In this document: positions 1-64,000 of the stretch, one piece after another
Layout: the number at the start of each line of letters is the position of its first letter
How positions within the stretch are numbered: the stretch's first letter is position 1
Source of the DNA: Amoebophrya sp. A120
Taxonomy: Eukaryota; Protista; Dinoflagellata
Length of the DNA: 64,000 bases
Assembly: GCA_905178155.1 (NCBI GenBank)
Contig: CAJINV010000003.1
Coordinates: 618,720-682,719 of the forward strand
Reading direction: 5' to 3'
Translations under genes and position numbers: made by a program
The notes under the pieces: model-generated
The model's input: only the letters and a program-made list of their open reading frames with translations
The model's database searches: none
What the model was told of the DNA's origin: nothing

Positions 1-6167
<6,167 letters not shown>

Positions 6168-7009
6168 AAAGCTGCTTGCTCATGCTCAGGAGGTGAAATG
6201 AGAAACTGCTCCTGTAGTAGTTCCTCGTCGTCGGATAGAATTAAGTCAACAGAGATTATGGTTGTCTGTGTGTCAGTTTACCTGCAAGAAACGCGTTTAC
6301 TGTTCAAGCAGGTTCGTAGTGGTGAAAGTATGTGGCTGAAGATGAAGTTGAAACTCAAAACCCACATGAGAGTTGTTGATCTTCTTGATTTCTGACCGCT
6401 AGGACACGACTGAGTGGCTGAGTCATTTGAACTTTTCGTCAACGTACTAGAGCAGGTATTCGAAAATTATAAAGTGGCTGCCCCCATCATAATGGCCGTT
6501 CCCGTTGCTCTTGCATGCGGACCATGCGCCGGCTCTCAATTATGTACACTCAACATTTCAAGTTCGACGACACACACGCACTCGCTTAATGTCCGATTAA
6601 AGTTACCCATGGAACCAAAACGCGCATGCTATGAAGATGTCATCTTTGTCCTCCCCGCAATGATGCAGATCGTGTAGTGCTAGGTACTTACGCCACGTCG
6701 ATCAATCCTCAGCTATTTCCTCGGCTTCGAGACCGAGAAAAGATTTTGGCTCATTTGTTGACTATCGTCTAAAAAATCTGTCGCAATTTTTGACTCCTCG
6801 TCTGAGACTCGAAGCTGCATGATTGGTCGATCGCAATCGCTTCCGTGGTTTTCGTCCTGCTAATTTCGAGACATGGTCGATAACGCCAAAACATGAGACG
6901 CCGTGGTATATTGATTCCGTGTTTCGTCTCGATGTCGGTCTCGATCATGATTCGTGATCGTGTGGCGGTAAAAAGTGTCGTTCGATTATGATGCCACTTT
7001 TCAAAAGCT

Positions 7010-8590
7010 GCCACGACTGTTGTCAGCATCCAGAAATAAAGATGCCTTCGGAAAACCGGAAAGAAAGTGATCTAGTAGAAAACCGCTAGTCCCACTGAGT
7101 AAAAATCGCTCGGACAACGGCTGTCCGAGCGATTTTTCTTCATAGGAATTAGGAATTTTCATCTGGTCACTGTGGAGCGAGGTTTTTTCATGCCTCACCC
7201 GGCTAGGAGGAGTCGTAGAAAGACCATTGCTCGCACTGTTTTCGCGACCACTATTGTAAACTGCAATTTGCAGCGAATACCTTGCGGTGTATTTAATAAA
7301 AGTAAAATTTTGAAATTTCGCGGATTTCGTACTTCAATAAAAATTTGAAATTTCAAAATTCACAATTACTATTTCACTTCATGTTGGTTTCTTAGTTGCG
7401 TGTGTTCTCGCGACAGCCGAGAAGACAGCTTGCGAGGCACATGCTCCACCTTGTTCAGGGCTTGGGTGTGGGGAGGGGTGAAGCTATTTGCGGGAAAGCA
7501 AGCGACCCTGTAAAAAATCGCTAATCCCACTGAGTAAAAATCGCTCGGACAACAGTTGTCCGAGCGATTTTTTCTCATGAGAGTTTAGAGGCTTTCATCT
7601 GGCCACTTCGGGTTGAGCTTGCTTCGTGGCTCCGGCTAGGAGGAGTCGGCGGATGGAGCAGTTGTCGTGCTGTTTTCCGCATCAAAGCATGCCACTGTGG
7701 TCAGCATAGAGAAATGAAGATGCCTTGGAAAACCGGAAGCAAAAGAACCTAGTAAAAAACCGCTAGTCCCACTGAGTAAAAATCGCTCGGACAACTGTTG
7801 TCCGAGCGATTTTTCCTCATGGGGATTAAGATTTTCATATGGTCACTCTGTGGCGTGCCTCGTAACCCCGGCTGCGAAGAGTCGTCGGTGGGAGCATTGG
7901 CGGTGCATCCCACCGGAAGCTGCCTCTGTCAGCATCCAGAAATGCCGACTTGGGCAGCCGGAAGGAAATTGACCCAGTAAAAAATCGCTAATCCCCATAA
8001 GAAAAAACGGCTCGGACAACAGTTGTCCGAGCGATTTTTCTTTATCGGGATTACGAATTTTCATCTGGTCACTTTGGAGCGAGGTTCATGCCTCACGGCT
8101 AGGGGGAGTCGTAGGAAAACCATTGCTCGCACTGTTTTCATCGCGACCACTATAAACTCAACTTGCAGCAAATATCTTGGGGTGTATTCGATAAAAGTAA
8201 AATTTTGAAATTTCGCGGATTTCGTACTTCAATAAAAATAAAAATTTGAAATTTCAATTCCCAATTACCATTTCACTTCATGTTGGCCTCCTAGTTGCGT
8301 GTGTTGTCGCGACAGCCGAGAAGAAAGCTTGCGAGGCACATGCTCCACCTTGTTCAAGGCTTGGATGTGGGGAGGGGTGAAGCAATTTGCGGGAATAAAA
8401 GCGACCCTGTAAAAAATCGCTAATCCCACTGAGTAAAAATCGCTCGGACAACAGTTGTCCGAGCGATTTTTTCCCATGAGGATTTAGGGGCTTTCATCTG
8501 GCCACTTTCTTCGGGTTGAGCTTGCTTCGTGGCTCCGGCTAGGAGGAGTCGGCGGATGGAGCAGTTGTCGTGCTGTTTTCCGCATAGCAT
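7010..8590. repeat. Intergenic higher-order repeat with five 37-bp palindromes
   Basis: aaaaatcgctcggacaacNgttgtccgagcgattttt at 7101, 7536, 7778, 8003 and 8435; about 7020-7680 is duplicated at about 7925-8585. Confidence 0.9.
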
Positions 8591-9002
8591 GGAAGGTGCT
8601 GCTGGTTGTGGAGCTGCAGTGTCATTTTATGGTCGTTCCGGTTGTTGGACAGTCCCCCAGACATAGGGGGTCGAAGAAGAAGATGATGAAGAATCTGTCC
8701 AGGTTTCAAACCTCGAAGGAGCAAGCTGCGTTCCTTTAGTAGAACAAGGAACAAGAAGGTCGCGAGTTCATGATTTTTTAACGTGCTTTGCCTTTGTTTT
8801 CAGTCTTTCTTTCTGTGGGACAGACTAGATTTTCGTCTTTGTAAGAAAAAGTACAGAATAAAAAGATGACGAGAGCACACACGACTTTATCTTCTACAAT
8901 GGAGCAGCCGACGCGACATCGTTGTGTATCAAGAGGTAGGAGGCTCGAAAGGAAACCGAAACAAGACCCGAAGCACCAGCTGTAGAAGAGTAACACAGCA
9001 AA

Positions 9003-10006
9003 ATGTCCACCTCGCTTTTGCGCAACAATTGTACGGAGGACAATCTCCACTGCACCCCGGCTATCCCGAACATCATCACCAACCCCGCGGACATACCGAC
9101 CGGGGGAAAAGGGAACAAGCATCCCATCCGGAACCCGCTTTTCGCGAAGGACGCTTGGATATGACGGTGCACAACTCCCCCTCCCCCTCATTTGTCATGC
9201 AAAATACCCAATCCACCCTTTGTTTGCCTCTTGGCACTGTGTGCATGACAAGTTCTGGCACTAGCCCAAATAGCACTATACTCCAGTGCAAATCTGTCAT
9301 GCAAAACCGGCATTCTTGCTGATGCTTGTATTGCCGTTCATGCTATACAAATGAGGTGGAGGAGGGGTTGTGCACTGTCATATTGGAACGAGCGCGAGTG
9401 GCACTCCATGCGGAAAGCCTTGAATGCCGTATGACAGCCTCAGGTTGGAAATCCTCAAAGTGGAAATAATTTGTAATGCAAAAAAACGACTCCAGTTGAA
9501 GCGCCATTTGTGGTCGGCGCATGACAAATTTCCTGGGCCCTTAAAGCATGTCTGTCATGCAGGTTAAGGCAAAGGGGTGCCCTTTTCTCGTGCTAAGCAA
9601 CACTCCAATTCTTCACCCCTAGCAGGACAATATCAATAGTCGGTCTCCATCGTGTCCTCCGCAATACAGTCTTTTTTGCTTTTTATTTCATGCATCACAA
9701 ATTATTTCCACTTTGAGGATTTCCAACCTGAGGACTTCATACGCCGCACGGATCGCCGACAACGCCGTACGGGAGGCGTACCGATACGCGCAGTGGTCGA
9801 GGGATCGTTCAGGCATGGTCAAGCAGTACGCGAGAAAGGCGCTGGAAACCTTCGACCAGGAGTTCGGCCCACCAGAGCGCGAAATGTTAACAGGAAGTGC
9901 AGCGTCGTCTTTGCAAACGTTCGGACAGGCTGCCCCGCTTCAGGTGCATTCCAACGTAATGCCGGAATTTCAAACTGCCGGAATAAGAACTGCGCATTGG
10001 TTTTGA
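9003..10006 (+). CDS. Hypothetical protein (~152 aa); exons 9003-9159, 9388-9429, 9747-10006
   Basis: Continuous ORF MSTSLLRNN...AKDAWNEREWHSMRKALNAARIADNAVREAY...HWF* appears only after removing two introners. Confidence 0.7.
9160..9382. mobile_element. Introner, family B (223 bp), TSD TTGGA
   Basis: Near-identical to 447-672 with a different TSD. Confidence 0.92.
9430..9741. mobile_element. Introner (312 bp), TSD TGCCG/CGCCG
   Basis: ~50-bp TIR tatgacagcctcaggttggaaatcctcaaagtggaaataatttgt / acaaattatttccactttgaggatttccaacctgaggacttcata. Confidence 0.92.
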
Positions 10007-10692
10007 TGATTGAAATTGAAACACTTATATCGTGTTGGACGAACTGGAACCTTGATCGCCCTTTCACGTGTCTTGGAAGCCAGTTGAGAAAATGATTTGG
10101 TTTTATTTGCAGATCTTTTTCGATGATTTTGTTGCCTCGCGATTTTGCGATGGTCATGAATGATGTGTTTCAGATGCCAGCATGAGGGACGCTGTAGCTA
10201 TGTGTCCGGGGTAGGCAATGTGTGGAATTGTACGAACAAATCGGAAGGATGCACTTGTTTTGTTCTTTTAAAGGAGATGAAATAAACGGCTCATGCTCAT
10301 CTGATGCTGATTTTCGATTCAGACAGCGTCAGCTTGCTTCGTTCTTCGTAGTTGCCCAAGGTTCTAGTTGGACCAGAAACTTCCACAGCGATTGCAACCC
10401 CTTCGACCCCTGGATGCTGCAACGAATAGCAATAAAATCTTTCGCTTGTGGTCTCTCTATTAGGGCAGAGCAGAAAATGAATCGTACCTACTGGGTTTCT
10501 TGCACCTTTTGATGCGGTCGTGGCTCCGGGCACATTCTTGTGTAGAAGAAGTCGGTTTGTTTTTTTCTGTTATCCATATTCGCATTTTTGATTCTTTGCG
10601 TTGATTTGCTCCTGCTCGATTGGAGATTGGAGCTTCTGACATAAGTACCGAAAACGAGCTTGTGTCTGCCTGCCAGCGAGATATAAAGCAGC

Positions 10693-13600
10693 ATGGCGGG
10701 AAACTATCCCTTGGTTCACTTTTTCTCTCTTCAGAACGGCTCCGGTGATGATGCTTCGTTGCTCACCGCTGCTCGCCTCAGTTCTTCTGTTGTTTACGAT
10801 CCGCCAGGAGCGGAGGCCGCTGCGGGCCGGAATATAGCAGGCAGTGCGAATGAAGGTACAATACGCGGAGTAGGAGGGCCGCGACATCGTGGAGCTTCTA
10901 GTAGCTCTGACTCCCTCGTGGAGAGGAAAATTGCGTCGAAAAGCCCGGGGTTCGAACCATCAACGCCGGCGCCGTTCACTCCCGCGTCGCGATTAGAGGA
11001 ACATGCTCAGGTGGGTGCAGCAGCGGCAGCAGCGAGTGATTCAACCGCAACGTCATCGAAAAAAAACTCTCCTCCGGGGCGAAATGAAGAGCGTGTACTT
11101 CTGCCGCCGCCAGAGGTGGACCAACTGGTGGCTAAGGCAACAGATAAAAATCCACATTTGGAACATCATGTTGCTGATGAAGACGATGAAGATGCTGAGC
11201 CGCCTGCGCTTGGCTCCGGCAACATCCACGACATCCCCGGTGATGTCGCGCAGAGACAAGACTTCAAGGAGCGAGCGCTTTTGGCGGCCGAGACTGCGTT
11301 TTTCGACAACTGCTTCGACGGGACCGCGGGCGCGCTGAAGCGAGTGATTGGCCAAGAGCTCGGCTACCCTCCGTCGGTCATCCAGCTGCGTGTCATACCA
11401 AAAGAGGATGAGAGTTTCTTGCTGGGCGGGTCCAACAATCAACATGACGATGATGGTGATACTAGCTTCCTTTTACCCCCAGATGAAGAAGTTCCGGACT
11501 TCGACGAGGACGTCTCGCCCGCCGTTTCCAGGCAGGTGACGGAGAACAACGCAGCACACCTGGGCAGCAGCTCTGTCGTGGTGGAAAACAACGCGAGCGC
11601 GCTCGACCAAATTGAAGGGGTGACCTTCTGTGACGTTTATTGCACCGTCCCGTCATTACCGCGGACGATCGCAGACCAAGCCAAGTGCGACAGGCTGCAA
11701 TCTGAAGTCATCAGAAAGATCCTTTTGGCGGTACAGGGTGTCGTGGAGAATGAGGAGAAGAGGGAGACTTCTAAAATAAATGCCAACGATCATATTAACG
11801 GAACAACAAGAGGAGATGCTCAACCTGATGATCCCGATGTCGCAAGAACATCTTCAACAGGAGAAACAGTACGACTCCTACCGCGCACTGCTTCCACACC
11901 TTCATCCGCTGCGGCACCAGCCGGTGACGATGAACAACCCACACTGGACAGCATCGTTGTGGACTTGAAGGTGAAAATCCGTGTGTGGACGTGCACGTTT
12001 CAGTACGGGATCGTGTCGCCCGCCCACTTTACCGGTCCATTGCAGGAACTCCAGGACATCGAGCGCCTGGGGCCGGTGGTCTGCGAAGAGTGGGTCGCCC
12101 TGGCCCACTACCGTGACCATAAGGATTTCGAGTCGAGCTTCTTCAACTTTCTGTGCCTCAAGTACTTTCGCGATCTGGCCCTCGCGTTGGTACGACACCC
12201 GAAAACGGACCCCGCGCTGTTGACGTTCGATTTGGCGCAGCTCCCCGCTTTCGAAAAGTTGGTCGTCGATCTGAATGACGAGATCTACTTCGGTACCTTG
12301 AAGAACTACTGTCCGGAGTTTGTGAGCAGTCCGCTGGGTGCTGCCTACCTGTGCGGCAGCGACGAGTTGGTCTTAGAGTTGCTGGCGAAAAAGCAATGCG
12401 ACTACTGTACGCCCGACGCAAACAGCGCCAACGCGGCGAATGAAGAACTGGTGGCGACACGGTTGCGAACACTGCTGATACAGTTCAAACGCTTACTGAT
12501 CGAAATTCAAGCAAGGTATGACTTCGAGCAGCTGCAGAAAGAGCGGCTTGCAGTTGCGAGCAGCCCCCTGTCTCGCACGTCGAGCGCACCGGGAGCAGAA
12601 CGTCAGGACGTCGACAAGTTGTCATCAATAAATCACGGAACAACAACAGATAAAAATGCAACTGGAATTCCTGCGGGTGCGGTCTTGAGCAAGGCACGAC
12701 GCACATCCTCTGTGCCAGCATCGTCCTCCTCTGCAGGAGCTTCTACGGGCAGCAGCCCCGGTCGTCGCAGAGAAGCGTTGCAAGCAATGGCTTTAACAAG
12801 CACTGCCGGTGCAGCTGCAGCAGCAGCCGTCAATTACGACGGCACAGAAGTTGTAGACCACCCACCGTCTGCTTCGTACGGATTTGTCCACGACGATTTG
12901 CGGTCCGCGGAGGACGTGCTCTACCCAGAGCGCGCGTCGGGAATTGTCATTTTGAAGCAGGACACCGTGATCCAGCAGTTCGTTCGCGAAGTCGGCGTGC
13001 CCGTGCTCTTTCACGACGCCGCACTTCTGGAACTTCAGACCGCCTGGGTGCACCGGGAAATCATGCCCGGAGACTTTTTAGAAGCAGGAAAAACAGTTAC
13101 TGGCGGGAAAAATGGGGACGTAAAAACTACGTCAGGAGACAATGAATCTGTCTTCGCGAAGGCCTGCGAAGCTACTACAAACGGGTTGAACAACCAATTA
13201 CGGACCGTCAATGCGTCACTCGCCACCAAGCGGTTCGGCGAAGCTCCGGGTAGTTGTTCGGAGTGGTTTACCGAGAATTTTCTCGGGGATCCAAGGGCCT
13301 CGTCCGAGTACGTGATCGGCTCCGACGTGGTAAACAGCACGGACACGCTGGCGGACCCGTTCACCGACCGCAGTTTCTACACGGATTCCAAGGAGTGCTC
13401 CATGCTGGAAATGGCCATGAGCGAGCTCCGAGTGAATGTTGTCTTGGCGCTGCTGGTATGGATTGCAAATGTGTCTGGGTCTGGAAGATTGCAACTTGTC
13501 ATGCTAAATCCGAATCATGCAAAAAGAAAAATCTGTGTTGCATGAGTGCCAAAAGCTATCCACTTTCGACCAAGTTGGGAGGGAGTTTCTCACGCAGGAT

Positions 13601-15473
13601 AGGCATGACAGAGACCTCACAGAGTCTTTCATACTAGGTCCCGCATTCCAAACCGCAGGGGTCAGGGAAATCCTGCATGACAAGTTTACAGTCTTCCAGA
13701 CCCAGACATATTTGCAGTTGATAGCTGGCCCGGCCGGACCTGAACTCCGCGCTGATTACCAGCTCCGTGTTATCAAATGCAAATACGTCTGGGTCTGGAA
13801 GAATGCAACTTGTGATGCTGCATTTGGATTCCAAGAAAATCTGTATTGCATGAGTAGCAAAGGGAGCGCGTTTTTTGCTACGCCCAGAGGGCATTTGTCA
13901 TGCGGAATAGGCATCAAGAAGCCCTCAAAAAATCTGTGATGCTAGGGCGTGCATCACGGACATCATGGCTCATGCAAAACGTGCGTGACAAGTCTCAGAA
14001 TGTTTCAGACCCAGACAGATTTGCATTTGATAAGTGTACGAGAAGGCACTTTCCTACGCCTTAGATCGCGGCTTCGGGATTCAATCGCGGTCCTCCTTCA
14101 GTTACAACGCAGCTGCGCGACGGGAAAACGCCGACGGTCTGGACGCCCGAAGCGACACGCGCGTAGCCGCCAGCGCCGTTCTGAACCTCTTCCCACCACG
14201 GGGGTTCGATCTCTGGCAGAGCATTTGTGCGTTATTTCAGATGAAAATCAGGGAAGCGACGATGCGTGTCACCACTGTCACAGAGGACGTCCTCGAGACG
14301 GGGCAGTGGTGCGACGAGGTCGTGGGTACAAGGACTTCTACCGGTGGCGCCGCGAATGGCAAGAGCAATGCTCGTTTTGGGCATGATCAACAAGAAGAAG
14401 ACGAAGCAGTTGAAGTAGAAGTTGCATCTTCATCACCAGTAAAAAGAACAGGTGAAGAACGCAAAATAAATGCAGCAGCTGCGGCCGGCGCCGACGCAGA
14501 TGACTCTCCAACTACTGAACGCCAAACATCCACCACACGACGCCCAGGAGCAAGTAGGAGATTTTTACATAAGCGGGTCCACAAGTGGTACCAGTTTGAA
14601 CTGAAATCGATCGAGGCGGAGTCGCGCTCCGTGGCAAAGTACGACGAAGAAGTGCTTACGGCAATCGAGACCTACATGGGCATGGGGATTTACTCGGACA
14701 CCTACAACACTTCTTGCCTGGACCGCCGGGTGTTTACCGACGCCGCGTTGCGCTGCTTGAAACAGGAGTACTACAAGTGGAAGCGGGAACAGCGGCCGAA
14801 ACACATTCTCGGCCTGCACTGTATGGAAGCGTCAGGTTTGAAATCGACAAAATTATTGAAACTGTCATGCATAAGATGCAAGGCATGAAGTGCCTGTCTT
14901 GCCGGGATGGCAAGCAAGGCCGATTGTGAGCCTGTTTAGGGTTTGAGATAGAGCTGTTAAAGTAGCATGACAAAAGCAGTCTTCTGTGCCCAAACAGCAT
15001 GACAAATTGGATTCCGGTGCTCGGAAAATTTGTCATGCGCCCCCTGATAAGTGGGCTTTCGACTGGTATCGGTTTTATGCATGGCAAACTATCTCAACTT
15101 TGACGATGTCGATTCTGACACTCCCATACACTGCTGCGGCGTGCAGTGGAAGAACCTGCGCTGTGAACTCGTCGAGAGGCAAGTAGTTTCGACGGTAGTT
15201 GCCGCGCCGGTTGAGCATATGCATTGCAAAAGTATCGTACTAGTATGAATTGCATTACAAATTCACTTAGCATTACAAATTGAATTTGTAATGCGGATCT
15301 GCCTCGATAAAAAGATTTGTAGATGCATAAACGCAATTAGTACGAGTGCGATACTTTTGCACAGGAAAGAGCAGGCGGGTGGACAGAAGAAGAAGCAGCA
15401 AGCGGAGTCGCTGGCGCAGCAGCGGAAATACCAGACGGAGCTGCGAGACGTCATGGAGGGCTACTGGGGCTGA
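10693..15473 (+). CDS. Large hypothetical protein with 4 introners in the 3' part
   Basis: 950-aa ORF joins the 14034 ORF and the C-terminus ...LRDVMEGYWG* in frame after removing elements at 13457, 13771, 14822 and 15218; no domain recognised. Confidence 0.75.
13457..13723. mobile_element. Introner, family D (267 bp), TSD GCTGG
   Basis: tatggattgcaaatgtgtctgggtctggaaga / tcttccagacccagacatatttgcagttgata. Confidence 0.92.
13771..14032. mobile_element. Introner, family D (262 bp), TSD CGTGT/AGTGT
   Basis: tatcaaatgcaaatacgtctgggtctgg / tcagacccagacagatttgcatttgata; removal gives TSSV-YEKAL. Confidence 0.9.
14822..15128. mobile_element. Introner, family C (307 bp), TSD CACTG
   Basis: tatggaagcgtcagg...ctgacactcccata; interior homologous to 3687-3997. 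Confidence 0.9.
15218..15368. mobile_element. Introner, family A (151 bp), TSD GAGCA
   Basis: tatgcattgcaaaagtatcgtact...atacttttgcacaggaaa (3' end AAA rather than ATA). Confidence 0.9.
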
Positions 15474-16053
15474 GGAATCTTGAATCTTCAGAACTTGTGA
15501 TGTGGTACCCGAACCCGGTTTGTGTATGTGCATGGCGAGACTTATCTCTGCGAGCGCGCTTCCACCAGAACAAAACGAAATAAAAGTGAAAGCTCTTTGT
15601 TCTTCAGGTTGACAACTGTTGTTGTTGAGTTCATGAGCACGGAGATTTTTGCAATCATTCTTTTTTGGCTTCGAATTTGAAAAAGGAGAAACACCTTTGC
15701 CGCGATGACGGCACATCATGCACTCGTAATTTTTCGTTGCCCATTGTTCCCTCCGCATCCGCTCTAAAATAAATAGTTTGATTCCTGCTACCAGCACCGG
15801 AATGTTGTACTAACTGCCAGTTACAAGAGCTCTCTGTTGTTACCAACGATGTGCCGTTCTGAGGCTTTGCATTTTGAAGATCCAAAACTTGTTCTCGCGA
15901 CACTACATAGGGTGTATAGCAGCTAAGGTCGTCAACGCCAAACGGCGAAGGTGAAGAGAATGATGATGAAACCGCGGTTTCTTCGCAGAGAATAAAGATC
16001 CTGATACACGCGGCGCGACCTCGCGGCACTGATACTGAAGAAGATCATTAGAT

Positions 16054-18176
16054 ATGATGCGCTTCGACGACTTTTTTGTCGTTGCGCTGCTCTTCCATAG
16101 TCGGTCTTTTACTTTTTGCCCGCCGTGCCATGCATTCGATCCTCTACTCGACGGGAAAATCAAAACTGCCGCCACACCAAGTCAAAAGGCACCGACACCC
16201 GCAACCGCGATAGGAGCCGGGACCGATGCTGCTGGGACTTCTGTCCCAGCAGCTGCATCTTCCGGCAGAATAGACAGGGACGAAGGCCGCGAGAGGGACG
16301 ATCCATATCCGGATGATGGAAAACCGACCCCGCACCGCAAGCGACGCATCAACAGGACGGCAGTGGCCCAACAAGGCGCTACTTCTACTGGGGTAACATC
16401 AACCGCGGTTGCCTCCGATGGTACGATGGAGAGAAGTACTGGTACTGGTACTGGTGCTGTTGACATCAATGCGACATCGTCAGCTTCTGGTACTATCGCG
16501 CCGAACTCTGGTATAGTGTCCGAAAGCAAGCGAAAGGTTTTGTCCTCGCAAGACCCCGACCTGACACGCAAGGTGATTGAGGGGATTGGCCCGGAGAACT
16601 CGTTGTACCACGTTCAGCCGATCTATTACGAAAGGGACGACCACCTGGACGGCTGGACGTTCCCGGACTTTGCCACCATTCATCGCAAGCTGTACGGCGT
16701 AAGCCACAAGGAGAAACACGTCGTGGTGGAGTACTCGAACCCGTACAACATGTCTCCGACCTTTGGGAAGTTTCCGCACAGCAACCTGCAGCCGGATTTC
16801 TTCATCAGCAAGATCCTGGACCGGCTGCACCCCAGGGAGCCCAAATTCATTGTTGAGGTGAATGTGAAACAAAAAATAATTTATCCTGTTGTTCCCATGT
16901 CAATGAATCTTAATCTATGCGTGAAATCCGCATCTACAAGCAAAAAAATCGAACTGTTCTACTTCCTCTCTTGCGGATATTTTACACAAAACCTCGCTTC
17001 TCCTGCTCAGGTTGGTTCTTTCCAGGGCCACAGTGCTGTTTTGATGGGGTCGATCTTGGATGCGATCGGGCTCGCGGAGGTGCCCATTCTGTGTATCGAC
17101 CCGTGGACGGGAGACCTAAATACGTGGGCCATATCAAATGCAAAAATGTCTGGGTCTGGAAGAGTGCGCGACTTGTCATGCTCCTTTTCCATGACCCATG
17201 AGGACTGGAATGCAGGATCTAGCATGACAGATTCTGCGAGACCTTTCTCATGCCTATCCTGCATGAGAAACTCCCTCTCGACTTGGTCAAAACTGGACGA
17301 CTTTTGGTAATCATGCAACACAGATTTTTACATGCTGCAGATTTAGCATGACAAGTTGCAATCTTCCAGACCCAGACACTTTTACATTTGATAGGCCAAC
17401 AAGGACCACGATGTGGAGGTGCAGCACTGGATGTCTCCCGTCCGGGACGGGCGGTTTCTATGCACTGCAAAAGTATCGTACTCGTATGAATGCATTACAA
17501 ATTTCCTCAGCATGAGAAATGAAATTTGTAATGCGGATTGATCTTAAGAAAAGGATTAGTAATGCAAGACTTGCATTATTTTTATACGAATGCGATACTT
17601 TTGCACAGGATAGTTTCTCCTGTTCGACCATTTTATGACGAACGTGCAGTTCAAGATCTCCCGCCACCTCTCCCCGCTGCACATCCTGCCCTTCCACGCC
17701 ACGAGCATGGTCGGCGGGCGGTTCCTGAAGGCGATGAAGTGGCACCCGGACGTGATCTTCCTCGACAGCAGTCACGAGGCGCACGAGACCTTACTCGAGC
17801 TAAAATTGTACTACGAGGTGCTGGCGCCGGGCGGCATTTTGTTCGGGGACGATTTCAGTTGGCCGGGGGTGAAGAACGACGTGCTCACCTTCGTCGCGGA
17901 GATGGGCTGGGGGCGCGATCCGGAGCGCATATTCGACTTCGAAATTCTGCCCGCAACCACCTCCTCCGGCGGCTCGGTTTATCCTGTGCAAAAGTATCGT
18001 ACTCGTAGTAATTGCAGGCATGCATTACAAATGCAAATCTCGTTCCCAAGGCAAATCAGCATGACAAATTGCATTTGTCATGCTGAGGGAATTTGTCATG
18101 CAATTTATACTAGTACGATACTTTTGCAGTTCATACAGTTCTGCTCTGGTTGATACACAAAGCCAAATACGTGTAG
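16054..18176 (+). CDS. Class I SAM-dependent methyltransferase (Methyltransf_24-like) with hydrophobic N-terminus; GT-AG intron 16858-17010 and 3 introners
   Basis: IVEVGSFQGHSA, LCIDPW, DVIFLDSSH, LAPGGILFGDDF motifs; reconstructed C-terminus GGSVLLWLIHKAKYV*. Confidence 0.85.
17132..17393. mobile_element. Introner, family D (262 bp), reverse orientation relative to 13457, TSD GGCCA
   Basis: Interior is the reverse complement of 13457-13723; removal gives TWA-NKDH. Confidence 0.92.
17459..17612. mobile_element. Introner, family A (154 bp), TSD GTTTC
   Basis: Family A termini; removal gives GRF-LLFDHFM. Confidence 0.92.
17980..18135. mobile_element. Introner, family A (156 bp), reverse orientation, TSD CGGTT/CAGTT
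   Basis: Begins tatcctgtgcaaaagtatcgtact, the reverse complement of the usual 3' end. Confidence 0.9.
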
Positions 18177-19008
18177 GTCGTGTAGTTGTGGTCTGCGTTC
18201 GACGCGCTGTTCTTCATCTCCTTTGCTCGCCTTTTTTGCAGCGAGATTGCCTGTTCCATCAGATCGGTGACGGGCGGAGTCCCGTTTCTTTCTAGGTCAT
18301 CGAAGTCTCCGCATGCCGTTGCAGTAGCCTTGTCCACTTATCGCTTCGGCGGGGCTTTCTAGTCGCGAACTAAACTCTTTGATTTGATAGAATTAGCACA
18401 AATCGAGCTACATTGCTTCTCGAATGATGGTAGACCACAACATGCCTGCTTGATGCGTTGTTGATCACAGGCGCTGAATGTTCTGGTTTTCTGTGCGACG
18501 ACTGCTAGTATAGAGGGTATGTTGAGGGATGATTTTTTTATTTTGATTTTGAAGACGGGGACGAGCGATTATTTATATTTAATACTCGGATACAACTCCA
18601 CGACGTCGGCCTTAAGACGATATAGATTGTGGATTTGCTTTTATGGTGGTTACGCTTGCGAAACAGAGCGGCGGGCCGCGATCTTCTTCGATTGCAAGGT
18701 CATCAACATGACCACAGATCGATGTTGACATTTTTACTGCACCAGTCGCTTTGCTGTGGTAGGCACAAATGGATAAATAATGAAATTTCCAAAGCTGTCG
18801 AAGTGTGGCTCATAGAAATTGTCAAATGTGATCACGATCACGATCATGTGTAACAATACCGATCTCCAAGATGAAGATTTCATCTTCTGTGTAACAATAT
18901 TGTAAATTATCGCTCCCTCGTCGGGCTACGTGTTTCACGTGCAGTGCGGAAAGTCCGTTTTACCGTCTTCGGGAGCGCAGTGGAGGCCTACGACTACGCA
19001 GCACGACC

Positions 19009-21829
19009 ATGTCAGTCAAGGGTGACAACAGACCTCAGGGCGTGAGGACCACTGCCGTCGACGAGAACAATGTAACTGGATCTAGATCGGCGGTCTCTAG
19101 AAAGACCGAGTTTGCCAGCACGGCTAGCGCTGCGACAACCGCTACCGGTGGCGAACAAGATTGCTCTTCATCGGTAAACCGATTCAGCAGCGATGCGGGT
19201 ACTACAGCGGGAAGAGATTATTCCAGGCACAGCACGACCACCTCGCGTGAAGAAGATTCTAATGAGGATGCCTTTTCCTCTGCAAGTTCATCTGCGAAGA
19301 CGACAACCGCGGAGGAACAGGCGCAGGTGTGGCGCATCTTTTGCGTGTTCTCTTTCTACTACGGGGTGGCGGGCAGTTACGACCTGGGTGCGGTGACTGC
19401 TACCTTGTCCGACATTTTGCAAGACCTGCACGTGGACAATCTCACGCTGGCAGGCGTTCTGGGCAGCGTCGGCTACTACGGCATGTTCATGACCATGCCG
19501 TTCTTCGGCGTGATCTTCTCGAAAATGCAGGCGAGGCAGGGGAAACTCCGGCTCTCGCTGCATGCCGCCTACAGGAGGGCGACGACGACGACGTCTTCAT
19601 CAGCCGTCTCTCCGCACGGCGGCGCGACGGCGACGACGCTCACAGCACCGCTCTTGGAGATCTCTCAACAAGCGAACAAGAACAACCCGAAAAATAATGC
19701 CAGTGCGAGCAAAAGCAGCAGGAGCGAACCAGAGCTTGATATTATTGCCTGGTCCTTCCTCGATTCGGTGGTTGCGCGGGGCCAGTGGCTCTTTTTCATC
19801 CTGGACTGGACGCTGTTGGGCCTAGCCGTTTTGCTGCCCATGTGTCTAGCGACAGACATCCGGATGATGCTGGTAGGACGATTTCTGCTTGGGACCTTTC
19901 AGGGCGCCGTCGACGTCTACTACCCAGTTTGGATTGAAGAACGCGCCCCGCCGTGCTCCCGTACCGTCTGGCAGGCGTCTCGCTTCGTCTGCATTCTGTG
20001 CGGCGTGATTTTGGGTTACATCGTCGGGGGCGCTCTCGTGTCCTCGTCGTCCAAGCAGGTGGAGAGTGGTGGTAGTACAACCGCGACGATGACGCACGAC
20101 GAGAAATTTCACTACACCTGGCGGTTAGCGTTGGCCGTCGAGGGCATCGCTTCGTTCGTCGCTGCGGCGCTGCTTTTCATCCTGGTAGACCCGGCGGTCA
20201 TGCGACTACGAGGAGAGGAGAACAATCCCGCGACCGGCGCACAACCGTTAGAAGCGGAGGTCGTGGCGTCCTCTCCCAATCCAGCAGGTCCCGCCGGCAT
20301 TTCGGGGAACGCAAGAATCCGTATTGATAGTACGACTACAAAAAGAGGAGGCAATGGGCAGGCGTACGAAAGCCTCGGCATCGGCGTGCAAAGCACGGCA
20401 ACCGAAGTAGGTGGTGCAGGACCCCCAGTAGGTGTTGTTGCTTCTGCCTCGCGACCATTCGCAACTGCAAGCGAAGATAAGACACGAGTAGATCACGAGC
20501 GCACCACCGTAATAACTGCTGCTACAATCGCTGAAGCAAAAGATCAAGATCAGCAGGATAAGGACTCCGGAACAGCAAGCGATGTGGACTACACCGTCCG
20601 AGACTTTACGGTAATGGAAAGTCTCCGTGTGCTCGCGACGAACTTGAACTACGCGATTCCGGTTTTGAACCTCTCCTGCGTCTTCCTGGTCGCCCAAGGC
20701 GTGCAATTTTGGAGTCCACAATATCTGCGGTTGGTTTTCCACCCCATTTCCGAGGGCGTCATCGTCGGCTCCACCATCGTGCTACTCCTCACCGGACCAG
20801 CCGCGGGAATCTTTCTGGGTGGGAAATTTATCGACATGTGCGGTAAGAGTATAGTTTCGTGGCACGGAATCGGAATTGTTTTTACAACGTGGACCACGAA
20901 CGAAAAACTCAAAAATATTGGCTCGCTACTCTGTTACAGGGTTCCACTTAGCAGGGCGTCATGCAACCACCCACTAGCTACGGCTATTCAATGCATGACC
21001 TCTAAAAACCGCGAGAGAATGAGAAACAAGTATGGGGTCGTCCTCTACTAAGATCTTTTGAACCTCCTTCTATACGCATACGCTTTAGTACATAGAACGC
21101 ACGTAGTTGAAGAAATTCGAACTCAACATTGCAGGTGGCTACCACGGTCGAGCCGGAAGAATCCGCACCTACAAGATTCTCCTCGGCTTTTCCTTCTTGA
21201 GCACGATCGCGGGGACGGTCGGTAACTGGATGCACGGGGAAGCGGAGTACGCACCCGCCGCGTGTTTTTTGTGGATCGTGTTTGCCGTCGGCGCCGCGAG
21301 CGTGGGTCCCCTGCAGGGCATCGCCATCAGTGCCATTCCCTACCCCGAACTCCGCACGTTTGGTAACTCGTTGGCGACCGTGAGCTTCATGGTTGGCGCC
21401 TCCATCGGGCCGCTGATTCCAGGCTTCCTGCTTCAGTCGCTCTGCCCGCCAGAAGGAGCGGTCAAGAACATCAACATGGGACAAAGTACAGCTCCAGGTA
21501 GAAGGGCTGGAGTAGAGGACCTTGTGGCGGTGCAAACTGCAGCTGGTGTAGAAACGATACAACCAAGAGTCTTTACATCGTCATTCGGAGAAGACGGCAC
21601 AACATCTGTCAACCAAAGCCAGATCGCGCACCTGTCAGAGCTGCAGCCTACTTCCGGTGGCACGACAAGCCTCCACCCACTGATAACAACGCTCTGTGCG
21701 CAGGAATCCGTCGCGCCGTTGCTCTGCAGCGGATACTTTTTCCTGTTCACTACGGGATTGTGTCTGTGGCATGAGGTCAGCCGCCCAAAACACGCCAAGG
21801 TGAAAACCTCCAAGGAGGTTGACCTGTAG
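19009..21829 (+). CDS. MFS transporter, Spinster-like; GT-AG intron 20843-21134
   Basis: Multiple TM segments; YDLGAVTA, GRFLLGTFQG...PVWIEERAP..RTVW, G.FLGGKFIDMC|GGY. Confidence 0.85.
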
Positions 21830-21884
21830 GCACTAGTTTTAGTTTATTTGAAGGACCTAATATTAATATCCTTGTAAAAAATTC

Positions 21885-22135
21885 TATTGGAGTGTCAGGA
21901 TCGAAATTTTCAAAATCGAAAAAAAAAATTGAGGTGCCTTAATTACATACCACAAATAGCTTGCATGCAAATAGTGTATCTTGGGTGTTTAACTAGCTAG
22001 CTCAAAACTGCGCCCGCGGATGCGTCCGCATCCGCGCTAAATAGATATGTCAATTGTGAGATGCATCTTCTATATAAAACACCCTACCTAGTTTTTTTTT
22101 TCGATTTTGAAAATTTCGATCCTGACGCTTCCATA
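21885..22135. mobile_element. Family-C-like TIR element (251 bp) downstream of the MFS stop codon, TSD AATTC
   Basis: tattggagtgtcaggatcgaaattttcaaaatcgaaaaaaaa / ttttttttcgattttgaaaatttcgatcctgacgcttccata. Confidence 0.88.
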
Positions 22136-22460
22136 AATTCTATCATTTCGGCAACAGCATCAGAGGCACGTGGAGGGGGCCGTCGTGGTCATTTATCTCC
22201 AACTGTTTCTGTGACTAAAACAATATTTTTCACACTGACAATGGTATGCGTGGTCAAGTTTTAGCTCATGAATAGCTCCAGCTCCACTCCTAAAGTTCTG
22301 GAACGCCACCCCGCAGCCAAGCCAGGCCACGACACTCTGACTCTGATTCTGGAAGACAACAGTGCCACTAAGGTTTTAGATGCTGTTGCGTCTTGAGGTT
22401 CAGGAAGTTTAAATTTGCGAGGATTCGCCTTTTAACTTTATCTTTATAACGGTTGATTTT

Positions 22461-23422
22461 TTACAGCTTGGACGGACGTTAGGAATTCAGTCGGTGACTT
22501 TCAGGTGACTGCCGAGCAATATGAATTTCTGGCACCCCCCCCAGCGCCGACCTTTGTGCTAGGTCTCAGCGCCTGCGTCGATGCTTCTTTCGCCCGTCCT
22601 TTCTCAGCCAGTGAAGGTCGCTGCTCTGACTGTAAGTAGTCAGAGTCGCGAGGAGGATGGGCCGGCTAGCCCTGACCTTTTGATGTAGAGGCAAAGCCTC
22701 TGCCACAGCCTCAATGGATGCAGTTATGAAGCCTGGAGTCGTCACAAAGATGCTGGCTCCAGGCTGTTGCGCGTGCAATCAGGGGTCCACTGTGGCAGCT
22801 ACCAAGCCTATTTCCGGGCCATTTGGACAGATATCAAGCGGGGGTGGGGGGGAATCGAGGCAACTTTTTGGGTTGGTGACACGAGTGGTGACGCGGGCCG
22901 GTGACACGGAGCCAAAAAAATCGCCAATTTGGTGTCACCACGACCTGTGACAGCCGATGGCGACTCCAGAAATCGTCTCGGTGACAGCCGACTTGTGCTC
23001 CGTGTCACCGGGCTCGATTTTGAGCCCGGTGACACCAAGAGTGCCGCCGTGTTTAGCTCTCAAACTTGGCCGAAATTATTGGAATCTCGGAAATTCTGAC
23101 ACTTTGGCGAATTTTTTGCCAAAAAGTCAGCTTTTTCCCGGATTCCAAAAAAGCAGGAAATTGTCAAGGTGGTGGACTTGATAGGGTGGTGGCTGTGGGC
23201 GTGCCTAGGGCACAAACACACTGTAGACTGTTTAAATCTGCCCAAATGTGTGAGCTGTCTGGCGCCGCGTTTGGCCCCCCTGCGCCGGGCAACCGGCCGA
23301 AAAGAAAACGACGCCAATCCCTCCACCCGAAGCCTCTCTATTGGCGATCCTTTCTGCGGCAAACTGCTCGCGTGTCACCAGAAAGTCTCTACCCATGTTT
23401 CTGACGGGTGTCCAAGTCCATA
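22461..23422. mobile_element. Intergenic MITE-like element related to 3122-3651 (right end degenerate)
   Basis: Starts ttacagcttggacggacgttag; many GGTGAC/GTCACC motifs; ttctgacgggtgtccaag near 23400-23416; no clean TSD found. Confidence 0.55.
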
Positions 23423-24071
23423 TTGGTTTTGTGGCTTCCAACTTCTACGAGCATAGGCATACTGATCATCGACATTCATCTTCTTCTATTCGTGTGCCGG
23501 CAAAAATTAATGGAAATTTAATATAGAGTTTAAAGGCGATGGCGAAAATGAGAGAATCGCCCATGAAGATTACCAATAAGGCATGTTCATGATCTTATTT
23601 GTTATAGCTAACTGCCATTTACACTTGAATGTGATGGCGCATAGGTATAACTGAGTTCTTACTTTGTGATGGGGTCCTAGCTAAAATATAGTGGTGGATA
23701 TAGTTGCATGGGCATGGCATAAGACTCTGTGCGACAACGCGCGATGCTGGTGGTGCGCCACAAGAAATTGGAACTTGAGACTGATCCGATTCCAATCTTC
23801 CACTAGCTCAAAATCGCTAGGAGTAGAAGGCGCGCAACTCATAGCATTAGCAATCAGGCACGTGGCAACATGTGCTACATCTAGAAGATATGTTATGAAT
23901 TGTATTTCCTGTCGTTGTCGCAGGCACGACAGCGTCAGTGGCAGCAGAAGTTTTGCGGCAGTAGCTGATGTCGTGTCTCTGTGTTTATTGAGCTATCAAT
24001 CATGTTTGATGTATGAAGATGATGTCTGAGCTCGTGCTTCAGCTTCACTCGATTTCTCGGCAAAATACGGA

Positions 24072-24932
24072 ATGCGCATCTGTAATGATGATCAGTATGA
24101 GCATCGTCATCTTCGTGAGCTGCACGCCCTAATCAGAAATGATCACGACCATGGTTCATCGCATTGGAGGTATGAAGAAATCAAAGCCCTGTGGCGCTAT
24201 CGGTTTCGGTTGCATTTACGGACCACAAAGGTGAGGATGTTTCGGTGTGGCCGCGTCCTGGGCGGCCGGAGGAGTCGGCTCCTTTGTTTGTGCCGTGCTC
24301 GTTTATTTGTTTTTTTTGCTTTACTGGCACCGTTGCCGTTCTGGACCAGCAGCCGTCGAGTGGTGCGTCGCGAGGACCAAGAGCGTCAAGAGTCTCAATC
24401 GACGACGTCGAGCGCGTCGGCACAGGTCGGCGTGGGAGATTTCGATGTAGACGCGGGCGCGTTAACGACGCTGGTGCGCCCTGCGGAACAGGCTGCACGG
24501 CTCGATGTACATCACGGAGAGCACCCTCCCGACAACGACGATGCTCGAGAGCGCGACGCAGCTGCCCCTCGCTTTACCCATGCGCCCCCATCTGAGCAGC
24601 TGGAGGACCACTCTGATTCTCCACAACAGGGCGGGGCTCCCGCGGCCCTCGAAAATAGCACAGCCCCGAAGACGAGTGGAGATCACGACCATGTGCACGA
24701 GGAAGTAAACAAAAACAAGAAGGCGGCTGAAAATGAACGAGAAGGAGCTAGCGCTGTTTTTCATTGCTGCCCCACCCCGGCAGAAGAAAAAAAAAACAAA
24801 CTTCTGATCAATGACTCAGGCCTGCCGCAAAACAGATTGATACAGGAGCCTCACCAGGGCGGTGCTGTGGGTGTGGCTAGCGACCACCTGAAGCGGAGCC
24901 CCGACGGTCCCTCACCCTCGGGAAATTCGTGA
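24072..24932 (+). CDS. Hypothetical protein (possible signal anchor; start may be ATG 24237)
   Basis: 286-aa ORF with one hydrophobic segment followed by low-complexity sequence. Confidence 0.4.
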   Translation: MRICNDDQYEHRHLRELHALIRNDHDHGSSHWRYEEIKALWRYRFRLHLRTTKVRMFRCGRVLGGRRSRLLCLCRARLFVFFALLAPLPFWTSSRRVVRREDQERQESQSTTSSASAQVGVGDFDVDAGALTTLVRPAEQAARLDVHHGEHPPDNDDARERDAAAPRFTHAPPSEQLEDHSDSPQQGGAPAALENSTAPKTSGDHDHVHEEVNKNKKAAENEREGASAVFHCCPTPAEEKKNKLLINDSGLPQNRLIQEPHQGGAVGVASDHLKRSPDGPSPSGNS

Positions 24933-25812
24933 CGCAAGGATGTTATCTTGCGATGCACATAAACGCGGATGTCCAGGCGGGTCGCGGCCCGACGCCTGGA
25001 TGATGATCAGCATAAACATCGCTAATCAGATGAGATGATCAGCACCATAGGATAGCTCAACTTCTTAGGTTGTTGTATTCCACGCCATGACGTACTATCG
25101 GTTTCGGTTACACATCAATCTTCGTTCAAATGATGGCGTTGGTGCAACTGCAACTTGTTGCTCATCTTGTCGCAGAATTATTCAATCGGGGCAATTATAC
25201 ATCTGTCGGTTCTGGTGGACGATGAAGATCATTGTCGGTATCCATCTAATGCGCTGCGCAAGTCGCATTACCTCAGGAACAAGGATGATAGTTATGACAA
25301 TAAGGGAGTTCGTCGAGGACTTCGGTATTAAAACCAAAAGACGAACAACAAAGCGCTGGCTACAAGGCGGAAGGCCGACGCCTCCTTTTGACGTGGGGAG
25401 ACACAACTATGCTCATCAACATTGTATGCTTATGCAGCATTCTTCACATAATACTAGTCATTAGCATAGAGTAGTTGTAGGCGGCCGTCGCACTTTTGCC
25501 GTACTGGTTTCTACGACTACGCCTATGAAAGAATATGCAATAAAAAAGTGTATTCTGACTTTTCCAGCAGCGGTCGTTCGAAAGTGAAGCTAAATCTTGA
25601 CCTTGAGGCTCAGTGCCCACGTACACCCTGTAGTTTTTGTCTTAGTTTCCGATGCCAGATGCTGATGCGGAGCTGTCGTAATTACTACCAAGGCTTGCGC
25701 TTGGAGTTTCAAGTCCAGCTCGCGAAAATAAACATTCTCTACTTGTACGACGTTCTTGTATAATGGATCGTTTGCAGCAGGAGGACGAGGAGGTTCGCCA
25801 TTATCTACAAAA

Positions 25813-27743
25813 ATGACGACCTTATCACGTAGTGTGTTGCCTCCGCGCCTATATTCCTGTGTGGCACTCGATAGGAACAACGATCGTGGCGACACGACGC
25901 AACTCGTCGAGGAGCACAGTGGTTTTTTGGGATGGGTAGACGGAGCGACGAAAAAACTGAGTGATGGACGCACATTACGTGTTTGTGCTGTTTCGAAACC
26001 GTTGCCCGAGGAAGACTTTCCCATGCGAACTTGTTCCGAGGAGGAAGAAGGTGGAATTATTATGCGAGCAGGAGGCGAGGCGAACGAGGACGAGAGAGTA
26101 GTCGAGGTGTTCGCAGACGTCCCGTGCCCGATACCACTCTTGGAGGTTGTTCACGAAGATAAGACAAGCGCCTCGATTTCCAAGGACCAGGACCACTACC
26201 GTTCCTCGTCGTTCGGGCCAGCACCTGATGATCCCCGCTTGCAGCTGCGTAATTATCTGCAGTACAACGACTTCTACCGCGATGATCTCCTACTACCACC
26301 AGCACACATTTTCCTTCACCGTGTGGGCTTTCTCAACCTAGGAAATCAATCAAGTCGGCTGCACATCGATACCCTGGACAACGAGGCTCTGGGACAAGTG
26401 AATCGCATCAAAAGCGCGCTGCGACAGCGCGCCGCGGCCACGGCAAGTCACACTATAATTACTACTTCGAACAGCGGTATTTACTTTGCAGAGGTGGCAT
26501 CACGAGAAAGCAACAGGTTTGATGCCCGATTAATCACCGGAATTCCGATTGATACGCGACAAATGATCAAGGCAGATTTTGTTCAACTGCCAGAGCGAGG
26601 GCCAGAGGCACCAGTAGCAGGGCCAGACCCAGAAAGTGCAGGCTCCAGTGCTGCTGCAAACCAGGAACACGTCCAGTTCTCCGCTGTGCGACAAGCCGCA
26701 CAGGCCGGGCCTTGGGTTGGCACGGTGGTGAATCAGTTACTGATGCCGACTAGTTATGACGGGTGTGGTACGTCGCAGTTTGCGGCGGGCTCATCCACTG
26801 TACAAACTGCAGGTTCTTTGTTCAGCGGTCGAGTTTCTTGTGACGTTTCGGTATTGTACATGGCTAATTGCGGCGACCAGGCATGGCACGCAGATGGCCC
26901 GCATATCGGTCGCAGCTGTACCTGTAGTGCTGTCGCTGACCACTCAGCGGTAGAAAAGCCACATCATGATCATGGAATAAATGGTGATGTGCACGACCAG
27001 AACGAGCAAGTTGTTCCTATTGCTGAAGACGACCACCACGAGTACGACAGCGATACCCAGGAGCAGGACCCGGAACTAGACCAGAATCTCCCTCTGAGTC
27101 GGAATCATGAAGAGAAAGAACCTCAACAACACGACATATTACGGACCAGCTCGCCGCTGTTTCGCGAGAATGACGACCATAGCCCCGCGTATGGCCTCTG
27201 CGTGTTTCTGGCACTCACCGACAACGAGCCGGGGATGGGAGGAACGGAATTTTGGCCCGGGTCGCACAAGCACCCAGGGCTGCTAGGCTTGGGACCCTTG
27301 GGGCCGCTCGTGGAAGCCACTGTTACGACGAAAAATGCTCGGCGGGGCGACTTATTCAAGAAAAAAACACCATCACAATCACTTTTGCACATTTTTGCAA
27401 TACAAAAATTTTTGTCATGCGCAAAAATGCATCACAGTCAAGCTCAACAAGACTTGTAGGCGATTTCCCTTTTGTGTTTTTGCAATACAAAAATTTGTCA
27501 CGCGAGACAAATTTCTGATGCAAAACCTCCTAAGTGTGATTGTGATGGTGTTTTTTTCTTGGATAAGACTGTGTCCTCTACGATTACAGGCTCCTCCACC
27601 GCGGCCTTGCCAACGAAACGCCGAAAGAGCGACGAATGTTGCAATTCTTCTACTACCGGAGCGATCTATACCGAGAGGTGCGGAATTACGGCACGCAGAG
27701 CCTTTTCGAGTCCGAAACCATAACCAGCACAGATGAGTTGTAG
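25813..27743 (+). CDS. Phytanoyl-CoA dioxygenase (PhyH)-family Fe(II)/2OG dioxygenase
   Basis: QAWHADG (HxD), VFLALTD..GGTEFWPGSH; after introner removal GD-CVLYDYRLLHRGLAN....RRMLQFFY. Confidence 0.85.
27353..27565. mobile_element. Introner (213 bp), TSD CGACT/AGACT
   Basis: tattcaagaaaaaaacaccatcacaatcac / gtgattgtgatggtgtttttttcttggata. Confidence 0.92.
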
Positions 27744-29210
27744 TTTTGTGTCAAATCAATGAACCCATGCTTTAGCTTTCTTTGTTGCAGTCACTGTCAC
27801 AGTTACTGACAGGCACAGCAGAAGCCGCCCGAGTCAACACCCATTCCTGACTTAGCATTTGTTATATGGTTATTTCCTGTAGTTTCGCATGACATTCTTA
27901 TTCACATAAAAAAGTTTCCTTATCATCGATCACGTTAATAACGAGCACGAAGTGGAAGAGCCACTAACGTGGTAGAGTCATTGATAAGCACGAGGACCGT
28001 GCCAGCTTATTCCATTCATCATGAGAACAAGATTTCATAATTGCGTTTCTCTTTCTTGTCGCGAGAAAAAATATGTTTCTGGTTCAACTGACGAAAGTGT
28101 GATCAGTAAACCCGGGTTTTACTGATCCTGATCGCTGTTCAGCAAACTACAAACGAAAATGTGAGGGTCGTAGGATAAGCTGCTCCTCATCGTTGGATTG
28201 ATGTGAGCAGGGAAGAGCAGTCGCACTCACGTGTCAATTTCGTGCGGTGATATCAAAATCCGGGGGAAACGATGCACGTGCTGTGTGGGTGTGGTATCTC
28301 GTGTGTCGTCGCGTATTGTATAGTCAATTTCAAGAAGAAGAATGTCTTGGCCAAGGGGACGCAATTATCGTAGGTTTAGGTTTACGCGGCTCCTATTATT
28401 TCAGAAGATCGTGATGAAGGCAGATACGCAAATAGATTTTTGCGAAGCAATGTGTTGTGAAGATGAATACGCATTCGTACTGTCGGTGCTAGGGGGCTCC
28501 TTCGCAATTATGTGGAACAATGGGTCGTCGTGAAGCCAGGTGTTGAGCCTGAATGTGGTTCTCAACAACTAGAATCAATCATTTCGATCGGTCTTGTTGA
28601 TAGCGTCCATTGTTGTAGTACTCTTCAGGACTGAAAAAGATATTGAAGTCGAGAACTTAGGAGCATGCGCTGGGGGCTGCGAAAAAATCTAACTTGGCTT
28701 AATATTGATTGTTCCCGTTGGTTTGTAGTTGCACATGCGCGTAGTTGTCTTTCCGTCGTGAGAAAATATCGACAAAAAATGCTATGTAGTAGCGTGAGTC
28801 CCAGAAGTCGATTGATATTCGGGATGAGTGGGAGCAGGACCACCTTGAAAAAGTATTCTAGCGCGTGGTTCTGATCGGCCTCAGAGAGAGAGACTAAAGA
28901 TGGCGCCTCTTCTGTCCTGTTTCTGTCGAACATCCAGCGCTTGTTGTTTGCCGAGACGGAACGCGAATACAAATAGAGATGACCACCACGACGCCGGTCT
29001 TGTTTGATGAAGACAGCGAGGACCTCCTGGACAACTTTATTTAGTACCACGACTACAACAGCCGGATTTTTCGGATATCTTCTATCTTGCAGCGGTGGCT
29101 CGAGCCCGGAAATAAAATATTCGCAAATAAAAGCATGTGCTTCGGAGCGAAGTTCGGAAACAACAACTTCCGGGGCCAGATGCCGATGATAGTAGTGTAC
29201 GAAGCACCGG

Positions 29211-29419
29211 TATACAAGAAAAAAACTGTGTTAGTGTAACTTTTCTTGGTCGACAGCATCACAAATTTGCTCTACATGACAGCGAAAATCTGTCATGCGT
29301 GGCTTGTAAGGGAAAACACACGCGAAAAGAGGACTTCATGGTTGTCTGGCATGGCAGGTGTCACTGTGTTGCATGTTCTGCATTACAAAGTTACACTTAT
29401 ACAGTTTTTTTCTTGCATT
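29211..29419. mobile_element. Introner-like element (209 bp), TSD ACCGG/ACAGG; host gene unclear
   Basis: tatacaagaaaaaaactgtgttagtgtaactt / aagttacacttatacagttttttttcttgcatt-like end; internal GCATNACAA motifs. Confidence 0.8.
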
Positions 29420-30439
29420 ACAGGAAGACGGCGGTCGAAAGACGATTCTGCATGACGGAAAGCAGTGGTTTCAGGCACAGTACGATGCGATCGCAAATCG
29501 ACACGGCCGCCAACGAATATCGCAGTAGCATTGGCTCCGGTCGTGGAGGTGCTGCTCTTCATCTGAAGTCTCTCGGCGCCACCACGACCTCCACCTGAGG
29601 CTTCTTTTGCTCACATCATGATGAAAAAAAAACTGAGTCGATGATTTTCTGTAATTATCACACCATCAAGAACACCGCTACGAGAAAGGATGTTGAGAAA
29701 AGCACGGAACGATGTAAAAATGACGATGGATAACTTTTGCAGCATGCTTTTCTTGTTGCATTTGCTCTACCGCTATAAAGAAGTTTTTGAATAGATTCAA
29801 CCTGACCAGGGCGCAATGGAGACTCAGATTGTCAATGGCAGCAACACATGTTGGTATCGGACTCGTTCAGATTTCGATCGTTGAAGCAAGAGTTTGGCGT
29901 CGGCACGTGTTGTCTCTACTTATTTCAGACAGATCTCATCTTCATGAGCCAAGACGCAGGCAGGATCAAGATCAGCCTGAAGATCTCGTCGTTTGCAAAG
30001 GTTCTCTTTTATTTCACTCGATGAACACAAGCCGAGCGATATCGTGTTCATGAAGATTGTCTTCAATGCTATCTTCTTCATCACCGATTATAGTTGATCA
30101 CTTTGTATTGATGTTCGTGCTGGTCGTGACATTGTCCTGTTTTCGTAAAAATACCGATCTACCTGCTTCCGTTGTTTGTTTTGGAAAAAGGAAGGAGAAT
30201 GTCATTGTGTGAGGAGCGTCTTGGCCATCACTGCTCCTGATAATTCATGCCGCGAATTTAGGCTGGTGCAGTTGCGTTTTGTTTATACGATATACGATTT
30301 TTGTACCTCCTCCGCAGCGAATTATTACAACATTCTTTGAGATGAGCTAGTACATTATGGCGGCGCATCAGTTGTACGCTACTTGAAGGAACAAGCAAAT
30401 CAAAAGACAAACCGAAAAAATAAATACTGACCCATCAAC

Positions 30440-33400
30440 ATGTCGTTGTTGTTTGCATGGGGCAGCGGCGAGATGGGACAGTTGGGTGTTCCCCGCCCTG
30501 AAACTTCTACAGGGTCGTCGCATCCCTCCCACCCGCCTTTCGAGCCGTTCCCGACGCGTGTGTGGTGGAGGCAGGATGACTATGCACGAGACGTTGGACG
30601 AGCAGACGGTAGTACTAGCGCTGAACATCCTGCTCACCCCAACGCCAACATCAAGGTGCTCCGAAATCAACACCGGCACGCTTATTCCCCCGCGCACCCC
30701 ACCGTGAAGCAGCTCGCGGGCGGCGACGGACACAGCCTTCTGCTGACCACCCAGGGCGAGATGTACAGCTGGGGTGCCTGTGCCTGCGGCCAGCTGGGAC
30801 TGCCGGATCTCTCCGCCCTGCCCAAGGACCTGGAAGATTACCCGTTCCTGCCTCTTCCCTGCCGGATTCCCATGCCGACGTCGTCCAGAGCAGACCTGCG
30901 GATCGTGAAGATTGCGTGCGGGGACGCCCACAGTTGCGCGATCAGCGACGCGGGAGAGCTTTTCACATGGGGCGGCGGCGGCTGCGGGCAACTCGGACTA
31001 AAAACTGGGGGATTGAGCAAGGACGAGGACGGCTGTGCCTACCAGCCTATCCCCCGCCGCGTAGATTTCGATGGCTCTGCCGTTATTTCTGGGGGAACTA
31101 GTACTGGCGCTGGTGGTGATGGTGTAGTCAACGTCAACGACGAGATGAACTACAATGCTGCACATCAGTCAATAGGTACTTCTGAAGATGTAGGATCTTC
31201 TTCGTCATCAACGTTTCGAGCAGCAAACCACGACCACCGCACCAACGCGCCAATCAGAATCGTTGCCGTGGCTTGCGGAAAGGCCCACACCGTGTGTGTC
31301 TCGGCGTCCCACGAGGTGTACGCATTCGGGGCTGGGGCCTGCGGGCAGTTGGGGGTGGAAAACCTGACTTCCTATCCCCACGATGACGATGGCTATCCCT
31401 ACCAGCCGCTGCCGGTGAAGCTAGATTTCTTTGACGGAACAGCTGTTCGACCAGCATCAGCGAATGCTTCATCGTCTGATGTACTACTAGCGGAGCGTAG
31501 CCGCGGAGGCGATCATGAGGAGCAAACTGGAGATAAGTGCTGCGAAAGAAATATCGGTGTCGTAAAGGATGCCTGTGACATCGCCGCGGGTGACACACAC
31601 ACGGTCGTATTGACGGAGAGCGGTTTGGTATACGCGTTCGGCGCTGCCAGCTATGGTCAGCTCGGAATTGGTCCCCTGGATCAACTGAGTGAAGACCGCT
31701 TAGAGAACGAGTTTCAGACGGTATCCTGTGCAAAAGTATCGTACTCGTAGTAATTCCAGTCATGCATATTTACAGGTGAGAAAGTCAGCATTACAAAATC
31801 CATTATTTTCTTTTCGAAAAATTTCACCTTGTAATGCAATTTATACTAGTACGATACTTTTTCACTGCAGAGACGGACTCCGACGGCATTTTGTTCACCG
31901 CGGTACCGCAGCTAGTGAAATTCGACAACCTCACGTCTAGTTCATCTTGTTCGCCAGTCTACAGCTGTTCCTCCGTCGGGGAGCAGCAGGGAAACAAGAA
32001 GCCACGGCAGCGCAATATGCCTGTCCAAAGCCGAACTTTCTCCTCATCCAGTGGTGATTCAGTATCAACCAAGGCGCCATTATCTTCTTCTACTTCCGCA
32101 TTTGGTTGTAAGCCACCGCCTGTGCTGTTTTCCGATAACAAGCATAAGCACGGCCACGGAGTAGCTTCCGGGAGGTCGAATTTGAATGCTTCGTCAACCG
32201 CGGAGGAGCTGCACATGCCACGAATTTGCGCTGTGTCGTGTGGCGACTCCCACACGCTTTTTGTGACTCCACAGGGAGACGTTTTCGCGTGCGGTGCGAA
32301 CCAGTGTGGCCAGTGCGGAATCAATCCAAATCCGCCGCCATCAGCGCTCGGGCGCGGTGGGGGGCGCAGAAGTGGCGGCCCGTTGCGCGGTGGAACAGGC
32401 ACGGCATCCGATGAAAAAAGAATCTCATCATCAAGAACCGCCTCGAGCGCTCTCGGACGAGGAGCAGGCAATTCTAATTCAAACGACAATCGTTTGCAGC
32501 TCGTGCTGGCTCCAAATGCAGGAGCTTCTTCATCCAGAAGTGCATCAGCCTCGAATAGCAAGCACCTTCTGTTTGCTCCCGCGCAAATCCAGGCACTACA
32601 GCGCGAGGTAATCGTTCAGGCCTGTGGAGGAGAGCAGCATTCCCTGGTGTTGACGCAAAGCGGCGACGCGTATAGCTTTGGTGCAAACGGGAGTAGTATA
32701 ACAGCTCTCACTCCTTGCCCTGCTGCCAACGGAGGGATGATAGGGAATCAGGGACATAGTGGTGGTATCGCAGCAGGAGGTGGAGGAGCTGCTTCATCCT
32801 CTTCACACTACCTTCCACCGGGAAGAGGAAGCGCTGGCGGGGGACCACTGGTGAACAATACGGGCAATGCAGGAGGTGTAGTCACTGCTGGTAATGGCAA
32901 TCCCGCCGGAGGTGGAGCAGGACCCCGGGGAGGGACATCAATCGGAGGAACGGGACGGCAGCAGCAACAGCACACGACCACCTCGTCTTCCCTGTATAAT
33001 CACCTCTCGATTTCTGCGACCCTGGATCACCTGGCAGCAACCACCACCAATGGAAGTAGTAGGAACATCAACGGGCTGAACAATCCTTCGTCCGCAAGCT
33101 GCTCGCCCACCTCGTCCAGTCTCGCATCTTCCCCGACCATTGGTGGCGCAGGAACTTCGTCCGGCGCGACAGCAGCCGGAGTTGCAACCGGCGTCCCGTG
33201 GCGTCCGGTGCTGGTGCGGGATGGCTTCTTCGGACACACTGTGACCGTGATTGCCTGCGGGGGCGTGCACAACCTAGCTGCGTGCGAAAGCGTCATGAGC
33301 AGGACAGCACACGAGGCGCGCTCCTTCGAGGAGCTACTAAACAACTCGCGTTTTGCAGATCTAGAGCTCGTGGTTATCGAGGAGGGCAGGAAAACGAACA

Positions 33401-36400
33401 ACGACCGCAGGACGAACGCAGCGAGCCCAAATGAAAAGAGCGACACGAGGACTGAAGACGCTGCAGGCGGTATGGACGCGGGTACTTCTCCTACAGCCTT
33501 GTTTGCGCACTCGTGTCTACTGCGAAAGCGAGCTCCAAAGTTCGCTGAAATGCTGCTTCGTGCTCCTACAGAAAATCAAAATTCGTCTGAACAATCGCAA
33601 ATCGGGCACACAACGGATGCGGGGGTTAAGAACGCTTGTACCACGAGCACCCGAGGAGGAACGCGGCGCACAGTGCGCTTATCGAACATAAGCGCATTTG
33701 CTTTGTTGGAGGTGCTGCGGTTTCTTTACTCCGAGCAAACGTCACCGTCTTTTGTCGGCGAAAAAGTTTCTTCTTGCGTGGCTGCACTCGATGATGATAC
33801 AGCTGGAAGGGCAAGGAATTGCTACGATGGTGGAAACACGACTTCCGGGACTTCTCCCTGCTCTGGTTCAAATTTACTGAAAGTTCCTTTCCAAGTCCTG
33901 CTCGAAATGGCGCGTTTTGCGTCGATGTACGGGCTTCACAGGTTGCGTGCGGAGTGTGACGAATGCTTTCGGGCACAGTACCTCTTCCGACGTCACGATG
34001 AGTGGGCGCCTCTACCAGTAAACCTAAACCCGGTCGTCGTCCCGGGCATCGGGCCTTCATCTGCGATGTTGCAGAGGACGCAATCATTTGAGACTGTCGA
34101 GGAAAGAAGTGCTGACCGAAATGCGCGACAAAAAGCCGCGTCGTCGCTGCTCGAAGTTGCTGCGAGGCTTTTCTGTGGTGATAGCAGCTCCGCAGGCGGG
34201 CTGCAAGCGCTCGCCGGGGCCACAATGTTGCTCGAGGATGCTCTGCGACGAGTGCATGCCAGCATACCGGAGCAGGACCACTCGCCCAGTAGAAATCGGA
34301 ACCTCTTTCCATTGAATCAACAGAACCACTCTCAGTTTCCGCACATCGCGAGCGCGAGCGGCGCGCGCATTCACAGTTTTACAACCTCCACGCGACCACT
34401 GCGCAATGGCTCCTCCTCTTTTAACGGTGGAGGTGGGGCTGCAGCTTCAAATTTTGAAGACGCGCAGAACATCAACCCTACCGGAATTCAAGAAAATTTG
34501 GGGATCGTGGAGACAATTCAGAATATTTTGCACCCACCAAGCCACGGATCGGCTTTTGATTTCGGGGGTACCACAGGACCAGGGGGTGCAGGCGGAGGAC
34601 GCCTGCAGTTTCTTCCACCAAGGCAGCACGCGACTTCCTCTGGGTCGTCTCGATTAACCACAGGCACTTCCAACTTGTTTCAGCAAAGTCACAGCCAAAT
34701 GCAGCCACCCAGCGATCATCCATCTCGTACCTCACGCGGAGGAGCAGGTGGTCCTGGGATGCAAGCAGGCGAAAGGGGGCCAATAGAGGTACCCAGTAGC
34801 TGGTTCGATGCTACTAACCTTGATGTGGGCTTTCTGGATGGTGCGTCTTTGGAGCGATTCGAGCAGTGCCTGCGAGGTCTCCGGCAGACCATAGAAGCTA
34901 GGGCGAAGGAGCACTCCAACAGTAGAGGTGGCGCATTTAGTTGTACCACCACGGGACGAGCAGGGGAGCAGGTCATCTGGCCGCGTTTCGTCCCGGCTTG
35001 TTCATCCCTCCCATGGGCGTTAGACATTGAACGCGCGATTGCGGCGCCTGATGTTGGTGCTGCCCCTAGTGATATCGAAACGTCCAGGAGCGAAGCGGAC
35101 GAATCTCACAAGGCTGCTACGTTCAGTACTACGACCGGGCGGCCTAGTGCACCCGGTCTTAACACGTCATCTGCGCCGGACGTCGACTGGGGATTCTTTC
35201 TGCTGCCGGGGTTTTCCCAGGCCTTGCTGCTCGATCGCAAAACCTTCCGCGAAACCCTTGAGAAGGGTTGCGTAATTAGTCTCTTCGACGATAGTGGAAT
35301 GCACGCTGTCACCTCCACCGGGCCGTCGACGCCCGCATCCTCTTCCGCGGAAGCAGAAAGCAACAAGAAAGTTGCGTTTAACTGCAACGAAGAATCTCAA
35401 TCTCCAACAAAAGCGACAAGTCCACTCTTGTCGAGGAACTACGAGAGGAACCTGATGGACCACAGCGCCGATATAACTACAACGAGTAGTCAACAACAAG
35501 CAGGGTGCCGCCTACTTGAAGAAGAGCATGAACAGCATTGCTGGGTCGACTTTGATCGGAAGAAGATAATTACACTGCAGGATGATGATCCTGCTCGTGA
35601 AGTACTAGATTCTTCGTGCTCGGACGTGCAATTGCAGCTGCACACACTGGATGGCGTCATCGTATTCCACGGCCATCGCATTTTCCTGGCTCGTATGCAA
35701 TACAAATTTCCCGTGCATGTACAAGATGCATCACGAATGTCGCCAATTTGGAGCGTAAAACTTGTCATGCTAAACTAGAAGCAAAGCCAAGTTTTGTCAT
35801 GCAGCGACCGCATTTGTACGTGTATGGGAAATTTACTGTGGATAGCTCGCGATTCCGCATATTTCGAGTCGCTGCTGGGTGGTGAGTTTGAGGAGGCACG
35901 GGGGACGAGGATGAACTACAGAACAACTGGAGGTAGCTCTACTACTAACTCCACCTCCTGTGAGCAGCCACTAAACATCGTTATCGATTTCGAGCACGAG
36001 GCGGATTTGTTTTCGAAATTGTTGGAGTTTCTGTATTTCGGTCGCTGCGGCCGGTACCTGGGTTATGAGGAAGACAACTTCTGGTCGCCTCTTGATCACT
36101 ACGCACCGCTCGAAAATACAAGGCGCGGTCGATTGAACAGAACGAGGGGTGGCGTTGTTGATGATGGGGGTCCTGGTCGTGGTGCCGCAAGTTATGAGGA
36201 TCCGGAACATGACCAAACAACTGCAGGAGCTCTTGCTAATGCTAGATCTTCTGGAGCATGGTACAATGTTAATTTCCCTTTTCGGGGACGAGCAGAACCA
36301 CAAGCAATAGGTGTTGTAGACGGGGAGGGGGTGGACAGAGTCATCTCTGAACAAGACGAAGCGGATTTGGGGAGCAGGATCAACAATGTTACAAATGGAA

Positions 36401-38086
36401 CTACGCATGAAGAACAAGAGGAAGACGATGAGGACGAGGAAACAGAACTGGTAAACAGTTCGACTCCAACATTACACGCCAATCTTGAAGTTCAAGATCA
36501 AAATGGACACGATGCGTGCACTGGCGATCGGCCAGTGACAGCGTTGGAATTGGAAGGAGCAAGATCAGTACGGGATCCGGCAGCTGCAGCTGCTTCATCC
36601 GACTCGCCACAGCAATCCGGATCTTCTGCGGCCAGGGCTGCGACGTCATCTCCATTGCAGCACAAGGATGAAGGAACTCATGAGAGCTGCAACGGCGCAG
36701 ATGAAGGCCAGCCACTACAACTTGACGATGCCTCCTCATCGTCAGCAAGTGGCACTACAAGCGACATCAAGATTGAGCCTATTCTGTTGAGCGAAGAAGG
36801 AGCTGCTGCCGCCCTCTCGGCTGCACCCACACCGCCACAGGACATCAACGAGGCAAGAAGTTCATCCTCGTCCTCTACTGCTCTTCCTCTTGGTCCTGCT
36901 AAGCAAGTCCGGAAATCGCGTTTCCCTGAAGCGTGCTGGAGATCCAGCCCGGAGATCATGACCGAGGAGGCCGCGGGCGCGGCAGCACTTGTGGGGACGA
37001 ACAAGAACATAGCTGGCTCATCGTCCTGTAGCTCATCTTCCCGCGGCGGCTCCCCAAGTTGTGTTGACCAGGAGCCAGACAGTCCCCTTGATCTACTTCC
37101 CATCGTGGCAACCACGACCATCACGAGGTACCTGCCCGCGGCGTTTGTTGAGGAGCTGGAATTATACCAGCAAACGAATCTAGTTGACGAGGATCAACAT
37201 CTTGTCGGCCAGCAAGAACGGACCACAGCCACCCATACCAATTTCGCCGCCCCCGTGCAGCTTCCGCCTACGCCGTCCGCAGCAGGAGCAGGGGCCAGCG
37301 GCGCAGGAGCTGCGGCTGCCTCATCCTCGTCGAGCGGAGTCGGTGCTAGTGGTGTCGGTCAACATCATCGTTCTGGTCACACCAGTGCAGCAACCTCATC
37401 CACCGGCAGGACGACCAGACCTCTGCGTAGCACAAGTTCTACTTGTGGCGCGTTGGGAACATCCAGCTCCTCCGCGTTTGAAGGCGTTCGTTTTCAGTAC
37501 CAGGTTTACTGGCTGGAAAAGCACTACGACTACACGTACTCCATGCTCCCCGTGGCGGATTTCTTCCAGGTGCTCAGCCTGAAGAGGCTCTGCGAGCTGG
37601 CGCTGATGAACATGCTAAACGCGGAGAACGTCGTGGACGTCCTGTCCCTTTCGGATCGATACAACGCGCCCCGGTTGAAACAGCGCTGCATATGCATCGC
37701 AAATATGTCATCCAGGTCTGGAAACTTGTGATGCCGAATGGTCATCATGACTGAGTGCGCCTGTAAGTGCAGCGAAGAATGGCAAATGTTTCAATTGCAG
37801 CTCTCTAATACGCAGTAGTACGCGCTAATACTACAACCTGCGACTATGCATTTACGATGAAAATGTGGTGGCGCTTTTGTGCTTATGCAATTATACAGAT
37901 TTTTCAAGAATGCGAGACACGCAATACAAGTCCAATCTTTCCTGACCCTCCAGACTTGTTTGCAATGCATACTGCATCCTCTTCATCAACGAAGACCGAG
38001 AGGTGTTTGCCGAGGTGACACAGTCCGACGACTTTAGTTGCCTCAGTAAGGAACTCATCCTCGAGATCGTGCGGCAAAACCACTAA
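30440..38086 (+). CDS. RCC1-repeat, BTB/POZ and BACK domain protein (RCBTB-like) with 3 introners
   Basis: Repeated ACGDAHS..GELFTWGGGGCGQLG RCC1 units; FAHSCLL and HGHRIFLAR-DSAYFESLLGGEFEE BTB motifs; ENVVDVLSLSDRYNAPRLKQRC-ILFI...LSKELILEI BACK-like end. Confidence 0.9.
31722..31871. mobile_element. Introner, family A (150 bp), reverse orientation, TSD GACGG
   Basis: tatcctgtgcaaaagtatcgtact...agtacgatactttttcactgcaga; removal gives FQT-DSDG. Confidence 0.88.
35694..35844. mobile_element. Introner (151 bp), TSD GCTCG
   Basis: tatgcaatacaaatttcccgtgcatgtacaa / ttgtacgtgtatgggaaatttactgtggata; interrupts the BTB motif. Confidence 0.9.
37691..37971. mobile_element. Introner, D-related (281 bp), TSD CTGCA
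   Basis: tatgcatcgcaaa / tttgcaatgcata; removal restores the BACK domain. Confidence 0.88.
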
Positions 38087-39224
38087 GTGAAAGAACATGA
38101 TCATGTTGTGCCGACGAACGAGACACTTCGATTTGTTGTGATGAAGTTACTTACCGTCCTCTGCCGCGCTCACGCAACTGATATTGAACCAAAGAAAACC
38201 AAAGCCATCGATTTCGATGTCGTGTGTAAGTTGTAGGCTGTTTTGATGTACTAGTTGTAGTTGGTGCTTGTGTCGTGTTGCGGGTCGCCACTACGAAAGC
38301 ACGAGGTCAACACCTAGAACTGCTGATCCTAGAAAAAGGTGAAGAAGGTTCTGCTCGAATGAAATCATGCGGCCCAATTTGCAAACTTCGGTCTGGCCGA
38401 CGGTAGTCCGTCTAATAGTTATCCCAGTATTTAGGTGGCGCCGTTTGTGGTTGTCACGAGGTGGCTCGCACCTCCCCGGAGTGAGAGAAGGTTCGTTACC
38501 AGGCTTCAGTGCCTTTCGTCTGGCTTGGGCTCCTGGTGCTGCGTTCACCGTTGGGAGTATATATAATAACATAAGAACATAAGCCTGGCTGCATTGGCGG
38601 CCGACCTTACGCGCACCATCAGAAGTGCGGAACTGGCCGGCCTTTGTGGTGTCTCACCATCAGAAGTGCGAACTACGAGGGCCGGGGCGTGCCACCTCAT
38701 CATCATCATCATCATCATCATTGCGTGGATCGTGTGTGTATGTATCATGCTTGATACTCACTGACTTTTCGCCGGAAGAGAGGTCCATACTTTTGCACTT
38801 TTTCGAATCATGTCAACATCTTGATGTTGATTTTGATCTTCTTTGAAGTTGAACATCTAGATCAAGATCTGGACGAAGATGTTGCGCAGCTTGTTGGCTC
38901 CTTGTTTCCTGTTTATTTCCTCGCTTCGTATAATTTCACACTCAACATCACGTAGTGTGTTGGATCCGTGTGTTTATGGTGGCTTTCTTGGCCGGTGGCG
39001 GTGTTTTTCTTTTTTTTTTTTGATATTTTGCATCACTTGCTTGATGTAGTCCATGATCCCTACCAGACGATCCCAAGCCCTATTTCGGTGGACGATAACT
39101 AGGCGTTGTTGTTTTGCAATAAGTAGTAGTCAAAGCTGCAAAGAGCAAGACAATTCAGTGAAGATCGTGCGGAGCGATTCCCATTACTGCTCAGTTTGGC
39201 GCGCCCCGAAGATCATCCTCGACG

Positions 39225-39815
39225 TTGATTAATCTAGACAGCCCAAGAATGCCGCACGTTTATTTATCCAACCAGAAGGTCGAGCGTGGGCCTGCAACAA
39301 GAGCAGAGTTGCAGCGTGCCGCCCGAAACTGGAAGTTGGCACAGGAGGCACCAATCTTACAAGCGAGTGCAGCGGAGCGCCGTGCGAAATTGAAAGAGGC
39401 CAGGATGAAATTACGAGGTCAAGAAGTACAAGTAGTAGGAGAACAGGCAACAGAAGTGGGGGCAGGTGGGGACGCAGCACAAGCAGGATCCTCTTCCTCA
39501 AGTGCAAGTACAAGTACAAAATCCACCCACGACGTCGAGGACACAAGCAAACTACATGAAAATGCAAATGGTACTGCACTGACCAACACCGAGCAAAACA
39601 TAGGTGTAGGTCTGACGGGAGCAGCAGCAGTGCCAGGAACGGAAGCCGCTCAAGCGCAGCAAGAGGACGTGACGAGCAACGTGGCTCAAGGGAGCCCGAC
39701 CCAGACCGAACATGACACAGCGAGTACACCGAGTGCGATCGAAAACGACCCTGCTACCCCCACCTGGTCAGTCTTTTTTAATTTTATCTCAGTACAAGTA
39801 CAACAACAACTCTAG
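39225..39815 (+). CDS. Hypothetical ORF or exon, possibly part of a larger gene
   Basis: 196-aa ORF with coding-like composition; boundaries uncertain. Confidence 0.35.
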   Translation: MINLDSPRMPHVYLSNQKVERGPATRAELQRAARNWKLAQEAPILQASAAERRAKLKEARMKLRGQEVQVVGEQATEVGAGGDAAQAGSSSSSASTSTKSTHDVEDTSKLHENANGTALTNTEQNIGVGLTGAAAVPGTEAAQAQQEDVTSNVAQGSPTQTEHDTASTPSAIENDPATPTWSVFFNFISVQVQQQL

Positions 39816-39917
39816 TAATAGTATTAGCATACGCTTTTCGTTTTGGGACTGGTTTTCAAATTCAATAAATGTCAAGTACCAGCAGCAGGAAAAGGAAGTA
39901 GATCAACCTGAAAATAT

Positions 39918-41749
39918 ATGGATTTCTTCGCATTTCTGTTGATTAAAGCCCACAAAAGACCTGGCCGTTTATTGCGAGTGTACGCTCAACCACAACCTCA
40001 ACCTGAAAAATATCAAACGAAATGGAGGAACTACAGGAGGAAGACGTCTGCGGTACTAGTACCGATGAGCAGCAGCAGCGAGGACGAACAGGAAGAAGAA
40101 GCGGACGACCACTCGAGTACTCGCACGCCTTCGCAGGAGTTCGGAGAAGGAGCACAAGGGCATCAACCGGCATCCGGGAAGAAGGATAAGATGAACGAAT
40201 CTTCGATTGCATCAGAATCGACTAGCCCGACCTTGATTCTTCCCGGAAATGCTGGCACTGGCAGTGATGTTGAGCATGAAGGTCGTGCACAAGTTGTACA
40301 ACTCTACGAGGAGAACAGCGCTCACGAGCAAGTGGAAGACGAACAAGTTGTGCTGCAGGAAAAGCAACTCTGCGAGAAGAACAGCGCTCACCACGAGCAA
40401 GTGGAACTACACGAACAGGTTGTGGAGGACGACAACGTAAAAATCAACGATAGCAAGAAGAAGAACACCTCCATTAATACCAGCGAGCAAAAGCACGAAG
40501 ACTGTGTGGAGATCATGTTGAAGCCTGACTTGTGCCACGACGAGGACAACATCTTCATCGGGCACCAGCTCAAGGATGATCATCACGGGATGAAGTACGA
40601 CGCAGTGGATGATGACCATGACGAGAAGCTGCAGCTTCTGGTGGAGAAGTTCTTCGTTGTCAAGGCGAACAAACTAGTAGCGTCCGTGTTTTTCGTATGG
40701 CGAAAGCACAAGAATATTTCCCGACGCCGCCGTGCCGAAGCTCTCTCGTTCGGCTCCTTGGCTCCTGCCCTCGCGGTGCAACAAGCGATCCCAGGTTTTC
40801 ATCGGCTAGACTTTTGGGCACGGGTGGACCAGTTGAACATCCGGCTTGATCAAGGTTTCGATTTTACTTGCGACGATCATGAAATCGTAAGGTTCAACAA
40901 ACAACAAGAACGTTGTAGTGCTCGCGACGAGAAGGAAAATAATACTAGTCCGCTCGGTACTTCTATTGGCGACGAAGCAGCAGGACAAGGACAGGTAGGC
41001 CCCGAGGAGGACGTCGTAGTTGACCAGATGAAGGCTACTTCTATTTTGTTGAGCCATGTTGATGAGGATGAGGACCGCGACAGAGCGGCTGAGCTGGGTG
41101 ATGAGGCTGAGCGGTGTGTTGAGACCACCGACCACGAGCAAAACGTCGAAACGAACGAAACCACTGAAGACCACGAGCAACAAAGCGTTGAAAACTGCTC
41201 AACAGAGAAGCACCTCCGTCTGGACCGTGACTGGTCGTGGATGAATTCCAATTCTACTTCGGAACAAAACGAAACAGAAATTTCGACGAAAGACGCATGC
41301 GGAAAAATCGCGGAGGACGACGGTTCGCGGGTGAATGTCGACGCGCTGAAAGCATTTCGCAGACAGGCAATGCAGGACACAGCAGCTGCGCGATCGCGGA
41401 AAAAAACATCTTCGAGCCGACACTATGCATTGCAAAAGTATCGTACTAGTATAAATCGCATGACAAGTTTGCTCAGCATGAGAAATGAAATTTGTCATGC
41501 TGTTTTGCCTTGTTGGAAAGGAGATTTGTAATGCATGACTGCAATTACTACGAGTGCGATACTTTTGCACAGGACCAACACAGCAGCTACAAACCGCCGG
41601 TCTTTCGCTATCCGAGCGTAGATGCCGAGTCCGTCAGGCGAAACCATGCTGAGTCGTGGGATGGCGCTACCCGGTTGACTTATAGATTTTTGACTAATAT
41701 TCTGAAGAAGAAGAGCAGGATGAGGATGAGGACGAATGACAGCAGGTAA
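39918..41749 (+). CDS. Hypothetical acidic protein with one introner
   Basis: 537-aa ORF continues SRH-SSYKPPVFRYP...NDSR* after removing 41424-41576; start uncertain. Confidence 0.6.
41424..41576. mobile_element. Introner, family A (153 bp), TSD GACAC/AACAC
   Basis: Family A sequence; 3' end eroded (aggacc). Confidence 0.88.
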
Positions 41750-42442
41750 AGAAAAGTGATAGCTGTGTACTAGTAGTCGCTTTTCAATATGGTCATGACG
41801 TCGAACACTTTTTCGTCTTTCACCGGACGAGAAGATCAAGGGAGACAACATTGACTGCTCTCACACTGGTGCTGCATCATGCAACAAGACCCGATTTATT
41901 TTTGCTGCTTATTCTAAGTACTGTACCACGACTTCGAAGAACCAACTTTGGAACGGCTCTTTGCTTGCCTAGCGTGCTTTGAAAGAGTCTGCACAGAAAA
42001 TGTTGCAGCGATCATGCTGGTGTTTTCCTCTTCTTTCAACATCTCGCGCTTGTCGCCTCAACCTCAAATTCGATCTTCTCTGTTGCTGCTTTAGTTTTCT
42101 GTGATCCCAATTGTTTCTTGTTGCCGCTTTAGAATGAAGTGGTTGTCTACGACGAGGAATGCAATGTTGCCATTGCGTCCGATGTGGCGCTCGCGCTTGC
42201 GTCTTGTTGCGCAACATTTTTCACAGGAGATCGTCACCTTCAAATGATCGATCGCAAAATGTTGATCATCCTCGGTGTTTCTTGTTCACCTAGTTTCAAA
42301 ATCGCGATCCACCTTGTACAAAAGAACTCGCTCGCGTAGTTTGATAATTGATATTTCTGCCGGCAAGAGCAGCACGAGCACCAAGCCCCAGCCAGAGCTT
42401 GCCAGACTTTGTGCTCGAACTAACACCAAAAACAGCAAAAGA

Positions 42443-42757
42443 ATGCCACGTCGGCGCAACCGCGGTCCTCCCACGGAGGCGGAGTGGGCCCGGATCGCTC
42501 ACTACTCTGCGTTGTATATGGAAACTGTGCGACGCGAAATGGAGGATGCGGAAGGAGCATGGATGTGGGCGGAGGAGGACTGGGATTGGGTGGAAACTGG
42601 TCGTTGGCCGCAGGACAACTACTATCAGGATGACGGCCGTGACGAATGTGGAGGAACCGGCGCCACGAGGGAGGAGAAAAAGTGCGCAATCTGCTGCTCT
42701 ACCGGTGAATCGCCGGATGGGGACGTCGCCGACGAGGAAAGCGACGATGATGACTGA
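42443..42757 (+). CDS. Short hypothetical acidic, Trp-rich ORF
   Basis: MPRRRNRGPP...CAICC...ESDDDD*. Confidence 0.35.
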   Translation: MPRRRNRGPPTEAEWARIAHYSALYMETVRREMEDAEGAWMWAEEDWDWVETGRWPQDNYYQDDGRDECGGTGATREEKKCAICCSTGESPDGDVADEESDDDD

Positions 42758-43834
42758 GTCTGCCACTTGAAGACCAAGGCCTAGTATCGCGTTTATATGA
42801 TACGTCGTAATTTTTGTTTTGATATTTCGTTTTCGCCTCTGTAGAAGAACAGAGAAGAAGGAGAAGCAAAAATAATTGTTGCCGTGTCGACAAGCTCAAG
42901 CGACTTGATGGCTACAGATAAGAAAAATGTTTATTTCGTCGCGGTGCGGTACACGACCGTGTACGTGTAATATAGTTCGTTCTCTAGCGAAAAACAAAAA
43001 GCTTACGTTGTCAAAATGTTCTGGTCGGTCTTGTAGGTCCGTGCATATAACCTGCTGCTTCATCTGGGCGGTGTTGTACTGGCTATAGATACGAAACCTA
43101 ATGACGCTGCTCGTATCTATTCGTTTTCGTAACCAAAACATATAACGAGACAAAAAGCCACACGACGTTTATTGCTGGGCGGCCTGTAACAAGAACTTCA
43201 ACTTTTCACCGGCTGGAAATGACTCTAGTACTGAGAAATTATAGATACTGCCACGACAAGGAATTTCGATTTCAGGGGGCACGACGTGCTTCTGCAGCGA
43301 AATGTACTGACACAAAAATGTAAACAAAGACTATGGACGAGAGGCGAAGATATTTGAAGATAAGACCAACATCAATTTTTTGCAGGCACAGGAGGATGAT
43401 GCGACTACGTGGTAAATCTTTCCACGTCGCCGCGTTCTCCCTCGGCGGCTCCCTCCGGATCATTTCAGCCTTCTTCTTTAAAGTGCCTCGTTGTCGTTTC
43501 ACCGTTCTTTAGGTGCTGGTTTTGGTAAGGAGGCACTGCTTGTGGGTGGTCTATCTTGAGCGAGGGACATCAGCTCCTCCGAATTTGAATTTCGGTTGCC
43601 CCGAGGAGGGGTCTTGAAGATCAGGGCGGTACTACTAGTGGTCAGCACCAAGAGGGAGCAAATACACGACTCGGAGTTGTTGTTGGTGTTGTATGAGTGT
43701 ATAACGGTGTTGAGAGCTCGAGCTGGGACGAGGACGAGCCGGTTGCTTTTGTTGGGTCGTAAAGTCGTCAGAGATTTTGGCGAAAGTAGGGAAAGATCGG
43801 CCGCCCTAAGAGCAGGGCTGCCCCTGTTTCAAAG

Positions 43835-46800
43835 ATGTTCGGGTCTTTCTTTGGTGGTGGAGAAACAACGGCGCCTCCTACCGCGCCGCCAGACCTCGAG
43901 GCCGGACCCGAAACTACTCAAGCTGATAAAACCGCCGCCTCCACCGGCGTCGAAGTCGATCTCGATACAGCAGGAGCAGCGGGCCAAGATCTACCGCAAG
44001 GCGGAGGTACAACTTCTACCTTCGAGGCAGCCACTGTGGCGGATCTCTTGGCCGGAAAGACAGTGACGCGGCTGGCTAAGGTAGTCTCGGATGCGGACCC
44101 AGTTGCGGAGCAGCCCCAGGCACAGCTGTTGAACGATGTTTTCAATACCGCGAAAGGCAACAAGCAGACCGGGGCTGCACCTCCACCTGTCAGCGCCGCG
44201 GCTGCTCAACGTCTTGGGGTGTCAACATCTGCCGCAACAAGTGGAACAAGCGCGGCAACCGCAATACCGCACCATGCCAAAGCGCCGCGGGATAAGTCGG
44301 CTACGATGCAGAAGCTGCTGCAAGCCCGCGTGCCGGCGTTCACTGAGATGAAGCGGTCGCCCGACCTGCTGGACTACAGCATGGTTTTGATCGTCCCGAA
44401 CCCGGATCACCCCGAAGGTCCCGCGAACTATCCCGTGGACTACGACGACGCAAAGGACATCTACGAAAACATCTTTCCCATCCAAAATCGGGCCCTGGAG
44501 GCGGCGTTTATGCAAGCCTGGTCGGAGCTGAGTTCCTTCGATTTGACGGCGCTGAGCACCTTCGAAAAGCTCAAGTACGGGTATTTGAACTATTCCCCCG
44601 AGGTAGTGGTAGCCGCGCCGGAAGATGTTGGAGGCGAGGTGGACGCGGGAGGTGGCTTGTTCGCAGGAGGAGGTACCGCTGCCGGTCGTGCTGGAGGTCC
44701 TTCAGAAAATACTACGACTAGCGCTGGAATCGGGAACATTGGCTCCCGTGTGGCAAAAACGGAGGGCCGCGGTGGTTCTACTGCGGATCTTCATGGAGCT
44801 GCGGCACCACCTTCAGGCTCAGGAGCAAAGCAGAAAAGCAAGAGCGAGGGAGAGGACACTGCCCGAGACGAGATTCTCGACGAAGAGCACGGACTACTTG
44901 GCGACGATCTCTCCCATGGAGCACAAATAGAACTTGAAGGGCACCATCTCATGCTGCCCATCATCCGAACAGATGACGAACAGGAAGTTGAGGTACTTCG
45001 GGGCCGAAATAGGAAATCAAGGTCTCATCGCTATTCTTTGGACAAGACCAAGAGCAATTGTCTTTTTTTCGCCTTTTAGAGTTTCTACTGCTCGCTCAGC
45101 ACTGGTGATCCCACTCCGGATAGAATTTTCGTTTATTCAACACATCATCAGAGACTCCCTGACCCCATGATATCACCGTCAGCGGCTTCGGAGGAGGGTA
45201 TTGGTTTCGTGTCCGAGGCTGTGGATTCGCCCCAGAACCTGCAGCAAGTATTACCCCACGCCCAGTTTCCGCAGCGTGGCGCACCCGTTCCGGCCCCGCC
45301 CGCTGGTACGACACCGCCGGTACGACGCCCGGGGGCGTTTTTCCGTCCATCCGGAGCTGACTGCGAAGACGATGTTGAGCATTTGCAGCACGCACGGTGG
45401 TCGGGCAGTAGCGATGCAAGCGTAATCGTGACCCTTGCGAACCCCGATGGCGATGCCAATGGCCCCGGTGCGTTACGTAGCGGTGGCGAGAGTGAGAATA
45501 ATACCGGAGCAGACGAAGTACAAAATGTAAAAAGCCGTGGTCTTATTGATAGTGACAGCACGGATGCCTCAATGAGCAGGCCGGCGAGCAGCCGGGACCA
45601 CGGTGGTGGCAGCAGTAGGGGCCGGTTTCTCAAGCTTGCGCTTCCTAGTTCGATCGACTTCACGAAGCTTTCCTCGCTCGGAAAGCGGAAGAAGCAAACG
45701 CAGCAGACGGAGCCGCCCAAGAATTTTTCCCGGGGCGGAACACTCGTGCAAATGGACGACGGCAGCTACCGCCACGCGAGCACTACCATCCGACATGACT
45801 CGCTGCGCGACGAGCAAAACACCGCAGAGGACGAACCCCTGGACTGGAACTGCCGCGACCTGCTCACGCTCGTGCGGAACACCATCGTGTACATTCTGGT
45901 GTACGAGTGCGACCTGACCGTGGACTTGATGTTTGCGCCGTCCTACCGCAACATCTACCTGCTCATCGTCGCCGACAAGCACGACATCGAGCGCGCGGCC
46001 GCGAACTCGCGGTTTCTGACCAAAGTGCGCTGGGACCGCGTGGACACGGAGGGCTTCGAACCCCACGACGACCGCAACAACCTGTTGGTGGATAACTACC
46101 TGGGTGACCGCTTCGTGTACGAAAGGTACAAGAAAATGGTGGAGGTGTTCGAGAGACACAAGGCCACCATGCCGCGGGAGGTCCGGCGGTACCACTACAA
46201 CAAACTGGTGGAGCTGTACTCGTTCGAAACGGTCCGCCGACAGGAAGACGAGCTGGCTGCGGACGGTGGCACGCCCACCAGCAAGTTTTCCGCGGCGAGC
46301 GCCGTGAAGATGTTGAACAATCACGGAGCGGCAGCTCCCGGCGGAAACAAAGTAGTACAGCTCCAACGCGGTTCTAGTAAGCGGCAGCTGAAGAGTCCAA
46401 AACAAGCGGCGAAGGAAGAAAAACTGACCCCAAAAGAGGAGAAAAAGGCGCAAGTGCAGCGGGCGCTGTACATCCGGTACCTGGAAAAGCGCACGCAGGG
46501 ACTGACCTCGTTTCGCGCCATGTTCGAGGTGAATCGGGAGTATAAGCTGCGCAAGAAGCCCCTGAAAAAGCTCCAGAGCATCTGGGACCGGATGGGGTGC
46601 GAGTGCGGCCCCCTCTGGGTGGTCTACCCCTACTCGGTCGGAAAATCACACGTGCCCTGGGCCAAGCACCAGGTCCGCAACTTATTGGGAAAAAAGGTAG
46701 CCGTGAACTTCAGTCCGGCCGACCGGTTGGAACTGATCAACAACACGATCGAGGCGCACTTGGACTTGGCGGACTTGCTGCTGTACCGGGGCGGGGTGTT

Positions 46801-49800
46801 TCTGCGGGATTATTTCCCCCTGGAGGATTTGCGTTTGAAAGCCCTAGCCACCGTGCCTATGGAGGAATATCTCCTCCGCGGCGACGATATCACGCTGAAA
46901 CGCGGGATGTTTCCCGTGGGTTCGAGGTACTTTGTTACGAAACCGGACGAGGAGTATTTGCGCGCCAGACACGCGGTTTTGAAGTACCGGGACGAGGAAA
47001 AGCAGAAGCGCACGTCCGCCAGGAAGACGCTCCGGAAGTTCTGCTGCTTTTGTTGCCCGACACTGCGTATGACTTGCAAAACAAGTATCGTAGTACTCGT
47101 ACGAGATTCTTGCAGTCTGGCATGAGAGATCCGGTTTTTTTTATCTGAATCTGCATAACAAGTTTTCTGAGAAGTCATGCGATTTGTACTAGTGCGATTA
47201 GGATACTTTGCAATGCATAGTGCGAAAAGCCATGCACATGACGGACGACAATCCGTACCGTGTGCTTAACAGCGACGGCTGCATCTGCGACGTGGCGGGC
47301 AAACTGGAGATTTTCGGCGACATTGACGATCAAAAGGAGCACATCCTGGCGGAAGCGGAGGAGCTGCGAAAGATCCAGGAAGAAATGGACAGGGAGAACA
47401 GTGATCCCTTTGGGATTTCTGATGACTCGTTGTCCCCGAACAAGAGAAATTCATCCAACAAGCGCATCACCACCAGTTTCCAGAAGAAGCGGGGGAGTAA
47501 AAGTGACCGGATCGCGAAAAGGTACGACTACGAGAAGATGTTTCAGAAGTTGTCCGTCGAGGGCATGCCTAGGCCCAAGCTGCCGAACACGCTGGAGAAG
47601 TACCTGGCGCTGCGGTCGGAGCACGCGTACTTTGGGCAAAAGCTCGGCATCTACTGCGTGTTTGTGCGGCACTTCGCGAGCGCGCTGCGGACGCCCGCGG
47701 AGTTCGGGCTACTCGTCACGCTGTTTCAGGCGATCATTTCCTACCTGGACCTGGACACGACGGACCCGACACAGAGCGGTCTGAAGTGGACCGCCAGCCA
47801 CGGCGTCCCGCTTTTGAACGCTGCGTTTTTGGCGTGGTGGGGCCCGTCCTACATTGCCAGCTGGGAGCGCGTGCAGAAAAGGAAAATGCTGCAGCTTTTT
47901 GGGGTGGTTCCGGGGAAGAACTACAAGCACGCCAGCAAACACCAACCACGGAAACGCTTCCACGGGCTGAAGCAGAAATCCGCAATCACCGGCGAGTACG
48001 AGGTGGTCTTTCCGGTTCGCGAGGCGCGCGCGCGCGCGATGTATTCGAACCTGTGCTCCATGCTGTTCTGCACGCTGGTGTTGTGCATCGTGGTCGGCGT
48101 TTCTGGTATTCAGTTTGTCATCTACGAGCACACCATGATCTCGTTCAGTGACAGTCTCTCGTACAACTACTCGCTGGAGCTGATCGGCGTGATGAATGCG
48201 GTCGTGGTCTTGATCTTCAACGCCATCTATTCTTACGTCGGGCTGTGGCTCACGCACTACGAGAACCACGCGACCTACGAAGGTTTTTTGGAGTCCTTTG
48301 CCATCAAAAGCTGTGTGTTTCAGTTTTTAAACAGTTACTCCGCGCTGTTTTACCAGGCGTTCGCGCAGAAATTTTTGCTGCGGCGGATTGCGAAGGGCCT
48401 CGGGAACGACAAGAGCGATGAATGGTACGACATGCAGTACGACGCCATCTGCCCGAAGGAGTCGATTCTCTTCGGGAGCACCTGCGAGATGGGGACGACA
48501 AACCGCACCCTGGTATCATTAGTTCTGGTTTTCATGGCGCGCAACGTCACGGAGCTGGGGCTGCCGATTTTGGCGCATTGGTGGGCGGAGTGGAAGCGGA
48601 AGACCAACCTGCGCGCGATGGACGCGCAGCGCTGGGCGTTTACAAAACAGGGCGAAAAAAGCATGCTCGGCCGGGCCTTGCTCCGAATATCCACCACCGT
48701 AGCTTTGCCAGGCCAAGGCGGAGGCATCACCACCGCGGGAGCAGGCGATACAGCTGCCACCTCAAGCGTAAAGATGGAGCGCCCCGCGGCCGATGGTAAA
48801 AGAAATGTCGACGACGCTACAACTGGAGTGGTCCAGGCGAGCAAAACCCCGGTAGCTGGACCTCCTGCGGCTACAGTTCAGATAGACGCTTCTGGTAAAA
48901 TTGCGCAACAAGAGCACCGCCAATCTAGTACCCTGGAGAGGAGCAGCACGATGACGTCGAAGCCGCCCTCCTCCTCCGCAGGGCCTGTCTTCGCTAATGC
49001 GGTTTTCAAGGCGGGACTCGAACAAGATCGATCCTCGAGCACGTTGAACACCGTAGTACAGGCGGAAAATGAAATCCAGTTAGACGACATTACGTTCAAC
49101 ACTGCACCTACGAGCAGGGAAGATGCATACGCAGCCAATGCGAATGCCCGCACTACACTCCAGCTCGCTTCCTCGCACAAGCTCCCGAAGCCCAACGAGC
49201 GCGGAGGGGGAGGCAGCCACCCGTCGAAGCCGCGGGCTAGAGGTGCACCTGTTCTTGCCGTGTTCGATGCTCCTGGTGACATTACTTCCCAGCAGATCGA
49301 GGGGTCGCATAATGCTGCGGACGAGCAGGATAACGACCGTAGCGGTCCAGTTGGAGGCGGGACAACAGCGAAGAAGATGTCCCTTGAGGAGGCATTTGGA
49401 AACGCAACGTCAACAGTACTAGCTGCCGATCCGAATAAACGCGACGACGCCCCCCGGCTGACTCCGCTGGAAGAGCTTGTGCAAAAGTACGACCGCGAGA
49501 ATGCCGCCCTACAGGCTATCTACGTGGGGGAGGAACCGGAATTGCCGGACTACTTTTACGACGACACTGCGGAGTACGACGCGAAAGCCGTCCGGGCAGC
49601 GCGCCACGCGGGCTCGTTCACCGAGAAGAGCGGCGGCGCCGACTTGCCCATCGACCGCAGCTCCTCGAATGCCTCGTCGAAAGAGTCCGTGCGGCCACCG
49701 AAGAAGCGCGACTTCGAGGAAGACGAAGACGGCCCCAGCGGTTTACGCCGAGAAACGTCCGGCATCGTCGTGCCTGCTCCACCGACGAATATGGTTGGTC

Positions 49801-50768
49801 TTGCGGTAGTTCCGGTTGCGCCTTCTCCGAAAGTAGAAACGAGTGCAGTGGACGATGAGCGGTATCCTGCTGCTGGTACACGTCCTCCAGCGAAGGTAAA
49901 AATCGCGGACGGAAGAGGTGGCGAACGAGATGAAGTAGATGAGCCAAAAAGTCGTGACGGCCCTACGGCGGAAGTGGCCGAGGACCACAGCCGGTTACAC
50001 GATTCGAAAGCTTCGCACGACTCCGGGTCATCCACAATTTCGCGCCCCCTGCCGCTGCCCGTGACCCAAACCGGACTGCTTACCGATGCGAAGCTGCTGG
50101 AGAACAGCTTGGGCGCGCAGGTGCAGGAGCAGCGGTACCGCTCAGCTTACGGCACACCGACCTTCGCGTTCGACGGCACGATTGATGACTATAGTGAGCT
50201 GTGTGTGATGTTTGGCTTTCTGATGTTGTTTTCCATCGCGCTGCCCATGGTCTCGATGCTCATTTACCTGGCCTGCGTCATGGAAGTCGCCGTGGACAGC
50301 TTCAAATTCACGCGCGTGATTCGCCGGCCGTTTCCCGCGCAAGCCGTCCAGGGAGTCGGGGTCTGGATCTCCATTCTGCGGGCGGTGGTCTGGGCCAGCG
50401 TCCCCACGAACGCGTGCCTGTTGGTCGTCACGGCCCAAATTCACACCAAGGACGAAACGCTGCAGGACATCGTGGGCAACAAGGACACGGCCGCCATCTT
50501 CGGCATCGCGTTCTTCCTGGCGCTGATAAAATTTGTCGCCATGCACAGCTCCCCAGAGGACCGGAATTTCCAGCAGGTTACGCAGCGCATTGACCACTGC
50601 ATGAACAAGCTGATGATGCCCTTGCCGGGGAAGAGTAAACTGGACATGGAACTGCTGCACGAAGACGCCGGCGGCGAGCAGACCGACTTCCGCATTCGTC
50701 AACCGTACGAGTTCACGAAAACGCCGGTGTTTCGAAGAGCGCAGTCCATGTCGCAAACGAATCTGTGA
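43835..50768 (+). CDS. Anoctamin/TMEM16 family (Ca2+-activated chloride channel or scramblase); probable GT-AG intron 44993-~45244 and introner 47068
   Basis: YFGQKLGIY, ENHATY..F..S...K...FQFLNSYSALFYQAF, DDYSELCVMFGFLMLFS, EVAVDSFKF....RRP anoctamin motifs. Confidence 0.9.
47068..47219. mobile_element. Introner, A-related (152 bp), TSD CTGCG/GTGCG
   Basis: tatgacttgcaaaa / tttgcaatgcata; removal gives CPTL-RKAMHM. Confidence 0.85.
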
Positions 50769-51467
50769 GGACGGAAAACTACAGGCCGTGTCCCGGTAAT
50801 TGTACTTGTTTGCAGCCAGTAGAGCGAGGCTGCAGCATAGTACAATATGACGGGCACATTTTCGCCAAACGTGAAGCTGTGTCTTATTCGACGCAGATGA
50901 CCTTCATGTGCCACTTCAAAGTCGTGCAAGTACGGCAAACCCATTTTCCGCATCGTTGGCCTGTTCCGTGAGGAGCCTGGTGTTGCATGCTGGAGGTGCA
51001 GCGCATCAGTCTAGTACCTCTGCTTGCTGTAAAAAAGCAAACATCTTCACAGCGCAGCCACTGGTTCTTGCCTACTTGTTGACTCAGTGCTAAAAGTAAA
51101 ACAGATGTTGAGAGACGCAAAGTAAGCAGTACTAGCAAGGAAATGGAATTTTTTGAGTGCACACTTCAAAATCAAAATGTTGATGTTTTTGTCACGCCCA
51201 GAGTTGTTCAAAATAAATCAAGCCTTCTTGACGATTGAATTTCTACGTACTTGTGGTTGGACTCTTACTTGCAGCTTTATTGTCGTGCAGGCCGTTGAGA
51301 GTAATGCTAATGTATGGCCAAGCAGCAACCGCCCATCTAGCAATCATTATTCCACCATCAGTCAACATCTACGTTTTAGTTGTATAACTTTGAAGAGATT
51401 TTTCAATTGAAACCGCGGTTGTGCTCGTGCTTCCGAGGAGTTCCCACCAAGAACCGCGATCAAGAAG

Positions 51468-54143
51468 ATGTTGTGCGGGTTGCTTGGTACCCTTCCGCAC
51501 TGGCTAGTACATGGTGGGTCCCTTTTTCTCGCAGCGTTTCTTCCTTTGGACAGCTTTTCGCTTGTTCCCAATGATCCTTTATCGGCGGACCACGTCGCGG
51601 ATGCGGATTGGCAGTCGAGCATGTGGTTCCGGTTGTTTCTGTTGTGCATCATTGACGCGTTGGGGATGAACCGGCTTTGGGGAGAGCGCGTGCACCGCCG
51701 ATGCCTCCACCACGTAGAGAAAAACGTGCTGAACCCTTCCCGGCAGCCCTTTCTCCGGAAGCTGCGCCAGTTCCAGCCGGTACAAATAAATTGATTGCAA
51801 GGAGGATGTCATGATGATGTGAAAAATGTCGTGTTGCTTCGACAGATGAGTCGCGATCTTGCCCATCTGCACGACAAAGCGTAAAAGAACTGAAACGTAA
51901 AAATATCAGGTCCAGAAGTACCTAGCCGCTCTGCAAAAACTGGACTTGAGCTACGGCGACCGCGCGGCAGGGGGCGGGAACCGCTGGAGCATCATATCGC
52001 GCTTGTCGGTAGCCCAGTACAGCCCAAGAGCGACCATCTACTACGATGCGATGAATGTCGAGACAAAGGAGCTTGTGGACGCAATCGGTACTACCTCATA
52101 ATTTAAATTTTGTTTGCTCTAGTATTTCTAGTTCGGAAGTCTTGAATCATACACTATATTGGCAGTGTTGGCGATGATCTTCTTGAACTATAGAAACGTG
52201 ACGTGGACGCCAATGCCTTGTTGTGCCCCCGGTCAATAATGAAAAAAAAATGTTCTTACTACAGGTGCCGAAGTCGCTCACGAGCTGGAGAACCACATCG
52301 GGGAGAAAATTTTTCTGTCGCCCAAGACATCTAGCTTCCGTGCCTGCATTTTGCGATACGAAGGAGAGGCGTCGGAATTTCCGTGGCACTACGACACCGA
52401 GCATCCGTCGTGCTACCGCGCTTTGTTTCTCTTTCACAAAGAGGGTGAGCAGCAATTTGTTGTGTTTTCAATCTCGCCATTGCACCAGCATCAGTAGCTC
52501 CAGTACTCATCAAAAGAAAAGCTTTTTTGAGTAGAGCACTTGAGATGTTGGCACGCGCACGACTTGCGAATGCTACCGATGAAGTCAACTTTTCAACCCG
52601 GGTTGAAACTTTCCACCCCAGGTTGAAATTTAGGCAGAGTATTCAATTTTCCAACCCCGGTTGAGAATTTTCGACTCAAGTTCTAGTCCATGAAGCAAGA
52701 ACATGACACAGAAAATTCTTACTGGATGAAACCACACGACCCCACGACATTTCAGGTAATATCTCGCCGCTGCAGTATTATGACAGCAACCAGGAGCTGC
52801 AAACGTACCATCAAGAAGTCAGTGACGGTTGGATCTTCAAGGGCACGTCCACGCTGCATCGTGTGCCCCGGAACGACGACCCGAGTAGTAAGCGCTACAT
52901 GCTGGGCTTCCAGTTCGCTCCCGAGCCTAGCCTGATTGACTCGCACATTTCGATTTGCAGCACGCTGCGGCAGGCCACCCCGGCGAAAATTTTGTGGGAG
53001 TTTGCGCCCTGTTTCTTCATCTGCTGGTTCGCCGTGCTTTTCGGACACACGAGCAGTTTGAAACAAAGCTTCCAAAGGGTGTTTCTCTTCTACCTCTCGG
53101 ATGAACAAAAAACTAGTAGTTTATCGCGGGGGTTGCAGGATGAACAAGCGTGGTGGACGGCGTCCCGGACCGTTTTGTTCTACACCAGCGTCATGGTCAC
53201 CGTGTGCAGCATGTTCCTCCCCAGCGTGCTCGCGCAGTACATCTCTGTGCGGCCCGATGAGTACGAGACCGGTAGCACAACAACTGCGGGCTCGACCTGT
53301 CCCTCCTCCGACGACGAGACGGAAGTAGAGCAGGACTTAATGCTGTTGTCGTCCCGTGAAATAAATGCTGTTGCGAACGACAAAACATCTACGAGAAACA
53401 GTAACAAAGTTGGGAAACAAGAAATTGTAGTGAATCGCACGGTATCGAACGTCGGTGAGACCTCCGCCTCCAACCTCCTCATCCCCGGTGCGAGCGCTAG
53501 CGCACGAAGCTTGATGCCCGAGAGAACCCTAGAGAGCGAGTTGCAGCACCAGCAGGAGCTGCGGTGCCGGGCGAACACAAATAACAGATCATCTTCTACT
53601 CCTGCGGGGACGACCACAACCCGGTACGGACCGACACTCCTCCAGGACTTCGGGTCGCCTGGCAGCACGAAGTGCAGTACCTTCGATTCCAGCGCGACAT
53701 GCTCAACAACAGCGAGGAGCAGGTCATCATCAAGCAAAAGCTGCAGAAAACAAGGACCACCTCCTGTTGCACCAACGGCAAGAACGACAACGACTACGAC
53801 AACGGCGACTTCTACTACAACAATAAAATCCAGCTCTTCCTGTTCCGGGCAACAGCCGCAGCCATCGTCGCAGAACCAGCAATTATCGGCGACAAAAACT
53901 ACTACCGCATCGGGACTCTTTTGGTCCTTTCTCGCGGCCACGACGGGTGTGCCGGAAAAGCGGTACTGCGGCGACCACCGGCCGTTTATCGGTACGGGGA
54001 TGAACAAGTCTGTTGGCACCCTTGCGCGCATGTACCTCGGTTGCGTGCTCTCTGCCGTTGACCTCCAAACCGGCTTCTACTTCATGGCGTACCTGCTCGG
54101 TACCGAAATGCTCCTACCAAATAGCATGGTCGGTTACGTGTAA
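51468..54143 (+). CDS. Membrane-associated 2OG-Fe(II) oxygenase-like protein; GT-AG introns 51780-51909, 52088-52264, 52445-52755
   Basis: Spliced reading ILRYEGEASEFPWHYD...IFKGTSTLHRV...KRYMLGFQF has the HxD...H...R pattern, followed by TM segments; start uncertain. Confidence 0.7.
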
Positions 54144-55145
54144 GCTAGTGAATTATACAACATAGGAATATGATCAATCACTTTCACTGTATCTTCCTGT
54201 TGCTCATCCTCCCAGCTTCCACGGGAGAAACGAAATTGAATCCGAATCGCGAATAAAAGTCGACGGCCGCGATTTTTCGCGATCGCCTTTCCGCAACTAC
54301 GCTTTGCTTTTTGGTTCTCACAAATTTTTATTCATGTCGTTGCTTTTCTACCTTTCAAAACAAAGCAAATCTGTTCCGACGTCCGAGCTACTTCACCACT
54401 CACAGATAACGAAATTCAAATTTCTCGTGCGGTACGAAGAAAAAAAAGCTTCTCCGCGAGGATGGCAAACTACGTGTAAGTACATATGTCAGAGCGTATA
54501 ATTTTCCCACTGTCGTGTTATGGAGGTTTATCTTGTTTATCGTTATCTTTTTTTCAATTTTCAGATGAAGAAATGGAAATGCGGTTGCAGGTGGGGCTCC
54601 CGACGAGGTGCATCCCTCGCAAGTGAAAGCGGCGCGTGTGCCATCGCTATTGCAACGACACGTGCTGCATGGGGTGACATCACCTGGCCATGTCCAAGAC
54701 AGAAATCGATCGATAATCGGTAATCATAATAAAGATAGATTACGCTCACGCATTTACATTTGATACGCCCCGAAGCTATTCACAGAAAATTTCTCCTCCT
54801 CCTCCAAAACGCATTTTTTTTGTATTGAAAAATATTAAAAGTTCGGGTATCGAAAAAAAAAAACTCAGGCATGACCACGAAGCGCATGCTGATCTCATGC
54901 GTGTGAGTTTATCTGCTGTCTGTGTTTAGTTGTGCCCCTAGCTATCATCTTAACTAGCTACAGTTTCTGGTAGGTGTAGGTGGACGACGCCGCTTCGAGA
55001 CTGTACATCTGCGACTGGGTCTGTTGATGCCCTCTGGCCCCATCAAGCGTCGCGACAAGCGGCTCGCTTGCCATCTCGTCTTCAAAAAGCACCGGCCTGG
55101 AAGCCAGAGTCTGGTGGTCCATTTCGTCCTCGGGGATCTCGGAGA

Positions 55146-56265
55146 TTACAGCTTGGACGGCCGTTAGATTTCTGCGCGGTGAATTTCAAGTGATTTTAGC
55201 GGTCTGCAAGAATTTGGCAAGTCAAGTGGTTCTGCGGATATTTCTTCCCGGAAATATCGACATCCACCCGACGGAAAAGCCGGAGCGACATAAGTTCCAA
55301 CAGGCTTCCGGTTGTGGCAGAATTTGTCAAGCAAAAAAGAAGCGGGATGGGGCGACGCAATGTCCAGCTGCATTGTCAACGCCCTAGGCTGATGAGTCAC
55401 GAAGTAGCTTCGCGTCGTTGCTTTTCGTTTTGTGGGTGCTGCGGATGGTTTGCCGGGCTCGGGCGTCTGGGTCTGCCAGATGCTCTCTGCTTCGGTAAAT
55501 CAAAACAATTTAATGTCTTGCGCGACCTTGTGGCGTGCTTGCATTTTGTTGCTTTCGTATTTGTGCGTGCATGCGCCAAAGGCTTCGCATTTTTTGAAGC
55601 AAATTTGGGACGATCGTTTTGGATTTGGTTTTTCGGCTCCGGTGAATTTAGAAACGAAGGCAAAATGGGTACCGGTTTGATGATGGTCTGGAATCCAGAA
55701 TCAGCTCCGGGTGAATTTAGGAAATTGCCGAAATTTACTAAATTCACCGGCCTGCCGTTTCTAAATTCACCACTAAATTCACCGATCGCAGCATACCATC
55801 GGTAAACGGGGTACTTTTAAGCCGCTTTTTGGCGCCAAACAGCACGGCACTCCGCGTCGATGATTTTTAGGAAAAAAACCATCCTCATCATACCATGGGG
55901 AATGATGTTTAAATGGAAGCTTTTCCCGATGGCAGTGCCTTTTCTTTGCGATTTTCGTTGCCCAAAATTTGAACACGGAAGTTGAAGTGTTAACAAGGAA
56001 TGGAGAAGATCATGAAGAAGCCAAAAGGTCTACTTCGCGAAAAAAGACGCGGAGCAGTGTGCTAGGTTGGGCAAGGTTGCGAGGGGGATTGCCTTCAATG
56101 TGGGGGAGCCTTGGCGACGAGCACAATGCCGCCGCTACCTCTATTTGTGCTAGCCCTTGCCTCGCGAACCATAACCCCCCGAAGCGCCAGCCCCACGATT
56201 CTACTCCCCTTCTAAAATCACTAGAAATTCACCGCCCCTATATCTAATGGGCGTCCAAGCTGCAA
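55146..56265. mobile_element. Nested MITE of the ttacagcttggac family
   Basis: ~50-bp TIR ttacagcttggacggccgttaga...gcggtgaatttcaagtgattttag / ctaaaatcactagaaattcaccgc...tctaatgggcgtccaagctgcaa; internal GGTGAATTT repeats. Confidence 0.75.
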
Positions 56266-56561
56266 GTCCTGAAATCCGAGATCCGATCTCGGATTTCAGG
56301 ACTTGCAGCTGGGCCTGGTATGGTCTTGCCCGCAGGTGCCGGAGTGCCACCAAAGCGACCGGCTTGTGCTTTACGCTCCACAGAGCGGTCTCCATGTCGC
56401 CCTGCCATCTTGTGGCGACTTTGGAAGAGAGGGAAGGGCCTGGGAATTGATTGGGAAAAATTGATGCGGTGCCGCAACGTCGCTACTTTTAGCCGTGGCC
56501 TTATCTCTGCAGGGGTGGTTGGTGAAGGCGGAGCCAGCTTTTTTTTTCATGGTAAATTCGC

Positions 56562-56748
56562 AGTTGAAAACGAGTTCACTTTTCAGCTGGAGGATAAATT
56601 TAGCACGAGCTAACGGCCTTCAAAAAATTTCTCCTCCACGCTTTCTCTAAAAGAAAATCGAGAAAAACAAGTGGAGGAGAAATTTTTTGAAGGCCGTCAG
56701 GTCGTGCTAAATTTATCCTCCAGTCCAAAAGCGAGCTCGTTTTCAACT
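56562..56748. repeat. Long foldback (about 78-bp arms, about 30-bp loop)
   Basis: agttgaaaacgag...aaaaaatttctcctccac / gtggaggagaaatttttt...ctcgttttcaact. Confidence 0.9.
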
Positions 56749-59421
56749 CGAAAAATCAAAAAAAAAAAGTTGAAGCAACTTTTTCGACCAACCCCGAGCC
56801 CTTTTTTTCTTGAAGTTGTTTCGTGTCCGTCCTCGTCAGCGAGCAATCGCAGGCGAGGCACGGCGCCTGCAGATGCGCGGTAGCGGACCCGCACAGCACA
56901 TATTTACTGTTGTGCGTGCAGTCATATAAGTGGCAAAGCTCTGGGGTTGGACATGGAACAGCCTAGGGGCCCAATAGTGAATCAACTCCAAGACTCGCCT
57001 GCAGCGCCTCGAGGGTCGACGCCGAGCCAGCTGCTCTGCGTGTTTCTTCTAAATGAAAAAGCGCTTTCTCGCACTCTCGCATCAAGCGTTGCGACATGGC
57101 TTGGGGCCAGCGACGTTGCTCCGCCGGGAATAGCTGCCTCCGATGGTGGCGCTGGGTTCCTGTGTGCAAATCCTACCAGAAACTCTAGCTTAGTTAACAT
57201 AGAGAAGGGACACTAAGTACATAGGCTTTTGTAACATGGTGATGATAGCTACATGATTTTGCTATGCATATTGCAGGAAGAGTACAAAATTTTTTGCAAT
57301 TCATTTTGTTTTTTTTGTTTTTTTGCATGGAAAAAAATGGCATTTTGGAGGAGGAGGAGAAATTTTCTGTGGATAGAAGCAGAGAATAAAGAGAAAGCCC
57401 ATGGCTACACTGCACGAAAATGATTCGAAAAATAAATCACATTGACTCATTAATTTCCGATTAGAAACAGAATCTTCCGAAGCGTGGGCGCCATATTTAT
57501 TGGGGTTCCGTTCAAACTCTGTCTTGCCTAGGGTCGACGATGACGAGCCTCGTATTTTTGTGCAGTTTCTTGGCTCGTAAGATTATAGCGATCCTGCTTC
57601 TACGAGGACAAGAGCGCATATGTTTACGTACAGTTTTCGACATTATTTCACAGTTTGTAGATCTAGGTTTTGTAGGGCTAGAACGAAGCTCACGTAGTGG
57701 GGGCGCTAGGCAACCAGAAACGAAAGATGTTGAGCACACACGTATACAACAGGCAGTTGCTCTTGTCGTGCGGCAAACGCATCTTTTTTTGCGCATAGAA
57801 ATATCCTCACCAGAGGCCAATTACATGGGAGCGATGGGTATTTGCAGCTTATTAGGTAACTATATGCAATGAACGTTAACGAAAATCTGGACATCTAGTA
57901 CCAGCAAACGAATCTTGAAAACGGTATCAAATGAAAGCGATATTAACGCATATCAGTCTTCGACGTACGTTCAACATTCACACGCAGGTCAAAATAGGAC
58001 TTTCGGCGTCAACATCTTTTTCCATCTACTTATTCCACCAAAAAGAACAAGAACCTAGCACTATCTTCAGTTTTAAAGTGATGGTGCATGACCAAAGAAA
58101 ATGAAACCCTTTCATGGCGATAATTTTTATCAAGATGCTCAAATCTTGGAGGAGCAAAAACAAAACGAAAAGGTGGAAGAGAAAATTCTGCAGCTTCCGC
58201 CCGAAGTATGCATATCACAATTCTCCACGACGGTATCACTATGATTATCCCAAAAATGACACCTGACGTTCATATTTGTCTGCTCTGTCCAGCAGTGCTG
58301 TTGTGTTTAATATTGTTCATCCTCGATGTTCACGCACTTTATCATAAAGTGATTTTATGTCTTTGTGGTGTATGATCTCGATGTTTTTTTGCTTGAAGGT
58401 TTGCGGTTTTTTTCCCCAGTGCATCTCTCCATCGGCCTCGCAAAACGTCGAAATATTGGTGGTCTTTACTGCAATGAAAAAAATGGCACCGCAATCGGGA
58501 TTTTTTCATGCCTTGAAACTCATCAGTGATCTTTGACTTGGTTGTGCTTTCATCTGTAAGAAGTCCAAATCATCAAATTAATTTTCTGCTTGTTTTCATC
58601 AAATTCAATTTATATGTAGTGAGGTCACCGAACGGTTCTAACCGGGGAGTTTTTTTGCCATGTCCCGTGAAAAACGGCCGGCAGTTTCAAAGCGGGCGGA
58701 AGCGTTTTTGGACATAAAAAATTTGCAATTATCAAGCGGCCGGGGCTTTGCTGTCAAACAAGCCCGGTCGAAAACTATCGAATCGCACTTGATAAAACGA
58801 CGCCGGGGAGCCGGCAAAAGGGGCGCCCTTCTGAGGCGCCCGCCGCCTTGATTTCTGGCGATTTGGGGCGCCCAAAAAGGGGCGCGCAGAAAACGCGCCC
58901 AAAATCAGAACAGCGAAACAGCATGGCACGGCCGCGATTTCGGAGCATTTTGGGCGGCCGCGAAAGCGGCCGCCTTTTCGCCGGTTTTAGAGCCTGGGAA
59001 GCTTTGCAAAAAGCGCCGGCGTGAAAAATAAAAACGCGAAAAATAAAAAGCGCGCCAGACGCGCAAAGCCAATCCGCATGCTATGGGCCCGGTTTTTCTT
59101 CGCTTTTTGGGCGCCCCCCGTGGCACCCAGATCGGCCCCATAGCATCGGGGCTGGCTTTCGGAAAGGAATTTTGGAAATGTGCCAAAATTTGCGATGTTT
59201 CCCAAGTGGCCGCCATACCGTGCGGCATAACGTTACTCACGGTGGTATGGCGAGCCCATAAAAAGCAAAGCCGCGGCCAAGGCGGCGCTCGGCAAAAAAA
59301 CACCCACGACCTCGCTCACTACCCCCGCCCCGGCGGCTATATTTGGTAGCTTCAGGTTAGTCTATGTCTACTTTGCTATGCTCCTTATTTTTGTACTTCT
59401 CTTGTTTGCATAAAAAACTAC

Positions 59422-61449
59422 ATGATGCGGGCACGGGCTCTACTCCGAGTGGTCTTTTTTCTGTTGGTGCGCGCGGAGAATGGTATTGCAGGTTCTTCGA
59501 TTGTGGCCGGCACTCCAGCTGGAACCAACGCTGACGACAGCAACGGAGCAACGCTACCCCAGTTTGTAAGTAGATCAAATTCCTGGACCGGAAGAGGTGG
59601 AGTTCTAGCTCGGGCAGTCTCGTCGATCGCGACCGGGGCTCGCATCATTCGCTCCCTGTCTCCATCGTTTCGATCTGGATCCTCGTCTAGATCCTCGCCC
59701 AGGGTTGTCCCCCTGCCCACCGTAGAAGGTGCGCGGGAGCTGCTGCCTGCTGGGTCTCCCCTTCATCTGCCGACCTCGACCTCGCGTCCCTTCGATCCAA
59801 TCGTGCCGACTACACCTGGTGGCCCCCAACATCGAGATGATGCGTCACGTTCGGAGGACAGCGGCCATGTGCGGGGGAAGCAGCCCTCTGCTCATCGAAG
59901 TAGCCGTGGTTTGGACCCGCTGAAAGCTTCTCCTGCCCCGGACGACCACCCGAATCGTGGGCGGAGGATCACGCAAGAAATGAAGCGAGGGGTGCTCCTC
60001 TCACCCGCCCTACCGGCGGAGAGGACGACGACAAGTACCGCGGGCTCGTCCTCCTCTGCTGCACCAGGAGCACTAGACGAGATGAAAGTGATCCGGAACA
60101 ACTTCGTTGGCGGGACCACAGCTTCGGTACTACACGCGCAAGACAAAGACCCCGCCGGCAGCTCGTCCTCGTCCGGGCTCATCGCGACCCGGCAGCAGGT
60201 ACTCGACCAGATGGAGCAGGAAACGTGGCAAGCGGGGCAGGGCGAAGCCGGGTACAAGCGATTCATGCAGAAGCTCGAAGACCACCACCGGGCCAAGGAC
60301 GGCAATCTCGTCCACCGCTCTCGGTTGGAGGCGGACACTGAAACTGATGTCGCACGACCCGCTGCCGTAGCGACCCTGCAACTAGACGCGCACGCGGCGA
60401 AAAAGCTGGACCGGCACCGTGGCCGCGGGCAGGGAGTGTCCGCCAGTCCGTTGACTGAAGTGCCCGTTGACGAAGAAACTACTACCCTGGAGCGCGTCGA
60501 AAAGGCGGAGGCATTGCTGCGCTCCGTTTTGCCGCTCAAGCAAGAACCGCGAAATGTAGCACCGCATGAAGATGTTGAACTGGATCCGGTCACGGAACAC
60601 CTTTCCGAGCTTCCGACTTTCCAGCAAGACCTGCTGGCGGCCCAGCTTTGCCTAGCCTTGTCAACAGATGAGGTCGTCCAGCGGGAAGCGGCGGGCGAAA
60701 GAGCGGTGCTTCAGAACTCAACTCTCGTGCATTCGAGCACCGCAGCTGTTGTATTATCTGCGGCACAGACACTGCGGGATATCGTCCACACGACTACTGC
60801 TCAACAAGACTGTCCGCCTCCGCCGGCTCAAGCTGCAATTACTGTGGCAGAACAAGAAGAAGATCATTCCCATCTGACGACATCTTCGCGGGATGAGGCA
60901 CTACTACTACACCCTCAAGAATTTTCTCCACAACTACCATCCTCCCCCCAAAGGTGGAAGTTGAAGACGCAGGAGGAGCACCAACATCAACCAGCGCCTT
61001 GGGAAGTTGGAGAAGAGGTCGCGTTACTGGCGAGACTTCTCGATGAACAGTTGCGGCTTCTGCCGCCGGACCAGGACGAAACGTCCTATGAACAGGCGCG
61101 ACAAACGAAATGGACGAACAGTGCAGGAGACGATGTCTCGAGCGAGGTGTCGCTGACGGGCTCCTTAAATTTTTCCAGGTTCTCGACGCCTTTGATTTCC
61201 GAGGACCAGTGGTCTCGGCCACTGTCGAGCTGTCCCTCGGTTTTCAATTCAAATTCCACCGAAAACGTGCCGCGCGATGAAGGGAGGCCCGGTGTTGACG
61301 AAGAACAAGTAGTGAAGGTACCATCCTCAGTTGGGTGGGCGCTGCTGCGGAAAGTGTTGCAAACAAAAACTACTACCCTTCGACAAGCAGAGGAGTGCGA
61401 AGCAGCTTCCATCAACGCGGACGCAAATACTAGTGCAGCACCAGTATGA
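59422..61449 (+). CDS. Hypothetical secreted low-complexity protein (675 aa)
   Basis: Single long ORF with signal-peptide-like N-terminus MMRARALLRVVFFLLVRAENG. Confidence 0.65.
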   Translation: MMRARALLRVVFFLLVRAENGIAGSSIVAGTPAGTNADDSNGATLPQFVSRSNSWTGRGGVLARAVSSIATGARIIRSLSPSFRSGSSSRSSPRVVPLPTVEGARELLPAGSPLHLPTSTSRPFDPIVPTTPGGPQHRDDASRSEDSGHVRGKQPSAHRSSRGLDPLKASPAPDDHPNRGRRITQEMKRGVLLSPALPAERTTTSTAGSSSSAAPGALDEMKVIRNNFVGGTTASVLHAQDKDPAGSSSSSGLIATRQQVLDQMEQETWQAGQGEAGYKRFMQKLEDHHRAKDGNLVHRSRLEADTETDVARPAAVATLQLDAHAAKKLDRHRGRGQGVSASPLTEVPVDEETTTLERVEKAEALLRSVLPLKQEPRNVAPHEDVELDPVTEHLSELPTFQQDLLAAQLCLALSTDEVVQREAAGERAVLQNSTLVHSSTAAVVLSAAQTLRDIVHTTTAQQDCPPPPAQAAITVAEQEEDHSHLTTSSRDEALLLHPQEFSPQLPSSPQRWKLKTQEEHQHQPAPWEVGEEVALLARLLDEQLRLLPPDQDETSYEQARQTKWTNSAGDDVSSEVSLTGSLNFSRFSTPLISEDQWSRPLSSCPSVFNSNSTENVPRDEGRPGVDEEQVVKVPSSVGWALLRKVLQTKTTTLRQAEECEAASINADANTSAAPV

Positions 61450-62680
61450 TCGTGACGAACGGCGTCCAGCAGAAGAGCCAACAAGAGGCCCACTGCGAAC
61501 GTTGTTGCATCGTTTTGAAGAACATCTTTTGACGTTGTACTACTTCCTAGAGCATGAGTTCTAGCAGTGAATGCACTTTGAAATACCTTATTTTTTTTGA
61601 TTTTTTATAATAAACAACTTCAAGTGTGTCCGCTAAATGATCTGTGACTAATCAGCGCGACATCGGGCTGCGAAAAATGTACACGTATTCTTATACTTGC
61701 TGTAAAATAATTAGTTGAAATGCTACCTGTAGCTAGAGCTACGTCGACCTGGCAACTGCGTCCTCTCCTTGTGAGGCCGCCCTGGTGCAGCTAACGTCAA
61801 TCGGCATAGGAAGTTTCTGTCTCTAGTGGCGTTTTTATTTTCGGCGCAGGTCGTTGACCTCCGTGTCCGTGAAAAACAAAAACCGCTGTAATGTACGCTC
61901 ATCCAGCAGAAACCTATAAACCTTTATATTATTGTGAATATCGTCTTTAGATGTTGTTCGCAGTGTCGGAGAGATTTGATTGATACGAGAGACTCGGAGA
62001 GTACGAGGGGAAATAAAACTCGGACAAAGTTTTTGTGATTGCAAAACGCACAAATCGGACTTTGGTTTATGTTTCTATTTGGATGCGGCTTTTTTTGACA
62101 CATGTTCGGCTCTTTTTGACACATGGTCGGCCGGATCGGCCGTAGTGTCATCGGGATTCGGAAAATAAAAAAAAAACGGGGACGGCTCTTTTTGACACAT
62201 GATGACGGATGTAGGTGCGGAAAGCGAAACCAAACCGAATGCGCGGACTGTCTGACTGCGCTTCTTGGGCCCGGCCTATTGCGAAACACTTCGTAGGAAG
62301 ACGAAGAAGCAACGAATTACATCAAGACCGATGCCGGGTAGGGGCATGGACACCGAGCGAGGCCGACGAACTACCGATGCCAATGCCAAAGGGCAAGAGA
62401 GTGAAACTTCGAACATGAAGTTAGAAACTACGCGGAGGAAACGAGAGAGGGAACCCCGGGAAAGGCTACTGCTCAGCCCCGCGCGGCAATGTATGTGACA
62501 CACGGGCAATGCCGGGGCGCTAGATTGCTCTTCGACGTCAGTTGATTTCTGCGCGCACCAGATTCGGAAGGTGGCCCCTGGTGTGTCTAGTAAACTGTCG
62601 GAAGTCAGAAGGAAGAACAGCTGTGAGGAACAGGTGGACACAGCATCTCGCTGGAAACCACGCACCACGGAAGGAGTGCT

Positions 62681-63430
62681 CTACCCAACTTTCTGCCTTT
62701 TCGCAGCATGCCCCTCCTCCAACCTCCTCCGCGCCTCCAGTGTCTTCTTGCTCGGGCGGCCCTTCTTTTTGTGGACGAAGATCGGCCCGTACTTCGCAGG
62801 GTCCGTTTTGTGCAGAGCACGGAAAACACAGCGGCACGTCGTGTGCAACGCGAATGCCCGGCAATGCGACAGACACACCGGCGCCCCGTTTCCGACTTCA
62901 TGCAACCCCCAGGCCCGGTAGAGGTCTGGCCAGAAAGCTACGACGGAGACCTTCTTCAGGATTTTATAGCGCGCGATCTCCTTCCTGGCTTCCGCGTGCG
63001 ATCCGAAGAGCAGCGGCTCGACGGTCGGCCACCAGGCCAAGACGTCGTCGATGACGGCCGGAATTTCGTCTGCGTCCTCGTCGCTGCCATCCGTATCTTC
63101 CGCGTCTACGCTGCTCGCCTCCTCGCCGAAGAGGTCGCCGTCATCCTCAAACACATCCAACCCAACCTCATCCGCGTCCCCCCGCTCCGCATCGCTCTCG
63201 GCCTTGAGCATCAGGAAGCACTTGCTTGGCAGGGCGACCCTGACACCGTTGACCAAGATCGGCGCGCGGCGCTTGATCTGCACTTCGAAAACCCCCGCGC
63301 CGGCGCCATCAGGTGGACAGGTTCCGAGCCCTGGAAACTTGAACTGACTGGCGAAACCGGTAAAGCCCCGCTCCGGCGGCAGAAGCTCGGCAACGACGGG
63401 CCGGATGCTCGTTTGCAGGAATCGCAAAAA
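62681..63430 (-). CDS. ORF fragment ending in a SWIM-like Cys cluster and KKKGRP; possible Mutator-like transposase 3' part
   Basis: CLSHCRAFALHTTCRC...HKKKGRPSKK; only convincing minus-strand ORF; in-frame TAG immediately upstream (stop or splice acceptor). Confidence 0.4.
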   Translation of the reverse strand, partial: FLRFLQTSIRPVVAELLPPERGFTGFASQFKFPGLGTCPPDGAGAGVFEVQIKRRAPILVNGVRVALPSKCFLMLKAESDAERGDADEVGLDVFEDDGDLFGEEASSVDAEDTDGSDEDADEIPAVIDDVLAWWPTVEPLLFGSHAEARKEIARYKILKKVSVVAFWPDLYRAWGLHEVGNGAPVCLSHCRAFALHTTCRCVFRALHKTDPAKYGPIFVHKKKGRPSKKTLEARRRLEEGHAAKRQKVG

Positions 63431-63589
63431 CTATCGCCGGGGGGGAGCATTAGTCGACTGGCAAACAACTGCTGGCCCCAAACATGAGCACCCACCTGAG
63501 AACCTGCGCCCAAACCTCAACAAACCGGCCCGGACCCAACCCCCTGCCCCACCCCCCTCGCCCCTGGGCGAATCCCTCGCGCGCCATTA

Positions 63590-63848
63590 AAGCAAACACC
63601 AAAAGCAAAGCGCCGAAAGCAAAGCGCCAAAAGCAAAGCGCCAAAAGCAGAGCGGCAAAAGCAGAGCGGCAAAAAGCAAAGCGGCACAAAGCAAAGCGCC
63701 AAAAGCAAAGCGCCAAAAGCAGAGCGGCAAAAGCAGAGCGGCAAAAAGCAAAGCGGCACAAAGCAAAGCGGCAAAAAGCAAAGCGGCAAAAAGCAAAGCG
63801 GCAAAAAGCAAAGCGCCAAAAGCAAAGCGCCAAAAGGAAAGCGCCAAA
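63590..63848. repeat. 14-16-bp minisatellite (AAAAGCAAAGCGSC)n
   Basis: About 18 tandem variant units, including an internal higher-order duplication. Confidence 0.95.
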
Positions 63849-63862
63849 TGCGAAAAAGGCAA

Positions 63863-64000
63863 GGCAGGGCAGGGCAGGGCAGGGCAGGGCAGGGCAGGGC
63901 AGGGCGAGGCGAGGCGAGGCGAGGCGAGGCGAGGCGAGGCGAGGCGAGGCGAGGCGAGGCGAGGCGAGGCGAGGCGAGGCGAGGCGAGGCGAGGCGAGGC
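63863..64000. repeat. Pentanucleotide satellite (GGCAG)n switching to (GGCGA)n, running off the window
   Basis: Directly visible. Confidence 0.97.

Follow-up and report, generated by a model that had tools for sequence, protein, structure and literature searches.

Farhat 2021 (BMC Biol 19:1, PMC7789003) raises the question of how the tens of thousands of introns of Amoebophrya are removed without a consensus at their borders; its account of strain A120 describes more than 60% of introns as non-canonical, reports no U1 snRNA, and offers a hairpin model for introns that occur in repeated families. The window analyzed here, a stretch of 64,000 nt of Amoebophrya sp. A120 (GCA_905178155.1, CAJINV010000003.1:618720-682719), puts this question in a particular form: copies of one element family lie in both orientations within genes of the same strand, and the original prediction, reasoning that spliceosomal sites are directional, inferred that the excision signal is symmetric. 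Our reading, which we regard as probable, is that these elements are MITEs (the A120 introner elements) that have landed in + strand exons in both orientations, and that a process reading the hairpin, not directional splice sites, removes each of them along with one copy of the 5-nt target duplication.

Element families and their orientation

Orientation was assigned in two ways, by searching the window with reference copies in BLASTN and by comparing the elements all against all; in both, matches are full-length in one orientation, the other giving terminal-repeat matches of 30–57 nt only. Family A is thus forward at 2273, 4106, 15218, 17459, and 41424 and reversed at 17980 and 31722, the same five and two copies that had been proposed from inspection, and family D is forward at 4325, 13457, and 13771 and reversed at 17132. 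The D copy at 17132, claimed to be the reverse complement of that at 13457, indeed gives a minus-strand alignment with it of 261 nt at 81.6% (E 2e-69) and a plus-strand one of just 42–50 nt; the A copies at 15218 and 17980 likewise align over 154 nt at 80.5% on the minus strand and over just 30 nt on the plus strand. Alignment of the copies in both orientations, part of the check that the original prediction had called for, therefore confirms its assignments. It also yields one extra reversed copy, a degenerate A-like element at 47068–47219, and a weaker case in family C, where 3687 and 14822 share one orientation and 9430 has the opposite (303 nt at 68%). The elements and the host gene of P0001 are as follows.

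2273..2423, +, family A forward; repeat TCGTG/TCGTG; 156 nt out fits P0123
4106..4256, +, family A forward; repeat GGTCC/TGTCC; 156 nt out fits P0123
4325..4594, +, family D forward; repeat GGGAA/GGGCA; 275 nt out fits P0123
13457..13723, +, family D forward; repeat GCTGG/GCTGG; X1 contig piece ends at 13451; frame continuous once removed
13771..14032, +, family D forward; repeat CGTGT/AGTGT; X1 contig piece begins at 14035
14822..15128, +, family C, same architecture; repeat CACTG/CACTG; X1 contig piece ends at 14816
15218..15368, +, family A forward; repeat GAGCA/GAGCA; 3' end AAA, not ATA
16054..18182, +, host gene for a Methyltransf_24 protein of 460 aa (P0001; Pfam PF13578)
16054-16857, 17011-17131, 17399-17458, 17618-17979, 18141-18182, +, exons of this host gene; stop TAG at 18180-18182
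16858..17010, +, ordinary GT-AG intron of the host gene 16054-18182; X1 contig piece ends at 16855
17132..17393, -, family D reversed; repeat GGCCA/GGCCA; P0001 requires 267 nt out; A25 orthologue P0002 colinear
17459..17612, +, family A forward; repeat GTTTC/GTTTC; P0001 requires 159 nt out
17980..18135, -, family A reversed; repeat CGGTT/CAGTT; 161 nt out required for the P0001 C-terminus, conserved in P0002
31722..31871, -, family A reversed, in the RCC1/BTB gene (30431-38083); repeat GACGG/GACGG; 155 nt out gives an open frame
41424..41576, +, family A forward, 3' end degenerate; repeat GACAC/AACAC; frame open once removed
47068..47219, -, degenerate A-like, reversed; repeat CTGCG/GTGCG; upstream of an anoctamin domain; 157 nt out

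All copies of families A and D are bounded by terminal inverted repeats and flanked by a 5-nt direct repeat; they begin with TAT and finish with ATA, except at the 3' ends of 15218 and 41424. Across the window the direct repeat flanks 22/22 elements, 14 times identical and 8 times with one mismatch, and 6/8 of the mismatches fall at position 1, positions 2–5 then being identical. Terminal complementarity amounts to 16–23 of 24 nt (terminal sequences include TATGCATTGCAAAAG, TATCAAATGCAAA, and TATGGATTGCAAAT), element size is 150–322 nt, and families have 2–8 copies per 64 kb. This architecture was set against chance by searching for TA...TA inverted-repeat pairs with at least 16/24 nt complementary: the window holds 65 such pairs, 20 of them with an adjacent 5-nt direct repeat (a match at 4/5 positions or more) vs 1 at an offset control position, and three shuffled sequences gave 15–27 pairs, 0 with the repeat. 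The elements accordingly have the properties of MITEs, namely terminal inverted repeats, a target duplication of fixed length (5 nt), small size, non-coding sequence, and multiple copies; a transposase domain was searched for in 22 long reading frames on the + strand of the window and found in none.

Exact removal from host genes

Evidence for removal in both orientations comes from the gene at 16054–18182. Once the reversed D, forward A, and reversed A copies, each with 5 additional nt, and one GT-AG intron are taken out, it encodes P0001 residue for residue, a protein of 460 aa named for Amoebophrya sp. A120 and 100% identical over 268 aa. The claim that one gene holds both orientations of family A is thereby upheld and extended, the reversed D at 17132 lying in the same gene as the A copies at 17459 and 17980. 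The A25 orthologue P0002 is colinear across all three element junctions and shares the C-terminus SVLLWL.HKAKYV, and among relatives at five metagenome loci L001 and L002 match query residues 204–423, across the first two junctions. A second protein, P0123, is 100% identical over 523 aa; threaded on the window, its introns equal element length + 5 for 6/6 elements (447, 2273, 2715, 3687, 4106, and 4325). Within these two database proteins, which are gene models and not sequenced proteins, 9/9 elements are skipped exactly. Reversed and forward copies alike must be lost as the element plus one flanking repeat to yield the annotated, conserved protein. The repeat mismatches were considered as a means of locating the cut; those at 4106, 4325, and 17980 are synonymous, and the proteins therefore cannot place it inside the repeat.

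Reading frames extend this picture to other genes of the window. One frame opens to 1259 codons once 4 elements are removed, and another to 2352 codons once 3 are removed, the reversed A at 31722 among them; beyond the 31722 junction, 1272 more codons are free of stops, and a BTB-like region closes the gene, as in its homologues. Among 60 homologues, 114 alignments span the 31722 junction and 42 span that at 37691. Loss of 157 nt at 47068 likewise fuses the frames 45080–47122 and 47202–50765 without a stop. That all hosts lie on the + strand, as had been stated, is demonstrated for the genes of P0123 (2273, 4106, and 4325) and P0001 and supported for the remaining hosts by Pfam hits and by long reading frames on that strand.

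RNA and DNA sequencing evidence

The RNA-derived contigs of run X1 omit the GT-AG intron 20842–21133, and their pieces terminate at element-plus-repeat borders at 13451, 14035, 14816, and 21878. It could be argued that reversed copies are removed poorly or never, that the gene models skipping them are computational inference, and that these insertions are mildly or fully disabling. The X1 pieces listed touch forward copies only, with none seen across a reversed copy; X1 depth is 0 over 30118–31385; and a search for the product of the RCC1/BTB gene that carries 31722 found no match among database proteins of 754–2150 aa or, with the third exon as query, of 1139–3250 aa. We nonetheless consider this explanation improbable: the exact match to P0001 needs two reversed copies out, the C-terminus that follows the reversed A copy is common to P0001 and its A25 orthologue, the 31722 junction is followed by the long stop-free frame with its homologue-like end, and the published annotation is described as built on introns supported by RNA-seq (Farhat 2021, PMC7789003). 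X9 and X10, raw RNA runs that carry this species label too, contributed 2 and 0 reads on 13000–32000.

The loss of an element with one target duplication is also what precise transposon excision leaves behind, and the elements might be removed from DNA, like the internal eliminated sequences of ciliates, or skipped by a polymerase between repeats, with no RNA splicing in either case; the identity of positions 2–5 beside 6/8 mismatches at position 1 would suit such slippage or microhomology. Against this, DNA contigs of run X5 pass from exon into elements (15337–17154, 17586–18003, and 18109–21923) at a depth of 38–43, similar to single-copy flanks, and the RNA-derived run X1 is rich in element sequence; the position-1 mismatches have a simpler cause in the 4-nt repeats that Farhat 2021 (PMC7789003) gives as the commonest in A120. 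We therefore give both forms of this explanation very little credence.

Splice sites

Removal of an element plus one repeat can be placed on the sequence in six equivalent ways, and a GT/GC...AG placement is available in just 1/22 elements (17132, GC...AG). This argues that neither orientation relies on canonical GY-AG sites, and the alternative weighed in the original prediction, independently acquired canonical sites for one orientation, fails with it. A related possibility is that each orientation has GY-AG sites of its own, derived from the target duplication or from the element ends as in Aureococcus and Polarella. Two-way introners of that sort have been published (Roy et al. 2020, 10.1101/2020.10.14.339549), reversed A copies carry GTGCAA close to their 5' end and TTTTGCAG close to their 3' end, and 17132 offers its GC...AG placement. 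Exact removal with GT/GC...AG is impossible, however, for 21/22 elements, and the internal GT...AG sites of family A, tried as splice sites, were rejected: that of the reversed copy at 17980 would shift the frame, retaining 17 extra nt and giving a C-terminus unlike P0001 and the A25 orthologue, and that at 31722 would introduce an in-frame TAG. Orientation-specific GY-AG sites are thus highly unlikely.

A U12-type 5' site was also considered. TATCCT at the end of reversed A copies is similar to one, but is absent from forward copies, and the text of Farhat 2021 (PMC7789003) reports no minor spliceosome.

Terminal stems and a symmetric signal

What both orientations have in common lies at their ends. 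UAU...AUA and UGCAAA/UUUGCA are kept at both RNA ends whichever way round the element lies, being supplied by the inverted repeat; positions 4–7 of the family A ends differ (GCAT vs CCTG), and both arrangements are removed. When the sense RNA of copies in both orientations was folded, terminal stems were predicted in 12/12 A and D copies, with 19–29 of the first 30 nt paired with the 3' end. The inverted repeats of a transposon would give such stems regardless of any use by RNA machinery. Mismatch types gave a null result for selection on the stems at the RNA level, with 131 G-U-compatible against 125 A-C-type mismatches, and so did the comparison of fold energies, the sense strand being more stable than the antisense in 15/22 elements (Wilcoxon p 0.14).

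The symmetric signal is the most economical reading of these observations, with the stem as its putative carrier. The original prediction is supported in part, in that the annotated proteins require both orientations to be lost as element plus one repeat and that both have ends and a predicted stem in common; its framing as a spliceosomal paradox is softened, because the introns depart from canonical borders whichever way the element lies, a point already in print (Farhat 2021, PMC7789003). Because the ends are inverted repeats, RNA of either strand would begin with UAU-N4-UGCAAA, finish with UUUGCA-N4-AUA, and form the same basal stem, which would place both copies of the repeat side by side; cuts made at fixed distances from the stem base, the distances totaling 5 nt, would on that ground be blind to orientation. 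The machinery might be a spliceosome without U1 and with relaxed borders, as suggested in the published work, or a structure-specific endonuclease with a ligase, as suspected for euglenid nonconventional introns, and we give the two about equal weight.

A stronger version of this mechanism can be put forward only tentatively, and we think it rather less probable than not: excision would be orientation-blind and measured from structure, through the UAU...AUA stem and a direct repeat of 4–5 nt, with fixed-distance cuts and religation and without spliceosomal recognition of splice sites. Were this so, insertion of a transposon into an exon, in whichever orientation, would be neutral from the outset, and the concentration of mismatches at position 1 would mark positions 2–5 of both repeats as part of the signal.

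For the wider question of border recognition, the removal of one family both forward and reversed from the same gene, with GY-AG in neither case, limits the candidate signals to features that an inverted repeat provides on each strand, which are the element ends, the stem at their base, and the repeat that flanks them. Two-way removal correspondingly argues against directional motifs in the interior, such as a strand-specific branch point or pyrimidine tract.

Relation to known introners and nonconventional introns

Introner elements of A120 have been described with inverted repeats of 8–20 nt at the intron ends, reading TAT, 7 variable nt, and at least 3 A, and with direct repeats of 3–5 nt over the exon/intron borders, 5 bp in Fig. 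S19 (Farhat 2021, PMC7789003). Judged by sequence, the elements of the window are these already known A120 introner elements: the copies show no structural difference, and TATGCATTGCAAAAG and TATCAAATGCAAA fit the published inverted repeat. In the available main and supplementary text of that paper element orientation goes unmentioned, 'orientation' being used for genes only and 'strand' and 'sense' giving 0 hits, and our literature search found no explicit statement of either-orientation introners in Amoebophrya. The published hairpin model nevertheless implies removal in either orientation, and the constraint set out above, useful as it is, is a corollary of that model and not evidence of a new kind of element.

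Introners in either orientation are described in Aureococcus anophagefferens and in Polarella glacialis (classes 6, 8, 10, 2, 7, and 3) by Roy et al. 2020 (10.1101/2020.10.14.339549), where, as here, insertions of a single transposon family, with inverted ends and duplicated target sites, become introns in both directions; theirs, however, have GT/GC/GA...AG borders derived from the duplication or the element end, duplications of 3–8 nt, and an orientation bias. Two-way introners with canonical sites are therefore already described in other algae, whereas the elements of the window admit GY-AG in only 1/22 and are always removed as element + 5 nt.

Nonconventional introns are also found in euglenids, reportedly in work by Milanowski from 2014 and 2016. 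They resemble the window elements in their non-canonical borders, in inverted ends that pair in RNA and join the borders, and in duplication-like junction repeats; they belong to another phylum, in which circular excised RNA is known (PMC11282704; Nomura 2025, PMC12501133). The euglenid signature N3-CDG...CH'G-N5-6|R was tried on the window and fits 0/22 elements in any of the six placements.

In Fritillaria borealis, non-canonical introns mostly have borders of the pattern AG-A(N), and the U2 spliceosome removes them. They are named as MITE-derived non-canonical introns in the review PMC11282704 and in Farhat 2021 (PMC7789003). The likeness to the window elements is that miniature transposons have given rise to non-canonical introns on a large scale; the difference is that the elements of the window have no common border dinucleotides.

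Elements in Both Orientations

Repeat finding, and a BLASTN search of the window with four reference copies, bear out the original prediction's orientation lists for introner families A and D, and BLASTN adds, more weakly, a third two-way family, C. The copies are listed by element start, with family orientation read along the + strand:

2273, 4106, 15218, 17459, 41424: family A, ~151–156 nt, forward
17980, 31722: family A, reversed
4325, 13457, 13771: family D, 262–270 nt, forward
17132: family D, reversed
3687, 14822: family C, one orientation
9430: family C, the other orientation
47068–47219: degenerate A-like copy, reversed (repeat finding, BLASTN, frame join)

When copies of families A and D are aligned both ways, the favoured orientation gives a full-length BLASTN alignment and the opposite one only terminal inverted repeats of 30–57 nt. 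The element at 17132 was said to be the reverse complement of that at 13457, and the two indeed match on the minus strand (261 nt, 81.6%), as do 17980 and 41424 in family A (156 nt, 87%). The claim that both orientations occur within one gene also stands, since 17132 (D reversed), 17459 (A forward), and 17980 (A reversed) all lie in the gene at 16054–18182.

Probable Exact Removal from Host Genes

The window is eukaryotic DNA of ~52% G+C, whose long reading frames lie mostly on the + strand and give Pfam matches to an ACT domain, Methyltransf_24, MFS, RCC1, and anoctamin. Every recognised gene is on the + strand, as had been stated for the hosts, a layout that agrees with the long co-oriented gene blocks of A120 described by Farhat 2021 (PMC7789003).

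A database search with exon 1 of the 16054 gene gives, at 100% identity, P0001 (NCBI, 460 aa, named Amoebophrya sp. A120), and also the A25 orthologue, P0002. A conceptual mRNA lacking the GT-AG intron 16858–17010 and, at 17132, 17459, and 17980, the element with one repeat copy translates to P0001 residue for residue; P0002 is colinear over all three element junctions, the C-terminus SVLLWL.HKAKYV being common to both proteins, and, among metagenome relatives of P0001 at five loci, two (L001 and L002) align to query residues 204–423, which cover the first two junctions. A second A120 protein, P0123 (1535 aa, 100% identity over 523 aa to the window), has an intron equal to the element plus 5 nt at six of six elements (447, 2273, 2715, 3687, 4106, 4325), as well as a pair of GT-AG introns and another that is non-canonical.

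Frame continuity extends to other hosts. Exact removal of 13457, 13771, 14822, and 15218 leaves an open frame of 1259 codons, and removal of the reversed A copy at 31722 with 35694 and 37691 gives a single 2352-codon frame (30431–38083) that opens with an RCC1 domain and closes, like its homologues, on a BTB-like region. Alignments with 60 homologues span the 31722 junction, which lies within a repeated RCC1 motif, in 114 cases and the 37691 junction in 42. Removal of the reversed 47068 joins 45080–47122 to 47202–50765 stop-free. Searches over length ranges found no database protein for the host gene of 31722 or its exons, and the public gene model at 30431–38083 may be split or missing.

Contigs of X1, a run labelled 'RNA?', skip the GT-AG intron 20842–21133, which the DNA run X5 carries, and X1 is thus RNA-derived. 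The X1 contig pieces listed end at 13451, 14035, 14816, and 21878, the element-plus-repeat borders of four forward copies, and a fifth ends at 16855, at a GT-AG intron; none of them touches a reversed copy. Runs X9 and X10 matched 13000–32000 with only 2 and 0 reads. For the reversed copies it is exact gene-model match, orthologue colinearity, and frame continuity, rather than reads, that point to removal.

Canonical Sites or a Two-Way Signal

One orientation might instead rely on independently acquired canonical sites. Because of the 5-nt flanking repeat, six border placements yield the same mRNA, and in any of the six only one of the 22 elements permits GT/GC...AG (17132, GC...AG). Internal GT...AG pairs were tried in both reversed A copies: at 17980 the pair would leave 17 nt and shift the frame, giving a C-terminus unlike P0001 and P0002, and at 31722 it would leave 12 nt that include an in-frame TAG. 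Reliance on acquired canonical sites is excluded for either orientation.

Every copy starts with TAT, all but a few degenerate ones end in ATA, and every copy has terminal inverted repeats and a 5-nt direct repeat on its flanks (identical in 14 of the 22 elements, one mismatch in 8). Among TA...TA inverted-repeat pairs, of which the window has 65, an adjacent direct repeat accompanies 20, vs 1 at an offset control position and 0 in three shuffles; this architecture is far from chance. Six of the eight mismatches fall at repeat position 1 (4106, 9430, 13771, 27353, 41424, 47068; binomial probability ~0.001 for one given position, by hand calculation), which could reflect a 4-nt repeat plus spacer or constraint on positions 2–5.

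Since the element ends are inverted repeats, a transcript of either strand would start UAU-N4-UGCAAA and end UUUGCA-N4-AUA. In family A, positions 4–7 are not the same at the two ends (TATGCAT at one, TATCCTG at the other), and forward and reversed copies alike retain this asymmetry, so either version can be the RNA 5' end. In ViennaRNA predictions, 12 of 12 A and D copies, of both orientations, share one basal stem, in which 19–29 of the first 30 nt pair with the 3' end. Two-way function would thus be most simply explained by a signal that the inverted repeat and duplication supply, the interior carrying no directional element. The earlier interpretation, a symmetric excision signal of stem plus two-way motif, is supported in part: canonical sites are excluded, but we infer the symmetry itself, and in this model the stem would be the signal that the machinery recognises. 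In this small sample there was no sign of selection on RNA pairing, either from mismatches (131 G-U-type vs 125 A-C-type) or from fold stability, which favoured sense over antisense in 15 of 22 elements (p 0.14).

Relation to Known Systems and Other Repeats

Farhat 2021 (PMC7789003) reports that >60% of A120 introns are non-canonical, describes 'introner elements' with 8–20-nt inverted repeats (TAT, seven variable nt, AAA) and direct repeats of 3–5 nt over their borders, proposes hairpins as joining exon borders, and did not find U1 snRNA in A120. By that description the window elements are members of this class, and elements and hairpin model are already published. The main and supplement text of that paper uses 'orientation' for genes only and lacks 'strand' and 'sense', although its figures could still show the point, and full-text literature searches gave no paper stating two-way elements in Amoebophrya. 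Orientation is a small corollary, apparently unstated for Amoebophrya, that lends itself to an easy genome-wide test.

Elsewhere, the Roy et al. 2020 preprint (10.1101/2020.10.14.339549) describes either-orientation introners in Aureococcus and several Polarella classes, but there the duplication or the end of the element provides GY-AG sites; the method of Gozashti 2022 took account of opposite-orientation insertion. Euglenid nonconventional introns, as described in PMC11282704 and Nomura 2025 (PMC12501133), likewise have non-canonical borders, ends that pair, and duplication-like repeats, but their signature fits none of the 22 elements.

Other repeats accompany the introners. A 535-nt non-canonical intron skipped by P0123 (3121–3656, borders A/TTACAG...AAAGAC/G) lacks TAT...ATA ends, and its 5' end (TTACAGCTTGGACGG) recurs at 22457–22512 and 55142–55197, which makes this a further family of repeated non-canonical introns. 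The stretch 7056–8518, without long reading frames, holds a cluster of repeats built on perfect 22-nt palindromic cores (CAACAGTTGTCCGAGCGATTTT), in nested direct and inverted copies. The window ends (63588–64000) in tandem 14–15-nt units (AAAGCAAAGCGCC) and then in repeats of the pentamers GGGCA and GGCGA.

Follow-up and report, generated by a model that had tools for sequence, protein, structure and literature searches.

A 2,599-bp transposon copy in Amoebophrya sp. A120 with introner-type ends and no enzyme gene, probably a long non-canonical intron removed from RNA

Which enzyme spreads the tens of thousands of inverted-repeat introns of these parasites, and does a large element with introner-like ends in Amoebophrya sp. 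A120 lead to it? The element lies in a 64,000-nt stretch of contig CAJINV010000003.1 (hereafter the window), and a preliminary description of this DNA had proposed it as a candidate parent of the short introners. Our preferred reading, to which we assign a probability of roughly 0.7, is that it is a non-coding DNA transposon copy of introner-end type, 2,599 bp long, which the cell likely cuts out of its transcripts as a long intron of non-canonical type and which could move only with the help of an enzyme encoded elsewhere. We take it as likely to be a long passenger and not the parent element; because the copy is empty, it does not answer which enzyme spreads these introns.

The boundaries of the element and of its parts were read directly from the sequence (Table 1), and the TAT...ATA ends, the perfect 5-bp target-site duplication (TSD) GAAGC and the length of 2.6 kb given in the preliminary description were all borne out. 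The two ends start with TATTC and TATCC, and the terminal arms (54776–54840 and 57312–57376, 65 nt) are 83% complementary, with a single mismatch in their first 33 nt. The inverted repeats had been put at about 200 bp; a solid 64 nt and one subterminal block stand, the latter as 19-nt blocks (95% complementary) some 180 nt inside each element end, and a continuous repeat of about 200 bp does not. The 17-mer CAGAAAATTTCTCCTCC, with up to two mismatches, occurs at four sites in the window versus 0.04 expected, namely at both ends of the element and in both arms of an internal foldback, and four or more such sites were found in none of 100 shuffles. When the window was scanned for TAT..ATA pairs lying 400–20,000 bp apart, with at least 17 of 24 terminal bases matching and at most one TSD mismatch, 54777–57375 was the sole true element, the other pair being two separate short copies. 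The structure of the element is thereby confirmed as real and as more than chance.

Table 1. Coordinates of the element and its parts (positions in the window).
Feature	Coordinates	Strand	Description
Whole element, TAT...ATA ends, without enzyme gene	54777..57375		2,599 bp, read directly
Target-site duplication GAAGC, 5' copy	54772..54776		read directly
Target-site duplication GAAGC, 3' copy	57376..57380		read directly
Left terminal inverted repeat	54777..54840	+	64 nt, 82.8% to right end; TAT-TCACAGA-AAA
Right terminal inverted repeat	57312..57375	-	64 nt; TAT-CCACAGA-AAA
Subterminal inverted block, left	54956..54974	+	pairs with 57172-57190
Subterminal inverted block, right	57172..57190	-	pairs with 54956-54974
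Nested element of another family, TTACAGCTTGGACG... ends	55146..56265		1,120 bp; inverted-repeat arms
Hairpin, near-perfect	56255..56313		29-nt arms, 97%
Foldback	56535..56772		78-nt arms, 91% (56562-56748); blastn 56535-56772, 242 nt, 80%

Two further components that had been noticed earlier, a nested 1.1-kb MITE and a foldback, were likewise recovered. The nested element accounts for ~43% of the length of its host (1,120 of 2,599 bp) and the foldback for a further 238 bp. The arms of the nested element span 55134–55199 and 56212–56277, with blastn aligning 55146–55199 to 56212–56265 at 85%; no matching pair of flanking duplications was seen at this site, and a sister copy of the nested element at 3122–3651 carries an 8-bp duplication, AGACGAAA. 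The hairpin and the right end of the nested element overlap, and the hairpin repeats the nested terminus; at their inner ends the foldback arms contain CAAAAAATTTCTCCTCC, which agrees with the outer inverted repeat at 16/17 positions. A search of Rfam (E up to 0.1) returned miRNA-precursor-like scores only, which were hairpin-driven and far below gathering cut-offs.

The window also contains short elements of introner type, 12 with perfect 5-bp duplications and 18 if up to one mismatch is allowed. All 38 termini examined (the two ends of the large element and 36 from the 18 short ones) start with TAT, and A stands at positions 11, 12 and 13 in 26, 30 and 34 of them, respectively. The large element obeys the same end rule as the 18 short ones, TAT followed by about seven variable bases and AAA, which its left inverted repeat fits by beginning TAT-TCACAGA-AAA. 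A GT..AG register is present in none of the 19 elements and a GC..AG register in one. The introner signature claimed in the preliminary description, TAT...ATA ends with a 5-bp TSD, stood, and together with the AAA at positions 11–13 and an RNA-derived contig that lacks the element and one TSD it supports the assignment of the large element and the short introners to one structural class. The nearest short family in this window, through the right end of 35694–35844, agrees with the large element at 19 of the 24 outermost bases and shows no likeness further in; the short families of the window have at most ~20–24 terminal bases in common with the large element and none of its subterminal sequence, and the interior matches the rest of the window nowhere except at the ends of the nested element.

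In the DNA run X1, summed depth was 83–209 over the element outside its nested part and 240–780 over the nested element, versus 42.5–46.1 in the flanks; the former is 2–5 times the flanking value, summed depth not being equal to copy number. The summed depths of the short families range from 2 × 10^4 to 3 × 10^5. Two variant X1 contigs lie over 56860–57000, and two X1 contigs match as far as 57375 and then continue into unlike sequence. The X1 contig common to this and other copies ends at 55119, indicating that the copies diverge just before the nested insert. Contig depths point to about two additional copies of the large element, and these two sisters, diverging at 55120, could hold the enzyme gene; the arms 54777–55119 and 56357–57375 provide specific probes for them. 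An exact 22-mer of the inverted repeat had no matches in the metagenome contigs of public collections. A degenerate 20-mer matched 4 viral and 49 metagenome loci in such collections, which we rejected as chance matches, each of the 53 loci having a single match, at most 36/60 likeness beyond the pattern and in no case (0/53) an inverted partner.

The evidence for removal from RNA comes from run X3, in which one contig (3,736 nt) joins 54771 to 57376 (2,604 nt skipped; recorded as 'both 5'), a joint found in no X1 contig. The skipped stretch is exactly 54772–57375, that is, the element plus one duplication, and the joint can be placed in five extra positions, matching what the 5-bp repeat predicts; none of its six registers is GT..AG. 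A single contig from a single run shows this joint, and since depths are averaged over entire contigs, they give no removal frequency. Run X1 shows the filled site only, with contigs covering both junctions (54300–54814 and 57337–57900). X3 also holds exact low-depth pieces of the interior, 55059–55218 (depth 2.5), which spans the host/nested junction, and 57126–57285 (depth 4.1), as expected of an unspliced precursor. The eight listed X3 pieces (seven records) agree with the window at every letter, from which we infer that RNA and DNA probably came from one strain.

We counted X3 as RNA by its behaviour; it is not on record as such, its kind being given as a guess. Among the sequencing runs that contain this stretch, one comes from marine plankton and none is listed as RNA. 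In unique bins, X1 was flat (41.6–53.4), whereas X3 ranged over 0–36 and X4 over 0–160, and X3 and X4 were unlike each other. One X3 contig lacks 20842–21133, which after a shift of one base is a GT...AG intron; in X4, which was examined over 2200–22199, a short element is skipped from 9154 to 9743. Exon pieces were likewise found to end at short elements, at 2423–2715, 3036–3681 and 14035–14816. Both X3 and X4 thus behave as RNA. The raw-read RNA runs X10–X12 yielded 0 reads on the two stretches examined and count neither for nor against removal, and the word shares of X4, X5 and X6 (0.27–0.30) were left out of the evidence. The insertion site of the large element is non-coding, with no frame open across it (38/40 nt), and the earlier term 'intergenic' is apt in that coding sense but not for transcription, as the site lies within RNA-covered sequence. 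The filled site alone in X1, the X3 joint, the interior pieces and the non-coding site together make it likely that the element is a long intron of non-canonical type within a spacer that is transcribed.

The 2,604 bases missing from the X3 contig might instead reflect an insertion polymorphism, with an empty site in the cells that gave the RNA or an excision at the DNA level. An unoccupied site would show the same exact loss of the element and one duplication, splicing is not required at a non-coding site and the kind of X3 is a guess; however, X3 behaves as RNA, with a canonical intron removed there, and exact pieces of the element are also present in it, among them the one across the host/nested junction. 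With the listed X3 pieces identical to the window, the joined form in none of the DNA-run contigs and short elements of the same class skipped likewise in X3 and X4, we consider a polymorphism unlikely. The unity of the element could also be questioned, if ordinary spacer DNA happened to lie between two short copies of one family that have nothing to do with each other. Well-matching pairings across separate short copies are indeed common in the window (25 with at least 19/24 among those listed), but they have 3–5 TSD mismatches, compared to 0/5 here. The likeness of the two ends also runs for 64 nt and includes a further block equidistant from both, other copies have both arms and stop at the same last base, and the RNA-derived contig lacks the whole unit, all of which makes such a chance pairing highly improbable.

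The preliminary description went further and took the element for what internal deletion had left of the autonomous transposon class mobilising introners, the ends of which would lead to the transposase in longer copies. In keeping with this, it is the sole long element of the TAT..ATA end type in the window and is low-copy beside the short families; its long inverted repeat, subterminal block and internal copy of the terminal motif are arranged as enzyme-binding sites can be, its copies diverge just before the nested insert and published work points towards integrase-like ORFs within inverted-repeat-flanked A120 introners that are described as '5-bp TSD, TA/TA termini'. The coding content argues against it. 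The element has 39 stop-free frames of at least 50 aa, the longest outside the nested element being 121 aa, and the best window of a codon-bias scan (0.22) falls inside the range obtained by shuffling the element (median 0.17, maximum 0.27), the scan being weakly discriminating here (coding median 0.15); the 'short coding-like fragments' of the preliminary description were therefore not upheld. Pfam searches of 22 internal frames (E up to 1) gave no family at the curated cut-off and five weak rows with E of at least 0.059. An exhaustive HMMER search covered one internal frame, the most protein-like (75 aa, 54961–55185, minus strand), the other internal frames being searched against Pfam only; among 1.84 billion representatives it returned a single match, P0001, a 587-aa tandem-repeat protein that was matched seven times over 19–26 aa with 9–10 identities each and that we rejected as repeat inflation. 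With nested foreign DNA and the foldback taking up so much of its length and no short family in the window bearing its subterminal sequence, the idea of an internally deleted autonomous derivative is unsupported, and we judge it rather unlikely. The earlier remark that no transposase is recognisable agrees with the Pfam searches, the codon-bias scan and the one exhaustive protein search. No enzyme was found, and mobilisation of the passenger copy in trans is presumed. Among 63 other frames of the window, no transposase, integrase or reverse-transcriptase domains were found, and the Pfam-bearing frames of the window are all on the plus strand.

Compared with the published A120 families by description rather than by sequence, the element appears to be a further instance of a known end rule and of a known kind. 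According to the account of A120 introners in Farhat et al. 2021 (PMC7789003), inverted repeats start with TAT, seven less-conserved nucleotides and at least three As, and direct repeats measure 3–5 nt; here, both arms read TAT + 7 + AAA and the direct repeat is GAAGC. The inverted repeats described there at both intron ends (8–20 nt or more) correspond to 64–65 nt at 83% in our element, which, like those introners as described, has no GT-AG ends, a hairpin joining the exon ends and no internal transposase, and is absent with non-canonical borders from a transcript, in this case one contig of X3, a run that is RNA by behaviour. Its 2.6 kb contrast with the 40–1,000-bp introns analysed in 2021 (PMC7789003), and, unlike the A120 introners described, it is built of several parts (one a nested foreign element, another a foldback), is low-copy and lies in a non-coding spacer, not a coding exon. 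In the relevant parts of Gozashti et al. 2025 (PMC12130899), A120 introner family 38 is given as '5-bp TSD, TA/TA termini', and a table includes multi-kb A120 families and one A120 family labelled 'Ginger'. The family of our element may already stand in the supplements or sequence files of these two papers. New here are the X3 joint at exactly 54772–57375, the filled site only in the DNA run, the low-depth interior pieces in the RNA run and the non-coding site.

Transib transposons have a 5-bp TSD and CAC... termini, and were rejected as relatives on account of the TAT ends of the element. Ginger and TDD elements (Bao et al. 2010, PMC2836005) are also inverted-repeat DNA transposons, with 5-bp duplications, in the account given there, in TDD-4 and TDD-5 only; Ginger was rejected for its termini, which that paper gives as TGTNR versus TAT here; most of its TSDs are moreover 4 bp, and the element has no Gypsy-integrase-like ORF. 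PHIS/NuwaI, suggested for 5-bp-TSD Polarella families in a table of PMC12130899, was rejected for its TSD CWG and GGG termini versus GAAGC and TAT. The MITE-type introners of Micromonas, Aureococcus and Polarella, as portrayed in PMC7789003, PMC11282704 and PMC12130899, are like our element in being non-autonomous, in having inverted repeats and in turning into introns once inserted, the duplication helping to define the borders, but they carry or co-opt GT/GC/GA-AG sites, whereas the element has no GT-AG register.

The nonconventional introns of euglenids (PMC11282704; Nomura et al. 2025, PMC12501133), as outlined in these sources, resemble the element in having borders other than GT-AG, terminal inverted repeats forming pairs in RNA and TSD-like junction repeats; they measure dozens to thousands of nt, have a suspected MITE origin and are removed by a machinery that the same accounts call unknown. 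As in those introns, the element has a CAG (54783–54785) and a CTG (57367–57369), each 6 nt inside its ends. Of the euglenid code reported there, N3-CDG ... CH'G-N5-6 / purine exon, the element matches the 3' part, with CTG, 6 nt and then G, but not the 5' part, the CAG lying 6–11 nt from any allowed start and not 3. The lineage is apparently different, and many of the short families here are without CAG or CTG altogether, unlike the euglenid introns described.

In the mechanism that we propose, a cut-and-paste enzyme recognising TAT-N7-AAA ends would have inserted the element through 5-bp staggered cuts. In the pre-RNA, its two ends would pair (computed at -73.5 kcal/mol, z -13.1 versus 100 shuffles; short elements, -31.6 to -81.9) and bring both copies of the duplication together, and the non-canonical intron-removal system of the cell would then cut at the foot of the stem, giving back the pre-insertion sequence. 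Even a composite element of several kilobases, inserted where no reading frame needs protecting, appears to be removed precisely, which points to the end structure being the signal. The stronger proposal, that RNA removal of the element is measured from the paired inverted repeats and not from a splice-site or coding signal, is tentative, and we hold it possible but doubtful; if true, this transposon class would be erased from all transcripts by a general system that is guided by structure and may work without the spliceosome. The element in this way bears on how introns without GT-AG ends are removed, and it carries a warning for annotation, as 'intergenic' transposons in such genomes may be introns. 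The GC content of the window is ~0.46–0.59 per 2 kb, compared to 51.2% published for Amoebophrya sp. A120.

Both borders of the large element, the introner-type transposon copy examined here, could be read directly from the sequence. The left border (54772–54799) reads ...CCCC-GAAGC-TATTCACAGAAAATTTCTCCTCC... and the right (57353–57384) ...GGAGGAGAAATTTTCTGTGGATA-GAAGC-AGAG..., and the element is therefore delimited as listed in the table, with the TAT...ATA ends, length of about 2.6 kb and perfect 5-bp GAAGC duplication of the preliminary description. The terminal inverted repeats, previously put at about 200 bp, are 64–65 nt long with 83% identity, and the outermost 33 nt of the two ends differ at one base. 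An extra inverted block (19 nt, 95%) lies about 180 nt inside each end, but the arms showed no clear likeness between the terminal repeat and this block, and the longer estimate was thus only partly right. A nested element and a foldback, both noted earlier, were located inside the large element. Each foldback arm carries at its inner end a further copy of the terminal 17-mer with a single mismatch; the window's four matches compare with an expectation of 0.04, and none of 100 shuffles gave at least four. Separately, a 17-nt repeat that is direct, not inverted (55041–55057 and 57080–57096, 16/17 identical), occurs about equally far from either end of the large element; it may be a subterminal binding motif or simply due to chance.

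Coordinates of the large element and of the features within it
Feature	Position	Length	Ends and flanks
Large element	54777–57375	2,599 bp	TAT start, ATA end; perfect 5-bp direct repeat flanking
Nested element	55146–56265		54-nt inverted ends, 85%
Hairpin	56255–56313		29-nt arms
Foldback	56535–56772		

A scripted scan of the window required TAT...ATA ends, terminal complementarity of at least 13/20 and an exact 5-bp duplication; it returned 12 short elements of 151–322 bp, or 18 when one duplication mismatch was tolerated. TAT begins all 38 termini of these 18 elements and the large element, and A occupies positions 11, 12 and 13 in 26, 30 and 34 of the 38, respectively. The large element conforms to this rule, and the signature it had been said to share with introners, TAT...ATA ends and a 5-bp duplication, is indeed common to both. 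Its nearest short-family end is the right end of 35694–35844, which matches 19 of the first 24 bases with an alignment score of 15 (maximum 9 among 2,000 shuffled termini); this similarity ceases after about 20–24 bases. Within the window, only the large element exceeds 400 bp with matching ends and a duplication. The 18 short elements are spread over 447–37971 and fall into five or more end types; all have a 5-bp duplication, and in the DNA run their summed depth exceeds the single-copy level by a factor of hundreds to thousands.

These features match A120 as described in the genome report (PMC7789003), which gives a 115.5-Mb genome of 51.2% GC, genes in co-oriented blocks, over 60% non-canonical introns, and introner elements bounded by inverted terminal repeats and 3–5-nt direct repeats, the inverted-repeat motif being TAT, seven less-conserved nucleotides and at least three As. 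Farhat et al. restricted their analysis to introns of 40–1,000 bp, did not find a general transposase and did not settle how splicing works. Of the 58 A120 families listed by Gozashti et al. 2025 (PMC12130899), most are 'TIR DNA / Unknown' and several are multi-kb; the authors annotate family 38 as 'Ginger; 5-bp TSD, TA/TA termini', and describe in the main text inverted repeats enclosing integrase-like ORFs. The TGTNR termini given for Ginger (PMC2836005) are not those of the large element, nor are the CWG duplication and GGG ends of NuwaI. Euglenid nonconventional introns (PMC11282704) are alike in having paired ends, TSD-like repeats and lengths of up to thousands of nucleotides, but the large element does not carry the 5' side of their sequence code.

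Among the public sequencing runs, X1 is genomic by its behaviour: its depth is flat (41.6–53.4) in every unique bin of a 20-kb stretch, rising to summed values of roughly 2e4 to 3e5 over the short elements. In the same unique bins, depth was 0–36 in X3 and 0–160 in X4, in patterns unlike each other. One X3 contig is without 20842–21133, a stretch that a one-base shift makes a GT...AG intron, an X4 contig links 9154 to 9743, and exon pieces end at element borders (2423–2715, 3036–3681 and 14035–14816); X3 and X4 behave as RNA. The X4 joint omits in one step the short elements 9160–9382 and 9430–9741 and the intervening 47 nt, so either a micro-exon was skipped or two elements were removed as one unit. 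For 16 of the 18 short elements, deleting the element and one duplication in silico left the frame open for at least 100 nt to either side of the joint, an uncontrolled count. None of 19 elements offered a register with GT..AG ends, and one had a GC..AG register.

At the large element, X1 contigs span both filled junctions (54300–54814 and 57337–57900) and none holds the joined form, in which 54771 is linked directly to 57376. Exactly this link occurs in a single 3,736-nt X3 contig, whose joint omits 2,604 bases with a 5-base ambiguity, corresponding precisely to the element and one duplication. By extrapolation this contig would cover about 51942–58281. X3 also contains exact interior pieces at 55059–55218 (depth 2.5), spanning the junction between host and nested element, and at 57126–57285 (depth 4.1), and the eight listed X3 pieces (seven records) show no differences from the window. 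We read this signal as spliced RNA with a little precursor, the genome holding the element. The frame is open across the joint for at most 38 and 40 nt; in coding terms the earlier label 'intergenic' therefore holds for this non-coding site, yet transcription runs through the spacer. A contig spanning two genes does not, however, prove a single transcript. The element's ends are computed to pair at −73.5 kcal/mol (z −13.1), inside the span of −31.6 to −81.9 found for the short elements. The large element is likely removed from RNA despite its length and non-coding site.

Over the large element, its nested part excluded, X1 depths sum to 83–209, against 42.5–46.1 in the flanks; such sums do not equate to copy number. 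Two variant contigs cover 56860–57000 (depth 98 of 135, with a dozen listed differences from the window), and two contigs agree with the window as far as 57375 before continuing into unlike sequence. On the left arm, the sole DNA-run contig among those listed is a 336-nt variant spanning 54785–55119 and ending there, at depth 83, twice the single-copy level; it differs from the window by six letters and one gap (an inserted base), as noted for 54835–55024. This variant probably represents sister copies displacing the locus's own version during contig building. Taken together, the depths and contigs are consistent with some two additional copies, which would part from the large element just before its nested insert.

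The element had been proposed to be of parent type, an internally deleted derivative of the autonomous transposon mobilising introners, with no transposase recognised in it. The 39 stop-free frames of at least 50 aa include one of 201 aa, which falls inside the nested element; none of the others exceeds 121 aa. A Pfam search of 22 internal frames at E up to 1 gave five weak rows, all with E of at least 0.059 and under curated cut-offs, and codon bias showed no excess over shuffles. A search of 1.84 billion representatives with the 75-aa frame that most resembled a protein matched a single one, via a short motif repeated seven times, and the interior matched the rest of the window only at the ends of the nested family. 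None of these analyses lent support to the candidate parent-type reading; the large element is real, and is a composite and non-autonomous representative of the published class.

The nested element belongs to a distinct family with TTACAGCTTGGACG ends and has a sister copy at 3122–3651 flanked by an 8-bp duplication. This 530-bp copy (TTACAGCTTGG family; duplication AGACGAAA) is kept in an RNA-derived X4 contig unbroken over 3036–3681, unlike TAT..ATA elements. The hairpin is a near-perfect 59-nt palindrome that takes in the nested element's right end, its second arm repeating that terminus and its flank, and may be the footprint of an aberrant transposition event.

Elsewhere in the window, every frame with a Pfam domain is on the + strand (aspartokinase/ACT, MFS, RCC1, anoctamin and a methyltransferase domain), and a Pfam scan of 63 window frames found no transposase, integrase or reverse transcriptase. 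Direct and inverted repeats cluster over 7056–8518, in units of roughly 130–250 nt with 56-nt palindromic cores, and over 6869–8202 X3 depth is zero against a DNA-run depth of 141–180. A minisatellite of 14–15-nt units (AAAGCAAAGCGCC-like) at 63588–64000 grades into GGGCA and GAGGC 5-nt repeats at the window end.
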